Origin: Defluviitaleaceae bacterium
GTDB taxonomy: Bacteria > Bacillota > Clostridia > Lachnospirales > WRAX01
Direction: 5' to 3'
Length of the DNA: 53,466 bases
Assembly (NCBI GenBank): GCA_009781625.1
Contig: WQVI01000002.1
Span: 1 to 53,466 of the forward strand
Position 1 is the first letter of the stretch, and each line of letters starts with the position of its first letter. Both the position numbers and the translations under genes were made by a program. Shown piece by piece: positions 1-53,466 of the stretch. The notes beneath the pieces were generated by a model that searched no databases, was not told where the DNA came from, and saw nothing but the letters and a program-made list of their open reading frames with translations.

Positions 1-207
1 CACCGTTTCGCCTTTGATGATGTTGTCCTGCGTTATGCGCTCTTCCACGGTAAAGCGGCGGCGCGACACAAATGTAAGCACCAAGGACAGCAAAGGCAAC
101 GCCAAAACCGCATAAAGCGCCATATAGGTTATGCTATCTTCGTATAGGACTATGAGAAGTATAAGCGCGACAAGCACAACTATATACGTAATGCGATTTT
201 TAAGCAT
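1..207 (-). CDS. DUF58-like protein, N-terminal fragment (continues past window start)
   Basis: An ATG at 207 lies 9 nt downstream of the MoxR stop. The translation MLKNRITYIVVLVALILLIVLYEDSITYMALYAVLALPLLSLVLTFVSRRRF... gives two hydrophobic helices, the usual N-terminus of the DUF58 partner downstream of MoxR ATPases. It is truncated by the window and so is absent from the ORF track. Confidence 0.45.
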   Translation of the reverse strand, partial: MLKNRITYIVVLVALILLIVLYEDSITYMALYAVLALPLLSLVLTFVSRRRFTVEERITQDNIIKGETV

Positions 208-216
208 ATATCCCCC

Positions 217-1161
217 TTAAAGCGGCGCACGTACAGATTTTACAGCCGTCTCCACAACATCCTTAGACGTAAGACGCTTTAGCTTGGCTTCTTGCCTTAA
301 CACCAATCTATGCTCCATCACAGGTACAGCCATCTTTATGATGTCATCAGGCATAACATAGTCTCTCTTATTATACAACGCCCAAGCTTGTCCTGCGCGA
401 TACAAGCACAACGACGCACGCGGGCTGCCGCCCAGTGCCACATCTTCGCTTTCTCTGGTGGCGCGTACAATGCTAACGATATATTTATTAATTTTTTCAT
501 CTACATGCACTTTCGTAACAAGCTCTTGCGCCTCTACAAGCCTCTTCGCGTCAGCCACAGGCTGCAAATTCTTAATTGGATTAATCTCTTTAAAACGCGA
601 CAACATGCGGCTTTCTTCATCCGCCTGAGGATACCCCAGCGAAATACGCATGAAAAAGCGGTCCAGCTGAGCTTCAGGCAGCGGATATGTGCCCAGATAT
701 TCTATAGGGTTTTGCGTGGCAAACACGATGAAAGGCTGCGGAACCATATAAGTTTTGCCGTCCACTGTCACCTGGTTTTCTTCCATAACCTCAAGCAAAC
801 TGGACTGTGTCTTCGGTGATGTGCGGTTTATCTCATCCGCCAAAATAATTTGCGACATGATGGCGCCCTGATGATATTCAAAATCTCCCGTTTTCTGATT
901 ATACATCGAAAATCCCGTGATATCGGAAGGCAGGATGTCGGGTGTAAACTGTATGCGCCTAAAGCTACAATCAAAAGACTTTGCCATAGCAGAAACCAAG
1001 CTGGTTTTACCCACCCCCGGCATATCCTCTATAAGCACGTGCCCCGCGCATAAAAACGAGCACAGCGCCAGCTCTATGGCCTCGCGCTTGCCGATAATCA
1101 CCTGCTCTACATTATTAACGACATCTCGCAACATGATGTTGATATGGTCTGACATGGACAT
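217..1161 (-). CDS. MoxR-family AAA+ ATPase
   Basis: 314 aa. Walker A reads EDMPGVGKTS and Walker B reads ILADEINR. The length is typical of the AAA_3/MoxR family, and the C-terminal LVLRQEA region matches the MoxR lid. Confidence 0.9.
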   Translation of the reverse strand: MSMSDHINIMLRDVVNNVEQVIIGKREAIELALCSFLCAGHVLIEDMPGVGKTSLVSAMAKSFDCSFRRIQFTPDILPSDITGFSMYNQKTGDFEYHQGAIMSQIILADEINRTSPKTQSSLLEVMEENQVTVDGKTYMVPQPFIVFATQNPIEYLGTYPLPEAQLDRFFMRISLGYPQADEESRMLSRFKEINPIKNLQPVADAKRLVEAQELVTKVHVDEKINKYIVSIVRATRESEDVALGGSPRASLCLYRAGQAWALYNKRDYVMPDDIIKMAVPVMEHRLVLRQEAKLKRLTSKDVVETAVKSVRAPL

Positions 1162-1186
1162 TCTCCTTTATCTATGTACTTTTGCT

Positions 1187-1645
1187 TTATTTGCGTTCTC
1201 TTTTGCGGCAAACTAAAAAGATAATCAGCCAAAACACTGCACCTGCGCCAAAAAACGCGGCTATACCCCATAACACATCCGGAACATTTACCGGATTTGT
1301 TGCCATAAACACGACATTTTGTGGATTATTAGCATCAACCATCAATTCCCTTGACGAGCCAACTAACAGACGCGTGTTATAACGATGCACTGTGTAAAGC
1401 TGTCCTTCAAATTCAAACTGTATCACAGAAAATGCAGGTCTTTCATCACGATGCCTATTGAAAGATTCCGTTACAACACCGCTAACTTGCTCAAAATTTT
1501 GCATTGCATGGGCATCCCTTATATGTAAGATTGTAGCCGCGATACTCAAAATCAATGCCAAAACCACACAAGTAATGAAAAATCCTTTTGACTTCTCAGA
1601 ATCAAATCCTGTAAAATGGCTGCGGTTTATTGGTTTTATCATCAT
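1187..1645 (-). CDS. Membrane protein (DUF3592-like topology)
   Basis: 152 aa with an N-terminal TM, a beta-rich middle and a C-terminal TM followed by KRERK. Long ORF in an operon-like array with neighbours. The family name comes from memory only. Confidence 0.5.
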   Translation of the reverse strand: MMIKPINRSHFTGFDSEKSKGFFITCVVLALILSIAATILHIRDAHAMQNFEQVSGVVTESFNRHRDERPAFSVIQFEFEGQLYTVHRYNTRLLVGSSRELMVDANNPQNVVFMATNPVNVPDVLWGIAAFFGAGAVFWLIIFLVCRKRERK

Positions 1646-1663
1646 TGCTTCGCACCCCCTGCA

Positions 1664-1876
1664 TCAGCAATCATCAATAACTCTTTCGGCAAATTTACGG
1701 AAGGTATATTGGCTTCCACAATCACCCTCGCTGCCTATTTTATTCCAAAAGCAAGCGGGAATTTCTTTGTTTGCCAAATTCTTTTCTATACAGGGATTGC
1801 AGCTGCCATCATGCTTTATGGGATGATGTTCACAATCATAATATTCACATGTGCAAAAATGTCCTTTAGACAACAT
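1664..1876 (-). CDS. Small cysteine-rich protein, unknown function
   Basis: 70 aa with 8 Cys in CxC/CxxC-like spacing. It overlaps the gltX 3' end by 11 nt on the same strand. Confidence 0.45.
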   Translation of the reverse strand: MLSKGHFCTCEYYDCEHHPIKHDGSCNPCIEKNLANKEIPACFWNKIGSEGDCGSQYTFRKFAERVIDDC

Positions 1877-3335
1877 CCATCCCCCCTTTGCTTAGGGCGT
1901 GATGTATACGTCTCATGCTTTCGGCTTTACCCAAGATGGCCAGCAGGTCAGATGCGCCGCCCGGCGTAGCAGGTTTGCCCGAAAGCGCGACACGCATTGG
2001 CCACAACACCTGAGAATTTTTGAGGCCCGCCTCTTGTGCAAAATCTGTCATAAATTTATATAAACTCTCGTTATTCCAAGGGCCTTCATCATATTCTGCA
2101 AGCTTTGGCGCAATTTTAGAAAGTACATCTGCCGCAATAGCCACATCGCATTTAGATTTTTTGTGCGTGTAAAGCTCTGTATCATATTCTGGCAAATTGT
2201 CGATAAAATCAAGCATTTCAGGTAATTCATCAAGGGTGGCTATGCGCCCCTGCACAATTTTTGCCAAAGCTTTTATGTCAACATCCTGCCTTTTTACGGC
2301 TTGCCTCACATGGCTTTCGGCCAAGGCATAAAACGCGTCAAAATCCATAGCTTTAAGATATTCGCCATTAAACCAGCGCAACTTCGCCATATCAAATATG
2401 GAAGGAGATTTGCTTATGCCTTCAACGCCAAAAATCTGCTCAAGCTCTGCAAGGCTGTAAATTTCGCGGTTTTCAGGTGGAGACCACCCAAGCAGCACGA
2501 TATAGTTTATAATAGCTTCCGGCAAAAAACCCTTATCTAAAAAGTCCTCAAAATACGCATCCCCATGGCGTTTGGACAGCTTGCCACCGCCCTCGCGCAA
2601 TATATGCGGCAGATGCACATATATGGGGATATCCCAGCCCATCGCCTGATACAACAAATTGTATTTTGGCGTGCTGGTGAGATATTCGCTTCCGCGCATC
2701 ACATGGGTGATGGCCATAAGATGGTCATCCACCACATTTGCAAAATTATATGTGGGCATCCCATCAGACTTTATCAGCACTTGGTCTTCAAGCTCTTCAT
2801 TTTCTATGGTAATTTCGCCGTAAACTTGGTCAATAAAAGTGGTTTTGCCCTGGGGTATCAATTGGCGGATGACAAAAGATAGCCCATCTGCCAAATTTTT
2901 ATTAATTTCGTCGATGCTTAGGCCGCAGCAATGGCGGTCGTATTCTTCCAGCCCTTCAAGCCTATCCTTGGTGCAAAAGCAGTAATATGCACTGCCCTTG
3001 GCTACTAATTCCTTGGCGTATTCCAAATAATTGCTCTTGCGCTCGCTTTGCACATAAGGGCCATAGCTTCCGCCTACATCAGGCCCTTCATCATGGCTTA
3101 TGCCCGCAATGCGCAAAGTTTCATATATTTTTTCCACGGCGGCAGCCACAAAACGCTCTTGGTCTGTATCCTCAATGCGCAACACAAATGTGCCACCCAT
3201 TTTGCGCGCCAAAAGATATCCAAAAAGTGCCGTGCGCAAATTGCCAAGATGCATATACCCCGTCGGTGACGGTGCAAAACGTGTTCTAAATAACAATTCT
3301 ATCACATCCCTATATGGTTTAATGAACATTTTCAA
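1866..3335 (-). CDS. gltX: Glutamate--tRNA ligase
   Basis: 489 aa. The class I HIGH-type motif reads PSPTGYMHLGN, KMSKS reads KLSKRHG, and the overall GltX pattern is present. Confidence 0.95.
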   Translation of the reverse strand: MKMFIKPYRDVIELLFRTRFAPSPTGYMHLGNLRTALFGYLLARKMGGTFVLRIEDTDQERFVAAAVEKIYETLRIAGISHDEGPDVGGSYGPYVQSERKSNYLEYAKELVAKGSAYYCFCTKDRLEGLEEYDRHCCGLSIDEINKNLADGLSFVIRQLIPQGKTTFIDQVYGEITIENEELEDQVLIKSDGMPTYNFANVVDDHLMAITHVMRGSEYLTSTPKYNLLYQAMGWDIPIYVHLPHILREGGGKLSKRHGDAYFEDFLDKGFLPEAIINYIVLLGWSPPENREIYSLAELEQIFGVEGISKSPSIFDMAKLRWFNGEYLKAMDFDAFYALAESHVRQAVKRQDVDIKALAKIVQGRIATLDELPEMLDFIDNLPEYDTELYTHKKSKCDVAIAADVLSKIAPKLAEYDEGPWNNESLYKFMTDFAQEAGLKNSQVLWPMRVALSGKPATPGGASDLLAILGKAESMRRIHHALSKGGMDVV

Positions 3336-3391
3336 TCATTTTTCACATATGTATATTTTACCTTTAAATAGTATTAATGTAAAGAAGGAAT

Positions 3392-3428
3392 TAAAAAATG
3401 GCAGGCAATCATGCGGATTATCTGCCAT
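3392..3428 (-). terminator. Intrinsic terminator after the SH3-domain gene
   Basis: On the minus strand the stem ATGGCAG...CTGCCAT is followed by TTTTTTAATT. Confidence 0.6.
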
Positions 3429-3447
3429 TTGCATTAAATTTTAGCAA

Positions 3448-4269
3448 TTATCTAGAATTAAACGCCTGCGTTACGGCCGCCTGCATTTCGGCTTCCCAGC
3501 TTCTGTTGCCGTTATGGGGCCTAGAGCCAAGGAAGTGCAAGCATATATGACCATTTTTGCCATTTGTATGTATGGTAGACCCTGCATGTGGCATGGTATG
3601 TATTGCTGCCGCAAAGGTTCTGCCGTTGAAGGTAGCAAGAACGGGGCGTGCGCTCCAAGAATGGCCGCCGCTGGTTTGGCGCATTATTTCTGTGTCTTGC
3701 ACGGTAAGGGTTTCTACATCTGCGTGGTTTCCGTTTGAGAAGTTTCTAACATAATATGTAAGGCCGCTGCGTATGTCGTAAATTTGTATGGTGGTGCCTA
3801 TGGGTATGATACCATCGTCCCTCATCGTCCACCATGATATGTTTTCAATATTGCCGTTTATTTCGGCCGGTATTGCCGGTGCTATCTGAGGTGCCTCTTG
3901 GGTTGTTACTGATGTCACGTGCTGTGCCTGTGCCCTTGGAACTATGTATCTCGATGCCACATATCCTTGCGTTTCGCCAAACATAACATTTGAGAAGGCA
4001 TAGTCGTAATCGTTTACAGCCGGATTATACTCTACAACAAGTATTAAAGAGCCTGCCGGCAATAAAGTTATACGTTCGTAGTCCAGGCCCGGGCCGCTAC
4101 GCAAGTTGAGGTTTACAGTTGTTACAAATTCTGCGGGCCTCCAATAGCTGTCATAATATTCTTCATATTCTGATGCAAAGGCCGCTTGTGGGGATGCTAG
4201 CATAAACGAAACCGCCAGCAATACGGCAAAAAACCATCTATAAAAGTGCAAATCTTTTGTGCTTGACAT
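3448..4269 (-). CDS. Secreted SH3b-domain protein
   Basis: 273 aa. A signal peptide ends in AFASE. An SH3b-like segment reads NLNLRSGPGLDYERITLLPAGSLILV. The C-terminal domain is unassigned. Confidence 0.6.
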   Translation of the reverse strand: MSSTKDLHFYRWFFAVLLAVSFMLASPQAAFASEYEEYYDSYWRPAEFVTTVNLNLRSGPGLDYERITLLPAGSLILVVEYNPAVNDYDYAFSNVMFGETQGYVASRYIVPRAQAQHVTSVTTQEAPQIAPAIPAEINGNIENISWWTMRDDGIIPIGTTIQIYDIRSGLTYYVRNFSNGNHADVETLTVQDTEIMRQTSGGHSWSARPVLATFNGRTFAAAIHTMPHAGSTIHTNGKNGHICLHFLGSRPHNGNRSWEAEMQAAVTQAFNSR

Positions 4270-4411
4270 AATATCCCTCTTCCGTAATAATTTGTAGTAT
4301 TTGAGACTATGTTACAACAATCTCTCGATTTATTAAATATATTGTAACAACTGCGTAATAATTTGTCAAGCATTTTTTTAAATTTTTTTCATATTTTTTG
4401 TAAGATAATAA

Positions 4412-4435
4412 AAAACCGCCATTTTTGGCGGTTTT
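4412..4435 (-). terminator. Intrinsic terminator after the GDPD gene
   Basis: The palindrome AAAACCGCC-ATTTTT-GGCGGTTTT is flanked by A/T runs on both sides and could act bidirectionally. Confidence 0.6.
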
Positions 4436-4483
4436 GAGACTTGTGTTATGTTACAATATCATGTCAATTAACTCTTGCACACT

Positions 4484-5851
4484 CTATGGCCATGGTTGAA
4501 TTTGGGATTGAATGACTGTATTTGAAAATAATGTTTCCGCTATTTCAAAAAGGTCATTAATTGTTGCATTGCTGTGATGCTCGTAAACTACAATGATATA
4601 ATCCCCCCTGCGCAACACTTCAAAAGGAAAAATATTGTTTACTACGGCCTCAGAAATAAATAACATGTCACGATATATAAACAATTGATAATCCGTGCCG
4701 TGTACGCCATAATCATTACCATCCCGCGTTATATGCAGCACACGCTGGGTGTGGTTCCAATCCATTTTCTCGGTATATCTCTCAAAATGCCGTGCAGGAA
4801 GATAAATTTGTCTTGTTATTGGGCTTTCAAATGGTGTGCTCATCAAATTTTCGCGCATAGGGGCAGCCTCACCATCGCGTACATATGCGGTTGCGCCAAT
4901 TTTATAAAACATGGCCGCAGGCACGGCGTCCAGCCCTCGTATATTAGCGGCAATTCTGTTAACGTGGGATTCCACGGGCAATGGCACCTCAACAATGCCA
5001 CTATTGTTGCCGTATTTCAAAAAACCGGTATATATGGCATAAAAACCCATATCATATAGCATAGCCGCTTCCGCCGCAGAATCTATGGTATGCACAATAT
5101 ATCGCATTTCATCAAGGTTAAGATGGTCCACAAAAGATGGCACAACATGATACATAGGCATGGCCACTGCATACAAACCCTCATTCACGGCAAATTGATG
5201 TATGGCCCCAGGGTCACGTATATCAAGCGGCATCATATACAGCGTTAGGATGATGTCCTCAAAACCCAAGGCGCGTATGCGTGCCACACTTTCAAAACTG
5301 TAGGCCTGGACAATAAAGCGATGCTTATATTGAGGAAAACGCTCTGCAATGGCATAAAGCGCAGCATAATCGGTATCCTTAGTGTCGGTGATGATGCGCG
5401 GCCCAGGGTTTTCCCGCAAAAATTCTATCAGTCCGTCCAAGTCCACCGTCGTAAATCGGCTAAAAAGTTGATGGTCCATAAATTCGGCATGGGTCATGAT
5501 GCCGTTTGTAATGCCGGGGATGCGGTTTGATATGTGGTACCACAGGTGGGTTAAAACAATTTCACCGTCGCTTGAGGTTAGCATATCCAGTTCTATGTAC
5601 CGAAACCCGAGGGCAACGGCGTTTTGCATGGCTTCTAAAGAATTAGAGCCTTCCCAGCCCTCTATGGCGGCACCGGCATGAGCGATTAAAGCTAACCCTT
5701 GTCGCTGATCTTTAAGTTCAAGGGCTATTGCGTTGCTCGTATCTTTATATCCTACATTTTCATGCCCCAGCACAGCGGTGCTGCATCCTGTTACAATGAC
5801 CAAAATCATAGCTGAAATTAGGATGTTAATGAAATGTTTTTTCACGGACAT
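4484..5851 (-). CDS. Glycerophosphodiester phosphodiesterase-family lipoprotein
   Basis: 455 aa. The lipobox reads IVTGCS. The GDPD-like N-terminal motif reads LIAHAGA...NSLEAMQNAVALGFRYIELDM...DGEIVLTH. The C-terminal extension is unassigned. Confidence 0.7.
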   Translation of the reverse strand: MSVKKHFINILISAMILVIVTGCSTAVLGHENVGYKDTSNAIALELKDQRQGLALIAHAGAAIEGWEGSNSLEAMQNAVALGFRYIELDMLTSSDGEIVLTHLWYHISNRIPGITNGIMTHAEFMDHQLFSRFTTVDLDGLIEFLRENPGPRIITDTKDTDYAALYAIAERFPQYKHRFIVQAYSFESVARIRALGFEDIILTLYMMPLDIRDPGAIHQFAVNEGLYAVAMPMYHVVPSFVDHLNLDEMRYIVHTIDSAAEAAMLYDMGFYAIYTGFLKYGNNSGIVEVPLPVESHVNRIAANIRGLDAVPAAMFYKIGATAYVRDGEAAPMRENLMSTPFESPITRQIYLPARHFERYTEKMDWNHTQRVLHITRDGNDYGVHGTDYQLFIYRDMLFISEAVVNNIFPFEVLRRGDYIIVVYEHHSNATINDLFEIAETLFSNTVIQSQIQPWP

Positions 5852-5871
5852 TCTCCTTTAGTTGCCATAAT

Positions 5872-7329
5872 TTAATAAGCTCTGCCCCAAACAACCATAT
5901 GCTTGGCTTCCCCACCGCAGCAAACACAGGCTTCGCCAACTTTTTCCTGCTCGAAGGGGATGCAACGGCTGGTGGCTGTCGCAACTTCTTTCACTTTGTT
6001 TTCGCAGGCCAGCTCTCCACACCACATGGCTTTGATAAAGCCCGGGCGCGTGTCCAGTTGCTGCTTTATCTCTTCCAGGCTGTGGGCAACATAGGTTCTG
6101 CTTTCGCGGTTTTTAAGGGCCCTGTCATATAATGCCTGCTGGATAGAATCCAGCGCGTCCGCTATAGCCTGCTCTAAATTATCCAGCGAAACAACGGTTT
6201 TTTCACGGTCGTCACGGCGCACAATTACGGCCTGGCCGGCCTCGATGTCCTTTGGCCCTATCTCAACGCGCAAAGGCACACCCTTCATTTCATATTCGCT
6301 AAATTTCCAGCCGGGACTGCGGTCGCTGTCATCCAGCTTCACACGGAAATTGGACAGGCGGTTTTTCAAGCCGTTGGCAAAGTCCAAAACACCCTCTTTA
6401 TGCTGTGCGATAGGGATGATAACAACCTGCACAGGGGCAATTTTCGGCGGCAGCACAAGGCCGCTATTGTCGCCGTGGGTCATTATAACGCCGCCGATAA
6501 GGCGCGTGGAAATACCCCAGCTGCTTTGATGCACATAGGCCAGCTTATTTTCCTTGTTGGTATATTGTATGCCAAAGGCCCGTGCAAAGCCATCGCCAAA
6601 GTCATGGGTGGTGCCGCTTTGCAGGGCTTGTCCATCATGCATCATGTTTTCAAAGGTATAGGTTGCCTTCGCGCCCGCAAATTTCTCTTTATCCGTCTTT
6701 TTGCCTTTGATAACAGGCATGGCCAGATAGTTTTCGCAAACATCCGTGTAGATATCAAGGATGTTCAAGGCCTCTTGCAAAGCCTCTTCAGCAGTAGCAT
6801 GGGCCGTATGGCCTTCCTGCCACAAAAACTCACGATGGCGCAAAAATGGCCGCGTGGACTTTTCCCAGCGCACAACGCTACACCACTGGTTGTAAAGCTT
6901 TGGCAAATCTCTATGAGATTGTATTACATTTGCATAATGCTCGCAAAACAGCACCTCGGAGGTAGGGCGTGCGCACATACGCTCTGCAAGCTCTTCATCG
7001 CCGCCGCGAGTAACCCAGGCAACCTCTGGCGCAAAGCCTTCCACATGGTCCTTTTCCTTCTGCAACAGGCCCTCGGGGATAAACATAGGCAAATACACAT
7101 TTTCATGCCCGGTTGCCTTAAAACGCGCGTCAAATTCAGCTTTTATCTGCTCCCAAATGGCATAGCCATAGGGACGGTAGATGAAAAAGCCCCGCACGCC
7201 GCTATAATCAATTAATTCCGCCTTTTTCACTACATCCGTATACCACTGGGCAAAATCCACTTCCATATCGGTGATGGCCTCAACAAACTTCTGCCCCTTG
7301 GCGTTTTCTTTGGAATTTTCTTTCGCCAT
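5872..7329 (-). CDS. proS: Proline--tRNA ligase (archaeal/eukaryote-like type)
   Basis: A class II aaRS with a C-terminal Zn-like CxxC...CxxC region. I place the start at the ATG at 7329 (MAKENSK...), preceded by AAAGGAGC, rather than at the track start of 7386. Confidence 0.93.
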
Positions 7330-7357
7330 AATAATGCTCCTTTGAAGTCTTTTAGAC

Positions 7358-7386
7358 ATTATGCCACAAAGCCATGCATATGTCAA
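7358..7386 (-). promoter_or_regulatory. Putative sigma-A promoter of proS
   Basis: The minus strand reads TTGACA-17 nt-CATAAT with TGg immediately upstream of the -10 (extended -10). Confidence 0.45.
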
Positions 7387-7422
7387 CTGGATTGATTTGT
7401 TTGACCAAGGTGCCCAATCCCC

Positions 7423-7617
7423 TTATTTGCCGTTATCAGCTCTGTGGCCTTTCCCCGCAATTTTAATTGGCCCATGTTTTTCTTCATAGCGCTCAATACA
7501 ATCGCGAATTAACTTCACAATTTGACTGTTTCCGGAACGGCCCTCATAAGCCGCCACATAATGCAGTTTGTTTAGTATTTCGCTGTCAATGCGAATGGAT
7601 ATGCTTTTAATAGCCAT
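7423..7617 (-). CDS. Ribbon-helix-helix (CopG/Arc-like) DNA-binding protein
   Basis: 64 aa. The N-terminal beta-strand KSISIRIDSEIL is followed by two helices, the typical RHH layout. Confidence 0.6.
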   Translation of the reverse strand: MAIKSISIRIDSEILNKLHYVAAYEGRSGNSQIVKLIRDCIERYEEKHGPIKIAGKGHRADNGK

Positions 7618-7723
7618 TATGTCACCTCAAAATAGATATATTATGGCTCTATTTTATATCTTATATGTAAAATGATTAAAAATAGATGTAAAATATATCT
7701 AAAGTGTTTTCTGAGGTGATGCT

Positions 7724-7897
7724 ATGAAACATAAATCGAATGAATTTGGTGCAAGTTCTTTAGAGGCAAAAGATGAGATTTTGCCCATAGATGAAAACAA
7801 GAAGCAAGATGATGAAACTAAAAATGAACTACCTAATGACGTGCCGCCTAAATCATTGGCATCGAAATTTCTTGATGATTTTATTGCATTACCGTAA
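7724..7897 (+). CDS. Small acidic protein (57 aa), hypothetical
   Basis: GAGGTGA lies 5 nt before the ATG. The translation is MKHKSNEFGASSLEAKDEILPIDENKKQDDETKNELPNDVPPKSLASKFLDDFIALP. It is below the ORF-track cutoff and divergent from the RHH gene. Confidence 0.35.
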   Translation: MKHKSNEFGASSLEAKDEILPIDENKKQDDETKNELPNDVPPKSLASKFLDDFIALP

Positions 7898-8653
7898 ATC
7901 TTTCCATAGCGCGAAAGTTTCACGCATAGCGGATGCCACATCCATTTCGTAAACCTCTTCTAGCGCGGCAACTGACACCACATCGCCAATCTTGCCCATG
8001 GCGGCAATTTCGCCTGCCTTCATCAACATAATGTTGTCAGATAAACGCATGGCCAGGTTGATATCATGCAGCACGCCTATTACACTGCGGCTTTGCTCCT
8101 TCGCCCAATTTTTCAAATAATCTATCAATTCTAATTGAAATTTAAGGTCCAGATGGTTTGTCGGTTCGTCCAGCAGGATAACCTGTGGGTCTTGGGCCAG
8201 CGTGCGCGCCAAAAATACCCGCTGGAGCTGGCCGCCGCTTAGGGCGTTGATGCTTTTATCGCGCTCGTCCCACAGCTTTACAGTGGTGAGGCATTTTTCC
8301 ACAAAGTCCTTATCCATGCGGCTAGGCGCACCCAAAAGGCCGCCCATATGCAGGTACCGCCCCATCATAACAACATCATAAACACTATACGAAAAATACA
8401 CAGGGGAAATTTGGCCCAGCATGGCCACCTTTGCGGCTAATTGGCGCGGCTTCATGGCGGCGGTACTTTGGCCGTCAATTTCCACCGTGCCGCGGAAGCT
8501 TAACAAACCGCAAATTGCCTTTAGCAAGGTGGATTTGCCGCAGCCGTTAGGCCCCACAATGGCCAGGCTTTCGCCTTTTTGCACCTCAAGGCTCAAGCTT
8601 TTAACCACATCTATGCCATTGTATCCTGCGCAAACATCTATCAATTTTAACAT
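7889..8653 (-). CDS. ABC transporter ATP-binding protein (FecE/BtuD-like)
   Basis: 254 aa. Walker A reads GPNGCGKST, the signature reads LSGGQLQR, and Walker B reads ILLDEP. Confidence 0.9.
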   Translation of the reverse strand: MLKLIDVCAGYNGIDVVKSLSLEVQKGESLAIVGPNGCGKSTLLKAICGLLSFRGTVEIDGQSTAAMKPRQLAAKVAMLGQISPVYFSYSVYDVVMMGRYLHMGGLLGAPSRMDKDFVEKCLTTVKLWDERDKSINALSGGQLQRVFLARTLAQDPQVILLDEPTNHLDLKFQLELIDYLKNWAKEQSRSVIGVLHDINLAMRLSDNIMLMKAGEIAAMGKIGDVVSVAALEEVYEMDVASAMRETFALWKDLR

Positions 8654-8667
8654 TGCCGTCTCCTATA

Positions 8668-9606
8668 TCACTGCCCTTGCTCTTGATTTACCCGAAACAC
8701 ATCAATAAAGTTAAAATGGCTTCCGATATGTCCCCCTACGCCCCCAACCAAAACCTTAATTTCTTCCACATCAGGCAGGCTGGCCAAAGAATGTATCAAT
8801 CTAAGGGTGTGGATATGGCCGCCGGTGCTGCCCCAATCTGCAATTGCGCCTTCCACGGGCATCAAATCCACAACCAGCCGCCTATCTTCATACCAAACAT
8901 CCCGTAGGCGTATGCCTGTATGCTCAAACATCAGCCGCTTTACATCTTCCTGCCAGCTTGCGGCGGCAATTTGCTCTGTTATATATGTGCCTTCAAAGGT
9001 GTTGTCGTCAAAGTCATAAAAACGCACCGCTACATTGCCTGTACGTGGAAAATGGCTTGGGCCGCCCTGGGTTGGCATATGCATCTGTTGTATACCCTGC
9101 ACCCAATAGGCCGTTACATCCCAATGTATTTGCCCATCCTGCACGATATAGGTTAATAGCACGTCAATAGACATGCCTGACCAAGTATGTGTCGATAGCT
9201 CCATCCTGCCACTAACTGACACATACCAAGGGCCTACCGTAATGCCCTCTTCATTCAGCACAATGCCCTCTCCGCCGGTAACTTGCAGTATAATTTCGGC
9301 ATTATCCATTAAGTCCGCAATAATTTCTTCATCAGAAAGACTATGCAGGAAAGCCCAAGATGCAAAGGGGTCGGGTTGGTCTAGCTCAATTTGCATTGCA
9401 GTGATTTCTTCCCTGTCCAATGCTATCCGCTCATGCTGCTGCGCAATTCTGACTTGGTTCTGCACTATAACCCTTTCTTGCTGTGCAATAGTGCCTTGCA
9501 ATTCCTCAATAATTTGCGCCTGCTCCTCAATAATTTGCGAATAATCCTCAGAACCGCAAGCTACCAAAAACAAAGCAAATAGCGCAGTTAAAATCAGTTT
9601 TCTCAT
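8668..9606 (-). CDS. Lipoprotein with coiled-coil and GerMN-like C-terminal domain
   Basis: The true start is the ATG at 9606, which forms an ATGA overlap with the permease stop. The sequence begins MRKLILTALFALFLVACGS (lipobox). A Q/E/I-rich coiled coil follows. The C-terminus ...VVDLMP...GSTGGHIHTLRLIHSLASLPDVEEIKVLVGG resembles GerMN. Confidence 0.65.
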   Translation of the reverse strand: MRKLILTALFALFLVACGSEDYSQIIEEQAQIIEELQGTIAQQERVIVQNQVRIAQQHERIALDREEITAMQIELDQPDPFASWAFLHSLSDEEIIADLMDNAEIILQVTGGEGIVLNEEGITVGPWYVSVSGRMELSTHTWSGMSIDVLLTYIVQDGQIHWDVTAYWVQGIQQMHMPTQGGPSHFPRTGNVAVRFYDFDDNTFEGTYITEQIAAASWQEDVKRLMFEHTGIRLRDVWYEDRRLVVDLMPVEGAIADWGSTGGHIHTLRLIHSLASLPDVEEIKVLVGGVGGHIGSHFNFIDVFRVNQEQGQ

Positions 9607-10616
9607 GCCGTCTCCTTCCTTTTCGCAAAATAGATATAGGCGAAAAACGGCGCACCTATCAGGGCTGTGATAATGCCTATCGGAAGCTCTTCCGGCCGCA
9701 TTATGGTGCGCGCAACAAGGTCTGCCAGCACCATAATGGTGCCGCCCATCATGGCAGAAAGGGGGATAACAAGGCTGTGGCGTGCGCCAAAGATGCGGCG
9801 CACTATATGCGGCGCGATAAGCTCCACAAAGCCTATGATGCCAACAAAAGAAATTGCGCTGCCTGACAATAATGCCGCCGTAAGCAACAATGTCCATTTT
9901 ACACGCTTTAAGTTTACACCCAGTGTTTTGGCGGTGTCTTCGCCAAAGGTCATGATGTCCATTTCGCGATGGTAGCGCAGGGCAATGAAGAGGCCAAGAG
10001 CCAAAACAGGTGCCAAAATGGCTATTGGCGGCCAGTCCCGCATTGCAACGCTGCCCATTTGCCATATAATAATTTGCTGCATAAATTCTCTTTGCAAGGC
10101 CATCAGCAGCATTGTCAGGGCGTTTATAAACAGCGAAATAACCATACCCATCAAGACGATAGTGTTATTTTCCATCATGCCATCAATGCGTGAGGCCAAA
10201 AACATGGCAACAACCATAGTTGCCATGCCCATAACAAAGCCCGCCGTGGGCAACGTTAGCATGGGCAAAAAAGCAATGCCCGAAAATATCACAAGGGCAG
10301 CACCCAACGACGCGCCTGATGAAACGCCCATTGTAAAAGGTGATGCCAGCGGATTGCGCAAAGTGGATTGCATGATGGCACCGCTTACGGATAGCATCCC
10401 GCCTACCACAAAGGCCAGCAGGGCGCGGGGCAAACGCAAGTTCCATATTATGGCGCTATTTGCCGCACTGATATCATCCACATTGCCTATCCCAAGGGTT
10501 CTGTTAAGGATTATACGAATAATTTCCATAGGTGCAACATTAACGCCGCCTATTGCAATGGCAAAAAGCAGCGTCCCGATAGCTATGATGCATAGTATTA
10601 TGACCTTACGTTTCAT
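9603..10616 (-). CDS. FecCD-family ABC permease (BtuC-like)
   Basis: 337 aa, about 9-10 TM segments, with the typical FecCD pattern (LLAFVVGGMLSVSGAIMQ..., PIGIITALIGAPFF). Confidence 0.9.
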   Translation of the reverse strand: MKRKVIILCIIAIGTLLFAIAIGGVNVAPMEIIRIILNRTLGIGNVDDISAANSAIIWNLRLPRALLAFVVGGMLSVSGAIMQSTLRNPLASPFTMGVSSGASLGAALVIFSGIAFLPMLTLPTAGFVMGMATMVVAMFLASRIDGMMENNTIVLMGMVISLFINALTMLLMALQREFMQQIIIWQMGSVAMRDWPPIAILAPVLALGLFIALRYHREMDIMTFGEDTAKTLGVNLKRVKWTLLLTAALLSGSAISFVGIIGFVELIAPHIVRRIFGARHSLVIPLSAMMGGTIMVLADLVARTIMRPEELPIGIITALIGAPFFAYIYFAKRKETA

Positions 10617-11479
10617 GGCGTGAAATATTCTGGATAAATGGCCGCCGCCATCTGCCGTAGGGCTATAACCACATTGTGGTTGGCGCGGCTGGTGGCATTG
10701 GTGTCAATTTGATATACGCGGCCGGCAGCCACGGCATCAAGGCCGTTCCAGCCGGGGCGCGAGGCAATTTCGCTCACAGGGTCGGGCATAAAGCCCTCAT
10801 TGGTAAGTATCACATCAGGGTTTGCGGCCAAAATAAATTCATCAGAAACAGAAATCCAGCCATCGTGATCCGCAAAAACATTTACGCCGCCAACCAGCGT
10901 AAGCAGCTCGTTTAAGAAGGTGCCGCTTCCAAAGCTAAATGTCATTGGTGCGGGAGATATTTCAAAATAAACGGTGCGGTGGTGAGTGATGCCACTTGCA
11001 ACGGCTTCAATTTCAGCAATTTCGGCTACCATGTTGGCAATAATTTCTTCGCCACGGGCCTCAACGCCCATGGTTGCCGCAATCAGCCGTATCACATCGT
11101 AAATTTCATCAACAGTAGTAGCCGTAGGCACACGAGCCACCGTCACACCGGCTTCCGCCAGCAGCGTCATGGGGTTTATTTCATCGGCAAAAATATCAGA
11201 AATTATGTCAGATTCAAAAACAATACCGGGGCTAAGGGCCATTAATGTCTCGCCGTCCAATGCCATCATGTCAAACAGGGTTAAATCCCCTGACAAACCA
11301 GGGATATCCGTAGAAAAGGTGTCGGTTGCAATAATTTCGTCGGCAAAGCCCAAATCTACCAAAATTTCAGTAATTACAGGCCCAAGGGAAACTATCCCGC
11401 CTTGCTGCCCGCCGCTGCCGGCCGCGCCGCAAGCCGCAAAAACAAATAGCCCCGCCAACAATACAATCAATTTCTTCAT
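10613..11479 (-). CDS. ABC substrate-binding lipoprotein (BtuF/periplasmic-binding-protein type)
   Basis: The start is set at MKKLIVLLAGLFVFAACG (lipobox), preceded by AAGGAGA. It has the class III SBP pattern and overlaps the permease start by 4 nt. Confidence 0.85.
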   Translation of the reverse strand: MKKLIVLLAGLFVFAACGAAGSGGQQGGIVSLGPVITEILVDLGFADEIIATDTFSTDIPGLSGDLTLFDMMALDGETLMALSPGIVFESDIISDIFADEINPMTLLAEAGVTVARVPTATTVDEIYDVIRLIAATMGVEARGEEIIANMVAEIAEIEAVASGITHHRTVYFEISPAPMTFSFGSGTFLNELLTLVGGVNVFADHDGWISVSDEFILAANPDVILTNEGFMPDPVSEIASRPGWNGLDAVAAGRVYQIDTNATSRANHNVVIALRQMAAAIYPEYFTP

Positions 11480-11508
11480 TTCATTCTCCTTTGTGGGCAA
11501 AAATAAAA

Positions 11509-11540
11509 AATCCCGATAAAATCGGGAGACAAAAGCGAAA
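11509..11540 (-). terminator. Riboswitch expression-platform terminator
   Basis: The minus strand reads TCCCGAT-TTTA-TCGGGA followed by TTTTTTATTTTT, about 25 nt upstream of the SBP ribosome-binding site. Confidence 0.6.
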
Positions 11541-11589
11541 AATGCTTATAAAGCCGCAAACCGCATAACATCTCCCCTATCCTCTGTAG

Positions 11590-11750
11590 AGTTGACTTCA
11601 ACAAATGGCACAAGTCTTCCGGCTTAGGCATCAAACATATTTGCCACCTTCTCAAGCTTTCGCCCAATGGTTTACAAGCAAATACTAGCCAACACGGCAG
11701 CAGGACTGCTTGGGAATTTAACCCAATTCCTTTGTCGCCACTTGGTTTTT
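11590..11750 (-). promoter_or_regulatory. Cobalamin (B12) riboswitch aptamer
   Basis: The minus strand carries AAAGGAATTGGGTTAAATTCCCAAGCAGTCCTGCTGCCGTG, matching the core GGAA..GGTnAAAnTCC..GC.G.CC.GC..C.GTG pattern. It also has a B12-box-like AAGCCGGAAGACTTGTGCC. It lies upstream of a btuFCD-like operon and is followed by a terminator. Confidence 0.7.
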
Positions 11751-11763
11751 CAATTGTAAAGCT

Positions 11764-11925
11764 ATACCAATATCCCGCCAAAACAGTAACAGAAAAACGC
11801 AGGATTTTTGCATCAAGGCAAGGAAGCGACGACGCGGCGTGCCTAAAGGCACGCAAGGAGAAGCTGACGATGTCCTTGGTGCAAAAAGACAAGTTTTTGT
11901 TACTGCTTTGGTGGGATATTGGTAT
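11764..11925. repeat. ~160-nt long hairpin / inverted repeat
   Basis: The arms ATACCAATATCCCGCCAAAACAGTAACA (11764-) and TGTTACTGCTTTGGTGGGATATTGGTAT (-11925) pair at 26/28. Inner pairing continues (TTTTTGCATCAAGG / CCTTGGTGCAAAAA) to an apical GCGTGCC-TAAA-GGCACGC hairpin. Confidence 0.6.
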
Positions 11926-11954
11926 ATTTTATACCAAACCCTTTTCTTTGTCAA
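11926..11954 (-). promoter_or_regulatory. Putative sigma-A promoter reading into the hairpin and riboswitch
   Basis: The minus strand reads TTGACA (11954-11949), then 17 nt, then TAAAAT (11931-11926). An alternative reading is TGgTATAAA with a 15-nt spacer. Confidence 0.45.
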
Positions 11955-11957
11955 GTT

Positions 11958-11988
11958 AGAAATAAAATGGGCAGCCATAAGGCCGCCC
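11958..11988 (-). terminator. Intrinsic terminator after the two tiny ORFs
   Basis: The minus strand reads GGGCGGCC-TTAT-GGCTGCCC followed by ATTTTATTTC. The one non-Watson-Crick position is a G.U pair on the minus strand but an A.C mismatch on the plus strand. Confidence 0.6.
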
Positions 11989-12008
11989 GCACAAATGCTA
12001 TACTAGTA

Positions 12009-12128
12009 CTAGTTATACGTCTTCTTTTGCTTCTTGCCCCTTGGGGCTTCCGTCGTTTCTCCTACATCACTGGTTGGTACCGGAATTTTGCTCTCGTTAT
12101 CCGCCTTGGGTTTGCCCTTTTTCGCCAT
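12009..12128 (-). CDS. Tiny basic protein (39 aa), hypothetical
   Basis: TAGGAGGTAAAAGAT precedes the ATG. The translation is MAKKGKPKADNESKIPVPTSDVGETTEAPRGKKQKKTYN. It is below the ORF-track cutoff. Confidence 0.35.
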   Translation of the reverse strand: MAKKGKPKADNESKIPVPTSDVGETTEAPRGKKQKKTYN

Positions 12129-12140
12129 ATCTTTTACCTC

Positions 12141-12293
12141 CTATATATGGTGAATAAAGTTGTTGGCCTTGTTCATGGCCCTTCTGCCGTCTCTAAGCAT
12201 TCTTTTGCGGGTGCGCTTATCGCTCATGGCAATAGCCAGGCCAATTGCCCCCAATGCGCCGCCCGCGATAAGTCCGCTAGTAAATTTTCCCAT
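12141..12293 (-). CDS. Tiny membrane protein (50 aa), YtxH-like look
   Basis: GAGGAGTGATTTAC precedes the ATG. The translation is MGKFTSGLIAGGALGAIGLAIAMSDKRTRKRMLRDGRRAMNKANNFIHHI, a Gly/Ala-rich TM followed by a basic helix. Confidence 0.45.
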   Translation of the reverse strand: MGKFTSGLIAGGALGAIGLAIAMSDKRTRKRMLRDGRRAMNKANNFIHHI

Positions 12294-12356
12294 GTAAATC
12301 ACTCCTCATGCTGTAAAGTTTCTTAGCTATAGTGTTCACATTTAGGCGGATTTTAT

Positions 12357-13220
12357 TCAAGCTTTTCTGAAATGTTTTACATAACCAAATGCAAGGAAGC
12401 CAAAGCCCAAAATGGCTATAACAACGGACATTATCATTGAAACTGACAGGTTTGTGCCCGCAAGCAGTAGCTGGTCGGTACGTAACCCTTCGATGAAAAA
12501 GCGCGCCACACCATACACGAGGAAGTAATAGGCCAAAAGCTCGCCATTAAATTTCTTGTGCTTGCGATATAGGTTAAGGGCGATAAACAGCGCAAAATTA
12601 ATGGCGGCCTCGTACAAAAATGTGGGATGCACAGAGATATATGTGATGCCTTCGCGCACAATAGCGTAATTAAGCATCTCCGGGGTTACGGCGCTTGGGT
12701 TATGTACCTGGTCCAGCCTAAGGTGCATAGCAAAAAGGCCGTCAGTGTAGCCGCCAAAAGCTTCACGATTTATAAAGTTGCCAATACGCCCGATGGCGTG
12801 GCCTATAATAAGGCCAACGATGCCGGTGTCCGCAAAATTTAGAAAGCTGATTTTTTTTATCCGCGCGAAAACAATTGCGGTGATAATAGCCATAATAACA
12901 ACGCCATATATGGCCAGCCCGCCTTGACGAATGTCAAAAATACGGCCAAATGTCCATGTTTCGTCCCAGGCAAATATGACGTAGAAAATTCTGGCGCCTA
13001 TGATGCAGGCAGGCACCACATACATCGCAAAATCCATGTAAATATTAGGGTCTTGCCCTGTCTTTTTCGGTGCAAAGATAGCGCCGAAATACACACCCGC
13101 CACAATGCCCAGCACCACAAAAATTGCGTACCAATATATCTCAAATCCAAATACCGTAAAGGCTACATTGCTAATAGTGTTAAAAGTTATGCCCAAATTG
13201 GGAAAAATGATATCAGGCAA
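12357..13220 (-). CDS. lgt: Prolipoprotein diacylglyceryl transferase
   Basis: 287 aa and polytopic. It has the Lgt hallmarks: an N-terminal IYWYAIFVVLGIVAG, GRIGNFINxE and HPTFLYE. Confidence 0.9.
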   Translation of the reverse strand: MPDIIFPNLGITFNTISNVAFTVFGFEIYWYAIFVVLGIVAGVYFGAIFAPKKTGQDPNIYMDFAMYVVPACIIGARIFYVIFAWDETWTFGRIFDIRQGGLAIYGVVIMAIITAIVFARIKKISFLNFADTGIVGLIIGHAIGRIGNFINREAFGGYTDGLFAMHLRLDQVHNPSAVTPEMLNYAIVREGITYISVHPTFLYEAAINFALFIALNLYRKHKKFNGELLAYYFLVYGVARFFIEGLRTDQLLLAGTNLSVSMIMSVVIAILGFGFLAFGYVKHFRKA

Positions 13221-13370
13221 AATTTCTCCTCCATTTCAATTTGTTTTATACAAGTATATCACAAATTATGGCAATGTCAAATGGCTTTGAAAAAATCATA
13301 CCAAACTGCCGTTAGGGTTATATAACAATACGTAGAACTGCTATACCATGACGGCTTATACTAACCTATA

Positions 13371-14681
13371 TCAATACGACGGTAAAATCAACACCTGCCC
13401 AATAACAATATGGTTTGCGTCTTCAATGTCATTAAGCTCCATTATCCTTGCCACCATGCCAATGTCGCCATAAAACATCTGGCTAACCGCAAAAAGCGTG
13501 TCGCCTGGCTGTATCACATAGGTTTCCGGTATGTTGGCAAAAACAGGCGTTGCCTCTTCCGGCGGCGGCGTTGCTTCCGGCGTTGGCTGCGGCGTTGGCG
13601 TGGCAACGGGCTCTGGGGAAGGTGTAGGCGGCGGCGTCACCGTTGGCTGCGGCGTGGCGGCAGGGGTATACTCGTATTGCCCTGTTCCATCGGCCACATT
13701 ATCGCCCGAAACTGCTTGAGCATGGACATCTTGCCCTGATGCAAACACAGGCAAACTCGCCAGTTGGCGAATTTGGTCCGCAATAACCACATGGTTGCCA
13801 TCTATGGTAACAATGGCATTTTCCAGGGCACTTATGCGGCTGTCGCTTTGCAAAAGCCCGGCACCCATGATAAAAGTAGTGATAAATAGCACGGCACATA
13901 GCCCGATAAGTAAATTGGACATCTTGCGCATGTCCTCAACGCTCCTTTCTTCCTTGTGCGTCGTCTTTACACTGGACATGGCACTGCTTCTTCTGCCCAG
14001 CGCACGTGCCGGTGCCTCATCCCGCTTTTCTTCCTTTGGCTTTTTCTTGGGCTGGCTGTCCTCAAAAATTTTTAGCCTGGTGGATGGCACATCTTCTGTC
14101 TTTTTCGCAACTTCGCGCACCTTCGCGCGGTTTATGCGGTTGTTGTTCATGTATTCTTGCATACCCTTGTTTTGGTCGTAATATACAAAATAGCCGCCCG
14201 TCTCTTCCACGCCCGTCATTTCGGTATTCCACATGTAAAACAAGTTTAGCTTTTCGATAGGGTCCATCACAAACAACACCTGATACGGCCGCGTGAAATT
14301 GTTCATGTGATAGTCCGCATAGGAAGGGTTAAGATGCACGCCATAGCCTGGTTGAGATTGCATCCAGCCCAAAATTTCGCTTCCGGGGAAATAGCGGGCC
14401 AGCTCTTCCTCTGCGTGGTCGTAAGAAGCATCTGTAAAAGTTTCCATGTTGTCGATATACTCGCTATGTACGCCCTGTATCACGCCGTGGACAAACACAT
14501 AGGGCACAGCGTCAATTATCATGTATTTTCCTACGAGAAAAGCGATTTTCTCTGTGTGGCCGCCGCTTTCGGCATATTGCTTTAGATATGAGCAAACATA
14601 ATCTTCCATATAAATCTTCATGGAAACGCCGTCCGTGTTGCCAATTTGTCTGATGTTTGTGGGCAATGCAAACTTATTCAT
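13371..14681 (-). CDS. Membrane protein with MPN/JAB-like N-domain, Pro/Thr-rich linker and C-terminal LysM
   Basis: The start is set at MNKFALP, preceded by GGAGGAAATACA. It has a single TM (LLIGLCAVLFITTFIMGAGL) and a TPxP linker. The C-terminal LysM reads YVIQPGDTLFAVSQMFYGD...NDIEDANHIVIGQVLILP. Confidence 0.7.
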   Translation of the reverse strand: MNKFALPTNIRQIGNTDGVSMKIYMEDYVCSYLKQYAESGGHTEKIAFLVGKYMIIDAVPYVFVHGVIQGVHSEYIDNMETFTDASYDHAEEELARYFPGSEILGWMQSQPGYGVHLNPSYADYHMNNFTRPYQVLFVMDPIEKLNLFYMWNTEMTGVEETGGYFVYYDQNKGMQEYMNNNRINRAKVREVAKKTEDVPSTRLKIFEDSQPKKKPKEEKRDEAPARALGRRSSAMSSVKTTHKEERSVEDMRKMSNLLIGLCAVLFITTFIMGAGLLQSDSRISALENAIVTIDGNHVVIADQIRQLASLPVFASGQDVHAQAVSGDNVADGTGQYEYTPAATPQPTVTPPPTPSPEPVATPTPQPTPEATPPPEEATPVFANIPETYVIQPGDTLFAVSQMFYGDIGMVARIMELNDIEDANHIVIGQVLILPSY

Positions 14682-14833
14682 TGTATTTCCTCCAATCTCA
14701 TCTATAATTTCCAAAGTTGTCCACATTTGAAAACATTAGAGAAATTGTAGCACACCCAAAAGGAATAAATTGGAAATACATGTCGCCATAGAACTTCTTT
14801 CGTGTTAAAAAAAACGACATTAATAGAGCACGG

Positions 14834-15619
14834 CTATTTCACCCAATACCGCGTCCCATCCTTGGTTCTGTCCATAAAACCATACTGTATCAAGGCCCGC
14901 CGCACAGATTCAAAATCATCAAAATACCGCTTTATTATCTCATTAACTTCCTTTTCGCTGTAATCCACCCCTGCTTCAAAATCATCCATAATTTTTTGCA
15001 TAACAATTATTTTCTTCTTCTCTCTTGCCGGAAAGCGTTTTATCAGCACCTGGCCATCAGGGCCAAAATATCGCGCCAGCACCTCTTTCTTTTCGGCTTG
15101 CGTTATGGCAAAACGCTCGTCTATGGCGTTAGCTGTGAGGTGAAAATCTATCAATTTGTCACCATCGGACGCGGTTTTTCGCCCTTGTTTTTGATTTTCC
15201 ATCTGCTCCTCCAATAATTCCGTCAAGGCAACCAAAATTTTGGCCTGCTTGTATTTTTCACGTATCGCAAAACGCTGATTTCTAATGGTTGAAACACTAT
15301 TAGCCCCTGTCATGGCCGCAATCTCTTTATCTGAATGTCCCTGATAAAAAAGCCGCGCCAATTCTTCCTGCCCTGCCGAAAGGCCGGTATAGGCTCGCCC
15401 CATATCCAAATAAAATTCAAACATAGGTGGATGTTGTGCCTTCACATGGCCATCTATAGCCTTTTCCGCGTCATAAAATGTATCCGCCACAGGATAAACA
15501 ACGCCGCGCTCAAAAGACTGCCCGCACAGCAGGCAAATATAAATCCCCTTTTGCTCATCAAATTTAAAGCCGCGTTTTAAATCTTCAATAGAAGAATTCC
15601 AAAACATTGCTCCGTCCAT
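14834..15619 (-). CDS. LuxR-type HTH plus DUF2087-like domain protein
   Basis: An N-terminal Cys pair reads CLLCGQ. The HTH reads SDKEIAAMTGANSVSTIRNQRF. The C-terminus FPAREKKKIIVMQKI...YSEKEVNEIIKRYF.D....RRALIQYGFMDR resembles DUF2087. The start choice (ATG at 15619 after GGAGGT) is tentative. Confidence 0.6.
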   Translation of the reverse strand: MDGAMFWNSSIEDLKRGFKFDEQKGIYICLLCGQSFERGVVYPVADTFYDAEKAIDGHVKAQHPPMFEFYLDMGRAYTGLSAGQEELARLFYQGHSDKEIAAMTGANSVSTIRNQRFAIREKYKQAKILVALTELLEEQMENQKQGRKTASDGDKLIDFHLTANAIDERFAITQAEKKEVLARYFGPDGQVLIKRFPAREKKKIIVMQKIMDDFEAGVDYSEKEVNEIIKRYFDDFESVRRALIQYGFMDRTKDGTRYWVK

Positions 15620-15701
15620 AACAACCAAACCTCCGCAAAATAATCGTAGTATTCTATAGATAAATTCAATTATATCTATATTTCATTCAATTGTCAAGCT
15701 A

Positions 15702-15732
15702 AAAATAAAAAAGGGCGAACACAGTTCGCCCC
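15702..15732 (-). terminator. Intrinsic terminator after the phosphosugar mutase gene
   Basis: The minus strand reads GGGCGAA-CTGT-GTTCGCCC followed by TTTTTTATTTTT. Confidence 0.65.
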
Positions 15733-15748
15733 TACGTATTCCTCGCTT

Positions 15749-17452
15749 TTACAAATCTCCTATTAATTCAAGCACAGATTTTGATAAGATGCCCAGCCGC
15801 CTTTGCGCATCCGCACCATCATCCCCCGTAACACCCATATATATCTTAATTTTCGGCTCTGTCCCCGAAGGGCGCACGCAAAACCACGCGCCGTCCTCAA
15901 GGACGTAATAAAGCACATCGGAGGAGGGAAAACCCGCAACCTTGCCGCCTTTATAGTCCCGAAATTCCCCAAGTGCCACGCCGCCAACGCTTTTCGGCGG
16001 GTTTTCGCGCAAACCGGCCATGGTGGTCTGTATTTTGGCGAGGCCTTCCATGCCCTTTAGCGTAACGGATTTTACGGCTTCTTTAAAATAGCCATATTTT
16101 TTGTAAATTTCATCCAGTCCATCAAAAATGGACATGCCACGAGATTTATACCACGCCGCAATTTCGCAGATAAGCATGGTGGCAGAAATGGCATCTTTGT
16201 CCCGCACTCCGCTGCCTGATAGATATCCGTAGCTTTCCTCAAAGCCGAAGATGTAGGTGTGCTCACCACTTTGCTCCCACAAGCGTATCTTTTCGGCAAT
16301 GTATTTAAAGCCCGTCAAAACCTCGTAAAATGCGGCACCATAGGCGGCGGCAATTTCGCGTGTAATATTTGTGGAAACTATTGTGGAGATGATGGCAGAA
16401 TTTTCGGGCAGCTTGCCCTGTGCCTGCTTCTGCGACAAGATATATTCTGCCAACAAAATGCCCGCCGCGTTGCCACTTAGCAGCTCATATTCACCTGCGC
16501 GGTTCTTCACCATAGCCCCCATGCGGTCGGCATCGGGGTCGGTTGCAACGATAATATCGGCATTTTTGGCCTTCGCAAGCTCCGCCCCCAGCGCAAAGGC
16601 GTCAGGGTCTTCAGGATTTGGATATTTCAACGTGGTAAAATTTGGGTCGGGCTGCTCTTGCTGCGGCACCACATGTATATGCTTAAAGCCCGCGCTACGC
16701 AGCGCATGACACACGGGCACATTACCCGCACCGTTTAACGGCGTGTAAACAATATTAAAATCATCCGCCATTTTCGCTATAACATCGGCATTTAGGCTCT
16801 GGGATAGCACCTCGTCCATATATTTATCATCCATGTCGCTACCCAAAACGGTCAGCATCCCGGATTTTATGGCTTCATCTTTATCGGCTACTTTCAGCCC
16901 TGCAAAATCCTGAATTTTATTGACATAAGCGATAACATCCTCATCCTGGGGCGCAACAAATTGCCCGCCATCGGCCCAATATGCCTTATACCCATTGTAT
17001 TCAGGCGGATTATGGCTAGCTGTTATCATCACCCCAGCGATGCACCCAAGCTGCCTGATGGCAAAGGAAAGCTGGGGCGTTGGGCGTAAATCTTCAAAAA
17101 CATAAGCCTTTATGCCGGATGCAATCATGATAAGGGCCGTTTCCAGCGCAAATTGCCGCGAAAACCTGCGGCTGTCATGAGACACAACAACGCCGCGCGC
17201 AGCACCATCCGTTGTGTTTTCCAAGATATAGTTCGCAAGGCCCTGGCTTGCCCTGCGTACGGTATATACATTCATGCGGTTTGTGCCCGCACCTAAAATG
17301 CCCCGCAAGCCGCCTGTGCCAAAGGCCAAATCTTGATGAAACCTCTCTTCAATTTCCTGGGCATCTTCCGCAATGGCCAAAAGCTCTGCCCTTGTTTCGT
17401 CGTCCATAGCGGCGTTGTCGCGCCAAAGTTCATATCTTTTTATATGCTCCAT
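15749..17452 (-). CDS. Phosphoglucomutase/phosphomannomutase family (PgcA-like)
   Basis: 567 aa. The active-site loop reads TASHNPPEYNGYK, the Mg loop reads ATDPDADR, and the sugar loop reads GFEESYG. Confidence 0.9.
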   Translation of the reverse strand: MEHIKRYELWRDNAAMDDETRAELLAIAEDAQEIEERFHQDLAFGTGGLRGILGAGTNRMNVYTVRRASQGLANYILENTTDGAARGVVVSHDSRRFSRQFALETALIMIASGIKAYVFEDLRPTPQLSFAIRQLGCIAGVMITASHNPPEYNGYKAYWADGGQFVAPQDEDVIAYVNKIQDFAGLKVADKDEAIKSGMLTVLGSDMDDKYMDEVLSQSLNADVIAKMADDFNIVYTPLNGAGNVPVCHALRSAGFKHIHVVPQQEQPDPNFTTLKYPNPEDPDAFALGAELAKAKNADIIVATDPDADRMGAMVKNRAGEYELLSGNAAGILLAEYILSQKQAQGKLPENSAIISTIVSTNITREIAAAYGAAFYEVLTGFKYIAEKIRLWEQSGEHTYIFGFEESYGYLSGSGVRDKDAISATMLICEIAAWYKSRGMSIFDGLDEIYKKYGYFKEAVKSVTLKGMEGLAKIQTTMAGLRENPPKSVGGVALGEFRDYKGGKVAGFPSSDVLYYVLEDGAWFCVRPSGTEPKIKIYMGVTGDDGADAQRRLGILSKSVLELIGDL

Positions 17453-17513
17453 ATATTCACCTCATTTTGGATAATTATAACATATCTATCACTTGGCCCG
17501 CAACGGTCTTTTT

Positions 17514-18638
17514 TCATAGGAAGTCTGCAAAAATCGTGTTAGAAAGGTCCACCCCTTGGGGTGTCAAGGCTATTTTTGGGCCGCTTACACAAAGCAGCCC
17601 CTGTGCCGCAAACTTCTCTAATTGCTCGCCATAAACATCAAAAATATCGCACCCAAATCTCTTTGCAAACTCCTGCGTATCTATGCCGCCAATCAAACGT
17701 AGGCCAAGTATCACAAATTCCGTCATTTCTGCCGCTTTATCAATTTCTTCTAAAAGTTTGCATGAAAAATCGCCACCTATATAGGCATCTATATCATCCG
17801 TCTTGCATATCCGCCGCTTCTGCACAAAACCATGGGCATTTACGCCAAAGCCCACGTATTCGCGATGGGTCCAATATCCCAAATTATGGCGACAAGCAAA
17901 CCCTCTCTTCGCCCAATTTGAAATTTCGTAATGCTCAAAACCTTGGGCAGCAAGCATCTCTTTGGCAAGATGGTACATATCCCTATCTTCGGCTTCATCA
18001 GGCATGGCGGCTCGTAGGGACAACATTTTGTCGCCCGCCAACGCCGTGCCATCCTCAACCGTCAAGGCATAGCACGATATGTGCGTTATTGGCAGCTTTA
18101 CGGCCATCGCCAATGTACGCCTAAAGTCACAAAGGCTTTGGTGCGGCAAAGCAAACATAAGGTCTATGTTGATATCATCAAAACCAGCGCGATTAGCCAG
18201 CTTTACAGCCTCAACAGCCTTTTCAGCAGAATGCACACGCCCCAAAGCCGAAAGCAAGCGGCCATCAAAGCTTTGTACACCAATGCTTATGCGGTTAAAG
18301 CCCATTTGCTTCAGCTTCGTAAGATAAGACAAATCAACAGTTTCGGGATTGGCTTCGGTTGTTATGGAAATATCGCTTGCAAGGCTATAGTTACGCCTTA
18401 CAGTGCTGACAATGCGCTCCAACTGCCCCACCGTCAATGTCGTAGGTGTGCCGCCACCAAAAAATACACTAACCACCCCATAACCCACAAAATCAACCGC
18501 ACTTTGGGCAATATCAGCGCACAACGCGTCCACATAGGGCCCCATCATCTCATCTTTGCCGCAAAACGACAAAAAATCGCAGTAAATACACTTTACGCGA
18601 CAAAATGGGATGTGGATGTAAATTGATAATGATCTCAT
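17514..18638 (-). CDS. hemW: Radical SAM heme chaperone HemW (HemN-like)
   Basis: The Cx3Cx2C radical SAM motif is in IPFCRVKCIYCDF. The start is set at the ATG at 18638, which forms an ATGA overlap with the upstream ORF stop. Confidence 0.85.
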   Translation of the reverse strand: MRSLSIYIHIPFCRVKCIYCDFLSFCGKDEMMGPYVDALCADIAQSAVDFVGYGVVSVFFGGGTPTTLTVGQLERIVSTVRRNYSLASDISITTEANPETVDLSYLTKLKQMGFNRISIGVQSFDGRLLSALGRVHSAEKAVEAVKLANRAGFDDINIDLMFALPHQSLCDFRRTLAMAVKLPITHISCYALTVEDGTALAGDKMLSLRAAMPDEAEDRDMYHLAKEMLAAQGFEHYEISNWAKRGFACRHNLGYWTHREYVGFGVNAHGFVQKRRICKTDDIDAYIGGDFSCKLLEEIDKAAEMTEFVILGLRLIGGIDTQEFAKRFGCDIFDVYGEQLEKFAAQGLLCVSGPKIALTPQGVDLSNTIFADFL

Positions 18639-19159
18639 TTCAGATGCTCCCGCTTTTTCCATTTGGGATGTTCATACCACGCCTCTCCGGAAAATTTATT
18701 CCAAGAAACGGTTGAAGAAGAAAACGAAATAGTCATAACATAACCCATGCCGCCATCAAAGCTACCGTCAATATCAAAACGTGCAACATATCTGCCATCT
18801 TCGGCTATTTCATACCCCTTCATGCCCATAATAAAGCAATTGGCAGCTAGTGTGCTTTCTATAATTTCATCATATTCTGCTGGTATGGCAATTTCAGCTC
18901 CTACTGATTTTATTAAAACACCGCCCGCGCCATAAGTTTTATACTCATTAAAAACAATGTCCTCAATAATGGCATTTTCAAAAACAATCCCGGCATCTTC
19001 AACGCACATATCTTTCGTAAAGCTATTTTGAGAATTTTCAGTTGTAGCATTAATTTCAGACATCAGCCATAAAAAATTTTTGCCACGCCATTCCATGGCC
19101 TTTAGATGGGCATCATGATATTCAAAATGGTCTAATTCATTAATTGCTACATACCTCAA
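18635..19159 (-). CDS. Hypothetical protein
   Basis: 174 aa. Translationally coupled to hemW and overlapping the upstream ORF. No motif recognised. Confidence 0.5.
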   Translation of the reverse strand: MRYVAINELDHFEYHDAHLKAMEWRGKNFLWLMSEINATTENSQNSFTKDMCVEDAGIVFENAIIEDIVFNEYKTYGAGGVLIKSVGAEIAIPAEYDEIIESTLAANCFIMGMKGYEIAEDGRYVARFDIDGSFDGGMGYVMTISFSSSTVSWNKFSGEAWYEHPKWKKREHLK

Positions 19160-19508
19160 AATGACATCTCCCTATCAAAATACCCTTCATAAATTCGGTT
19201 TCATTATGCACACGATATGCCACCACAACCTCTTCCTCAGTGCAGCCTATCAAAATTTTTACCTCAGCATCACGCTTTGCCAAATCAACAACACAAATAA
19301 TTGCACCAACCTCACGCGATGGCGCAGAGCCGCACCAAACATCAATGCCGCCGCCGTCCAATGCCGCCGTATCCTTTAGATAGCCATAGTCCAGCGGATA
19401 TATAAAATCAGGATATCGAGGATGGGCACTGCCCTTGGGCCTATCAATAACAATTTCAGATTGCGCTACAAGCGCGTCCAACGCTTGCCAAAAGGCGATA
19501 TCTTTCAT
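19140..19508 (-). CDS. Short inorganic-pyrophosphatase-like protein
   Basis: The pattern IDRPKGS..HPRYP...YPLDYGY...T...DGGGIDVW...V..VVD....D.K.L resembles the family I PPase core. The start is set at MKDIAFW (19508), preceded by AGAGGA. Confidence 0.5.
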   Translation of the reverse strand: MKDIAFWQALDALVAQSEIVIDRPKGSAHPRYPDFIYPLDYGYLKDTAALDGGGIDVWCGSAPSREVGAIICVVDLAKRDAEVKILIGCTEEEVVVAYRVHNETEFMKGILIGRCHFEVCSN

Positions 19509-19536
19509 ATCACAATCCTCTTTAAATAACATCTAT

Positions 19537-20310
19537 TTAATATTTTGCCGCCCTTATAAGTACTTCAAGCATGTCTATTGCTTCTTTTTGGGTTTCCAAA
19601 TATTTTTCGTACTTTTTTCTTACATGGAGAATCTGCTCGCTCTCATTGCATTTATGAAAAACTGCATTATTTATCTTCTCTCTAGTTTCTTCATCTATTT
19701 CTTCATGTTTTCTGAACTGCGTGACAAGCTTATAGATATCTTCTCCACTATTTTGCAATATAGAGGGCAACAGATATTCCACAATAGCTCTAACACTTCT
19801 GTCGAGAGGCTGCCCATTCTCATCAAATATTTCGTTTAGTATATACACCACTTCGTCTACAGGAGAGTGTCTTATTTTTAGGTACTCCTCAATATTGGAG
19901 CGCAGCTCTTCCATTTGTGTGGCAAGGTTTTCAGGAATTTCAAGTTTTCTGCTATCCAGCTTTATTTCGCTCCAAACATTATATTGTGGATAGGGACCTG
20001 AAGGATGTGCCCCCTCATTAAAAGTTATATGAGATGGAAAAGGAGCTTTAACTAAAATGTGACCATGTATTTTCATCAGCTCATCATATAGTGGACGATA
20101 AATCGTTTCTTTCTTTCTCATATTCGCTTGATGCTTTAACTGCTTTGCTTGAACCCAAGTTGAGCCTAAAAGAGTAAAGACACCGCCTACTATCGCACCC
20201 AGTAAAGCCGCAAAAACACCTGTGCTCATAAGCATAACATGAATTATCGCCTCTCTAGTGAAATGCAATGCAAATAAAGCTAAAACTATAGCCACCACTC
20301 TTGTAGACAT
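19537..20310 (-). CDS. Hypothetical membrane-anchored protein (AT-rich gene)
   Basis: 257 aa with two N-terminal TM helices and then a helical, charged soluble region. No motif recognised. It is visibly more AT-rich than its neighbours. Confidence 0.5.
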   Translation of the reverse strand: MSTRVVAIVLALFALHFTREAIIHVMLMSTGVFAALLGAIVGGVFTLLGSTWVQAKQLKHQANMRKKETIYRPLYDELMKIHGHILVKAPFPSHITFNEGAHPSGPYPQYNVWSEIKLDSRKLEIPENLATQMEELRSNIEEYLKIRHSPVDEVVYILNEIFDENGQPLDRSVRAIVEYLLPSILQNSGEDIYKLVTQFRKHEEIDEETREKINNAVFHKCNESEQILHVRKKYEKYLETQKEAIDMLEVLIRAAKY

Positions 20311-20392
20311 AGCAAACCCCTACATGTAAGATTTCAAACCCCAAGAATTTCATTTCTCTCTTGTGTTCTACAATCTATTACAAAATTGCCCT

Positions 20393-22192
20393 CTAATCTT
20401 CATCCAGCTTCAACACCGACATAAACGCAGATTGTGGCAGCTCTACACTACCCACCTGGCGCATCCGTTTTTTGCCCTCTTTTTGCTTTTCAAGCAGCTT
20501 TTTCTTACGGGTGATGTCGCCGCCATAACATTTGGCCGTAACGTCCTTACGCAAGGCCCTCACGGTTTCGCGGGCAACAATTTTGCTACCCACACCGGCT
20601 TGGATAGGTATTTCAAACTGATGGCGCGGTATCTCCAGCTTCAATTTTTCCACAATCTTGCGGCCGCGCTCTGCGGCACTGTCTTTGTGGACGATGAAGG
20701 ACAGGGGGTCCACAATTTCTTTGTTGATATAGGTATCCAGCTTTACCAATGCAGATTCCTTGTAGCCAGTAAGCTCATAATCAAAGGAAGCATAGCCGCG
20801 GCTGCGCGACTTCAGCGCATCAAAAAAGTCATAAATAATCTCATTTAGCGGCATGTCGTAAACCAGCTTTGCCCTGTCTTCTTCGATATAGTCCATGGAC
20901 ACAAAGAGGCCGCGCCGCCCTTGACAAATTTCCATTATGGCCCCAATATACTCGCTAGGCAAAATAATTTCCGCCTTCACGATGGGCTCTTCCATTTTCG
21001 CAATATAACTAGGCTCTGGAAAGTCCGCAGGGTTTGAAATTTGCTTCATACTTCCGTCTGTCAAATGTATTTTATAGTTAACCGAAGGGGCCGTACACAC
21101 CAAATCTAAATTATATTCGCGCTCCAACCTTTCTTGTATAATCTCCAGATGCAAAAGCCCCAAAAAGCCGCAATTAAAGCCAAAACCAAGGGCCATGGAT
21201 GTTACAGGCTCGTAAAACAGTGAAGCATCATTTAATATCAACTTCTCCAGCGCGTCCCGCAAATCCGGATACTTACTGCGGTCAGCCGGAAAAATGGATG
21301 AAAACACCATGGGCGTTGCTTTCTTATAACCAGGAAACGGCTTGTCCGTGGGGTTCTCCGCATGTGTCACCGTATCACCAGGCAGCGTGTCCGCCACATT
21401 TTTGATGCTGGCTGTAAAATACCCAACCTCGCCCGCGGAAAGCTGGCCCGTTGGAACAAAATTTCCAGGCGCAAGCATCCCAACCTCTATAACCTCATAA
21501 TCCTTCCCGCTGCCCATAAAGCGTATCGTCTCGCCCTTTTTCAGCGTGCCATCAAAAACCCGCACAAAAACAATAACGCCTTTATAAGAATCAAACAAAC
21601 TATCAAAAATAAGCGCGCGAAGGCTGCCATCCGTGCTGCCCGTAGGCGGCGGCACATCCTTAATAATACGCTCAAACACCGCCTCAATATTAAGCCCCGT
21701 CTTAGCAGATATCAACGGCGCATCATCCGCCACAATACCAATGATGTCTTCCACCTGTTTTATCACCCGCGGCGGGTCTGCCGCCGGCAAATCTACCTTG
21801 TTTATCACAGGCACAATCTCCAAGCCCTCATCAATGGCCAAATACACATTGGCCAGCGTCTGGGCCTGCACACCCTGTGCCGCATCCACCACCAAAACAG
21901 CACCCTCACACGCCGCCAACGACCTGCTAACCTCATAATTAAAATCCACATGTCCCGGCGTGTCTATCAAATTAAGCGTATATTCCTGCCCATCAGCCGC
22001 GCGATAAATAAGCCGCACCGCCTGGGCCTTAATGGTAATACCCCGCTCGCGCTCCAAATCCATATTATCCAGCACCTGGGCCTGCATCTCCCTCTCCGTC
22101 AGCAACCCAGAATTCTGTATAAGCCTGTCCGCCAGCGTAGACTTTCCATGGTCTATATGGGCAATTATCGAAAAATTCCTAATATTTTGCAT
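20393..22192 (-). CDS. lepA: Translation elongation factor 4
   Basis: G1 reads AHIDHGKST, followed by DTPGH and NKVDL, with the LepA-specific C-terminal domain. The start is set at MQNIRNF after GAGGAGAAAC. Confidence 0.95.
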
Positions 22193-22294
22193 GTTTCTCC
22201 TCTTTCTCACTTTGTTAGTCCTGTATATTCTACCAAAAAACTTTGTAAATTACAACAAAATTGTTTTGCCGCCTCATCATTACGGCTTCCGCCC

Positions 22295-22546
22295 TCAATC
22301 CCCACAATTTTCCTTCAACAACTCATCATACGTCGTCCGCAAAACATCCCGTATCCCACGCAATTGCGACGCCTGCACATGCTGTATGCCCCTCTCTATC
22401 TTCACCAGCGTCTCCCGCGTCATGTCCACACCCAAAAGCTGCAAGCGCGTTACCATCTGCGTTTGCCCAAAACCCCGCGCCTTGCGTATCGCCCTAATGT
22501 TTGCGCCAATATGTATCCTGCCATCCTGTTTTATCTTTTGCTCCAT
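22295..22546 (-). CDS. XRE-family HTH transcriptional regulator
   Basis: 83 aa. The HTH_3 pattern reads IGANIRAIRKARGFGQTQMVTRLQLLGVDMTRETLVKIERG. Confidence 0.7.
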   Translation of the reverse strand: MEQKIKQDGRIHIGANIRAIRKARGFGQTQMVTRLQLLGVDMTRETLVKIERGIQHVQASQLRGIRDVLRTTYDELLKENCGD

Positions 22547-22641
22547 AATGCCACTCCTTGCGGACTAAAATTGGTCCATATTTTTCTTGATTCTACAGGA
22601 AGCATATGATATAATAGGACTGATATTAGTCCAAAATTGAA

Positions 22642-23397
22642 ATGGAGGAGAATTTTATGAGAAAAACAATCTTAACCTTTATGGCAGGTGTTTTGCTTGC
22701 CACTATTGCTTCATCTACGGCATTGATGGCAAGTCCCGAGATGAGACAACTTTTTTTCGGAGTTAATGTAGTGGTAGACGGCAGGCCATTGCAACTGGAC
22801 GGTATCGACAGACCCTTTATTATGGATGGCAGAACATTTTTGCCTGTAAGCGTGATTGCTCGGGAACTTGGTGTTCCTACAACATGGGACGGCGATACAA
22901 TGACTGTTTTTGTCGGACAGATTGCTGGTATGCCAGATAACCATTTGCATAATATCCAGCATACGAATGTTGTAAGAGGTCGTACTAGTCATGGCGTTGA
23001 ACGAATTACAAATCCTATAACGGACATACAAGGCAATGTGCATACAAATGGCATTAATTTACGGTAATCCCCGGCAGGCGGTGCCTGGAGCCTAATACAA
23101 AATGATCCTGATAGGGCTGCAATAATTGTTGACTATCCATTAAACAGCCGATATAGCACGCTAAGCGGAAATATCACTGTTTCGGGAGCTACAAGAGGCG
23201 CACCTTCAGGGAGCCCTGTTGATATTATGTTTATAGGCGATGGTAGGCTTATTCATACGGCGGTTCATGTAACTTCAACATCATCTCAGAATTTTTCAAT
23301 ATCGGTTGCCGGCGTTAATACACTAACAATCAAGCTTGTACCGCAAGACTTTTGGAGCACGGATGTTGCCCTAACTGACCTTGGCCTATTCAGATAA
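22642..23397 (+). pseudogene. Stalk-domain (copper amine oxidase N-terminal-like) secreted protein interrupted by one in-frame TAA
   Basis: The ORF 22642-23067 carries a signal peptide and DGRTFLPVSVIARELGVPTTWDG. It ends at TAA 23065-23067. The same frame stays open for 110 more codons to TAA 23395-23397. That stretch encodes a beta-rich domain (...YPLNSRYSTLSGNITVSG...NTLTIKLVP...TDLGLFR). Confidence 0.5.
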
Positions 23398-23472
23398 CTC
23401 TGCAAGATTTTCATAGCATAGGTGTCGCTCTTAAAAGCCTTGATCTTTTCAGAAAATTTTATAGTTGCGATT

Positions 23473-23512
23473 AAAAAGCCGCCGCAGGCACAAAGCCACG
23501 GCGGTTTTTTTA
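23473..23512 (+). terminator. Intrinsic terminator
   Basis: The sequence AAAAAGCCGCCG...CGGCGGTTTTTTTATTT forms a GC stem followed by a T-run. Confidence 0.55.
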
Positions 23513-23544
23513 TTTACGCACAATTTTTATTTTCCATAACGATA

Positions 23545-23573
23545 TTGCAGATTTGCCTTCAATTGTGTATAAT
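23545..23573 (+). promoter_or_regulatory. Putative sigma-A promoter of the PBP5-like gene
   Basis: TTGCAG (23545-23550), 17 nt, TATAAT (23568-23573). Confidence 0.45.
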
Positions 23574-23605
23574 TGATATAATATGCTTGCAGGAGGGTTG
23601 CGGAA

Positions 23606-25009
23606 ATGGATATTTTCAAGAGAATATGCGCTTTTTTCATGATATTGCTGTTTATTGCCGCGCCCCCAGAGGTTTTTGCATCCGAGGCGGCTGAGGTACA
23701 CGCCGCGGCCCACATTTTGATAGAGGCCCACGACGGCCGCATCCTTTCAGAGCATGAGGCCCACAGGCGCATGTACCCTGCCGCCACCACCATGATTTTA
23801 ACCGCCATCTTGGCCTACGAGCATATAGGCCTTGACGAAATTCTTATCGCGGGCAATGAGGTGACGATGCTGCCGCCGGGTAGCGCGCGCAATTTCCACG
23901 AGCCCGGTGAGGCTATCCTGGGCATAAACCTTTTGCGCGGGATGCTGATAGGCTCCGGTAATGATACGGCCAATATCGTGGTGCTAGAGGTAGCGCGACG
24001 CGCGTCAGGCAATGAAAATATGCCTTTTAACCAGGCTTTGCTTACATTTTCAAATTTGATGACGCAACGGGCAAGAGAGCTTGGCGCGCTGGATTCTAAT
24101 TTTGTAAATCCCCATGGATATCACCATGATAATCACTATACCACTGCATACGACATGGCGCAAATTGCGCGCCATGCCATGAGCATCCCCACAATTGCCC
24201 AAATTGCGGGGCAGGCCACTTTTTCGGGCCCCATGGCAGGCGACGGGATTGGTGTGCCTGATGGGGCATTGCGCCTTTCGCGCACATGGCGCTCTCCCAA
24301 TGAATTAATTCACATGGGCGAGCATCATTATCCCTACGCCATAGGGCTGCGCACAGGCAGGACGGATCATGCGGGAGATTCCCTTGTGGCCGCCGCCGCC
24401 CGTGATGGCGTAACCCTTATTTCGGTCACTTTTAATTCGCCTGAGATTGATTATGCCCCCACAAGATGGCAAGACAATGTTAATTTATTTGAATTTGGCT
24501 TTGAAAACTTTGCCCATCGCACATTTTTAGAGGCAAATACCGTCATTGGCGAAATGCAAATTTACGACCCCCAGCTGGATGACGATGGCATTTTGGAGTT
24601 TTTCTCCGCGGTCCGAGGTATGCTTTTTTTAAGCCGGGAAGAGGCGGCGCGCTTACAAAGAGAGATCGCGTTTGAACCCGATGTTGTTATATATGATGAG
24701 GAATATGGGCAGATGTTTGTGGCACCCGTAGAGGAAGGCGCGGCCATTGGCAACGTATCGTATACCTTGGATGGCGAGGTGGTGTTTACCGCCGCCATAT
24801 ACGCTTCCCGCTATGTGCCCCTGCGCACCACCGCATCCGATATAGACTTTTACATGACCCGCGTAAATGAAATCTTTTTCTCAACTTCGTCCATACCGTT
24901 TTGGATTGCGGGCGTGTCAGTTTTAATTTTGCTTATCGTGCTGATAACCATGGCGCGAAATGCCAGAAAGCGTAAAAAGAGCAATTATAAATACAATTGG
25001 AGATATTAG
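23606..25009 (+). CDS. Peptidase S11 (PBP5/DacB-like) homologue with substituted catalytic residues
   Basis: 467 aa with a signal peptide and a C-terminal TM anchor. It aligns by eye to E. coli PBP5. SxxK is replaced by AATTM (YPAATTMILT), SGN is retained (GSGNDT), and KTG is replaced by RTG (GLRTGRTDHAG). Confidence 0.8.
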   Translation: MDIFKRICAFFMILLFIAAPPEVFASEAAEVHAAAHILIEAHDGRILSEHEAHRRMYPAATTMILTAILAYEHIGLDEILIAGNEVTMLPPGSARNFHEPGEAILGINLLRGMLIGSGNDTANIVVLEVARRASGNENMPFNQALLTFSNLMTQRARELGALDSNFVNPHGYHHDNHYTTAYDMAQIARHAMSIPTIAQIAGQATFSGPMAGDGIGVPDGALRLSRTWRSPNELIHMGEHHYPYAIGLRTGRTDHAGDSLVAAAARDGVTLISVTFNSPEIDYAPTRWQDNVNLFEFGFENFAHRTFLEANTVIGEMQIYDPQLDDDGILEFFSAVRGMLFLSREEAARLQREIAFEPDVVIYDEEYGQMFVAPVEEGAAIGNVSYTLDGEVVFTAAIYASRYVPLRTTASDIDFYMTRVNEIFFSTSSIPFWIAGVSVLILLIVLITMARNARKRKKSNYKYNWRY

Positions 25010-25022
25010 GAGGGCTTGACAT

Positions 25023-25472
25023 ATGAAGGTTATCTTGTTGGAAGACGTAAAGGGTGTTGGCAAAAAAGACCAAATTATTAATGCCGCGGACGGATATGTA
25101 CGCAACTTTCTTTTCCCTAAAAAACTGGCACTAGAAGCCAACAAAGCTAATTTAGCCATGCTTGAAAAGAAAAAGAAGGGCGCAGAGGCGCAAAGGATAA
25201 AAAACCTGGAAGATGCCCGTGCCATGAAGGCTGTGCTGGAAGAAAAAACCTTACAAATTTCGCAAAAAACAGGCGATGCCGGCAGGCTGTTTGGTTCTGT
25301 TACCAATAAGGAAGTAGCCCAAATGCTGTTGGAGCAAGAAGGCATTGATGTTGACCGCAAAAAAATCACGATACCCGAAGCCATAAAGACAGTGGGAGAA
25401 CATATCGCCGAAATACGGCTGCATACAGATGTCACAGCCATCTTGAAGCTGGAAATTAAAAGCCTTAACTAG
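25023..25472 (+). CDS. rplI: 50S ribosomal protein L9
   Basis: The sequence [36 protein letters not shown] is the canonical L9 N-domain. 149 aa. Confidence 0.95.
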
Positions 25473-25484
25473 GAGAACGATAAT

Positions 25485-26273
25485 ATGAGCTATGTGAAAG
25501 ATAATAAACTTGCTTGGGAAGAAAGCTTTGAAAACCGCAAGCAAAATTGGGGCGAAGATAATTATATAAGGCTGAAAAATGAAAAACTACCCTTTTTCAA
25601 TGCCGATATGAAGGCAGAGCTTGAAAAGATTGATTTTCGCGGAAAAACGGTGGCGCAATTTTGCTGCAATAATGGGCGCGAGCTTTTATCCCTTATGGGA
25701 CTTGGCGTTTCATCCGCTGTTGGCTTCGATATCGCAGAAAACATAATCGCCCAAGCAAAAGACACCGCCACAAAGGCAGACATACAAAATTGCGAATTTG
25801 TAGCCTGTAATATATTGGACATCCCTGATAAATATCACGGTCAATTTGACATATTGCTTCTTACAGTTGGCGCGATATGCTGGTTTGAGGATCTAAACCC
25901 ATTTTTCAACATGGCTTCAAAATGCCTGAAAGACAACGGCATATTGATTATCAACGAGATACACCCCTTTGAAAATATGCTTCCTGTCCCGGGCGAAGAG
26001 GCATTTGACGCGAGCAATCTTAATAAATTTGCATATTCATATTTCAGAAAAGAGCCATGGATTGAAAATAGCGGAATGGGCTATATATCCGGAGAATTTA
26101 AATCCAAGACATTCACCAGCTTTTCCCACACCCTGTCCGACATCATAAATGCCCTATCCGCAAACGGACTGAAAACAACAAGGCTTCAAGAATACGATTA
26201 TGATATTGGGCTGACGGATGTGTATGACAACAAAGGGTTTCCTCTCTCGCTTATCCTTATTGCAGAGAAATAA
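25485..26273 (+). CDS. Class I SAM-dependent methyltransferase-like protein
   Basis: 262 aa. A motif I-like segment reads VAQFCCNNGRE..., followed by an acidic residue at the end of beta2 (GFDIAENII) and the typical Rossmann spacing. Confidence 0.65.
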   Translation: MSYVKDNKLAWEESFENRKQNWGEDNYIRLKNEKLPFFNADMKAELEKIDFRGKTVAQFCCNNGRELLSLMGLGVSSAVGFDIAENIIAQAKDTATKADIQNCEFVACNILDIPDKYHGQFDILLLTVGAICWFEDLNPFFNMASKCLKDNGILIINEIHPFENMLPVPGEEAFDASNLNKFAYSYFRKEPWIENSGMGYISGEFKSKTFTSFSHTLSDIINALSANGLKTTRLQEYDYDIGLTDVYDNKGFPLSLILIAEK

Positions 26274-26326
26274 GAACCAGTCCTGGCAGAACAAAGGAGG
26301 CGTTTCCCATTTGGGTATTTTGGATT

Positions 26327-26596
26327 TTGAATATATTGGCAATTCTTACTATTATTTTTTCATGGTTTTGCAATAAATTTAAGTTTCGCATAACGTCACT
26401 CATTATCTATATCTTATCCATCATGCCTTCCGTCGGCGTTTTCGCCGTTATGATTTACGACCAATTTTTCCACATAAGCAGAGGTGTGCCCGGACATCAA
26501 TATTTAATTTTAATGCTAACCCCTGTGGCAATGTTTGTATCCATAGGCCATATATGCCACATAGTGCATATAAAACGAGAAAGAGCAAAGAAATAG
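26327..26596 (+). CDS. Small membrane protein, hypothetical (TTG start uncertain)
   Basis: 89 aa with 3 hydrophobic helices. There is no convincing ribosome-binding site at the track start. Confidence 0.35.
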   Translation: MNILAILTIIFSWFCNKFKFRITSLIIYILSIMPSVGVFAVMIYDQFFHISRGVPGHQYLILMLTPVAMFVSIGHICHIVHIKRERAKK

Positions 26597-26606
26597 GAGA
26601 TATCAA

Positions 26607-27146
26607 ATGCGCGTTTGCATACTTATGGGCAGCCCAAAGCCAAATGGCAACACAGCAAAGCTTTGCAAGCCCTTTATCCATGAATTAGAATTACATAAAG
26701 CCGAAGTTGAATATATCCCCCTTCACGGCAAAAATGTAGCATCCTGCATTGGGTGTATGCGTTGCCAAGATGTTGAGGGCGAATATGGCTGCGTGCTACA
26801 AGACGATATGCAGGCCATCGTCCAAAACATTTTGCGGGCCGACGCTTTGGTATATGCCACACCAATATACACGTGGCAAGCAACGCCACCGCTAAAGGCT
26901 GTTATGGACAGAATGTTTGGCCTAAACAAATTTTACGGCAGGTTACCTCGCGAAACCCTTAATAAAACCAAGGCCGTCGGCCTTATTACCACATGCGGCT
27001 ATGCTCCGGAATATGCCGCCGACCTCCTAGATGAGGCTGTTAAGCGATGGTGCAAACATTCCGGCATCCCTTATGTCGGCATGTACGCCGTGAGAGATGA
27101 TAATATTGACGATTTAGCAGCAAAAAGGTGCCATGGATTTTGCTAA
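26607..27146 (+). CDS. Flavodoxin-like fold NAD(P)H-dependent FMN reductase / iron-sulfur flavoprotein family
   Basis: It has MRVCILMGSPKPNGNT (the FMN-binding loop) and a CIGCMRC cluster. AGGAGATATCAA precedes the ATG. Confidence 0.7.
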   Translation: MRVCILMGSPKPNGNTAKLCKPFIHELELHKAEVEYIPLHGKNVASCIGCMRCQDVEGEYGCVLQDDMQAIVQNILRADALVYATPIYTWQATPPLKAVMDRMFGLNKFYGRLPRETLNKTKAVGLITTCGYAPEYAADLLDEAVKRWCKHSGIPYVGMYAVRDDNIDDLAAKRCHGFC

Positions 27147-27195
27147 CACCGTCATTGCTGCATTAAAATAATAAAAATTCGGAAGTGAAATTGAT

Positions 27196-28569
27196 ATGGA
27201 AGAATATTCAGACCAAATACAGCGGCCCATGCCCCGCGATGAAGCGGCAGAGCTGGCCGTAATAAGCTCTATGATATTTGATGCCGAGGCCCTGATATCA
27301 GGGGCAGAATTTGTGCGTCCCGAGGACTTTTACAGGCTGGATTACCGCCTTGTCTTCCAGGCCCTGCTGGATTTACACAACATCGGCACACCTGTAGACC
27401 TGATAACGCTGCGCAATAAGCTGGAAGAGCGCGAAGCCTTCGACAAAGTAGGCGGTGCCGAGGCCCTTGCCGCCATTGCATCCTCGGTATCCACATCCGC
27501 CAATATCAAACAGTATATCAAGATAGTGCTGGACCGCTCCATGCAGCGCAAGCTCATCTTGGCATCAAATGAAATTCAAAATGACAGCTACGCGGGCACA
27601 AAGTCCGTTGACAGCATTTTGGACGATGCCGAAAGTGCCATTTTCTCCATAGCAGAAAAACGCCACACCCTGGGCTTCATCCACATCAACGATGCCCTGC
27701 TTTCATCTATCGCCGTCATCGAAAAAGCCTACAAACAGGGCAGCAAGATAACGGGCATAGAAAGCGGCTTTACAGATTTAGACCTAAAGACAGCCGGCTT
27801 TCACCCATCAGACCTTATTTTGATAGCCGCACGCCCATCCATGGGCAAAACCGCCATAGCCCTTAACATGGTGGCCCACGCCGCAATACATACGGGCGTG
27901 CCAACCGCCATTTTCTCACTGGAAATGAGCAAAGAGCAACTGGCCAACCGCCTTATCGCTTCTGAGGCCCGCGTGGACGCGGGTAGACTGCGCAATGGGC
28001 AGCTAGACCCCACGGACTGGGCCGCCATAGCAGAATCCCTTGGCCCTCTGTCCACAGCACCCATCTTCATTGACGATACACCGGGCATAACCGTCCCTCA
28101 GCTGCGCAGCAAATGCCGCAAACTAAAGCTGGAGCACGGCCTAGGCCTTATTGTAATAGATTATTTGCAGCTGATGTCAGGCACCAGCAGCAGCGGTGGT
28201 GGCTTTGCATCCCGCCAGCAAGAAATTTCCGAAATATCCCGCGCGCTAAAAGCCTTAGCCCGCGAAATGGATGCCCCCGTGATAGCATTATCCCAGCTTT
28301 CCCGCGCACCGGAATCCCGAAGCGACCGCAGACCCATCCTCTCCGACCTGCGCGAATCCGGCGCAATAGAGCAAGATGCAGATCTGGTATGCTTCATCTA
28401 CCGTGACGAATACTACAACCCCGATACCGAACGACCCGGCGTTGCGGAAGTTATAATAGCCAAGCAAAGAAATGGCGCAACAGGCACCATAGAATTAATG
28501 TATCAAGGCAACTATGTCCGCTTTGTAAATTTAGAGCAGTCCGAAAGTTCGGGCTATGCACCGTTTTAA
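27196..28569 (+). CDS. dnaB: Replicative DNA helicase
   Basis: 457 aa. Walker A reads ARPSMGKTA, Walker B reads IVIDYLQL, and SQLSR and RESGAIEQDAD are present. Confidence 0.95.
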   Translation: MEEYSDQIQRPMPRDEAAELAVISSMIFDAEALISGAEFVRPEDFYRLDYRLVFQALLDLHNIGTPVDLITLRNKLEEREAFDKVGGAEALAAIASSVSTSANIKQYIKIVLDRSMQRKLILASNEIQNDSYAGTKSVDSILDDAESAIFSIAEKRHTLGFIHINDALLSSIAVIEKAYKQGSKITGIESGFTDLDLKTAGFHPSDLILIAARPSMGKTAIALNMVAHAAIHTGVPTAIFSLEMSKEQLANRLIASEARVDAGRLRNGQLDPTDWAAIAESLGPLSTAPIFIDDTPGITVPQLRSKCRKLKLEHGLGLIVIDYLQLMSGTSSSGGGFASRQQEISEISRALKALAREMDAPVIALSQLSRAPESRSDRRPILSDLRESGAIEQDADLVCFIYRDEYYNPDTERPGVAEVIIAKQRNGATGTIELMYQGNYVRFVNLEQSESSGYAPF

Positions 28570-28584
28570 ACGAGGTCTATAATA

Positions 28585-30402
28585 ATGAAGAAGATAATCG
28601 CTGTAATTTTTATATTACTTACCGCCTTGCTTTTAGCGGCCTGCGATAACAGGCCCGCTGGTGCTGGTTATTTTGAGGCAGAGGCCAATGGCCTTGAGGC
28701 AGAATTTGAAAGAATACGTGAAAATTCTCAATTGCCAATGGGTTATGAATGGATAGAATTTGATTTAAATGGAGACGGGATAGACGAGCTGATATTAAGG
28801 CACGAGCGCGGCCGCATAGCGTCTATCTATGTCTTCGATTACGAAAGCCAAGAGGCCATACTTGTATACCATCATAATGCCGGCATAGCACGCGGCATGT
28901 TTATAAGTGAAAATGGCAATTTAATGCATCTTAACTTTTTCAATGGTTGGTTTAATTGGGTAAATTACACCCATTACAAATTTGACGATGAATGGAATTT
29001 GGTGCGGTTAAGCAACTTAAACGCAACACTTGTCTACGATATGTCCGAAATGCCGGAAGATTGGGCCGAAACAAATCCCGATATGGCAGAAGTTGGGATA
29101 TATTTTCACTATAACGGCGAAGCTGTATACAGAGACCAATTTTTAGAGATGTTTCAAGAGATGCTGGGCACCTCTTTTTACAATATGCTGCCAGAATGGT
29201 ATGATTGGTGGATTAATTTTGGTTCTCAAACCGCTTTGGCAACCACCTTTACCACCACCGCGCGCATACATGAAAATATGCCAGAATTTACATTTTTCCG
29301 CATTTTGGGCGATGGGTATGATGGTTGGCCTGACGACATCCCGGAGCCTGTGGATGTCACCATACGCATTGAAGATGAAGATGGCAACGTAATTCAAGTG
29401 ATATCAGGCCTAACCCAAAGCAACCAGTGGGATGTGATAGAGCATAACGAAATTTCATTTGATGATTATAATTTTGACGGATATCTGGACATGCGGCTGA
29501 TGCGCTGGCAGGATGGCGCGGGCGGCCTGCTTGCAAAAGAATATTTTTGGCTGTGGGATGCAACGGCCTCTCAATTTGTGTTAAACGAGCAGCTTGTTGA
29601 GATTGGCCATGCGGCGGGATTGACAGCCAACCAAGACACCCGCCAGATAATGGTTTTTAACCGCGCTGACGAGACAGGCAGCTTCTTTGAAATTTATGAA
29701 TATCGCAATGGCATCTACATCCTTGTCGCCCATGAGAGACATTCGTCTTGGCGTGAAGATGACAGATGGTACACAGAAATTATCCGCACGGATGAAGCAA
29801 CCGACGAGGCCATAATGATTATAATGGCTAATGGCGAAATAGTAAGGCAAGCACCCCTATGGCAGGTTAAATATACAGCGCTGCTACGCGAACATGTGGG
29901 GCAAAACTTTTACTTTATACTGCATGACATTGATGGCGATGGTATGCCCGAGCTGCTTATCTTTGAATTTATACGGGCGCGTAGCGAGAATAACACCTTC
30001 TACACATTTAGAAACGGTGAGATGGTGTCACTCGAAGCTTACGTGGGATTTTCGGCTGAATCCCTTTTCACAATTCCAGGTGAATATTCAGCAATTTTTA
30101 ATAATTTTACAACCATGTACAGCGAATACGTTATGCGTGTGACTATTGATGGCAATAATATCGTAATAACCCACGAGGGCTTCACTACCCCCAGCGAAGA
30201 GGGGCGAGAAATATCAAGAGATAAGGGGCTAGAACATATTTGGCGTGATATCCAATGGTATAGATTTGAAATTAACGGCGAGGCCGTCACCGCAGAAGAA
30301 TTTACAGATATATTTGGCTGGGATTGGAGCGAAAGGGCATGGCTTGAGCCCATCCTTATCACTGAAGAAAGCATATCCACTATGATAGGAGGTATACAAT
30401 GA
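28585..30402 (+). CDS. Lipoprotein with DxDGDG (FG-GAP/VCBS-like) motifs, hypothetical
   Basis: 605 aa. The lipobox reads LLAACDN. The motifs DLNGDGIDELIL and DIDGDGMPELLIF are present. Confidence 0.6.
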   Translation: MKKIIAVIFILLTALLLAACDNRPAGAGYFEAEANGLEAEFERIRENSQLPMGYEWIEFDLNGDGIDELILRHERGRIASIYVFDYESQEAILVYHHNAGIARGMFISENGNLMHLNFFNGWFNWVNYTHYKFDDEWNLVRLSNLNATLVYDMSEMPEDWAETNPDMAEVGIYFHYNGEAVYRDQFLEMFQEMLGTSFYNMLPEWYDWWINFGSQTALATTFTTTARIHENMPEFTFFRILGDGYDGWPDDIPEPVDVTIRIEDEDGNVIQVISGLTQSNQWDVIEHNEISFDDYNFDGYLDMRLMRWQDGAGGLLAKEYFWLWDATASQFVLNEQLVEIGHAAGLTANQDTRQIMVFNRADETGSFFEIYEYRNGIYILVAHERHSSWREDDRWYTEIIRTDEATDEAIMIIMANGEIVRQAPLWQVKYTALLREHVGQNFYFILHDIDGDGMPELLIFEFIRARSENNTFYTFRNGEMVSLEAYVGFSAESLFTIPGEYSAIFNNFTTMYSEYVMRVTIDGNNIVITHEGFTTPSEEGREISRDKGLEHIWRDIQWYRFEINGEAVTAEEFTDIFGWDWSERAWLEPILITEESISTMIGGIQ

Positions 30403-31049
30403 CCGCGATAAATGATAAAAACCGGCTTCAAACATTTGGCGAAGAGATAGGCAATTCTGTAAGCCATGGCGTTATGGCTTCTGTTGCGCTGGGCGGCATA
30501 GCACCTACGGCTATAAATGCCTTTGTGCGCGGCGGACCCTTGGCCGCCGTTAGCATGACCATCTTCATGTGTTCGTTATTTTTGATGTTTTTGTCGTCTG
30601 CGCTGTATCATAGCATGACTGTTGACACACGGCAACGGCAGGTAATGCAAATTCTTGACCATATCTTCATCTATGTGGCCATTGCGGGCACATATACACC
30701 TATTGCGCTGGTGGTTATTGGTGGCTGGCAGGGTGTTGTTGTCGCATCGTTACAGTGGGCAATGGTTATTTTTGGCATCTTGTATAAATCTATTGCAGGG
30801 CGTAAAATTCCCAAGGTTTCGCTTACCATCTATCTTGTTATGGGCTGGTCTATTGTGTTTGTGGCCCCTATGTTTCTTCGCAACGCTAGCCTTGGCTTGC
30901 AGCTACTAATCCTTGGCGGCGGCGTGTTTTATTCTGTTGGCACATATTTTTACGCAAAAAAAGGCAAAAGGTTTTTCCATATGGTTTGGCATTTTTTCGT
31001 AAATCTTGGTGCGGTGTGCCATTTCTTGGGCTTATTGCTGTTTTTATAA
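30399..31049 (+). CDS. Hemolysin III / PAQR-family membrane protein
   Basis: 216 aa with 7 TM. The family motifs are EEIGNSVSHG, SALYH and DHIFIYVAIAGTYTP. It forms an ATGA overlap with the upstream gene. Confidence 0.85.
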   Translation: MTAINDKNRLQTFGEEIGNSVSHGVMASVALGGIAPTAINAFVRGGPLAAVSMTIFMCSLFLMFLSSALYHSMTVDTRQRQVMQILDHIFIYVAIAGTYTPIALVVIGGWQGVVVASLQWAMVIFGILYKSIAGRKIPKVSLTIYLVMGWSIVFVAPMFLRNASLGLQLLILGGGVFYSVGTYFYAKKGKRFFHMVWHFFVNLGAVCHFLGLLLFL

Positions 31050-31242
31050 AATCATTAATAAGCCACATGACAGACATCGCAACCATACAAAACGGCGCAT
31101 GACGGGGAGCTTGCGCATCCCCGCCATGCGAAGCCGCCTTTAACGCTATACGCCGCGGGAACTTACGTTGGCGGCTTGGAAGAAGGCTTGTGGCCGCCCT
31201 GGCCGCCGACAGCCGAAGTTAAGAAGTTAAGATCATGCAAAA

Positions 31243-33504
31243 TTACACCACAATCAACACTCCAACTTGCTCTACCGTTCCCGTCAACATATTGACTATG
31301 TATACAAAATGCGGCCCTAACGACGAAACCACAGGCAATGTAAAGCTTTGAAGCGCGGGGTTAAAGTCGAAAGCAGGCACTGCTTGTGTAGTTTGAAGCA
31401 AATAGCTTGTATCGTTTATGGGCGTGAGGCTTAGGTAAACCTCATAGTTAAAATCACTAGGGAAATTGCTAACAAGCACAGTGCCACCTATTGATGCCGA
31501 GGTTGTTATCAAAGAAGGGGTTGTAGATGGGGCCTGCGTGGGCGTTATATGCGCGGCATTAGGATAAGGCTCATGGAAAGGTAATGTTCCCACAATCTCT
31601 ACATACAACCTTCTGCCATCTGGCGGCAGGGTTTCAGCCAATGTTATAACATAATAGCCGCCGGGGCTGTGAGAGCTTACGGAAGATACATTTATGCGGT
31701 CGGACGGGTTTAGCACATCGCCAAAATGAACAAGGAAATTGCTCGCAGCAATAGCTCCAAGGTCATGGGTGTAAACATGCACTTGGTTAAAAGGCCCTTC
31801 TATCTCCCTAAGTGTAAACTGACTTGCCTGTAATTTGCCGGTGGCATCAAAAATTATGCTGAAAACAACTTGGCTTGATGTGAAAATATCATTTTGCAAA
31901 TTTGTTCTATCATGCCATACATTACCCACAGTTGCAACATGAACAGATGGATTTGGCCCAAAATGCCTTCCAACAAGAGGCGTTAGGGTTATTTCAGCGA
32001 TATACACTGTGTTTGCGGCAAATATATTACCGGCAAGCACGTTTCCGCCTGCCTCAAGCCATCTTACAGCCCCTGTAAAGCCATTGCCCACAACACTCCA
32101 TTGCGCATTGCCCGTAAGATTTCCAGGCAAAAGATGCGCAGGCAAAAGGTTTGGCGGCATAATTTCAAATTGTATGATGTCTATACGGTTAGGGTCAGGG
32201 GGTTGCGGCAGCTGGCTACCCGGGCCGGGTGTTGGGCTTGGCGCAGGGCTTGGCGCAGGGCTTGGACTTGGCCCGGGCACCGTTATAATAGTTGGCGGCG
32301 GGGCATGTGGCACATTAATGGTTGGGAAGTCCGCACGAAAATCTGTAAAAGATTCAGATAATGTAACATCCAAGCTTAATTCAAGGTTTTCAAAGTTACG
32401 CAGGAAAAGGGCTTCCAAAAAGGCCTTTAGCTCATCTGTGAGGCCCGTTTCAGGGCTGCTGGGGTCAATAATTATCACAAAATATTCATCGGATACGTTG
32501 ATATATTCTATCTCACCCGTGCCTACCAAAATCATATTACCTGCGGAGTAAAAGCTGTTTATCTCGCCGCTTACAAAGATAATTTCATTGTGCAAGCTGC
32601 TTTTGACGCTATCAAAACTTCCGGATAGCCTCGCATTTGGGCTATCTATTTGGATATTTGGAAGCGGGGCGCCATAGGCCAGCAAAGATGTGTTAGCGGC
32701 ACCCAAGCCATAAAAACTGATGATGTCAACATATGTAGCATTTATGAGATTGGCCATTCCGTCACCCAAAAAGCGCACATTCCTCACAGAGCTGTTGTTT
32801 AACGTAAGGTTAACCAAACCTTCAGATGCTTTCGCAACTATAATTTCATCTGCAATATCCACATTATTAAAAAGGATACGCCCACCGCGGCCCGAAGCTA
32901 TTGCAATGCTTCCGGGCCCTTCTACATTTGTCACAAGCATATCAAAGCCTGCACGAGAGGGATTTATAACCATATACCCTTGCAGATATATTTCCGACAA
33001 ATTGACGGTTGTTTCATCTGCGATGTAAATTTGTATAAAGGAATTTAGAAATATCGCAAGCTGAGAAAAAGTGATGAAACCGCTTTCGTATGCAAAGCTA
33101 TCTTTGCCAAAGGCTTCGGATATTATAGAATAAGCCTCATGGCGGCGTATGTACATATGCCCAGAATTAAAGATATACTTTTCATCTACGGGATACCGCA
33201 AAAGACCATCCATAATTTCGGCAAATTGGCTGTAAGTTATATAAACATCAAAATCGCTTTCATCAATTGCAGGGAAAACACCATGCCCAACCCATCTGGC
33301 AATGGCTTCAAGAGGCGTACATTCGGCACTTAAAGTGTCAATTATGCTATGTGTATTATGTACGCCATAGGCTTCGTAATGGCCTTCGCCATATTCAAAA
33401 ACATCATCATCGCTTTGCGCATATAGCAAAGCAGCCCCAAAAGTAACCGCAATTACAGTAAAACATAAAATAGCAAGATATCTTAAATGCCTCTTCTTAA
33501 ACAT
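31243..33504 (-). CDS. Large secreted / cell-surface protein with Pro-rich linker
   Basis: 753 aa. It has a signal peptide, a central PPPTIITVPGPSPSPAPSPAPSPTPGPG linker and beta-rich flanks. No catalytic motif recognised. Confidence 0.6.
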   Translation of the reverse strand: MFKKRHLRYLAILCFTVIAVTFGAALLYAQSDDDVFEYGEGHYEAYGVHNTHSIIDTLSAECTPLEAIARWVGHGVFPAIDESDFDVYITYSQFAEIMDGLLRYPVDEKYIFNSGHMYIRRHEAYSIISEAFGKDSFAYESGFITFSQLAIFLNSFIQIYIADETTVNLSEIYLQGYMVINPSRAGFDMLVTNVEGPGSIAIASGRGGRILFNNVDIADEIIVAKASEGLVNLTLNNSSVRNVRFLGDGMANLINATYVDIISFYGLGAANTSLLAYGAPLPNIQIDSPNARLSGSFDSVKSSLHNEIIFVSGEINSFYSAGNMILVGTGEIEYINVSDEYFVIIIDPSSPETGLTDELKAFLEALFLRNFENLELSLDVTLSESFTDFRADFPTINVPHAPPPTIITVPGPSPSPAPSPAPSPTPGPGSQLPQPPDPNRIDIIQFEIMPPNLLPAHLLPGNLTGNAQWSVVGNGFTGAVRWLEAGGNVLAGNIFAANTVYIAEITLTPLVGRHFGPNPSVHVATVGNVWHDRTNLQNDIFTSSQVVFSIIFDATGKLQASQFTLREIEGPFNQVHVYTHDLGAIAASNFLVHFGDVLNPSDRINVSSVSSHSPGGYYVITLAETLPPDGRRLYVEIVGTLPFHEPYPNAAHITPTQAPSTTPSLITTSASIGGTVLVSNFPSDFNYEVYLSLTPINDTSYLLQTTQAVPAFDFNPALQSFTLPVVSSLGPHFVYIVNMLTGTVEQVGVLIVV

Positions 33505-33696
33505 TTGTCATCTCCCTTTCATGCATAATATCCACCTTGGATGCTTGAATGTATTGTCGTTTTTTATATTTTTTTATAGTATACTAACAGATTATATCAA
33601 ATTGTATCTCTTATTGTCAACACTTTTTGTCAAATTATATGACAAATTGCCAAATCTTTTCCTTCCCGCAGTTTTAAAAGAAATACAAATTACCTA

Positions 33697-33724
33697 TTGA
33701 CAAATAAAATTATATCTGTATAAT
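33697..33724 (+). promoter_or_regulatory. Putative sigma-A promoter of padR-like gene
   Basis: TTGACA (33697-33702), 16 nt, TATAAT (33719-33724). Upstream TGTCAA/TTGACA-type repeats are candidate operators. Confidence 0.45.
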
Positions 33725-33764
33725 ATATCTTATAGACATATTAAAAAGAGAGGAGACGACCATA

Positions 33765-34313
33765 ATGTTTAACTTTGTTGTCATCGGAATGGTCCTGCAT
33801 CAGCCATTAACGGGATACGACATCAAAAAGTACGTAGATATAAGCATCGGCAATTTTTTCAAAGCAAGCCATGGGCAGCTATACCCCGCCTTAAAAAAAC
33901 TCACCGACAAAAATTATTTAACTATGGAAGAGCAGTCCCAGGGTGGCAGGATAAAGAAATACTATCATGCAACAAAGCTTGGCAAAGATGCATTTATGGA
34001 TTGGCTTTCTGCGCCTACAGATTTTAATTCCAGCTCTGATACCATAATGGTAAAAATATTCTTTTTTGGCGAGCTGCCCGACGAAATACGCCGCCAACGG
34101 CTTTACGAATGCGAGCTTTTTGTACAACAAAACCTGCACAAACTTCGCGAAATTGAAGAGCAGTTTGCCCATTCAATTGAAAGCGACAGAGATTATTTTG
34201 AAATAGCCACACTTTATTACGGCATCCAAAATAACCTAAGCACCCTCAGGTGGCTTAGGCACATCAAAGAAAAGAAGCCCTATTCTGGGTTTATCCAGAA
34301 AGAGGACAAATAA
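33765..34313 (+). CDS. PadR-family transcriptional regulator
   Basis: The winged-HTH pattern reads LTGYDIKKYVD.SIGNFFKASHGQLYPALKKLTDKNYL, followed by a C-terminal dimerisation helix region. Confidence 0.8.
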   Translation: MFNFVVIGMVLHQPLTGYDIKKYVDISIGNFFKASHGQLYPALKKLTDKNYLTMEEQSQGGRIKKYYHATKLGKDAFMDWLSAPTDFNSSSDTIMVKIFFFGELPDEIRRQRLYECELFVQQNLHKLREIEEQFAHSIESDRDYFEIATLYYGIQNNLSTLRWLRHIKEKKPYSGFIQKEDK

Positions 34314-34334
34314 AAAATTCTAGGGGGTAACAAA

Positions 34335-35024
34335 ATGAAAGTTTTAGTAGTTAACGGTTCGCCAAAGGGCGAAAAAAGCGCGACAATACACCTAACCCGC
34401 GCATTTTTAGAAGGCGCAGGCTGGACAGATGCAGAAGTTATTGACATATCAAAATCTAATGTCAAAGGCTGTAACGGCTGCTATTCCTGCTGGGAAAAAA
34501 CACCGGGCAAATGCGTGATAAATGACGATATGACAGGGTTTTTGCCAAAGCTTATTGAAGCCGATGTGGTTATAACATCTTTCCCGCTATATGGCTGCTT
34601 TTTTCCGGGACAGTTAAAATGCTTTATGGACAGAATGCTGCCCATAGCCCTGCCATTTATGGACAAAGACGCCGAAAACGGCGGCCATCCATTGCGCCAC
34701 GACCTTTCCAAGCAACGCCAGTTTTACATCTCCACCTGCGGCTTTTGGACAGCAGATGGAAATTACGATAGCATCATCAAGCTATTTGAACGTGGAAATG
34801 TTGATATTAATCACAAAGCCTTCACCATCTTCTGCGGCCAAGGCGGCCTCTTCGGCGAAGCGGAAGCTGACGAATACACAAAACCTTATCTCGACACTGT
34901 CCGCAAAGCAGGCAGCGAATTTGCCGCCGGAGAAATAAGCGAGGAAACGCAGACGCTTCTCTCACAAACCATTTTGCCAAGAGAGGTATACGAAAAGGCA
35001 GCGGACGAATCCTGGGATGTATAG
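34335..35024 (+). CDS. Flavodoxin-like fold / iron-sulfur flavoprotein family oxidoreductase
   Basis: It has MKVLVVNGSPKGEKSAT and a CNGCYSCW cluster. It is a paralogue type of the 26607 gene and lies downstream of PadR. Confidence 0.7.
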   Translation: MKVLVVNGSPKGEKSATIHLTRAFLEGAGWTDAEVIDISKSNVKGCNGCYSCWEKTPGKCVINDDMTGFLPKLIEADVVITSFPLYGCFFPGQLKCFMDRMLPIALPFMDKDAENGGHPLRHDLSKQRQFYISTCGFWTADGNYDSIIKLFERGNVDINHKAFTIFCGQGGLFGEAEADEYTKPYLDTVRKAGSEFAAGEISEETQTLLSQTILPREVYEKAADESWDV

Positions 35025-35033
35025 CCATTACAG

Positions 35034-35067
35034 AAAAACAGGCTTGCCGAGCAATCGGCAAGCCTGT
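35034..35067 (-). terminator. Intrinsic terminator of hisS-aspS (possibly bidirectional)
   Basis: The 12-bp stem ACAGGCTTGCCG-AGCAAT-CGGCAAGCCTGT sits between convergent genes. The minus strand has TTTTTC after the stem. Confidence 0.65.
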
Positions 35068-35072
35068 GTTGT

Positions 35073-36848
35073 CTATTTATCAAATTTAATTTTTAGCTCC
35101 GCCAATTGCTCCGGAAAAACTTCGTTTGGCGCGCCCGTCATAGGACACGCGCCGTCCTGCTGTTTTGGAAACGCAATAACATCGCGGATATTTGCTGTGC
35201 CGCACAGCAACATAACCAACCTGTCCAGCCCAAACGCTATACCGCCATGGGGCGGTGCGCCAAATTTCAGGGCTTCCATAAGGTGGCCAAAGTTTGCATG
35301 GGCACGCTCCGCAGAATATCCAAGAATTTCAAACAGCTTTTGCTGCATATCTTGACGATGGATACGGATAGAACCCCCCGCGGTTTCATAGCCATTGATG
35401 ATAAGGTCGTGAGTTTTGCTGCGTGTCTTTTCGGGGGCAGCATCCAGCAGATGAAAATCCTCATCCATAGGCGCTGTGAAAGGATGATGAACCGCATAAA
35501 AACGGTTGTCATCCTCATCCCAGATAAGCAGCGGAAATTCCACAACCCACAGGGGCTTGAAAACATCAGGGCTTGCCAAATCTTCGCGTCGGGCAATTTC
35601 ACAGCGTAGGTTGCCCAGCGCGTCAAACACTACGTCGTTTTTATCAGCGCAAAACAGCAGCAAATCACCATTTTTGCCGCCCATGGCGGTGATAATTTCT
35701 TGCAGCTTGTCTTCATCAAAAAACTTCGATATGGTGGTTTTCATCTCACCGCCGTCGGTTAGCTGAATCCACGCCAAGCCCTTGGCCCTGTAGGTTTTAA
35801 CATATTCTATCAAACTGTCAATTTGCTTGCGGCTATATTTTCCACAACCTTTTGCGTTTATACCACGTACACTGCCACCAGCATCCAAAGCACCTTGGAA
35901 AACAGCAAATTCAGACCCCGCAACGGTGTCGCTAATGTCCACAAGCTCCATGCCAAAGCGCAAATCCGGTTTGTCGCTGCCAAAACGCTCCATAGCCTCT
36001 TTGTGCGGCATACGCTGAAAAGGCGTTTTAAGCGTCACGCCGATGGTGTCTTTAAATACCTGCGCCACAAGGCCTTCCGTCAGCGTAAATATGTCTTCTT
36101 GGTCTATAAAAGCCTGCTCTATATCAATTTGCGTAAATTCCGGCTGGCGGTCTGCCCGCAAATCTTCATCGCGAAAACATTTTGTAATTTGGAAATATTT
36201 ATCAAAGCCGCCAACCATCAAAATTTGCTTTAAAATTTGCGGCGACTGGGGCAAGGCATAAAACTGCCCAGGATGCACACGGCTAGGCACAAGATAGTCC
36301 CGCGCGCCTTCGGGGGAAGAATTTGTAAGGATAGGCGTTTCTATCTCCGTAAAGCCCTGCTGTGACAGGAAATTGCGTGTGGACAAGGCCGCGGCATGGC
36401 GCAAACGCAAATTTTGCTGCAATTTATCACGGCGCAAATCCAGATAGCGATACTTTAATCGCAACGCGTCCGACACATTTTCATCACCAACCTGGAAGGG
36501 CGGCACTTCCGATGCGGACAAGATAACCAAATCTGTTGCCATAATTTCAATTTTGCCCGTGGCCATCTCAGCATTTATATCCTTTTCGCGGCGCAGGGCC
36601 ACGCGGCCCGTTATAGCCGCCACATATTCGCTTTTTAGGCTCTCGGCCTTTTCAAAAAGCTCGGTAGGTGTATTTTCATCAAAAGCAATTTGCACAAGGC
36701 CTGTATGGTCGCGCAAGGTAACGAAAATAAGCTGGCCCAGCCTGCGCACGCGGTTAACCCAACCCATGGCTACAACAGTTTGTTCTGCCAGCACCTCTGT
36801 AATTTCGCCGCAATAGTGGGTACGTCTATATTTCCCTAAATTTTCCAT
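35073..36848 (-). CDS. aspS: Aspartate--tRNA ligase
   Basis: 591 aa, class IIb. It has the FVTLRD OB-fold, motif 2 (FRDEDLRADRQPEFTQID) and motif 3 (GIAFGLDRL). Confidence 0.95.
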   Translation of the reverse strand: MENLGKYRRTHYCGEITEVLAEQTVVAMGWVNRVRRLGQLIFVTLRDHTGLVQIAFDENTPTELFEKAESLKSEYVAAITGRVALRREKDINAEMATGKIEIMATDLVILSASEVPPFQVGDENVSDALRLKYRYLDLRRDKLQQNLRLRHAAALSTRNFLSQQGFTEIETPILTNSSPEGARDYLVPSRVHPGQFYALPQSPQILKQILMVGGFDKYFQITKCFRDEDLRADRQPEFTQIDIEQAFIDQEDIFTLTEGLVAQVFKDTIGVTLKTPFQRMPHKEAMERFGSDKPDLRFGMELVDISDTVAGSEFAVFQGALDAGGSVRGINAKGCGKYSRKQIDSLIEYVKTYRAKGLAWIQLTDGGEMKTTISKFFDEDKLQEIITAMGGKNGDLLLFCADKNDVVFDALGNLRCEIARREDLASPDVFKPLWVVEFPLLIWDEDDNRFYAVHHPFTAPMDEDFHLLDAAPEKTRSKTHDLIINGYETAGGSIRIHRQDMQQKLFEILGYSAERAHANFGHLMEALKFGAPPHGGIAFGLDRLVMLLCGTANIRDVIAFPKQQDGACPMTGAPNEVFPEQLAELKIKFDK

Positions 36849-38089
36849 TATAATTTCCTCCCAAAAAATTCTGTGATGGCGTCAATCTCAATTTCCGTGG
36901 CTTCGCCGCTTTGCATATCCTTTATTGTAGCGCGGCCGCTTTCAAGCTCTGCCTCGCCAATAACCATCGAAAATTTCGCACCAAGCTTGTCCGCATATTT
37001 CAGCTGAGCCTTGACAGAGCGGCCATTAAGGTCGTTTATAGCAGAAATACCTTTTTTGCGCAATTCATAGGTTAACTGCGTGGCCTTTGCAACACCAACA
37101 TCACCCATGCCGCCAACAAAAACAGTAATATCACGCGAAATTAGCGGCAATTTGCCTTGCGCCTCTAAAATAAGGATAAGCCTTTCGATGCCCATGCCAA
37201 AGCCAACGGCACCGCCTTCCACCAGCACGTCATATCGCCCGCCGCCACCTACCGTGGACTGCGCCCCAAGGTCAGTTGACATAAATTCAAAAACGGTACG
37301 GTTGTAATAATCCAACCCGCGCACAAGGCCCTTGTCGATGACGAAGGGGATGCCCAATTTCGTCAAATGCTGCTGTAATTGCTCAAAATGCTCTGCACAT
37401 TCATCAGAAATGCAGTCCAGCGGCACAGGTGCGTCTTTTATCAATTCTTTACAGTTGTCATTTTTGCAATCCAGCACCCGCATAGGATTTTTTTCCATAC
37501 GCTCGCGACAAAGCGCGCAAAGGCCATCAACCCTTTCGGCCAAAAAGCCCAAAAGTGCCGTGTTAAAGCGTTTGCGGCAATCCTTATCGCCGATAGAATT
37601 TATATGAAGGGTGAGATTTTCTATGCCAAGATTTCCCAAGAAGAGATGAAGCACGGAAATAAGCTCCGCATCAGCGGCAGACGATATGCTGCCAAAAAAT
37701 TCTGCACCAAATTGATGATGCTGGCGCAAACGGCCCTTTTGCGGACGCTCTGCCCTAAAATTGGGCGCAATATAGTAAAACTTCGCAGGCGCAGGCAGAT
37801 TGTGCAGCGAATTTTCGGCATAAGCCCGCACGGCAGGCGCGGTGCCCTCAGGACGCAAAGCATATGTGCGGCCACCTTGATCCGTAAAAGTATACATCTC
37901 CTTCTGCACAATGTCCGTCGCCTCGCCCACACTGCGCACAAAAAGCTCAACATTTTCAAACATAGGTGTGCGCATCTCTTCCAACGCGAAAAGGGCGGCG
38001 GTTTGGTGTATTTCGTTTTCAATATATCTCCACAAAGCAGCATCTGCACCAAAAGTATCCGCAGTGCCCTTGGGTTTTGTGATATTCAT
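36848..38089 (-). CDS. hisS: Histidine--tRNA ligase
   Basis: 413 aa. It has the GT.D motif, motif 2 (FRAERPQKGRLRQHHQFGAE) and GGGRYD. Its stop overlaps the aspS start by 1 nt. Confidence 0.95.
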   Translation of the reverse strand: MNITKPKGTADTFGADAALWRYIENEIHQTAALFALEEMRTPMFENVELFVRSVGEATDIVQKEMYTFTDQGGRTYALRPEGTAPAVRAYAENSLHNLPAPAKFYYIAPNFRAERPQKGRLRQHHQFGAEFFGSISSAADAELISVLHLFLGNLGIENLTLHINSIGDKDCRKRFNTALLGFLAERVDGLCALCRERMEKNPMRVLDCKNDNCKELIKDAPVPLDCISDECAEHFEQLQQHLTKLGIPFVIDKGLVRGLDYYNRTVFEFMSTDLGAQSTVGGGGRYDVLVEGGAVGFGMGIERLILILEAQGKLPLISRDITVFVGGMGDVGVAKATQLTYELRKKGISAINDLNGRSVKAQLKYADKLGAKFSMVIGEAELESGRATIKDMQSGEATEIEIDAITEFFGRKL

Positions 38090-38115
38090 AAGCCAGCCTC
38101 CAATCTTTTCGGATT

Positions 38116-38144
38116 ATAATAGCACAGATTGCAGCCTTTTGCAA
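38116..38144 (-). promoter_or_regulatory. Putative hisS promoter (short leader, no T-box)
   Basis: The minus strand reads TTGCAA, 17 nt, TATTAT with TGc upstream. This leaves only ~20-25 nt of leader containing GGAGG. Confidence 0.4.
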
Positions 38145-38158
38145 GCCAAGGTTGCCTA

Positions 38159-38188
38159 TTGCAAACCTCATGTCGAATATGATAAAAT
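38159..38188 (+). promoter_or_regulatory. Putative promoter of the small hydrophobic-peptide gene
   Basis: TTGCAA (38159-38164), 18 nt, TAAAAT (38183-38188), preceded by TGa (extended -10). Confidence 0.4.
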
Positions 38189-38269
38189 ATTGTTGTGTGT
38201 TCTGCATAGGGCGGCATGGTTTCACACCTGAAAGGGGGTTGTATAAACTTTCTGGAAGGAGGTGATAAC

Positions 38270-38395
38270 ATGACAGTTTATAATTTATTCTATTTGATAT
38301 GCATAGCTATTATGGTAATAGGCTCTATTGCCCAAATAGCTGAATACATAGAAAAGAAGATAAAAAATAAACACCGCCACCCGGACAAGGACTAG
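38270..38395 (+). CDS. 41-aa hydrophobic peptide, type I toxin-like
   Basis: GGAGGTGATAAC precedes the ATG. The translation is MTVYNLFYLICIAIMVIGSIAQIAEYIEKKIKNKHRHPDKD, one TM helix followed by a Lys/His-rich tail. It is below the ORF-track cutoff. Confidence 0.5.
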   Translation: MTVYNLFYLICIAIMVIGSIAQIAEYIEKKIKNKHRHPDKD

Positions 38396-38485
38396 CGGTG
38401 TTTGCTACAATTTGAAACCCGTGAAACCATGCCGTTTAAGCAGGGCACGTACTTAGAGGGTGTTGACGCACCCTCTATTTTATTT
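38362..38485 (-). ncRNA. Candidate antisense sRNA (type I antitoxin-like)
   Basis: It is bounded by a consensus minus-strand promoter (38492-38520) and a minus-strand terminator (AAACACCGC...GCGGTGTTT then ATTTTTT, 38360-38403). It would be fully complementary to the peptide mRNA 3' UTR and to the last ~34 nt of its CDS. Confidence 0.4.
38454..38484 (+). terminator. Intrinsic terminator of the peptide mRNA
   Basis: TAGAGGGTG-TTGACG-CACCCTCTA followed by TTTTATTT. Confidence 0.6.
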
Positions 38486-38491
38486 ACATCT

Positions 38492-38520
38492 ATTATACAC
38501 CAAACCTCAAAATGTGTCAA
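38492..38520 (-). promoter_or_regulatory. Consensus sigma-A promoter on the minus strand (drives the candidate sRNA)
   Basis: The minus strand reads TTGACA (38520-38515), exactly 17 nt, TATAAT (38497-38492). Confidence 0.5.
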
Positions 38521-38555
38521 CCGTATTCTGTAAATTATAGGCTTTTATTTTTAAG

Positions 38556-38584
38556 TTGATAAAATGCCGCCAATGCATTATAAT
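38556..38584 (+). promoter_or_regulatory. Near-consensus sigma-A promoter of the multi-Hsp70 cluster
   Basis: TTGATA (38556-38561), 17 nt, TATAAT (38579-38584). It is the only strong promoter-like site between the peptide terminator and the first cluster ORF. Confidence 0.55.
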
Positions 38585-38600
38585 TAGAAGAAAATGTTAT

Positions 38601-38670
38601 TATAGCAATTCTACTTGAAAACAACGAGGCCGCGTGCGAGCTGAGGCGATTTTCAAGTTGAATTGCTATA
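38601..38670 (+). repeat. Leader inverted repeat (21-bp stem, 28-nt loop)
   Basis: TATAGCAATTCTACTTGAAAA (38601-38621) pairs with TTTTCAAGTTGAATTGCTATA (38650-38670) at 20/21. The repeat sits between the -10 element and the first ORF. Confidence 0.6.
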
Positions 38671-38681
38671 TAAGATAGGTT

Positions 38682-39974
38682 GTGGGGCATTTGTTTGGTT
38701 TTGTCACAAATTTTTTTGCAAATTTCAGCATGGGCGAGCAAATTATGGCCATATTTCTTTGCGTGGCCTTTGTTTTAGTGCTTTTGCTGCGCATAATTTT
38801 GGTTAGCAGCTATAATGGGGGCCTTGCGCTGATAAATAGGGCGTCAAAGGGTGTTAAAACCAAGGGCGATGTGGAGAAGCTGACGGGCGGCACCTTTGCC
38901 CGCGCAGCTAAAGAATATGCCGCCATGGTGTCCGGCGGCGCCAGGACGGATGCGCTGGATGTGGCGCGCATGGCCGTCACAAAAAACCGCCTATATTTCT
39001 TTAATTTTAAAAGCCTAGCGGGTCTTATACGGCTGATAGAACGCGCCTTTCTGCCCTTTGCCATCCTATTCACCCTGGCGGCATCAGCACAAATAGAATT
39101 TGTGATACTGTCCGCCGTTGTCTTTTTGCTGATAATTATTTTTGCTGCCATTTTTGACGTTGATGCAGCACAAGATAGATATGTCACAAATTTAGCTTAT
39201 ATCTTGGCCCGCGACATCGGCAGGCTCTACCCGCCCGACGCCGCAACGGCCGTCTACACCTTCGGCACGGATTTAAATGAATATCTAAATCGTCAATCCG
39301 CCATGTACAACGAGGTGCTAAACAAGATAAAAACCGAATTTGCAGGGGCCATCACGGCCAATATACAAGCCATGGCCAAAAGTGTGGATGCCACGCTTAA
39401 TTCTATCGCAAAGCATGACGCGCTGGACGAGGCCATTGGGCGCTGGGCGTCGGTTGTGGATAAATCCGCGGAAATGCAGTCCGGCGTGGTGGGTGCTAGC
39501 GAAAAATTTGGCGCGGCAGCAGCAGCTATGGCTACATACAGCGCAACCATGCAAAAAAACAGGGAAGAAATGAAAGAAGATATTGTGCTTTTAACCAACG
39601 CCATACAAAAACTAAACCAACTTGCGGCGGCTATGGAAGTGCGAAACACTGCACTGGATGGCGAAGTTGGCCTTGTGCTTGAAAACCAAAAAACCCTTGA
39701 AACCGCCGTGGCTTCGTATGAATTATCGCTAAAAGAAATTACCTCGCAAATGGGCGATGCCATGGGCAAAATTATGGACTATCACCTTGGAAAATCCGGC
39801 GGGCGCATTGCCGATAACATCGCGGATAGCGTGAAACAGGCCCTTTCAGGCGCGCGCATCCAAGAAGAGCATATCAAGAGCATCCTGGAAGAATTTTTAG
39901 AGCAAAACCGATATCAAACAAAGCTACTACTGGAAATGAAAGCCCAAATTGGAGATGCTGATGAGTATAAATAG
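38682..39974 (+). CDS. Membrane protein with long helical (coiled-coil-like) tail, cluster component A
   Basis: There is an N-terminal TM (AIFLCVAFVLVLLLRIILV), a ~80-aa loop and a hydrophobic hairpin (LPFAILFTLAASAQIEFVILSAVVFLLIIIFAAIF). An Ala/Glu/Lys/Asn-rich tail of ~270 aa follows. The start is ambiguous: GTG at 38682, or ATG at 38730 or 38745. Confidence 0.6.
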   Translation: MGHLFGFVTNFFANFSMGEQIMAIFLCVAFVLVLLLRIILVSSYNGGLALINRASKGVKTKGDVEKLTGGTFARAAKEYAAMVSGGARTDALDVARMAVTKNRLYFFNFKSLAGLIRLIERAFLPFAILFTLAASAQIEFVILSAVVFLLIIIFAAIFDVDAAQDRYVTNLAYILARDIGRLYPPDAATAVYTFGTDLNEYLNRQSAMYNEVLNKIKTEFAGAITANIQAMAKSVDATLNSIAKHDALDEAIGRWASVVDKSAEMQSGVVGASEKFGAAAAAMATYSATMQKNREEMKEDIVLLTNAIQKLNQLAAAMEVRNTALDGEVGLVLENQKTLETAVASYELSLKEITSQMGDAMGKIMDYHLGKSGGRIADNIADSVKQALSGARIQEEHIKSILEEFLEQNRYQTKLLLEMKAQIGDADEYK

Positions 39975-41133
39975 ACTGGCCCATCTGGAATATCCCACAC
40001 CAAAAATTGCCCTTAGCACAGACAAAATTGAGGCCCATGGCACAGGCATTGTTGAGGGCAGCTTTGAGGTGCGCAACATCAGCGAGGGAGAGCTTAGCGG
40101 CAGGATAGAGCCTACCATCGATTTTTTAAATTTTTCTTCGGACATTTTTAGAGGCAATAAAGTGAAAATTGAATATAGCCTCAACTTAGAAGGGATGATT
40201 GGCACCCATAAGGCCGCCGCCATCATAACATCCAATGGCGGTGAAAAGACCATTACTTTCGATGTGAGGGCAACCGCGCCTGCAATTGCACGCGATGGCG
40301 TTAAAATTGCCACGCTAGAGCATTTTGCAGAATTTGTTCGCAAAAGCCCCGTAGAAGGCCGCCGCCTTTTTGGACAAAAGGACTTTATGATATGGCTGTT
40401 TAACATGGGATATCCTTCCGTAAGCACTTACGAGAGATTTTTGGACGACCCTAATAAAGACCGTGCCGTGGATAATTTCCTTATTTTCAATGGACTAAAA
40501 AACAAGGCTGGCCTTGTGGTGGAAAACGCAGATACTATCGTAAAGATTGGCCATGGCGAAAGCGCAATTACGGGCGGCATACACTTGCGCAAAACCACAT
40601 GGGGATACGCAGAAGCGGATTTTCATGTGCGACAGGGCGCAAGCTGGCTAAAGCTGTCAAAAAGTCGCGTTACAACTGCGGATTTTAACAAAGAAAATGC
40701 TGCCGAAGTGGATTATATCATAATGGCTGATGAGATAAAACAGCGAGAGACAGCCCTTGTTGACGTGAAGTCAAATTGTGGTGCCATGCAAACCGCCCGT
40801 ATACAATGCAATATTTCAGGGGCCTTTGAAGCGCGGCTGGACAGAGAGATTTATCATCTTGAAGACAGAGGCAAACTATTTTTGCACAATAACACAGGCA
40901 AAGACCTGATGATTGATATATATTGCGAAAATTTCATAAAAATTGAGGCTAAGCGATATTTTATAAGCAAATATGCGGAAATTGGTTTTGATATAAAGTT
41001 TTCCAGTTTAAAAGCCGCTACGTTAGCTTTTAAAAAGCAGCTGCATTCTACAACAGAGATACACATTAGAGCTCTGACCGAGGGGCGTGTTACAGTGAAG
41101 AAACTGAAACTGAAGCTTTGGGGCAAGGTTTAG
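39961..41133 (+). CDS. Beta-rich soluble protein, cluster component B
   Basis: 390 aa. The start is set at the ATG at 39961, 6 nt after GGAG, overlapping gene A by 14 nt. The alternating-pattern sequence is suggestive of Ig-like beta-sandwiches (GTGIVEGSFEVRNISEGELSGRIEP...). No catalytic motif. Confidence 0.6.
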   Translation: MSINRLAHLEYPTPKIALSTDKIEAHGTGIVEGSFEVRNISEGELSGRIEPTIDFLNFSSDIFRGNKVKIEYSLNLEGMIGTHKAAAIITSNGGEKTITFDVRATAPAIARDGVKIATLEHFAEFVRKSPVEGRRLFGQKDFMIWLFNMGYPSVSTYERFLDDPNKDRAVDNFLIFNGLKNKAGLVVENADTIVKIGHGESAITGGIHLRKTTWGYAEADFHVRQGASWLKLSKSRVTTADFNKENAAEVDYIIMADEIKQRETALVDVKSNCGAMQTARIQCNISGAFEARLDREIYHLEDRGKLFLHNNTGKDLMIDIYCENFIKIEAKRYFISKYAEIGFDIKFSSLKAATLAFKKQLHSTTEIHIRALTEGRVTVKKLKLKLWGKV

Positions 41134-41147
41134 GCTTGGGGGGCTAT

Positions 41148-41186
41148 GTCGGCTAAAGCCGACTAAAGATTCCGACTAAACTCGGC
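41148..41186. repeat. Half-copy of the CGACTAAA palindromic element
   Basis: GTCGGCTAAAGCCGACTAAAGATTCCGACTAAACTCGG resembles the left half of the elements at 47506 and 53318. Confidence 0.5.
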
Positions 41187-41223
41187 CTGCACCTTTCAGC
41201 CATTATTTTCATAGGAGCATAAC

Positions 41224-43938
41224 ATGCCTAATCCAACAACAAACAAAATCACATCATACGAAAAGATCTACAATGACAAAAAAACCTCTGCCACGGCCTT
41301 TGCAATGGCAACACGCTTTTACATCGGCTACATTGTCAGTGGCCAGCGGGATTTTTTGCACAAAGCAAATTTTGTTGCAACGGCACATGCAAATCTTGCT
41401 GACATGCCCATGGTTTTTTTACGCGGGCATATATCCTATGAGATGGACAATTTTGATGGTGTGGACAGCCTGCTGTCTTCTTTAAAGCCATACCGCAATG
41501 CCATCAAAGCCCAAAGTGCCGAGCTTTATGCACATTATCTGTATTTTAACTGCGTCTTGGCGCAAGCCCGAGGGAAGCAAAGGGCCGCAAATAAGCATTA
41601 TCGCGCTCTAAGAGACTATTGCAAAGACAACAACCCTCGGTGTGGACATCTGCTTTTAGCTGCCGCTAATTGCGCCTTTGAAAAATATGCCGATGCCCTA
41701 GGCCATCTGCAAGCGGCGTATAAAAATGGCAACAGAAGCCCATTTTTGTATATCTGCCTTGGACGCGCCTTGGAAAATGCCACACCGCAAGATGTGCAGG
41801 TCTCACAGTCGCTTTTGCTACCCATGATGCGATGGTCATTTTCATCGGGATATTATATCGGCGGCATAATTGCAAGAAATCAGGAGAATGTTGAGGAAAT
41901 ACTGCGCAGACATCCATCTGACGGCGAAAAGCTGTACGCAGCATACCCCCTGGACTGGATATTGCACATCATCTGCACCCGCAGAATGATTAACAACGAC
42001 CTATCCCCCGCGGCCTTTCATTTCTACAAAGAGGCCGAAACCCGCCAACTGCACTTCCCACAGCTTTACGATTTCCTCATTCGTGCCGCCCACAAAAACG
42101 GCATAGAAGATATCAGCCGATATTCTGTTGTGCAATATCTGAAACAAGGCGATGTGCCCGAGGATATACTACCATTTGCCTATCATTTGGCCCTAAAGGC
42201 GGCCCATGATGAAGATAATTGGGAATTTTTGGAGAAAATAAGAAAAGATATATTGCAATGCGCCTATCACGCCATAGAAAATAAGCTTTTTGGCAGGTAT
42301 TACTATAGCTTGCATAAATTTTTGCTGGAAACCACCATCCGCGGCAAAACGGTAGATAAAAAAGCCCTCGAAACTGCGGAAGACAGCCTGAAAAATTTGT
42401 TGTTTGCTTACGACATCACTTTTGACGACGACGATGTAAAAAAAGTGCTGATACAAGAGGATTACAAGCGGGGCGAGGTTCTTTACGATGTCAAAGGTGG
42501 GCGCATCCGCGTAAACCTTTGCGACGGCAACGCAAAAATCACTTGCTTTGACGAAAGCTTTACAAATATTATAAATTGCGCCCCCAAAATGTCGAAACTG
42601 GTGGAAAATGTGGATATAACAATCCTTAATCATTTTTTCGCCAAAGGGATAAGCTCCACAGAGGTTCTGGTGGCCCTATGCCAGCACTACATGGATGCAT
42701 ACGATTTATCCGAAAATGCCATAAAAATTTTTGAAAGCGTGGCGGAAAACGGACAAATTTCAGCGGCCTTTAAGATGCAAATTTATGTGTCGCTGGGCAA
42801 TTTTTACGCCAAAGGCCGCAATTATCCAAAAGCGGCAGAATATTACAGACATGTCGATGAAAGCCGCGTGCTGCCCAGATATCTGGAGCAAATGCTGCTA
42901 ACATATGTTCACGCCGGCGAATATGGCCTTGCCAAGCGGCTTATCGCAAAAGGCGTTGGGCATATAAGCGACAAAAACCTGTTTTATGCCGTGAAACATA
43001 TATCAAGCAAGGATATCGGCACAGATGCAAAAGGCTTGGCCGCCCTGGCCGCCCAACAAATTTTGCGTGGCTGGTATGATAAAACCCTGTTGGATTTGAT
43101 AATAAAAAGCCATGTAACAAGCCTTGCGGGCTGGATAGAGCTTGCAAGAAGCCTTTCTGCTATGGGGCTATCAAAACCCGCCCTACACGCAAAAATTTTG
43201 GATGTTGCAATACAAACCCGCAATTCCGACAAAGGTGTGCAATCAATTTTTGGCAAAGCAACCGACGATGCACCGGACATCGACATCCTAAAAGATTTTG
43301 CGGTTTACCTAAGCTACGAAATTATCGTAAACGATCTGATACCAGAATATGACGCAATTTACGCCATGGAAAAGGTTTTCACTGCTACCGGGGAAGAATT
43401 TTTGGCATATGGCCTGGCCCATATCTACATCAAAAATTCTGTCACCACAGCAAACTCCGCTGATATTTTGCACCGCGCCCTAAAGATGGCAATTGCCGCC
43501 GACATAATCTGGCCAATTTTCAAAGAAATAAAAGACAAAAACTATATCTTGCCGTATATAGAAAAGAATCGCCCCTTTTTGCATAGGGGCAAGGTGGGAC
43601 ATGCCGTTAGCTTTCATTACAGGACGGCAGGCGAGACAGATTTTGCCGAAATGCCTATGAAATACCTGCGCTTTGGCCTGTATACCTGCCATGTGCCACA
43701 TTTTTACGGAGAGGAGCTGGAATATTACTTCAAAGAAACGATAGCAACAGGCAGTGTCACAACACAACCCACAAAAATTGAAAATAACCGCCCTCATCTA
43801 CTTGAAAAACCAACAGATTTGTATTATATTATCAATAGTGCCCTTGTGTACGAGCAAATGTTTAAATATGATAAAGTGGAAGAAATTGTGGCGGATAAAT
43901 TGACGGAAAAAGATACGCCTAGGGCGAAATTAATGTAG
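41224..43938 (+). CDS. 904-aa helical-repeat (TPR-like) protein with beta-rich C-terminus, cluster component C
   Basis: It is a long ORF, with AGGAGCATAAC before the ATG. It contains repeated Ala/Leu/Tyr-rich helix pairs (e.g. SLGNFYAKGRNYPKAAEYYRHV). The C-terminal ~120 aa are beta-like. It has no HPD motif and no NTPase motif. Confidence 0.65.
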   Translation: MPNPTTNKITSYEKIYNDKKTSATAFAMATRFYIGYIVSGQRDFLHKANFVATAHANLADMPMVFLRGHISYEMDNFDGVDSLLSSLKPYRNAIKAQSAELYAHYLYFNCVLAQARGKQRAANKHYRALRDYCKDNNPRCGHLLLAAANCAFEKYADALGHLQAAYKNGNRSPFLYICLGRALENATPQDVQVSQSLLLPMMRWSFSSGYYIGGIIARNQENVEEILRRHPSDGEKLYAAYPLDWILHIICTRRMINNDLSPAAFHFYKEAETRQLHFPQLYDFLIRAAHKNGIEDISRYSVVQYLKQGDVPEDILPFAYHLALKAAHDEDNWEFLEKIRKDILQCAYHAIENKLFGRYYYSLHKFLLETTIRGKTVDKKALETAEDSLKNLLFAYDITFDDDDVKKVLIQEDYKRGEVLYDVKGGRIRVNLCDGNAKITCFDESFTNIINCAPKMSKLVENVDITILNHFFAKGISSTEVLVALCQHYMDAYDLSENAIKIFESVAENGQISAAFKMQIYVSLGNFYAKGRNYPKAAEYYRHVDESRVLPRYLEQMLLTYVHAGEYGLAKRLIAKGVGHISDKNLFYAVKHISSKDIGTDAKGLAALAAQQILRGWYDKTLLDLIIKSHVTSLAGWIELARSLSAMGLSKPALHAKILDVAIQTRNSDKGVQSIFGKATDDAPDIDILKDFAVYLSYEIIVNDLIPEYDAIYAMEKVFTATGEEFLAYGLAHIYIKNSVTTANSADILHRALKMAIAADIIWPIFKEIKDKNYILPYIEKNRPFLHRGKVGHAVSFHYRTAGETDFAEMPMKYLRFGLYTCHVPHFYGEELEYYFKETIATGSVTTQPTKIENNRPHLLEKPTDLYYIINSALVYEQMFKYDKVEEIVADKLTEKDTPRAKLM

Positions 43939-43958
43939 GGGCGACCTGTGGTCGCCCG
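43935..43958. repeat. 24-nt stop-plus-hairpin module, intergenic copy
   Basis: The sequence is GTAGGGGCGACCTGTGGTCGCCCG. Its TAG is the stop codon of component C. The stem is GGGCGACC/GGTCGCCC. It matches 52701-52724 at 23/24. Confidence 0.7.
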
Positions 43959-43975
43959 TGATAGAGGAGGAAAAC

Positions 43976-45652
43976 ATGGGAACATTAGGACTAGACATGG
44001 AAAGAGGCCTATATCTAGGCATTGACTTTGGAACAACAAACAGCGTTGTCAGCATCTATAATTTTAAGGATGGCGAAGCGCAGACGATACCAATTGATGG
44101 CGGCAATATCTTCCCAACTGCCATACAATTTGAAACAGACGCCGACGACCCACAAAAGCTGGCGCGCATCTTCGGCGTGCAAGCCAAAGAGGCGGCGGTT
44201 ATCTACCCTCTTTCGACGGTGCTTTCAATAAAGCGCTATCTGGGCAGCGATGCAGCCATAAAAGTGTCCGTTGACGAAAGAGACCACAGCTTCACACCAG
44301 AACAAATTGCCGGCGAAATTTTGGGATATCTAAAGCAAAAGGCAGACCAATACGCCCAAGACGAGCTTAATATCGACGGCGAATTTTCGGGCTGCGTTAT
44401 CACCGTGCCGGCAAATTCTACAGACAAGCAAAAGAAAATGACGAAGCAAGCAGCAGTTTTGGCTGGCTTCGATGAGGATAGCGTATTTCTGCGTCTAGAG
44501 CCTGCGGCGGCGGCCATTTCCTACGCCGTAAACGAAACGAAGGACAAGAAAATTTTGGTTTATGACTTCGGCGGCGGTACTTTTGACGCGTGTATCTTGA
44601 AAATTGAGGCTTCGGACGACGACGAGCCTAATATCTCCATCGTATCCACCTACGGCGATAACGACCTTGGCGGCAACGACATCGACAAAGTCATCATCGA
44701 CATGATTTTAGAAGAATTTAACAAGCTTACTGACGGCGAAATTAATTTGTATGATGAAAATGCTGATGATGGCGTGTCAAAACGTCAGAAAAAAGTGGCC
44801 CAAGTGCGCTTGCAGCAGGTGGCAAATCAGGCGAAGGAAAGGCTTAGCCAATCCAAATCTACAAAGATAACCTTGGCACCGTTTATTCAAGAACCAAAAA
44901 TTGTAAACATCAATATGGAAATTACCCTGGAAGATTTTGAAAACTACAAGCGCCATAGCCGCCAAAACGACCATGAAGAGATTTTTGCAAAATTTGAAGG
45001 CAAAAGCCTTGATGATATCGTAAATTCTACACTGGAATGCATCGACAAATGCCTTGCTGCTGGCAGCCTTTCAGCGGGTGACATTGACGAAATCTTCCTC
45101 GTAGGCGGCAGCTCTTCCATCCCCCTTGTTGGACGCAAAATCACTGAAAAATTCGATAAAGAGCCCTTTAAATCTAAAATAAGCCCGGCACTGTCCATCT
45201 CTCAAGGCGCGGCGTACTATTGCAATATGATAATGATGCCGACGCTAAAGGGCCCCACTGTACAAGAGAAAACCATCCACCCCCTTGGGCTGGAGCTTGC
45301 CGGACGCCGCTTTATGGAAATTGTGGCGGCGGGTATGGACATCCCCAGAGATGGCCTTATCGTAGAAGCCAGCGAGCTTTTAACCACAAATTTCGACAAT
45401 ATACCATCTATGGCCATTGTAGTGTACGAAAATACCGAACCTTCAACCACGGGCGAAGCACAGCAAGTTAGCCGCCCCGGCATGAAACGCCTTGCGGGCA
45501 CCAGCTTGCGCGGCATACCACAGGCGCCTAAAGGCAAAGAGAAGGTTAAAGTAATTTTCAGCATCAGTCAAGATAACATGCTTAAAGTAACGGCAAAATC
45601 CACCAGCGTTGATGGTGCCGTGACAGAATTATCTGTAGACGAGCTTTATTAA
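43976..45652 (+). CDS. Hsp70-family protein 1 (lid-less DnaK-like)
   Basis: The start follows GAGGAGGAAAAC. The motifs are GIDFGTTNS, VITVPANSTD, LEPAAAAISYA, VYDFGGGTFDA, DLGGNDID and FLVGGSSSIPLV, then a beta-sandwich SBD (IHPLGLEL...). It ends without a helical lid. Confidence 0.85.
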   Translation: MGTLGLDMERGLYLGIDFGTTNSVVSIYNFKDGEAQTIPIDGGNIFPTAIQFETDADDPQKLARIFGVQAKEAAVIYPLSTVLSIKRYLGSDAAIKVSVDERDHSFTPEQIAGEILGYLKQKADQYAQDELNIDGEFSGCVITVPANSTDKQKKMTKQAAVLAGFDEDSVFLRLEPAAAAISYAVNETKDKKILVYDFGGGTFDACILKIEASDDDEPNISIVSTYGDNDLGGNDIDKVIIDMILEEFNKLTDGEINLYDENADDGVSKRQKKVAQVRLQQVANQAKERLSQSKSTKITLAPFIQEPKIVNINMEITLEDFENYKRHSRQNDHEEIFAKFEGKSLDDIVNSTLECIDKCLAAGSLSAGDIDEIFLVGGSSSIPLVGRKITEKFDKEPFKSKISPALSISQGAAYYCNMIMMPTLKGPTVQEKTIHPLGLELAGRRFMEIVAAGMDIPRDGLIVEASELLTTNFDNIPSMAIVVYENTEPSTTGEAQQVSRPGMKRLAGTSLRGIPQAPKGKEKVKVIFSISQDNMLKVTAKSTSVDGAVTELSVDELY

Positions 45653-45667
45653 AAGGGGTTATGAACT

Positions 45668-47500
45668 GTGGCCAAAGGCGGCAAACAAAATTTAAAGCAA
45701 GAAGGTAAAATTTTTGGCAAATGGATTGCTATCGCACGCGCCGCTGACGGCTTAGCTGATGGGTTGCGGGCGGATGTTTTTCGCAATGCGAAGCAGCTTG
45801 TTGCGGAAAAAATAAATACAGCTTGTGGCAACGATGAGGCACTGTCTTCTTATGATGCTGAAATTTTTGATTGTTATATGCGCATCATCGGCGCCTACAG
45901 CAAGGTGGTGGGTATCTACCTGGACGAGGAAAAGCCCATCACTTCGCAGCCTGTAAAGGAAATTTGGGATGGCGTTTATGAAGTTTTGGCTTCCAGACTT
46001 TTGGCGATATCAGAAATGGACCATTTGGCCAACCCTGTACAGGCAGAAAAAAAGGAAATTGTGTCAAAAATTATTTTGGACGCGTCAGAACGGATCTTGG
46101 AAAACGACGCTGCTGAGGATAATATTGAAATTAGGCGGCGTCTGTTTTATGCGGATGATAACTTTCAGACCATTTGCGAAGAAATTGCGGAAAATATCAA
46201 AAGCAAATGCATAAATGAATTTTACGCAACATATATTTCTGCCGTGAAGCAAGCCCTTGTAAACCTTAACGATATTTCGTGCCGCGAAAACGTGCTATAT
46301 TATAACGATATGCTGAAAGAAGAGCAAGACATTTTGCGGCAAATTATTGTTGTACAAGTGATGGCGCTGGAAAATGCCATGGGGGAAGGGTTTGCGACGG
46401 AAGAAGAGATTGCTGTGCTGGATGAGGCCCTTAACCTACTGCGAGAGGCCCATCAAAGAGAAAGTGGTGAGATAGACCGCATAGAACGGCTGTTCAACGA
46501 AAGCGCTGCGCGCAACCGTGAAAATATGGGGCGCATTGTGATGGATGTGGAAGATGTGGAAGAATTTGCCGCGTCTTTTGATGCCGTCGCCCCTACCGTT
46601 TTTGAGGAGTCAAAACAAAGCCTTGATAAAGCAATTGATGACTTTAAAAAACTTGTGGAAAGCCTTGCTTCTGCGAAGCTGGGCACATATACCGCCAAGC
46701 TTTCAAAACAAGCTGCTGATGACTGTGAAAAGACCGCGGCAGGGCTTGTTATGATGTCGCGAGACGTCACACAATGCTTCGGCACAATTTTGAGGCACTA
46801 TGACGAAAATACCGAGCATTTGGCGGCCTGTGAAGAAAAGGATATCATCAAAGGCGTGGCAGAAACCATCTTGATAAAAATTGACAGCCTTAACGAAGCC
46901 ATAGAAGCCTTTGAGGAAGATGCCAAAGGGATATTGGGTCTCTTTGCCCAGGGCGAAATGGCTTTCAGCTCTGAAATTACTGCCTTTGAGAAACATCTTG
47001 TGGATAACTTGATGACATACAGCAAATGGGAGAAAAATTGTGGCAAAATTGTGAAAAAGCTTGTAGATGCAGCTTTTGATGGCGAGCTTCTTGCGGAATA
47101 TAAAGAAAAGCTGGAAAGAGGCCTGGTCAGAAAGTCCGAAGGGGCGCAAAAAAAGATGATGGCTTTCAAGAGGGATAATCTCTTTTACGAGCTATCGACC
47201 TTTGAAGAAATTATGCATTATTCTGTTTCGCGCTTGAGAGAAAGTGAAAGCCCTTGTCTTCAAGGCTTTGTGTCAGAAATTGACAGCCAAAATGCAAACA
47301 TAGATGATATCTTAACGAAATACGGCGTGGAGAAAATTGCCCCTGCGGCCCATGATGCGTTTAATCCCAAGGAGAACGAGGTGTTGATGGCTGAAGAAAG
47401 CGAAGGCTTTAATAAGGGCGAAATTATCAAGACCATCAATAGCGGGTATAGGCAGGATGGGACGGTTATAATGCGGGCTAATGTGATTGCGGCAAAATAA
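45668..47500 (+). CDS. 610-aa protein with C-terminal GrpE-like domain
   Basis: The C-terminus KYGVEKIAPAAHDAFNPKENEVLMAEESEGFNKGEIIKTINSGYRQDGTVIMRANVIAAK aligns by eye with E. coli GrpE [59 protein letters not shown]. The N-terminal ~520 aa are helical and acidic. It uses a GTG start. Confidence 0.75.
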   Translation: MAKGGKQNLKQEGKIFGKWIAIARAADGLADGLRADVFRNAKQLVAEKINTACGNDEALSSYDAEIFDCYMRIIGAYSKVVGIYLDEEKPITSQPVKEIWDGVYEVLASRLLAISEMDHLANPVQAEKKEIVSKIILDASERILENDAAEDNIEIRRRLFYADDNFQTICEEIAENIKSKCINEFYATYISAVKQALVNLNDISCRENVLYYNDMLKEEQDILRQIIVVQVMALENAMGEGFATEEEIAVLDEALNLLREAHQRESGEIDRIERLFNESAARNRENMGRIVMDVEDVEEFAASFDAVAPTVFEESKQSLDKAIDDFKKLVESLASAKLGTYTAKLSKQAADDCEKTAAGLVMMSRDVTQCFGTILRHYDENTEHLAACEEKDIIKGVAETILIKIDSLNEAIEAFEEDAKGILGLFAQGEMAFSSEITAFEKHLVDNLMTYSKWEKNCGKIVKKLVDAAFDGELLAEYKEKLERGLVRKSEGAQKKMMAFKRDNLFYELSTFEEIMHYSVSRLRESESPCLQGFVSEIDSQNANIDDILTKYGVEKIAPAAHDAFNPKENEVLMAEESEGFNKGEIIKTINSGYRQDGTVIMRANVIAAK

Positions 47501-47505
47501 GAGGT

Positions 47506-47589
47506 GCGGGGTAAACCCCGCTAAAGTAACGACTACAAGTCGGGCGGCATTGGCTTGTAGCCGTTACTTCTAGTCGGGTTCACCCGACA
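47506..47589. repeat. ~80-nt palindromic intergenic element, copy 1
   Basis: GCGGGGTAAACCCCGC, then TAAAGTAACGACTACAAG...CTTGTAGCCGTTACTTCTA, then GTCGGGTTCACCCGAC. This gives two terminal hairpins flanking a long central stem. Confidence 0.7.
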
Positions 47590-47609
47590 CTGTGTATAAA
47601 GGAAAAATC

Positions 47610-49160
47610 ATGAACTGGAAAAAATATCGCGACTTTTTTGAAAACAACAAAATATCAGAGGACCATTTTGTGCTGGGCATTGACATGGGCGCCGCAACTT
47701 CCGCCATATCCTATTTTGACCCCATCCGCCGCGCGGCAGAGGTACTGGATATCAGCGGCGGCTACGGCAAAGCCTCTGCGCCCACAGCCCTGCAATACAT
47801 CGCTGACACAAAGGAATGGATTTTTGGAGAATACGCCATCCTTAATGTAGATGGCGATGCCAACGCTTTTTTGCTTACAAACTTTGCATCCAAGATGGGC
47901 ACTGGCGAATATATAGACATTGGTACGGGCACCAGGCCTGTGGTTGATATTGCGGCAATTTACTTAAAAGAGCTTATTGCAAATTGTCGCAACATCAATC
48001 CCAAGGCGCAAATAGCGGGCATTGTGGCTACTGTGCCCGACTTTGCAACAGGCGACGTCAAAAACGCTATGCTTGCGGCCTTTAGGGCAGCAGGATATGA
48101 AAGAGTGCTTATAGACCTTATTGACGAGCGTGAGGCACTGCTAACCCGCTATTTCCACAATAAACCAGCCCTAAATGACGAAAGAATATTGGTTTTAGAT
48201 TTTGGCGCGCGCGGCCTGCGCGGCAGCATTTACGATATATCAGACGGCGGACACAATATCAAATGCCTGGCGGCCATGATAGATGAAGATTTAAGCACAT
48301 CTGCCGTGGACGGCTCTATATATGCGCTTTTGGCGGACTATTATTGCAAAAATCAAAAAAAGTCAGCGGCAAAGCTATCTGAAACAGAGCGACAGCAACT
48401 TTACACCTTCGCCCATCAGCATAAAGACATGATATTGGGCCACGACAGTGATAAGGACATTAAACTGTATTTCAACTTCACCTACCCGCCATTTTCGGCG
48501 GCGGTGCCTCAAGGCGATATTTACGGCATTATACAGGCCTATGGCCAAAAGATGCTTGGATTTGTTAACGACCTGTCATCAAAAGTAATGGCCGACAGCA
48601 AGGCCTTTAACGCCGTGATATGCACAGGTGGCGGCTTTGAGATGCCTTGGGCCAAGAAGCGCATCACAACGCTGTTTGGCAAAGAGAGGGTGCAGGTTTA
48701 CAAAAATTCTAAATCTGTGTTGGCCGAAGGGGCCACATATGCGGCAGCTGGCCGCCTGGGTCTTTTACCACAAATGCATTTTGACATAGAGGACGGCCAC
48801 AAAATCCCCTGCGATATTGGCATCCGCATCGCAAATGACGGCAAACACCGCTTCTTGCCTGTGCTGGAGCATGATAGCCTGCTATGGCAAAAGCCCCGCA
48901 CCGTCTATGTCATCTTGCAGGACGAAAACGCCGGCAAAAGCGAAATTGAAATTTTCAAAAGAGATAGAAGCGGCGAGGCCGTGCGCATAGGGGCCGCGCC
49001 CCTTGAGGGCTTTCCTGCACGGCCGGCGGGTGCCACAAAGATATCCATTGGCGTGGTGCCCAAAACTAGAGAAAACTACACCGTTACCATAAAAGACCTA
49101 GGCTTTGGCGAAATTTTTCCGCCGTCGGGCATTTCTAAAAACATTGAGGTGAGCATATGA
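47610..49160 (+). CDS. Hsp70-family protein 2 with degenerate nucleotide-binding loops
   Basis: It is a clear paralogue of the next gene, sharing the MxWxxYR N-extension and the GGxxEMPW motif. Phosphate-1 reads GIDMGAATS, phosphate-2 reads LDFGARGLRG, and the NEPTAAA equivalent reads LIDEREAL. The start is set at the ATG at 47610. Confidence 0.75.
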   Translation: MNWKKYRDFFENNKISEDHFVLGIDMGAATSAISYFDPIRRAAEVLDISGGYGKASAPTALQYIADTKEWIFGEYAILNVDGDANAFLLTNFASKMGTGEYIDIGTGTRPVVDIAAIYLKELIANCRNINPKAQIAGIVATVPDFATGDVKNAMLAAFRAAGYERVLIDLIDEREALLTRYFHNKPALNDERILVLDFGARGLRGSIYDISDGGHNIKCLAAMIDEDLSTSAVDGSIYALLADYYCKNQKKSAAKLSETERQQLYTFAHQHKDMILGHDSDKDIKLYFNFTYPPFSAAVPQGDIYGIIQAYGQKMLGFVNDLSSKVMADSKAFNAVICTGGGFEMPWAKKRITTLFGKERVQVYKNSKSVLAEGATYAAAGRLGLLPQMHFDIEDGHKIPCDIGIRIANDGKHRFLPVLEHDSLLWQKPRTVYVILQDENAGKSEIEIFKRDRSGEAVRIGAAPLEGFPARPAGATKISIGVVPKTRENYTVTIKDLGFGEIFPPSGISKNIEVSI

Positions 49161-50836
49161 AATGGGAAGAATATCGCAGCGAAATAGAGGCCAAGGGCAA
49201 AGTGCCAGAGGATTGGTATATTTTAGGGATAGACCTTGGCACCACAAATTCCGTCATCAGCTATTGGGACGATAGCGCCAAAAGGCCAGAACCCATCGAC
49301 ACTTCCAACGGCTTTGGCAAGGTGCCCCTGCCCAGCGTGGTGCAATATCGCCCCGAGGACGACGGCGAAGGCGAATGGGTTGTAGGCGACGAGGCCCATC
49401 GCAGCTTTAAAATTTATCCGGAGACGACAATACGCTCTATCAAGCGCAAAATGGGCACGGACGAAACCGTGGAAATTGGCGGCAAAAAGCATCTGCCGGA
49501 AGAAATATCCGCCAAAATATTGCGCGAACTTGTGGACTATTGCACCAGCCTAAACCCCAAGGCGGAAATTGCGGGCCTTGTGGTTTCTGTGCCTTACGAC
49601 TTTGACGATGCCGCCAAAAAAGCCACCATGCGGGCCTGCGAACTTGCGGGCCTGTCTGACAAACTGATATGCCTGATAGAAGAGCCCAAAGCCGCCGCCC
49701 TAAATTTTAATTTTAGGCGCGAGCTGACCCAAGACGAAAAGATTTTGGTGTTTGACTTCGGCGGCGGCACCCTGGACATAACCCTGTTTCATGTGGCGGA
49801 AAAAACCGAGGGCAAAATTGTGCTGCAAGTGATTTCCGAGGGCGGCGAGGCCCATCACGGCGGCGACAACATCGACGATATGATTTTGGAGAAATGCTAT
49901 GCCCTCATCAAGGACAAAATTGGGCAAGATGCATCTGATATCGCGCCCGAAAACGCCGCAGAGCTTATTTTGCGCAGCCGCGAGGCCAAAGAGCGTCTGT
50001 CCGGCGTAAAGTCCTTTCGCATCCCTTTTACATTTTGCATCCCGCCCTTTGTAGAGCAAATTACCCGCGAGCAATTTGAAACCCTAATTGCGGATTTTAT
50101 AGAGCGCACCCGCAAGCTGGTGCTAAAAGCCCTGCGCGAGGCCTATACCGGCGCCATCCTGCCTGACAATATTGACAGGGTGCTGATAGAAGGCGGCTCT
50201 TCGGAGATGCCATGGATAAGAGACATGTTTATCGAGATTTTTAACGACGAAAACAAAATTTATAAATCAGAAAAGCCGGCCCATAACATTTCGCTGGGGG
50301 CCACATATTACGCAGCTATGAAAATGGGGCTTTTAACCAGCCCCGATATGGAAGCCCAGGGCGGCGGGGCGCAATCACCCGCCTCGCTAAATGTAGAATT
50401 TGAAGTAACCGTGCCTCACGACATTGGCCTTGAGATACAAAAAGGCACGGGAAAGTCTTTTTTCCCGATGATACGGCGCGGCACGCCCTATGCGCTGGCG
50501 AAGAAAAGCCATATCTTCACCCTTTCGGGCGTGCAACCCGAAGATATGACCCAGCTTGACCTAAAAGTGATGGAGCGCATAGACAAAGACGATAAAATTG
50601 AGGATTGCAAGCTTATTGGCGAAGTGGCCATACGCGGCCTGCCACAGCGGCCTTCCGGCAAGACGCGCCTAAAGGTGACGCTGCTGGTGGAAGAAGAAGG
50701 CGGGCTTGTGAAGGGTGCCGTAGAAGACATGGGCTTTGGTGACGAATACGAGCCAAGCGGCTATAACGAAACCTTTGACCCTTCGCGGTTTAACAAGCGG
50801 ATAGTTGGAAAAGGGGACGCAAATGAAACGCTATAA
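49157..50836 (+). CDS. Hsp70-family protein 3 (lid-less, motifs intact)
   Basis: The motifs are GIDLGTTNS, VVSVPYDFDD, IEEPKAAALN, VFDFGGGTLD, HGGDNIDD and IEGGSSEMPW, then a beta SBD. It forms an ATGA overlap with the Hsp70-2 stop. Confidence 0.85.
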   Translation: MKWEEYRSEIEAKGKVPEDWYILGIDLGTTNSVISYWDDSAKRPEPIDTSNGFGKVPLPSVVQYRPEDDGEGEWVVGDEAHRSFKIYPETTIRSIKRKMGTDETVEIGGKKHLPEEISAKILRELVDYCTSLNPKAEIAGLVVSVPYDFDDAAKKATMRACELAGLSDKLICLIEEPKAAALNFNFRRELTQDEKILVFDFGGGTLDITLFHVAEKTEGKIVLQVISEGGEAHHGGDNIDDMILEKCYALIKDKIGQDASDIAPENAAELILRSREAKERLSGVKSFRIPFTFCIPPFVEQITREQFETLIADFIERTRKLVLKALREAYTGAILPDNIDRVLIEGGSSEMPWIRDMFIEIFNDENKIYKSEKPAHNISLGATYYAAMKMGLLTSPDMEAQGGGAQSPASLNVEFEVTVPHDIGLEIQKGTGKSFFPMIRRGTPYALAKKSHIFTLSGVQPEDMTQLDLKVMERIDKDDKIEDCKLIGEVAIRGLPQRPSGKTRLKVTLLVEEEGGLVKGAVEDMGFGDEYEPSGYNETFDPSRFNKRIVGKGDANETL

Positions 50837-51188
50837 GGCAGCGGCAATTATTATGATAGCCCACGGCCTTATAGAAATAGGCGGCTTCTTTTCAATGCTT
50901 CCGATATGGCTGTTTGGAGCACAGCCGGCCCAAGCTATTCCTTTTGATGCTCCGCCCCCAGAGATAGCCATTGCAGGCTTAATTTGGGGCACAATTAGGC
51001 TAACAGGCGGCGTTGCGCTATTTAAAAACCTATTTTGGGGCCTGGCACTTTCTGTAATAAACTGCATTATCGCCCTAGCTATGATGATAACCCTATTACC
51101 CTTCGGAATTATGGACGGCATATTAGCAAGCGCAGCATTGATTTTAATGTTGACCCAGTATTTCGGAAAGAAAAAGATTGTTGAATAG
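50823..51188 (+). CDS. Small 4-TM membrane protein, cluster component
   Basis: The start is set at MKRYKAAAIIMIAHG..., overlapping the Hsp70-3 3' end. It has four hydrophobic helices and no motif. Confidence 0.55.
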   Translation: MKRYKAAAIIMIAHGLIEIGGFFSMLPIWLFGAQPAQAIPFDAPPPEIAIAGLIWGTIRLTGGVALFKNLFWGLALSVINCIIALAMMITLLPFGIMDGILASAALILMLTQYFGKKKIVE

Positions 51189-51226
51189 AAAGCACAAAAC
51201 TTTGCTGTGAACAGGAGGAGAATGAT

Positions 51227-53308
51227 ATGAGCTTTTTAGGAATTGACCTTGGAACCACCAACAGCGTGGCTATAATTTACAAGGACGTGGCGGGGGACAT
51301 GGAAGTTGTGCGCATCGACGGCACAGACGAGATACTGCCGTCTGTCGTTAGCTATTTGGATGAGGGCGTAGTTGTGGGCGGCGAGGCCAAAAGCGGCGCC
51401 ATTATCTACCCGGAAAGCACTGTGATATCCATAAAGCGGATGATGGGCAGTGACGAGAAGATTATCGTTGGCGGCGTGGAAAAGACACCTGAGGAAATAA
51501 GCAGCGAAATTTTGCGCAAGCTAAAGAAGTCCGCGGAAGAACAAGCCGGAGAGACCTTTGACGAGGTTGTTATCACCCATCCCGCATATTTTAACGATAG
51601 GCAAATTTATGCCACGCGCCAAGCAGGATTGCTGGCAGGCTTTAAAAATGTGTTTCTGCTATCAGAGCCTTTAGCGGCGGCGATAGAATATGGCTATCGC
51701 CAGGGATATGCCCAAACCCTGCTGGTGTACGACCTTGGCGGCGGCACCTTTGACGCCTGTGTGCTGCGCGTGGGTAAGGACGAAAACGGCCAAGAAATTT
51801 TCCAAGAGCTGGCCGACGTGGGGGACATGTCCCTTGGCGGTGATGACTTTGACAGCGAGCTTATACGCTGGATGAAGGAGAAGTTTAAGGAAGAATCTGG
51901 AATAGATTTGGACGGGCTGGATAATGCAGAGCGCAAGCGCGTGTTGCAAAAGCTGAAATTTGAGGCCGAGGCCGCTAAGAAAAAGCTTTCAGGCACCAAC
52001 AAAGCTCAGGTGCGCATAAATCCCCTTGTTATCGTGGATGGTGTGCCCCAAAACCTGTCCCTGGAGATAACCCGCGAAGAATTTGAGGCCATGATACGCA
52101 AATATGTGGACAGAAGCCGCGACATCATCGAAGAAGCCCTAAAGCGGGCTGGATGCGGCGCGGATGAGATATCTAAAGTGATATTGGTGGGCGGCTCTAC
52201 ATTGATACCAATGGTTAAGCGCATGGTGGCAGGCTATATCAAAGAGCCTTATCGCGCGACGGACCCTGCAAAGTCCGTAGCTATGGGTGCCGCCATCTAC
52301 AACTATCTGATGCATCTGCCAAGCTCTAATGTGGTGGTAGGGCAGGTTACGCGCCAAATTTTCGGCACGGAAGCCGTTGTAAACGTGGCCACAAGGGAAA
52401 AGGCGATGATACCCATCATCCCCATGGGCAGCCCAATACCTTCAAGCTTCTCGGATGCCAATTTTGCGGCCGCGGGCGCATCAACTGTCAATGTGGATGT
52501 ATATCAATGGGAGCAAGGGCACGAGCACGACAGGAAATACATGGGCAGCGTTATTATGTCCGGCCTTTCAGGCACAACACAACTGGAGATAACCTACGCC
52601 ATCGACGAAAACAACCTCTTCGAGGTTTATGTCAAAGACATAGCCACGGGTAATATGCAAAAAGCAGAATTTGACCGTACCCAGTTTGTAGCACCACCCA
52701 GTAGGGGCGACCTGCGGTCGCCCGAACACAGCGGCAACGTAAATGTCGTCTTCTGCATTGATACAACAGGAAGCATGGACACCTACATCAACGGTGTCAA
52801 AGACCGTGCCATAGAATTTGCGCAAATCCTAGCCAGCAAAGGCGCCACATTTAAGCTGGGCCTCATAGGCTTTGGCGACCTGGGCGAAAACGAAAAGCCC
52901 AGCGTATACAACTTTACCAACGATGTGACCAAATTTCAAAAGCAGGTGAAAAATATACCGCGGACATATGGTGGCGATATTCCAGAATCTGCCCTGGATG
53001 CCCTGGAGACGGGCATAGAGCTTCTTTCATCCACCCGTCACGAGGTTGCCTCAAAATCTATATTCATTCTTATCACCGATGCGCCACCTCATGTGCCCAC
53101 ATATACGGGCAAATCTGTGATGGACATCTGCGATATGCTTAACAGCAACGGTGTGGTGACATATGTGGTGGCCAGAAAAGACCGGGACAGCATAGAAGCC
53201 TACGACCCCATAACCAAGCCCCATGGCAAGTATTACGACCTTTCTGATAAGTTTTATGATATTTTGGATAATATAGCCGCCAGCATAGCGGAGCTTATAA
53301 GGCTGTAG
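51227..53308 (+). CDS. Hsp70-family protein 4 fused to a C-terminal vWA (MIDAS) domain
   Basis: AGGAGGAGAATGAT precedes the ATG. The motifs are GIDLGTTNS, VITHPAYFND, SEPLAAAIEYG, VYDLGGGTFD, LGGDDFD and LVGGSTLIPMV, with a beta SBD. After a linker comes VNVVFCIDTTGSMD...IGFGD...GGDIPES...FILITDAPPH, a vWA fold with a DxTxS MIDAS. Confidence 0.85.
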   Translation: MSFLGIDLGTTNSVAIIYKDVAGDMEVVRIDGTDEILPSVVSYLDEGVVVGGEAKSGAIIYPESTVISIKRMMGSDEKIIVGGVEKTPEEISSEILRKLKKSAEEQAGETFDEVVITHPAYFNDRQIYATRQAGLLAGFKNVFLLSEPLAAAIEYGYRQGYAQTLLVYDLGGGTFDACVLRVGKDENGQEIFQELADVGDMSLGGDDFDSELIRWMKEKFKEESGIDLDGLDNAERKRVLQKLKFEAEAAKKKLSGTNKAQVRINPLVIVDGVPQNLSLEITREEFEAMIRKYVDRSRDIIEEALKRAGCGADEISKVILVGGSTLIPMVKRMVAGYIKEPYRATDPAKSVAMGAAIYNYLMHLPSSNVVVGQVTRQIFGTEAVVNVATREKAMIPIIPMGSPIPSSFSDANFAAAGASTVNVDVYQWEQGHEHDRKYMGSVIMSGLSGTTQLEITYAIDENNLFEVYVKDIATGNMQKAEFDRTQFVAPPSRGDLRSPEHSGNVNVVFCIDTTGSMDTYINGVKDRAIEFAQILASKGATFKLGLIGFGDLGENEKPSVYNFTNDVTKFQKQVKNIPRTYGGDIPESALDALETGIELLSSTRHEVASKSIFILITDAPPHVPTYTGKSVMDICDMLNSNGVVTYVVARKDRDSIEAYDPITKPHGKYYDLSDKFYDILDNIAASIAELIRL
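52701..52724. repeat. 24-nt hairpin module, in-frame coding copy (Hsp70-vWA linker)
   Basis: GTAGGGGCGACCTGCGGTCGCCCG encodes S-RGDLRSP-E. The TAG at 52702-52704 is out of frame here. Confidence 0.7.
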
Positions 53309-53317
53309 GGCAGATGT

Positions 53318-53395
53318 GTCGGGTAAACCCGACTAAAAGTAATGACTACAAGTCATACGGTTTGTAACCGTTACTTCTAGTCGGGTTTACCCGAC
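53318..53395. repeat. ~80-nt palindromic intergenic element, copy 2
   Basis: GTCGGGTAAACCCGAC, then TAAAAGTAATGACTACAAG...TTTGTAACCGTTACTTCTA, then GTCGGGTTTACCCGAC. It is a near-perfect palindrome, alignable along its length with 47506-47589. Confidence 0.7.
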
Positions 53396-53413
53396 ATCCC
53401 CGATGGAGATTTG

Positions 53414-53466
53414 ATGACAAACCTATACCTAACCGCATCACAAAGCGAAAATGATATACCCTACAC
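53414..53466 (+). CDS. Start of a further cluster ORF (truncated by window end)
   Basis: GGAGATTTG precedes the ATG. It begins MTNLYLTASQSENDIPY... on the same strand, right after the palindromic element. Confidence 0.4.
   Translation, partial: MTNLYLTASQSENDIPY

Follow-up and report, generated by a model that had tools for sequence, protein, structure and literature searches.

The locus described here raises the question of whether an operon that encodes four Hsp70 paralogues and a GrpE-like factor, but no J-protein, is a heat-shock locus, a phage defense system, or a cellular machine of another kind. It lies at the end of a window (the whole stretch of DNA analyzed, 53,466 nucleotides of contig WQVI01000002.1 from a Defluviitaleaceae bacterium) and has the following features.

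38556..38584, plus strand: sigma-70-type promoter of the operon, TTGATA-17-TATAAT, scoring 11/12
38594..38676, plus strand: 5'-UTR hairpin with an inverted repeat of ~20 bp, in the gap between promoter and first gene
38682..39974, plus strand: protein A, N-terminal transmembrane (TM) helices and an Ala-rich coiled coil of ~260 aa; an accessory to semi-conserved first gene
39961..41133, plus strand: protein B, three Ig-like (ASH/PapD/MSP-type) beta-sandwiches and a small helical domain
41224..43938, plus strand: protein C, TPR-like alpha-solenoid broken by a beta-sandwich, then a C-terminal beta domain; conserved tail motifs
43976..45652, plus strand: Hsp70-1, lid-less, linker-less Hsp70 derivative with catalytic residues kept (Pfam HSP70, E = 3e-70)
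45668..47500, plus strand: GrpE-like nucleotide-exchange factor; its N-terminal extension, ~480 aa, is helical
47505..47590, no strand: short palindromic intergenic repeat, REP/MITE-like, copy 1, organized like copy 2
47610..49160, plus strand: Hsp70-2, a DUF5716 protein, lid-less predicted pseudo-ATPase of Hsp70 fold (Pfam DUF5716_C, E = 1e-26; weak HSP70, E = 2e-13)
49157..50836, plus strand: Hsp70-3, lid-less Hsp70 derivative with catalytic residues kept (Pfam HSP70, E = 1.5e-57)
50823..51188, plus strand: small 4-TM protein, a lineage-specific passenger
51227..53308, plus strand: Hsp70-4::vWA, Hsp70 nucleotide-binding domain (NBD) and beta substrate-binding domain (SBD), variable spacer of ~20 aa, and vWA in place of the lid (Pfam HSP70, E = 6e-95; VWA; VWA_4)
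53316..53397, no strand: short palindromic intergenic repeat, copy 2
53414..53466, plus strand: N-terminus of a TPR protein, MTNLYLTASQSENDIPY, which aligns with the TPR-protein N-termini of related loci L018, L020, and L024

Extent and conservation of the operon

A preliminary description of the sequence had proposed the promoter, nine plus-strand ORFs, and their domain calls, and these positions are borne out. Its starts at 39961, 43976, 47610, and 50823 are preferred over the longest-ORF starts, since orthologue alignments begin at residue 7 of the longest-ORF forms of Hsp70-1 and Hsp70-2 and at residues 1 to 10 of protein B. The promoter is identical base for base in its -35 box, spacer core, and -10 box in three related loci (L002, L010, and L005), and hisS-aspS is served by a divergent promoter on the minus strand (38520-38492; 12/12). 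The 5'-UTR hairpin has a predicted fold of -31.1 kcal/mol (z = -3.7) and is not found in the three closest relatives, in which the start codon is ~35 nt or less from the promoter; this marks it as an insertion specific to the window rather than a regulatory element under conservation. A search for CIRCE that allows up to 3 mismatches gives no match, and CtsR-box matches occur no more often than by chance. The operon is not of the hrcA-grpE-dnaK-dnaJ type, and the preliminary description was right on this and on the lack of CIRCE.

The ORF starting at 53414, also proposed at the outset, is real and represents the beginning of a TPR protein that is conserved, has 387 aa in relatives, and lies downstream of Hsp70::vWA in L018, L020, and L024. 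We note that neither this protein nor protein A is universal among the loci, and that the window and one independent assembly both stop shortly past the second repeat copy. The 4-TM protein had been taken for a cluster partner, but it has no homologue across 22 loci except in the identical contig L001. In other lineages, comparable junctions between core genes contain different, unrelated passengers, and Uma2-type nuclease-fold genes are among the passengers inside related clusters.

Approximately 25 related loci were fetched, several of them short contig fragments, one reduced (L027) and one interrupted (L028). The order DUF5717, Hsp70-1, GrpE-like, DUF5716, Hsp70-3, Hsp70::vWA is kept in all ~19 that are long enough, and the cluster described at the outset is a syntenic multigene unit across many genomes. 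These ~19 come from Defluviitaleaceae, Anaeropeptidivorans, and metagenome contigs of 30 to 63% GC; 15 GTDB species representatives are among them, as is Anaeropeptidivorans aminofermentans. The operon is real, and many members of the Lachnospirales (class Clostridia) have it in conserved form. Contigs of 30% and 63% GC keep the order although their scaffold proteins are only ~24 to 30% identical, and Hsp70::vWA is 73% identical even in the 63% GC contig. A 24% GC contig has a five-gene core (B, C, GrpE-like, DUF5716-like, and Hsp70::vWA), and in L028 the A-B-C genes lead into an EssC-like block, unrelated and on the opposite strand, where the Hsp70 genes are expected.

Conservation is unequal among the components. 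Orthologues of Hsp70-1, Hsp70-3, and Hsp70::vWA are 74 to 90%, 69 to 87%, and 77 to 92% identical, respectively, and are more conserved than the adjacent aminoacyl-tRNA synthetases (hisS, 63 to 80%; aspS, 73 to 85%). In the same loci, identities are 19 to 70% for A, 30 to 70% for B, 30 to 62% for C, 27 to 60% for the GrpE-like protein, and 36 to 67% for DUF5716.

The DUF5717 scaffold and its genomic setting

Proteins B and C lie where a beta-rich and a helical-repeat protein had been described, although they are not separate families: together they make up a single Pfam family, DUF5717, with B as its N-terminal part and C as its C-terminal part. Protein B matches DUF5717_N profile positions 5 to 264 (E = 1e-37), and protein C matches positions 346 to 867 and also the model of the DUF5717 C terminus. 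Versions with both parts fused, 1,179 to 1,302 aa long, exist, and the scaffold, ~1,300 aa overall, is split in the window. DUF5716 and DUF5717 already have entries as domains of unknown function, and are the DUF genes that the preliminary description placed beside "Hsp70 family protein" genes in Clostridia. It had recognized no named system, and none emerges from profile or PADLOC comparison or from the literature, in which we found no paper on the operon or these protein families.

The AF2 model of protein B (pLDDT 74, built from a four-sequence alignment) has Foldseek matches to Hydin, CEP192 SPD-2, OCRL ASH, and MSP domains, and that of protein C (pLDDT 82.5) matches only TPR scaffolds such as Ski3, Ctr9, IFT-A, and Naa15; all are generic matches with TM-scores of ~0.15 to 0.2. 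Residues 762 to 777 and 856 to 904 of protein C have low pLDDT yet contain many invariant residues. Protein A has hydropathy maxima at residues 14 to 51 and 112 to 165, and its matches in Pfam and PDB are nothing more than coiled-coil noise. It has orthologues at the same position in 13 loci but is not found upstream in the distant loci L023, L024, and L027. The proposal that the system is membrane associated thus stands in part: protein A has TM helices and a coiled coil, but it is missing from those three loci, and the 4-TM protein does not belong to the conserved set.

These proteins could be read as a coat- or cytoskeleton-like structure, in which the scaffold and protein A form a membrane lattice that the Hsp70s and GrpE assemble and disassemble, as Hsc70 uncoats clathrin, with the high Hsp70 conservation arising from many fixed interfaces. 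The modeled architecture of beta domains followed by an alpha-solenoid, Foldseek neighbors that include IFT-A, nucleoporin solenoids, and ciliary ASH domains, a membrane-anchored coiled-coil protein as the first gene in most loci, and the extreme conservation of the ATPases are consistent with such a lattice. However, the structural matches are generic, distant loci lack protein A, and the scaffold evolves fast, which is unusual in a lattice protein. We therefore regard a coat-like structure as unlikely.

The genomic setting bears on a second alternative, an NTPase-plus-vWA conflict (anti-phage or abortive-infection) system with Hsp70 in the MoxR/GTPase role and the Ig/TPR scaffold as the invader sensor. 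The combination of NTPase, vWA, TPR, Ig-like repeats, coiled coil, and membrane protein has a grammar akin to that of MoxR-vWA systems, and the cluster also resembles the GAP1-N2 GTPase theme, whose members include HSP70, GrpE, and a fusion of an FNIII protein to DnaJ or TPR (Kaur et al. 2020; PMC7159879). Hsp70-like modules are also present in CoCoNuT restriction systems (PMC11090510). The fast evolution of A, B, C, GrpE-like, and DUF5716, and the assorted passengers, Uma2-type genes included, would also fit a conflict-related role.

Nevertheless, the cluster and hisS-aspS are neighbors in the window, and also in relatives whose scaffold identity is as low as ~45%, a position fixed over many species; elsewhere, the flanks are housekeeping genes such as leuS, smc, rlmL, and thrC. 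The GC content (47.4%, versus 45.7% for the rest of the window) is like that of the flanks, and DUF5717 has no match in 72,556 plasmids or 50,697 phage records. Among the cluster proteins, Pfam and a motif scan reveal neither an effector domain nor a P-loop NTPase, and no GTPase, GAP1, or AAA+ protein is present. PADLOC gives no meaningful match, the two weak Hsp70-type ones being to a candidate model (PDC-M61B; best E = 5.6e-8). We know of no defense system with proteins conserved to the degree of these ATPases, which exceed the aminoacyl-tRNA synthetases. The suggestion of a stress-, phage-, or defense-type conflict system like MoxR-vWA is thus not sustained, and we consider it quite improbable.

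Hsp70 derivatives and the GrpE-like factor

The Hsp70 calls hold for Hsp70-1, -3, and -4, which retain every ATPase residue and so are predicted to be catalytically intact. Intact motifs had also been claimed for Hsp70-2, but these are degenerate (GIDMGAATS, no K70, and LDFGARGLRG), and none of its orthologues retains the phosphate-1 threonines, K70, or the GGGTxD motif; by these residues it is a conserved, degenerate, putative pseudo-ATPase. The ATGA overlap noted between Hsp70-2 and Hsp70-3 is present, also in L002, L010, and L020 to L022, and by this arrangement the two genes are predicted to be translationally coupled.

All four paralogues keep the beta-sandwich SBD and, as first described, are without a lid, ending 8 to 27 residues past the column of DnaK residue 507 or, in Hsp70-4, continuing into vWA instead. 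The hydrophobic VLLLD linker is lost in paralogues 1 to 3, and R167 is replaced. A C-terminal peptide, TELxVD(E/D)LY, is kept in all Hsp70-1 orthologues. The Hsp70-4 alignment spans DnaK residues 4 to 500, and the fusion to vWA is confirmed by Pfam; its vWA has a complete MIDAS (DTTGS, GGDIPES, and ITDAPPH, all without variation across 121 sequences), and its conservation equals that of the NBD. At least 120 clusters of such orthologues, ~690 aa in length, are ≥76% identical.

The GrpE assignment is likewise upheld (610 aa; Pfam GrpE, E = 3e-12, confined to residues 486 to 609), and the domain is matched in 12/12 orthologues tested. The C-terminal ~100 aa are strongly conserved and the N-terminus is variable, total length falling to 267 aa in L023 and 485 aa in L027. 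No cluster protein has an HPD tripeptide or a DnaJ Pfam match, in agreement with the reported lack of a J-protein, although the Hsp70s could still be served by a housekeeping DnaJ from another locus.

That these genes are additional DnaK/GrpE copies of the ordinary kind, serving heat shock or proteostasis with the housekeeping DnaJ on unfolded proteins generally, is very improbable: Pfam HSP70 and GrpE matches are clear, three paralogues have intact catalytic residues, and DnaK duplication is reported to be common in bacteria with complex proteomes (PMC11019930), but all four fall well under the NCBIfam DnaK and HscA cutoffs (best 349 bits, and 243 for Hsp70-1, versus 648 for the DnaK equivalog), lid, linker, and R167 are altered as above, DnaJ, CIRCE, and above-chance CtsR boxes are lacking, linkage to DUF5716, DUF5717, and vWA is obligate across genomes, and one paralogue is a predicted pseudo-ATPase. 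The operon resembles a resident machine of the cell rather than a module for heat shock or phage defense.

A putative scaffolded remodeling machine

We lean toward the reading that this chromosomal, vertically inherited, resident operon encodes a self-contained, J-independent remodeling complex of Hsp70 derivatives on an Ig-like/TPR scaffold. The Hsp70s would work without a J-protein, being recruited to and kept on the scaffold through fixed contacts. One candidate contact is the Hsp70-1 tail (...VDELY-COOH), which may dock in the TPR repeats by analogy with EEVD-TPR docking; another is the conserved unstructured tail motifs of protein C, which may bind an SBD or the MIDAS. Protein A may be a membrane tether for the complex in some lineages. 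Hsp70-2 and Hsp70-3 may form a stable pair, comparable to Ssz1 with its partners, and the GrpE-like factor would reset the ATPases. The vWA MIDAS would hold on to a dedicated client through one of its acidic residues, such that ATP cycles could remodel, assemble, or release that client. The proposed action on a client would parallel that of MoxR-vWA pairs such as CbbQO, NorQD, and BchID, in which the motor is an AAA+ protein.

Operon organization and candidate regulatory elements

All of the long ORFs from position 38556 to the end of the window lie on the plus strand, and together they form an operon that is conserved and resident. It codes for several Hsp70 derivatives, one of them fused to a vWA domain with a MIDAS, along with their own GrpE-type factor and a scaffold of Ig and TPR type, and it lacks a J-protein, a heat-shock operator, an effector, and a mobile context. 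The cluster reported in the preliminary description is confirmed, with four corrections: proteins B and C belong to one family, Hsp70-2 is degenerate, the 4-TM gene is a passenger, and the ORF at 53414 codes for a TPR protein.

Features of the cluster and its divergent neighbors
35073-36848, minus strand: aspS
36848-38089, minus strand: hisS
38520-38492, minus strand: divergent promoter of hisS-aspS, perfect score
38556-38584, plus strand: operon promoter TTGATA-17-TATAAT, consensus score 11/12
38594-38676: 5'-UTR hairpin of ∼20 bp, -31 kcal/mol, z = -3.7
38682-39974, plus strand: A, membrane/coiled-coil protein
39961-41133, plus strand: B, first part of the DUF5717 scaffold
41146-41185: partial degenerate copy of the palindromic element, between B and C
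41224-43938, plus strand: C, second part of the DUF5717 scaffold
43976-45652, plus strand: Hsp70-1
45668-47500, plus strand: GrpE-like protein
47505-47590: palindromic intergenic element, ∼85 nt, between the GrpE-like gene and Hsp70-2
47610-49160, plus strand: Hsp70-2, DUF5716 protein
49157-50836, plus strand: Hsp70-3
50823-51188, plus strand: 4-TM protein
51227-53308, plus strand: Hsp70-4, the Hsp70::vWA fusion
53316-53397: palindromic intergenic element, ∼85 nt, after Hsp70::vWA
53414 to window end, plus strand: truncated TPR ORF

Orthologue alignments bear out the start codons proposed previously at 39961, 43976, 47610, and 50823, which fit better than the starts of the longest ORFs. The proposed promoter is also present, and three related contigs (L002, L010, and L005) share both of its boxes (-35 and -10) and the core of its spacer without change. 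The claim that a CIRCE operator is absent holds for the whole window, in which TTAGCACTC-N9-GAGTGCTAA has no match at ≤3 mismatches; CtsR boxes match at chance level in the window, with none at the operon promoter. A scan of the window against Rfam at gathering thresholds gives no match within or adjoining the cluster, its sole match being a cobalamin riboswitch (RF00174, 66.9 bits) at 11592-11784 on the minus strand. The 5'-UTR hairpin was considered as a conserved regulator and rejected, since it is missing from the three closest relatives; it resembles a further small palindromic insertion.

The palindromic intergenic element consists of terminal hairpins GYSGGGTAAACCCSRC around an inner inverted repeat GTAAYGACTACAAGTC ... 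GTTACTTCTAG, and its hairpin motif has seven matches where 0.1 are expected by chance. The window and L001, an independent ENA assembly, each stop ∼70 nt past the last copy, and this REP/MITE-like repeat therefore probably breaks assemblies.

Hsp70 paralogues, scaffold, and GrpE-like protein

Three of the paralogues match Pfam HSP70 strongly (Hsp70-1, E = 3e-70; Hsp70-3, E = 1.5e-57; Hsp70-4, E = 6e-95), and Hsp70-2 matches chiefly DUF5716_C (E = 1e-26; 93.9 bits against a cut-off of 34.7), with a weak HSP70 match. None of the four reaches the whole-protein cut-off of the NCBIfam DnaK equivalogs (NF001413 and TIGR02350); against NF001413, with a cut-off of 648 bits, Hsp70-4 scores 349, Hsp70-1 243, Hsp70-3 203, and Hsp70-2 28, and every Hsp70 and the GrpE-like protein score well under the DnaK, HscA, and GrpE equivalog cut-offs. 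Pairwise identity among the paralogues and to DnaK is only 18 to 34%, and the duplications are therefore old.

Alignment with DnaK shows that D8, T11/T12, K70, E171, D194, T199, and D201 are kept in Hsp70-1, Hsp70-3, Hsp70-4, and their orthologues (E. coli DnaK serving as reference for numbering only). In Hsp70-2 and all of its orthologues, K70 and the phosphate-1 threonines are gone, as is GGGTxD, which reads G[AS]R[GE]LRG, and Hsp70-2 is a conserved pseudo-ATPase. The canonical alpha-helical lid (SBD-alpha) and disordered C-terminal tail are absent from the four paralogues: Hsp70-1, -2, and -3 end 8 to 27 residues past the column of DnaK residue 507, and Hsp70-4 continues through a variable spacer of ∼20 residues into a vWA domain where the lid would be. 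The hydrophobic DVLLLD linker is missing in Hsp70-1 (GPTVQE), Hsp70-2 (DIEDGH), and Hsp70-3 (NVEFEV), and is partial in Hsp70-4 (NVVVGQ).

The Hsp70-1 C terminus reads TELxVD(E/D)LY in every orthologue, including that on a 63% GC contig, and may be likened to the eukaryotic EEVD tail bound by TPR co-chaperones. The start-stop overlap of Hsp70-2 and Hsp70-3 is conserved. The vWA domain of Hsp70-4 spans residues 506 to 674 (Pfam VWA and VWA_4 matches), its MIDAS elements DTTGS, GGDIPES, and ITDAPPH are invariant in 121 Hsp70::vWA sequences, and across these sequences it is conserved as much as the NBD, with a mean identity to the window residue of 0.82.

Proteins B (394 aa) and C (904 aa) match successive stretches of the DUF5717 profile, which indicates that they are two pieces of one family: B covers DUF5717_N positions 5 to 264 (E = 1e-37, 129.9 bits), and C covers DUF5717_N positions 346 to 867 together with the DUF5717 C-terminal model (112.4 and 77.7 bits; Pfam). 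Fused DUF5717 proteins of 1179 to 1302 aa are known elsewhere. The window thus reaches the gathering scores of DUF5717_N, the DUF5717 C-terminal model, and DUF5716_C (in B, C, and Hsp70-2). An AF2 model of C (mean pLDDT 82.5) has a TPR-like solenoid at residues 1 to 390, a beta-sandwich at 395 to 458, further solenoid at 465 to 781, and a beta domain at 786 to 852. Foldseek comparison of C with the PDB gives only generic TPR scaffolds (Ski3, Ctr9, IFT-A, and Naa15; TM-scores of ∼0.15), and the matches to IFT-A and nucleoporins are not taken as homology. Residues 762 to 777 and 856 to 904 of C are modeled with low confidence yet are dense in invariant residues, with the motifs PIFKEIKDK..YIEKN.PF and EQMFKYD.VEEI, and we infer from model and alignment that these segments may fold on a partner. 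The B model (pLDDT 74), built on a four-sequence alignment that includes fused DUF5717 proteins, comprises a small helical domain in addition to three beta-sandwiches, and Foldseek places it next to Ig domains of the ASH/PapD/MSP type (Hydin, CEP192 SPD-2, and OCRL); a profile search of B against PDB sequences gives no match.

The GrpE-like protein (610 aa) matches Pfam GrpE only over residues 486 to 609 (47 bits against a cut-off of 25.8), and the domain is matched in 12 of 12 orthologues. Its C-terminal ∼100 residues are very conserved, with GrpE beta-domain motifs, and the helical N terminus is variable with a few conserved motifs. With GrpE equivalog scores far under the NCBIfam cut-offs, it is a GrpE-domain protein and no orthologue of housekeeping GrpE. 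Protein A has hydrophobic segments at residues 14 to 51 and 112 to 165 followed by an Ala-rich coiled coil, and neither it nor the 127-aa 4-TM protein has a significant Pfam family. Profile searches of A and the GrpE-like protein against PDB sequences return coiled-coil noise alone, and permissive Pfam scans of all A, B, and GrpE-like orthologues add no further family. The nine cluster proteins contain no Pfam match to DnaJ at E ≤ 0.01 and no HPD tripeptide, and no cluster protein has a Walker A motif or P-loop; a DnaJ may be encoded at another place in the genome.

Distribution, conservation, and genomic context

The order A-B-C-Hsp70-1-GrpE-like-DUF5716-Hsp70-3-Hsp70::vWA is present, within the reach of each contig, in the 15 species representatives found in GTDB, all termite-gut Defluviitaleaceae and 'Clostridiales' MAGs. 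It is shared by metagenome contigs and by the complete genome of the cultured Anaeropeptidivorans aminofermentans (family Lachnospiraceae), and one DUF5717 protein cluster is annotated as Epulopiscium sp.; as far as sampled, the gene cluster is restricted to Clostridia. Two distant contigs (L023, 63% GC; L024, 30% GC) have a fused DUF5717 and keep the order without protein A. A reduced system is found in L027:

4842-13558 of a GCA_047974615.1 contig (24% GC): B, C, a 485-aa GrpE-like protein, a DUF5716-like pseudo-Hsp70, and Hsp70::vWA

It has neither Hsp70-1 nor Hsp70-3, and these five genes are likely the minimal core. A 387-aa TPR protein is encoded 3' of Hsp70::vWA in L018, L020, and L024, and its N terminus aligns with the ORF at 53414. 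More broadly, the DUF5717 profile matches 748 clusters (50% identity) at E < 1e-3 and 161 at E < 1e-30 among 1.84 billion representatives, and Hsp70::vWA is found in at least 120 clusters (90% identity), each at least 76% identical to the window protein.

Identity to the window proteins over one shared set of loci
Hsp70-1: 74 to 90%
Hsp70-3: 69 to 87%
Hsp70::vWA: 77 to 92%
A: 19 to 70%
B: 30 to 70%
C: 30 to 62%
GrpE-like: 27 to 60%
DUF5716 (Hsp70-2): 36 to 67%
hisS: 63 to 80%
aspS: 73 to 85%

From these ranges, the three active Hsp70s are under tighter constraint than the aminoacyl-tRNA synthetases encoded next to them. On the 63% GC contig Hsp70::vWA is still 73% identical, and the scaffold is ∼24 to 27% identical.

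In the window, and in relatives whose scaffold identity goes as low as ∼45%, hisS-aspS is the divergent neighbor of the cluster; elsewhere the cluster adjoins rlmL, leuS, smc, and a UvrD/PDDEXK helicase-nuclease, or trmK and NIF3, or thrC and an aminotransferase. We note that a divergent class I/II aminotransferase gene (∼360 aa) is directly upstream of DUF5717 in two distant loci (L024, 8698-9795, and L027, 3614-4684, both on the minus strand), at the position of hisS in the window clade, possibly by coincidence. The GC content of the cluster is 47.4%, compared with 45.7% for the rest of the window, and tblastn with DUF5717 over 72,556 plasmids and 50,697 phage records finds no match.

Passenger genes, nearly all on the same strand, are located between the core genes of several termite-gut Defluviitaleaceae MAGs (L003/L004/L007, L005, L008, L012, L014, L015, and L016). 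They include Uma2 nuclease-fold, metallo-beta-lactamase-fold, glyoxalase, methyltransferase, and NUDIX genes and genes of no assigned family; one or two metallo-beta-lactamase-fold genes recur between Hsp70-1 and the GrpE-like gene, and L005 has a 5-kb insert coding for three ∼500-aa proteins of no assigned family. The 4-TM gene of the window, which has no counterpart in any related locus, is one such passenger. The otherwise conserved flank is interrupted in one close relative (L002, 2421-3156), where hisS and aspS are separated by a toxin-antitoxin-like insertion that pairs HEPN with a nucleotidyltransferase (Polbeta/NTP_transf_2).

Three further observations concern other contigs and other parts of the window. 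In L028 (JGI 3300009826 contig, 4913-14705), A-B-C, with C of 1029 aa, is not followed by Hsp70 genes; in their place, on the opposite strand, is a block resembling that of type VII secretion, with a 1481-aa EssC-like ATPase of double FtsK/SpoIIIE type and several unassigned genes. The window itself has a 753-aa ORF with no Pfam match at 31243-33504 (minus strand), and at 28585-30402 (plus strand) it codes for a 605-aa protein with weak FG-GAP repeats, adjoining dnaB and a haemolysin-III-like gene.

Models of function and comparison with known systems

The genes are not new to databases, being catalogued in Pfam (DUF5716 and DUF5717) and named at NCBI ('DUF5717 family protein' and 'Hsp70 family protein'). 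Literature searches on DUF5716/DUF5717, on Hsp70 with vWA and GrpE, and on Hsp70-like defense found no paper on the cluster, and PADLOC and NCBIfam give no system-level identification; it is an uncharacterized Hsp70 chaperone-type system not previously described as such in the literature found. The preliminary reading of a non-canonical, uncharacterized machine stands, whereas its suggestion of a phage-responsive, defense-like role is not supported, given the lack of an effector, GTPase, or MoxR and the housekeeping context.

We modestly favor a general model in which the proteins of the operon form one complex that remodels a dedicated client. The Hsp70s would be positioned not by a J-protein but by fixed contacts, with the Hsp70-1 tail held in TPR repeats and either an SBD or the MIDAS receiving the tail motifs of C. 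Hsp70-2 and Hsp70-3 may act as a pair, as suggested by their conserved start-stop overlap. The MIDAS would capture the client, ATP cycles would remodel it, and the GrpE-like factor would reset the cycles.

A more specific proposal is that this is a new class of Hsp70 machine, a J-independent hetero-oligomer in which one pseudo-Hsp70 joins three active Hsp70s in the service of a core Lachnospirales process. The scaffold, by docking the EEVD-like ...VDELY tail, and the MIDAS-vWA that replaces the lid would together deliver the client and couple it to the ATPases; we regard this as possible but doubtful. If true, bacteria would have an equivalent, powered by Hsp70, of the MoxR-vWA activases or of Hsc70 coat disassembly. 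A J-protein and a lid are regarded as requirements of Hsp70 function. The cluster has lost the lid and a linked J-protein, and the linker in three paralogues, yet three Hsp70s keep their catalytic residues, and an exchange factor of its own, a vWA domain with a MIDAS, and a giant scaffold have been added. It would, if the proposal is right, represent J-independent coupling of Hsp70 ATP cycles to a specific client and explain what the Pfam families DUF5716 and DUF5717 do. It is also a compact, well-defined example, with at least one cultured species, A. aminofermentans, having a complete genome.

Alternatively, what the Hsp70s handle could be a coat-like or cytoskeletal assembly, a reading that we consider improbable. 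The same can be said of a conflict or defense system, even though its domain grammar is like that of systems described by Kaur, Burroughs, Iyer, and Aravind (2020, PMC7159879). The GAP1-N2 GTPase-centric theme reported there, which combines HSP70 and GrpE with a protein whose FNIII repeats are fused to DnaJ or TPR, is the nearest published gene-neighborhood theme, and the cluster shares with it Hsp70, GrpE, a second Hsp70-type protein, Ig-like and TPR repeats, and occurrence in Firmicutes. However, the Ig-like domains of the cluster scaffold match ASH/PapD/MSP folds, and GAP1, zinc ribbons, SLATT or other effectors, and a DnaJ fusion are all lacking. The theme is defined by one or two TRAFAC GTPases; no GTPase Pfam match is present in the cluster, the flanks are hisS and aspS, and both context and conservation are those of housekeeping genes. 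A vWA domain with a MIDAS, a feature of MoxR-vWA conflict systems, is present, but Pfam identifies no MoxR, AAA+, DUF58, or Bat homologue and no effector-type domain in the cluster, which has conserved housekeeping genes as neighbors; conflict systems of that kind have variable effector or effector-associated domains and a variable or island setting. In PADLOC-DB v2, two of the Hsp70s weakly match the candidate PDC-M61B (E = 5.6e-8 and 5.7e-5) and A gives coiled-coil noise, with nothing else matched.

That the paralogues are ordinary heat-shock copies of DnaK is scarcely credible, as the canonical hrcA-grpE-dnaK-dnaJ operon of Firmicutes has the lid, J-protein, and CIRCE that the cluster lacks, along with the VLLLD linker missing in three paralogues. 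The cluster does share with DnaK-DnaJ-GrpE the catalytic residues of three NBDs, a beta-sandwich SBD, and a GrpE-fold factor encoded alongside, and it alone has four paralogues including a pseudo-ATPase, a 610-aa GrpE, a vWA fusion, and an obligatory DUF5717 scaffold.

In eukaryotes, Hsp70 networks include Hsp110, the Ssz1 of the ribosome-associated complex, and co-chaperones whose TPR repeats bind the EEVD tail. The combination of degenerate and active Hsp70s, a conserved acidic/hydrophobic tail peptide, and TPR proteins alongside is reminiscent of these networks, although the likeness is one of analogy and not homology, and the cluster has no J-protein partner such as Zuotin.

MoxR-vWA pairs (RavA-ViaA, CbbQ-CbbO, NorQ-NorD, and BchI-BchD) are chaperones or activases that combine an ATP-driven motor with a vWA/MIDAS adaptor, and the Bacteroides Bat operon codes for MoxR, vWA, TPR, and membrane proteins. 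By analogy, the cluster may likewise couple an ATP-driven remodeling motor to a vWA/MIDAS, but the motor is an Hsp70 rather than AAA+, and the vWA is fused to it in place of the lid.

The 'DnaK derivates' of a recent review (FEBS J 2026, PMC13580251), among them HscC, YegD, and many NBD-containing Myxococcus derivatives, are Hsp70-derived proteins with lids shortened or deleted, linkers altered, and domains added; they are presumed to be J-protein independent, and their function is in general unexplored. A vWA fusion and Clostridia go unmentioned both there and in Mayer 2021 (PMC8215388). The cluster resembles the 'DnaK derivates' in being Hsp70-derived and lid-less, with an altered linker and an added domain, and differs from them in that here these proteins belong to a fixed six-to-nine-gene operon with its own exchange factor and scaffold.
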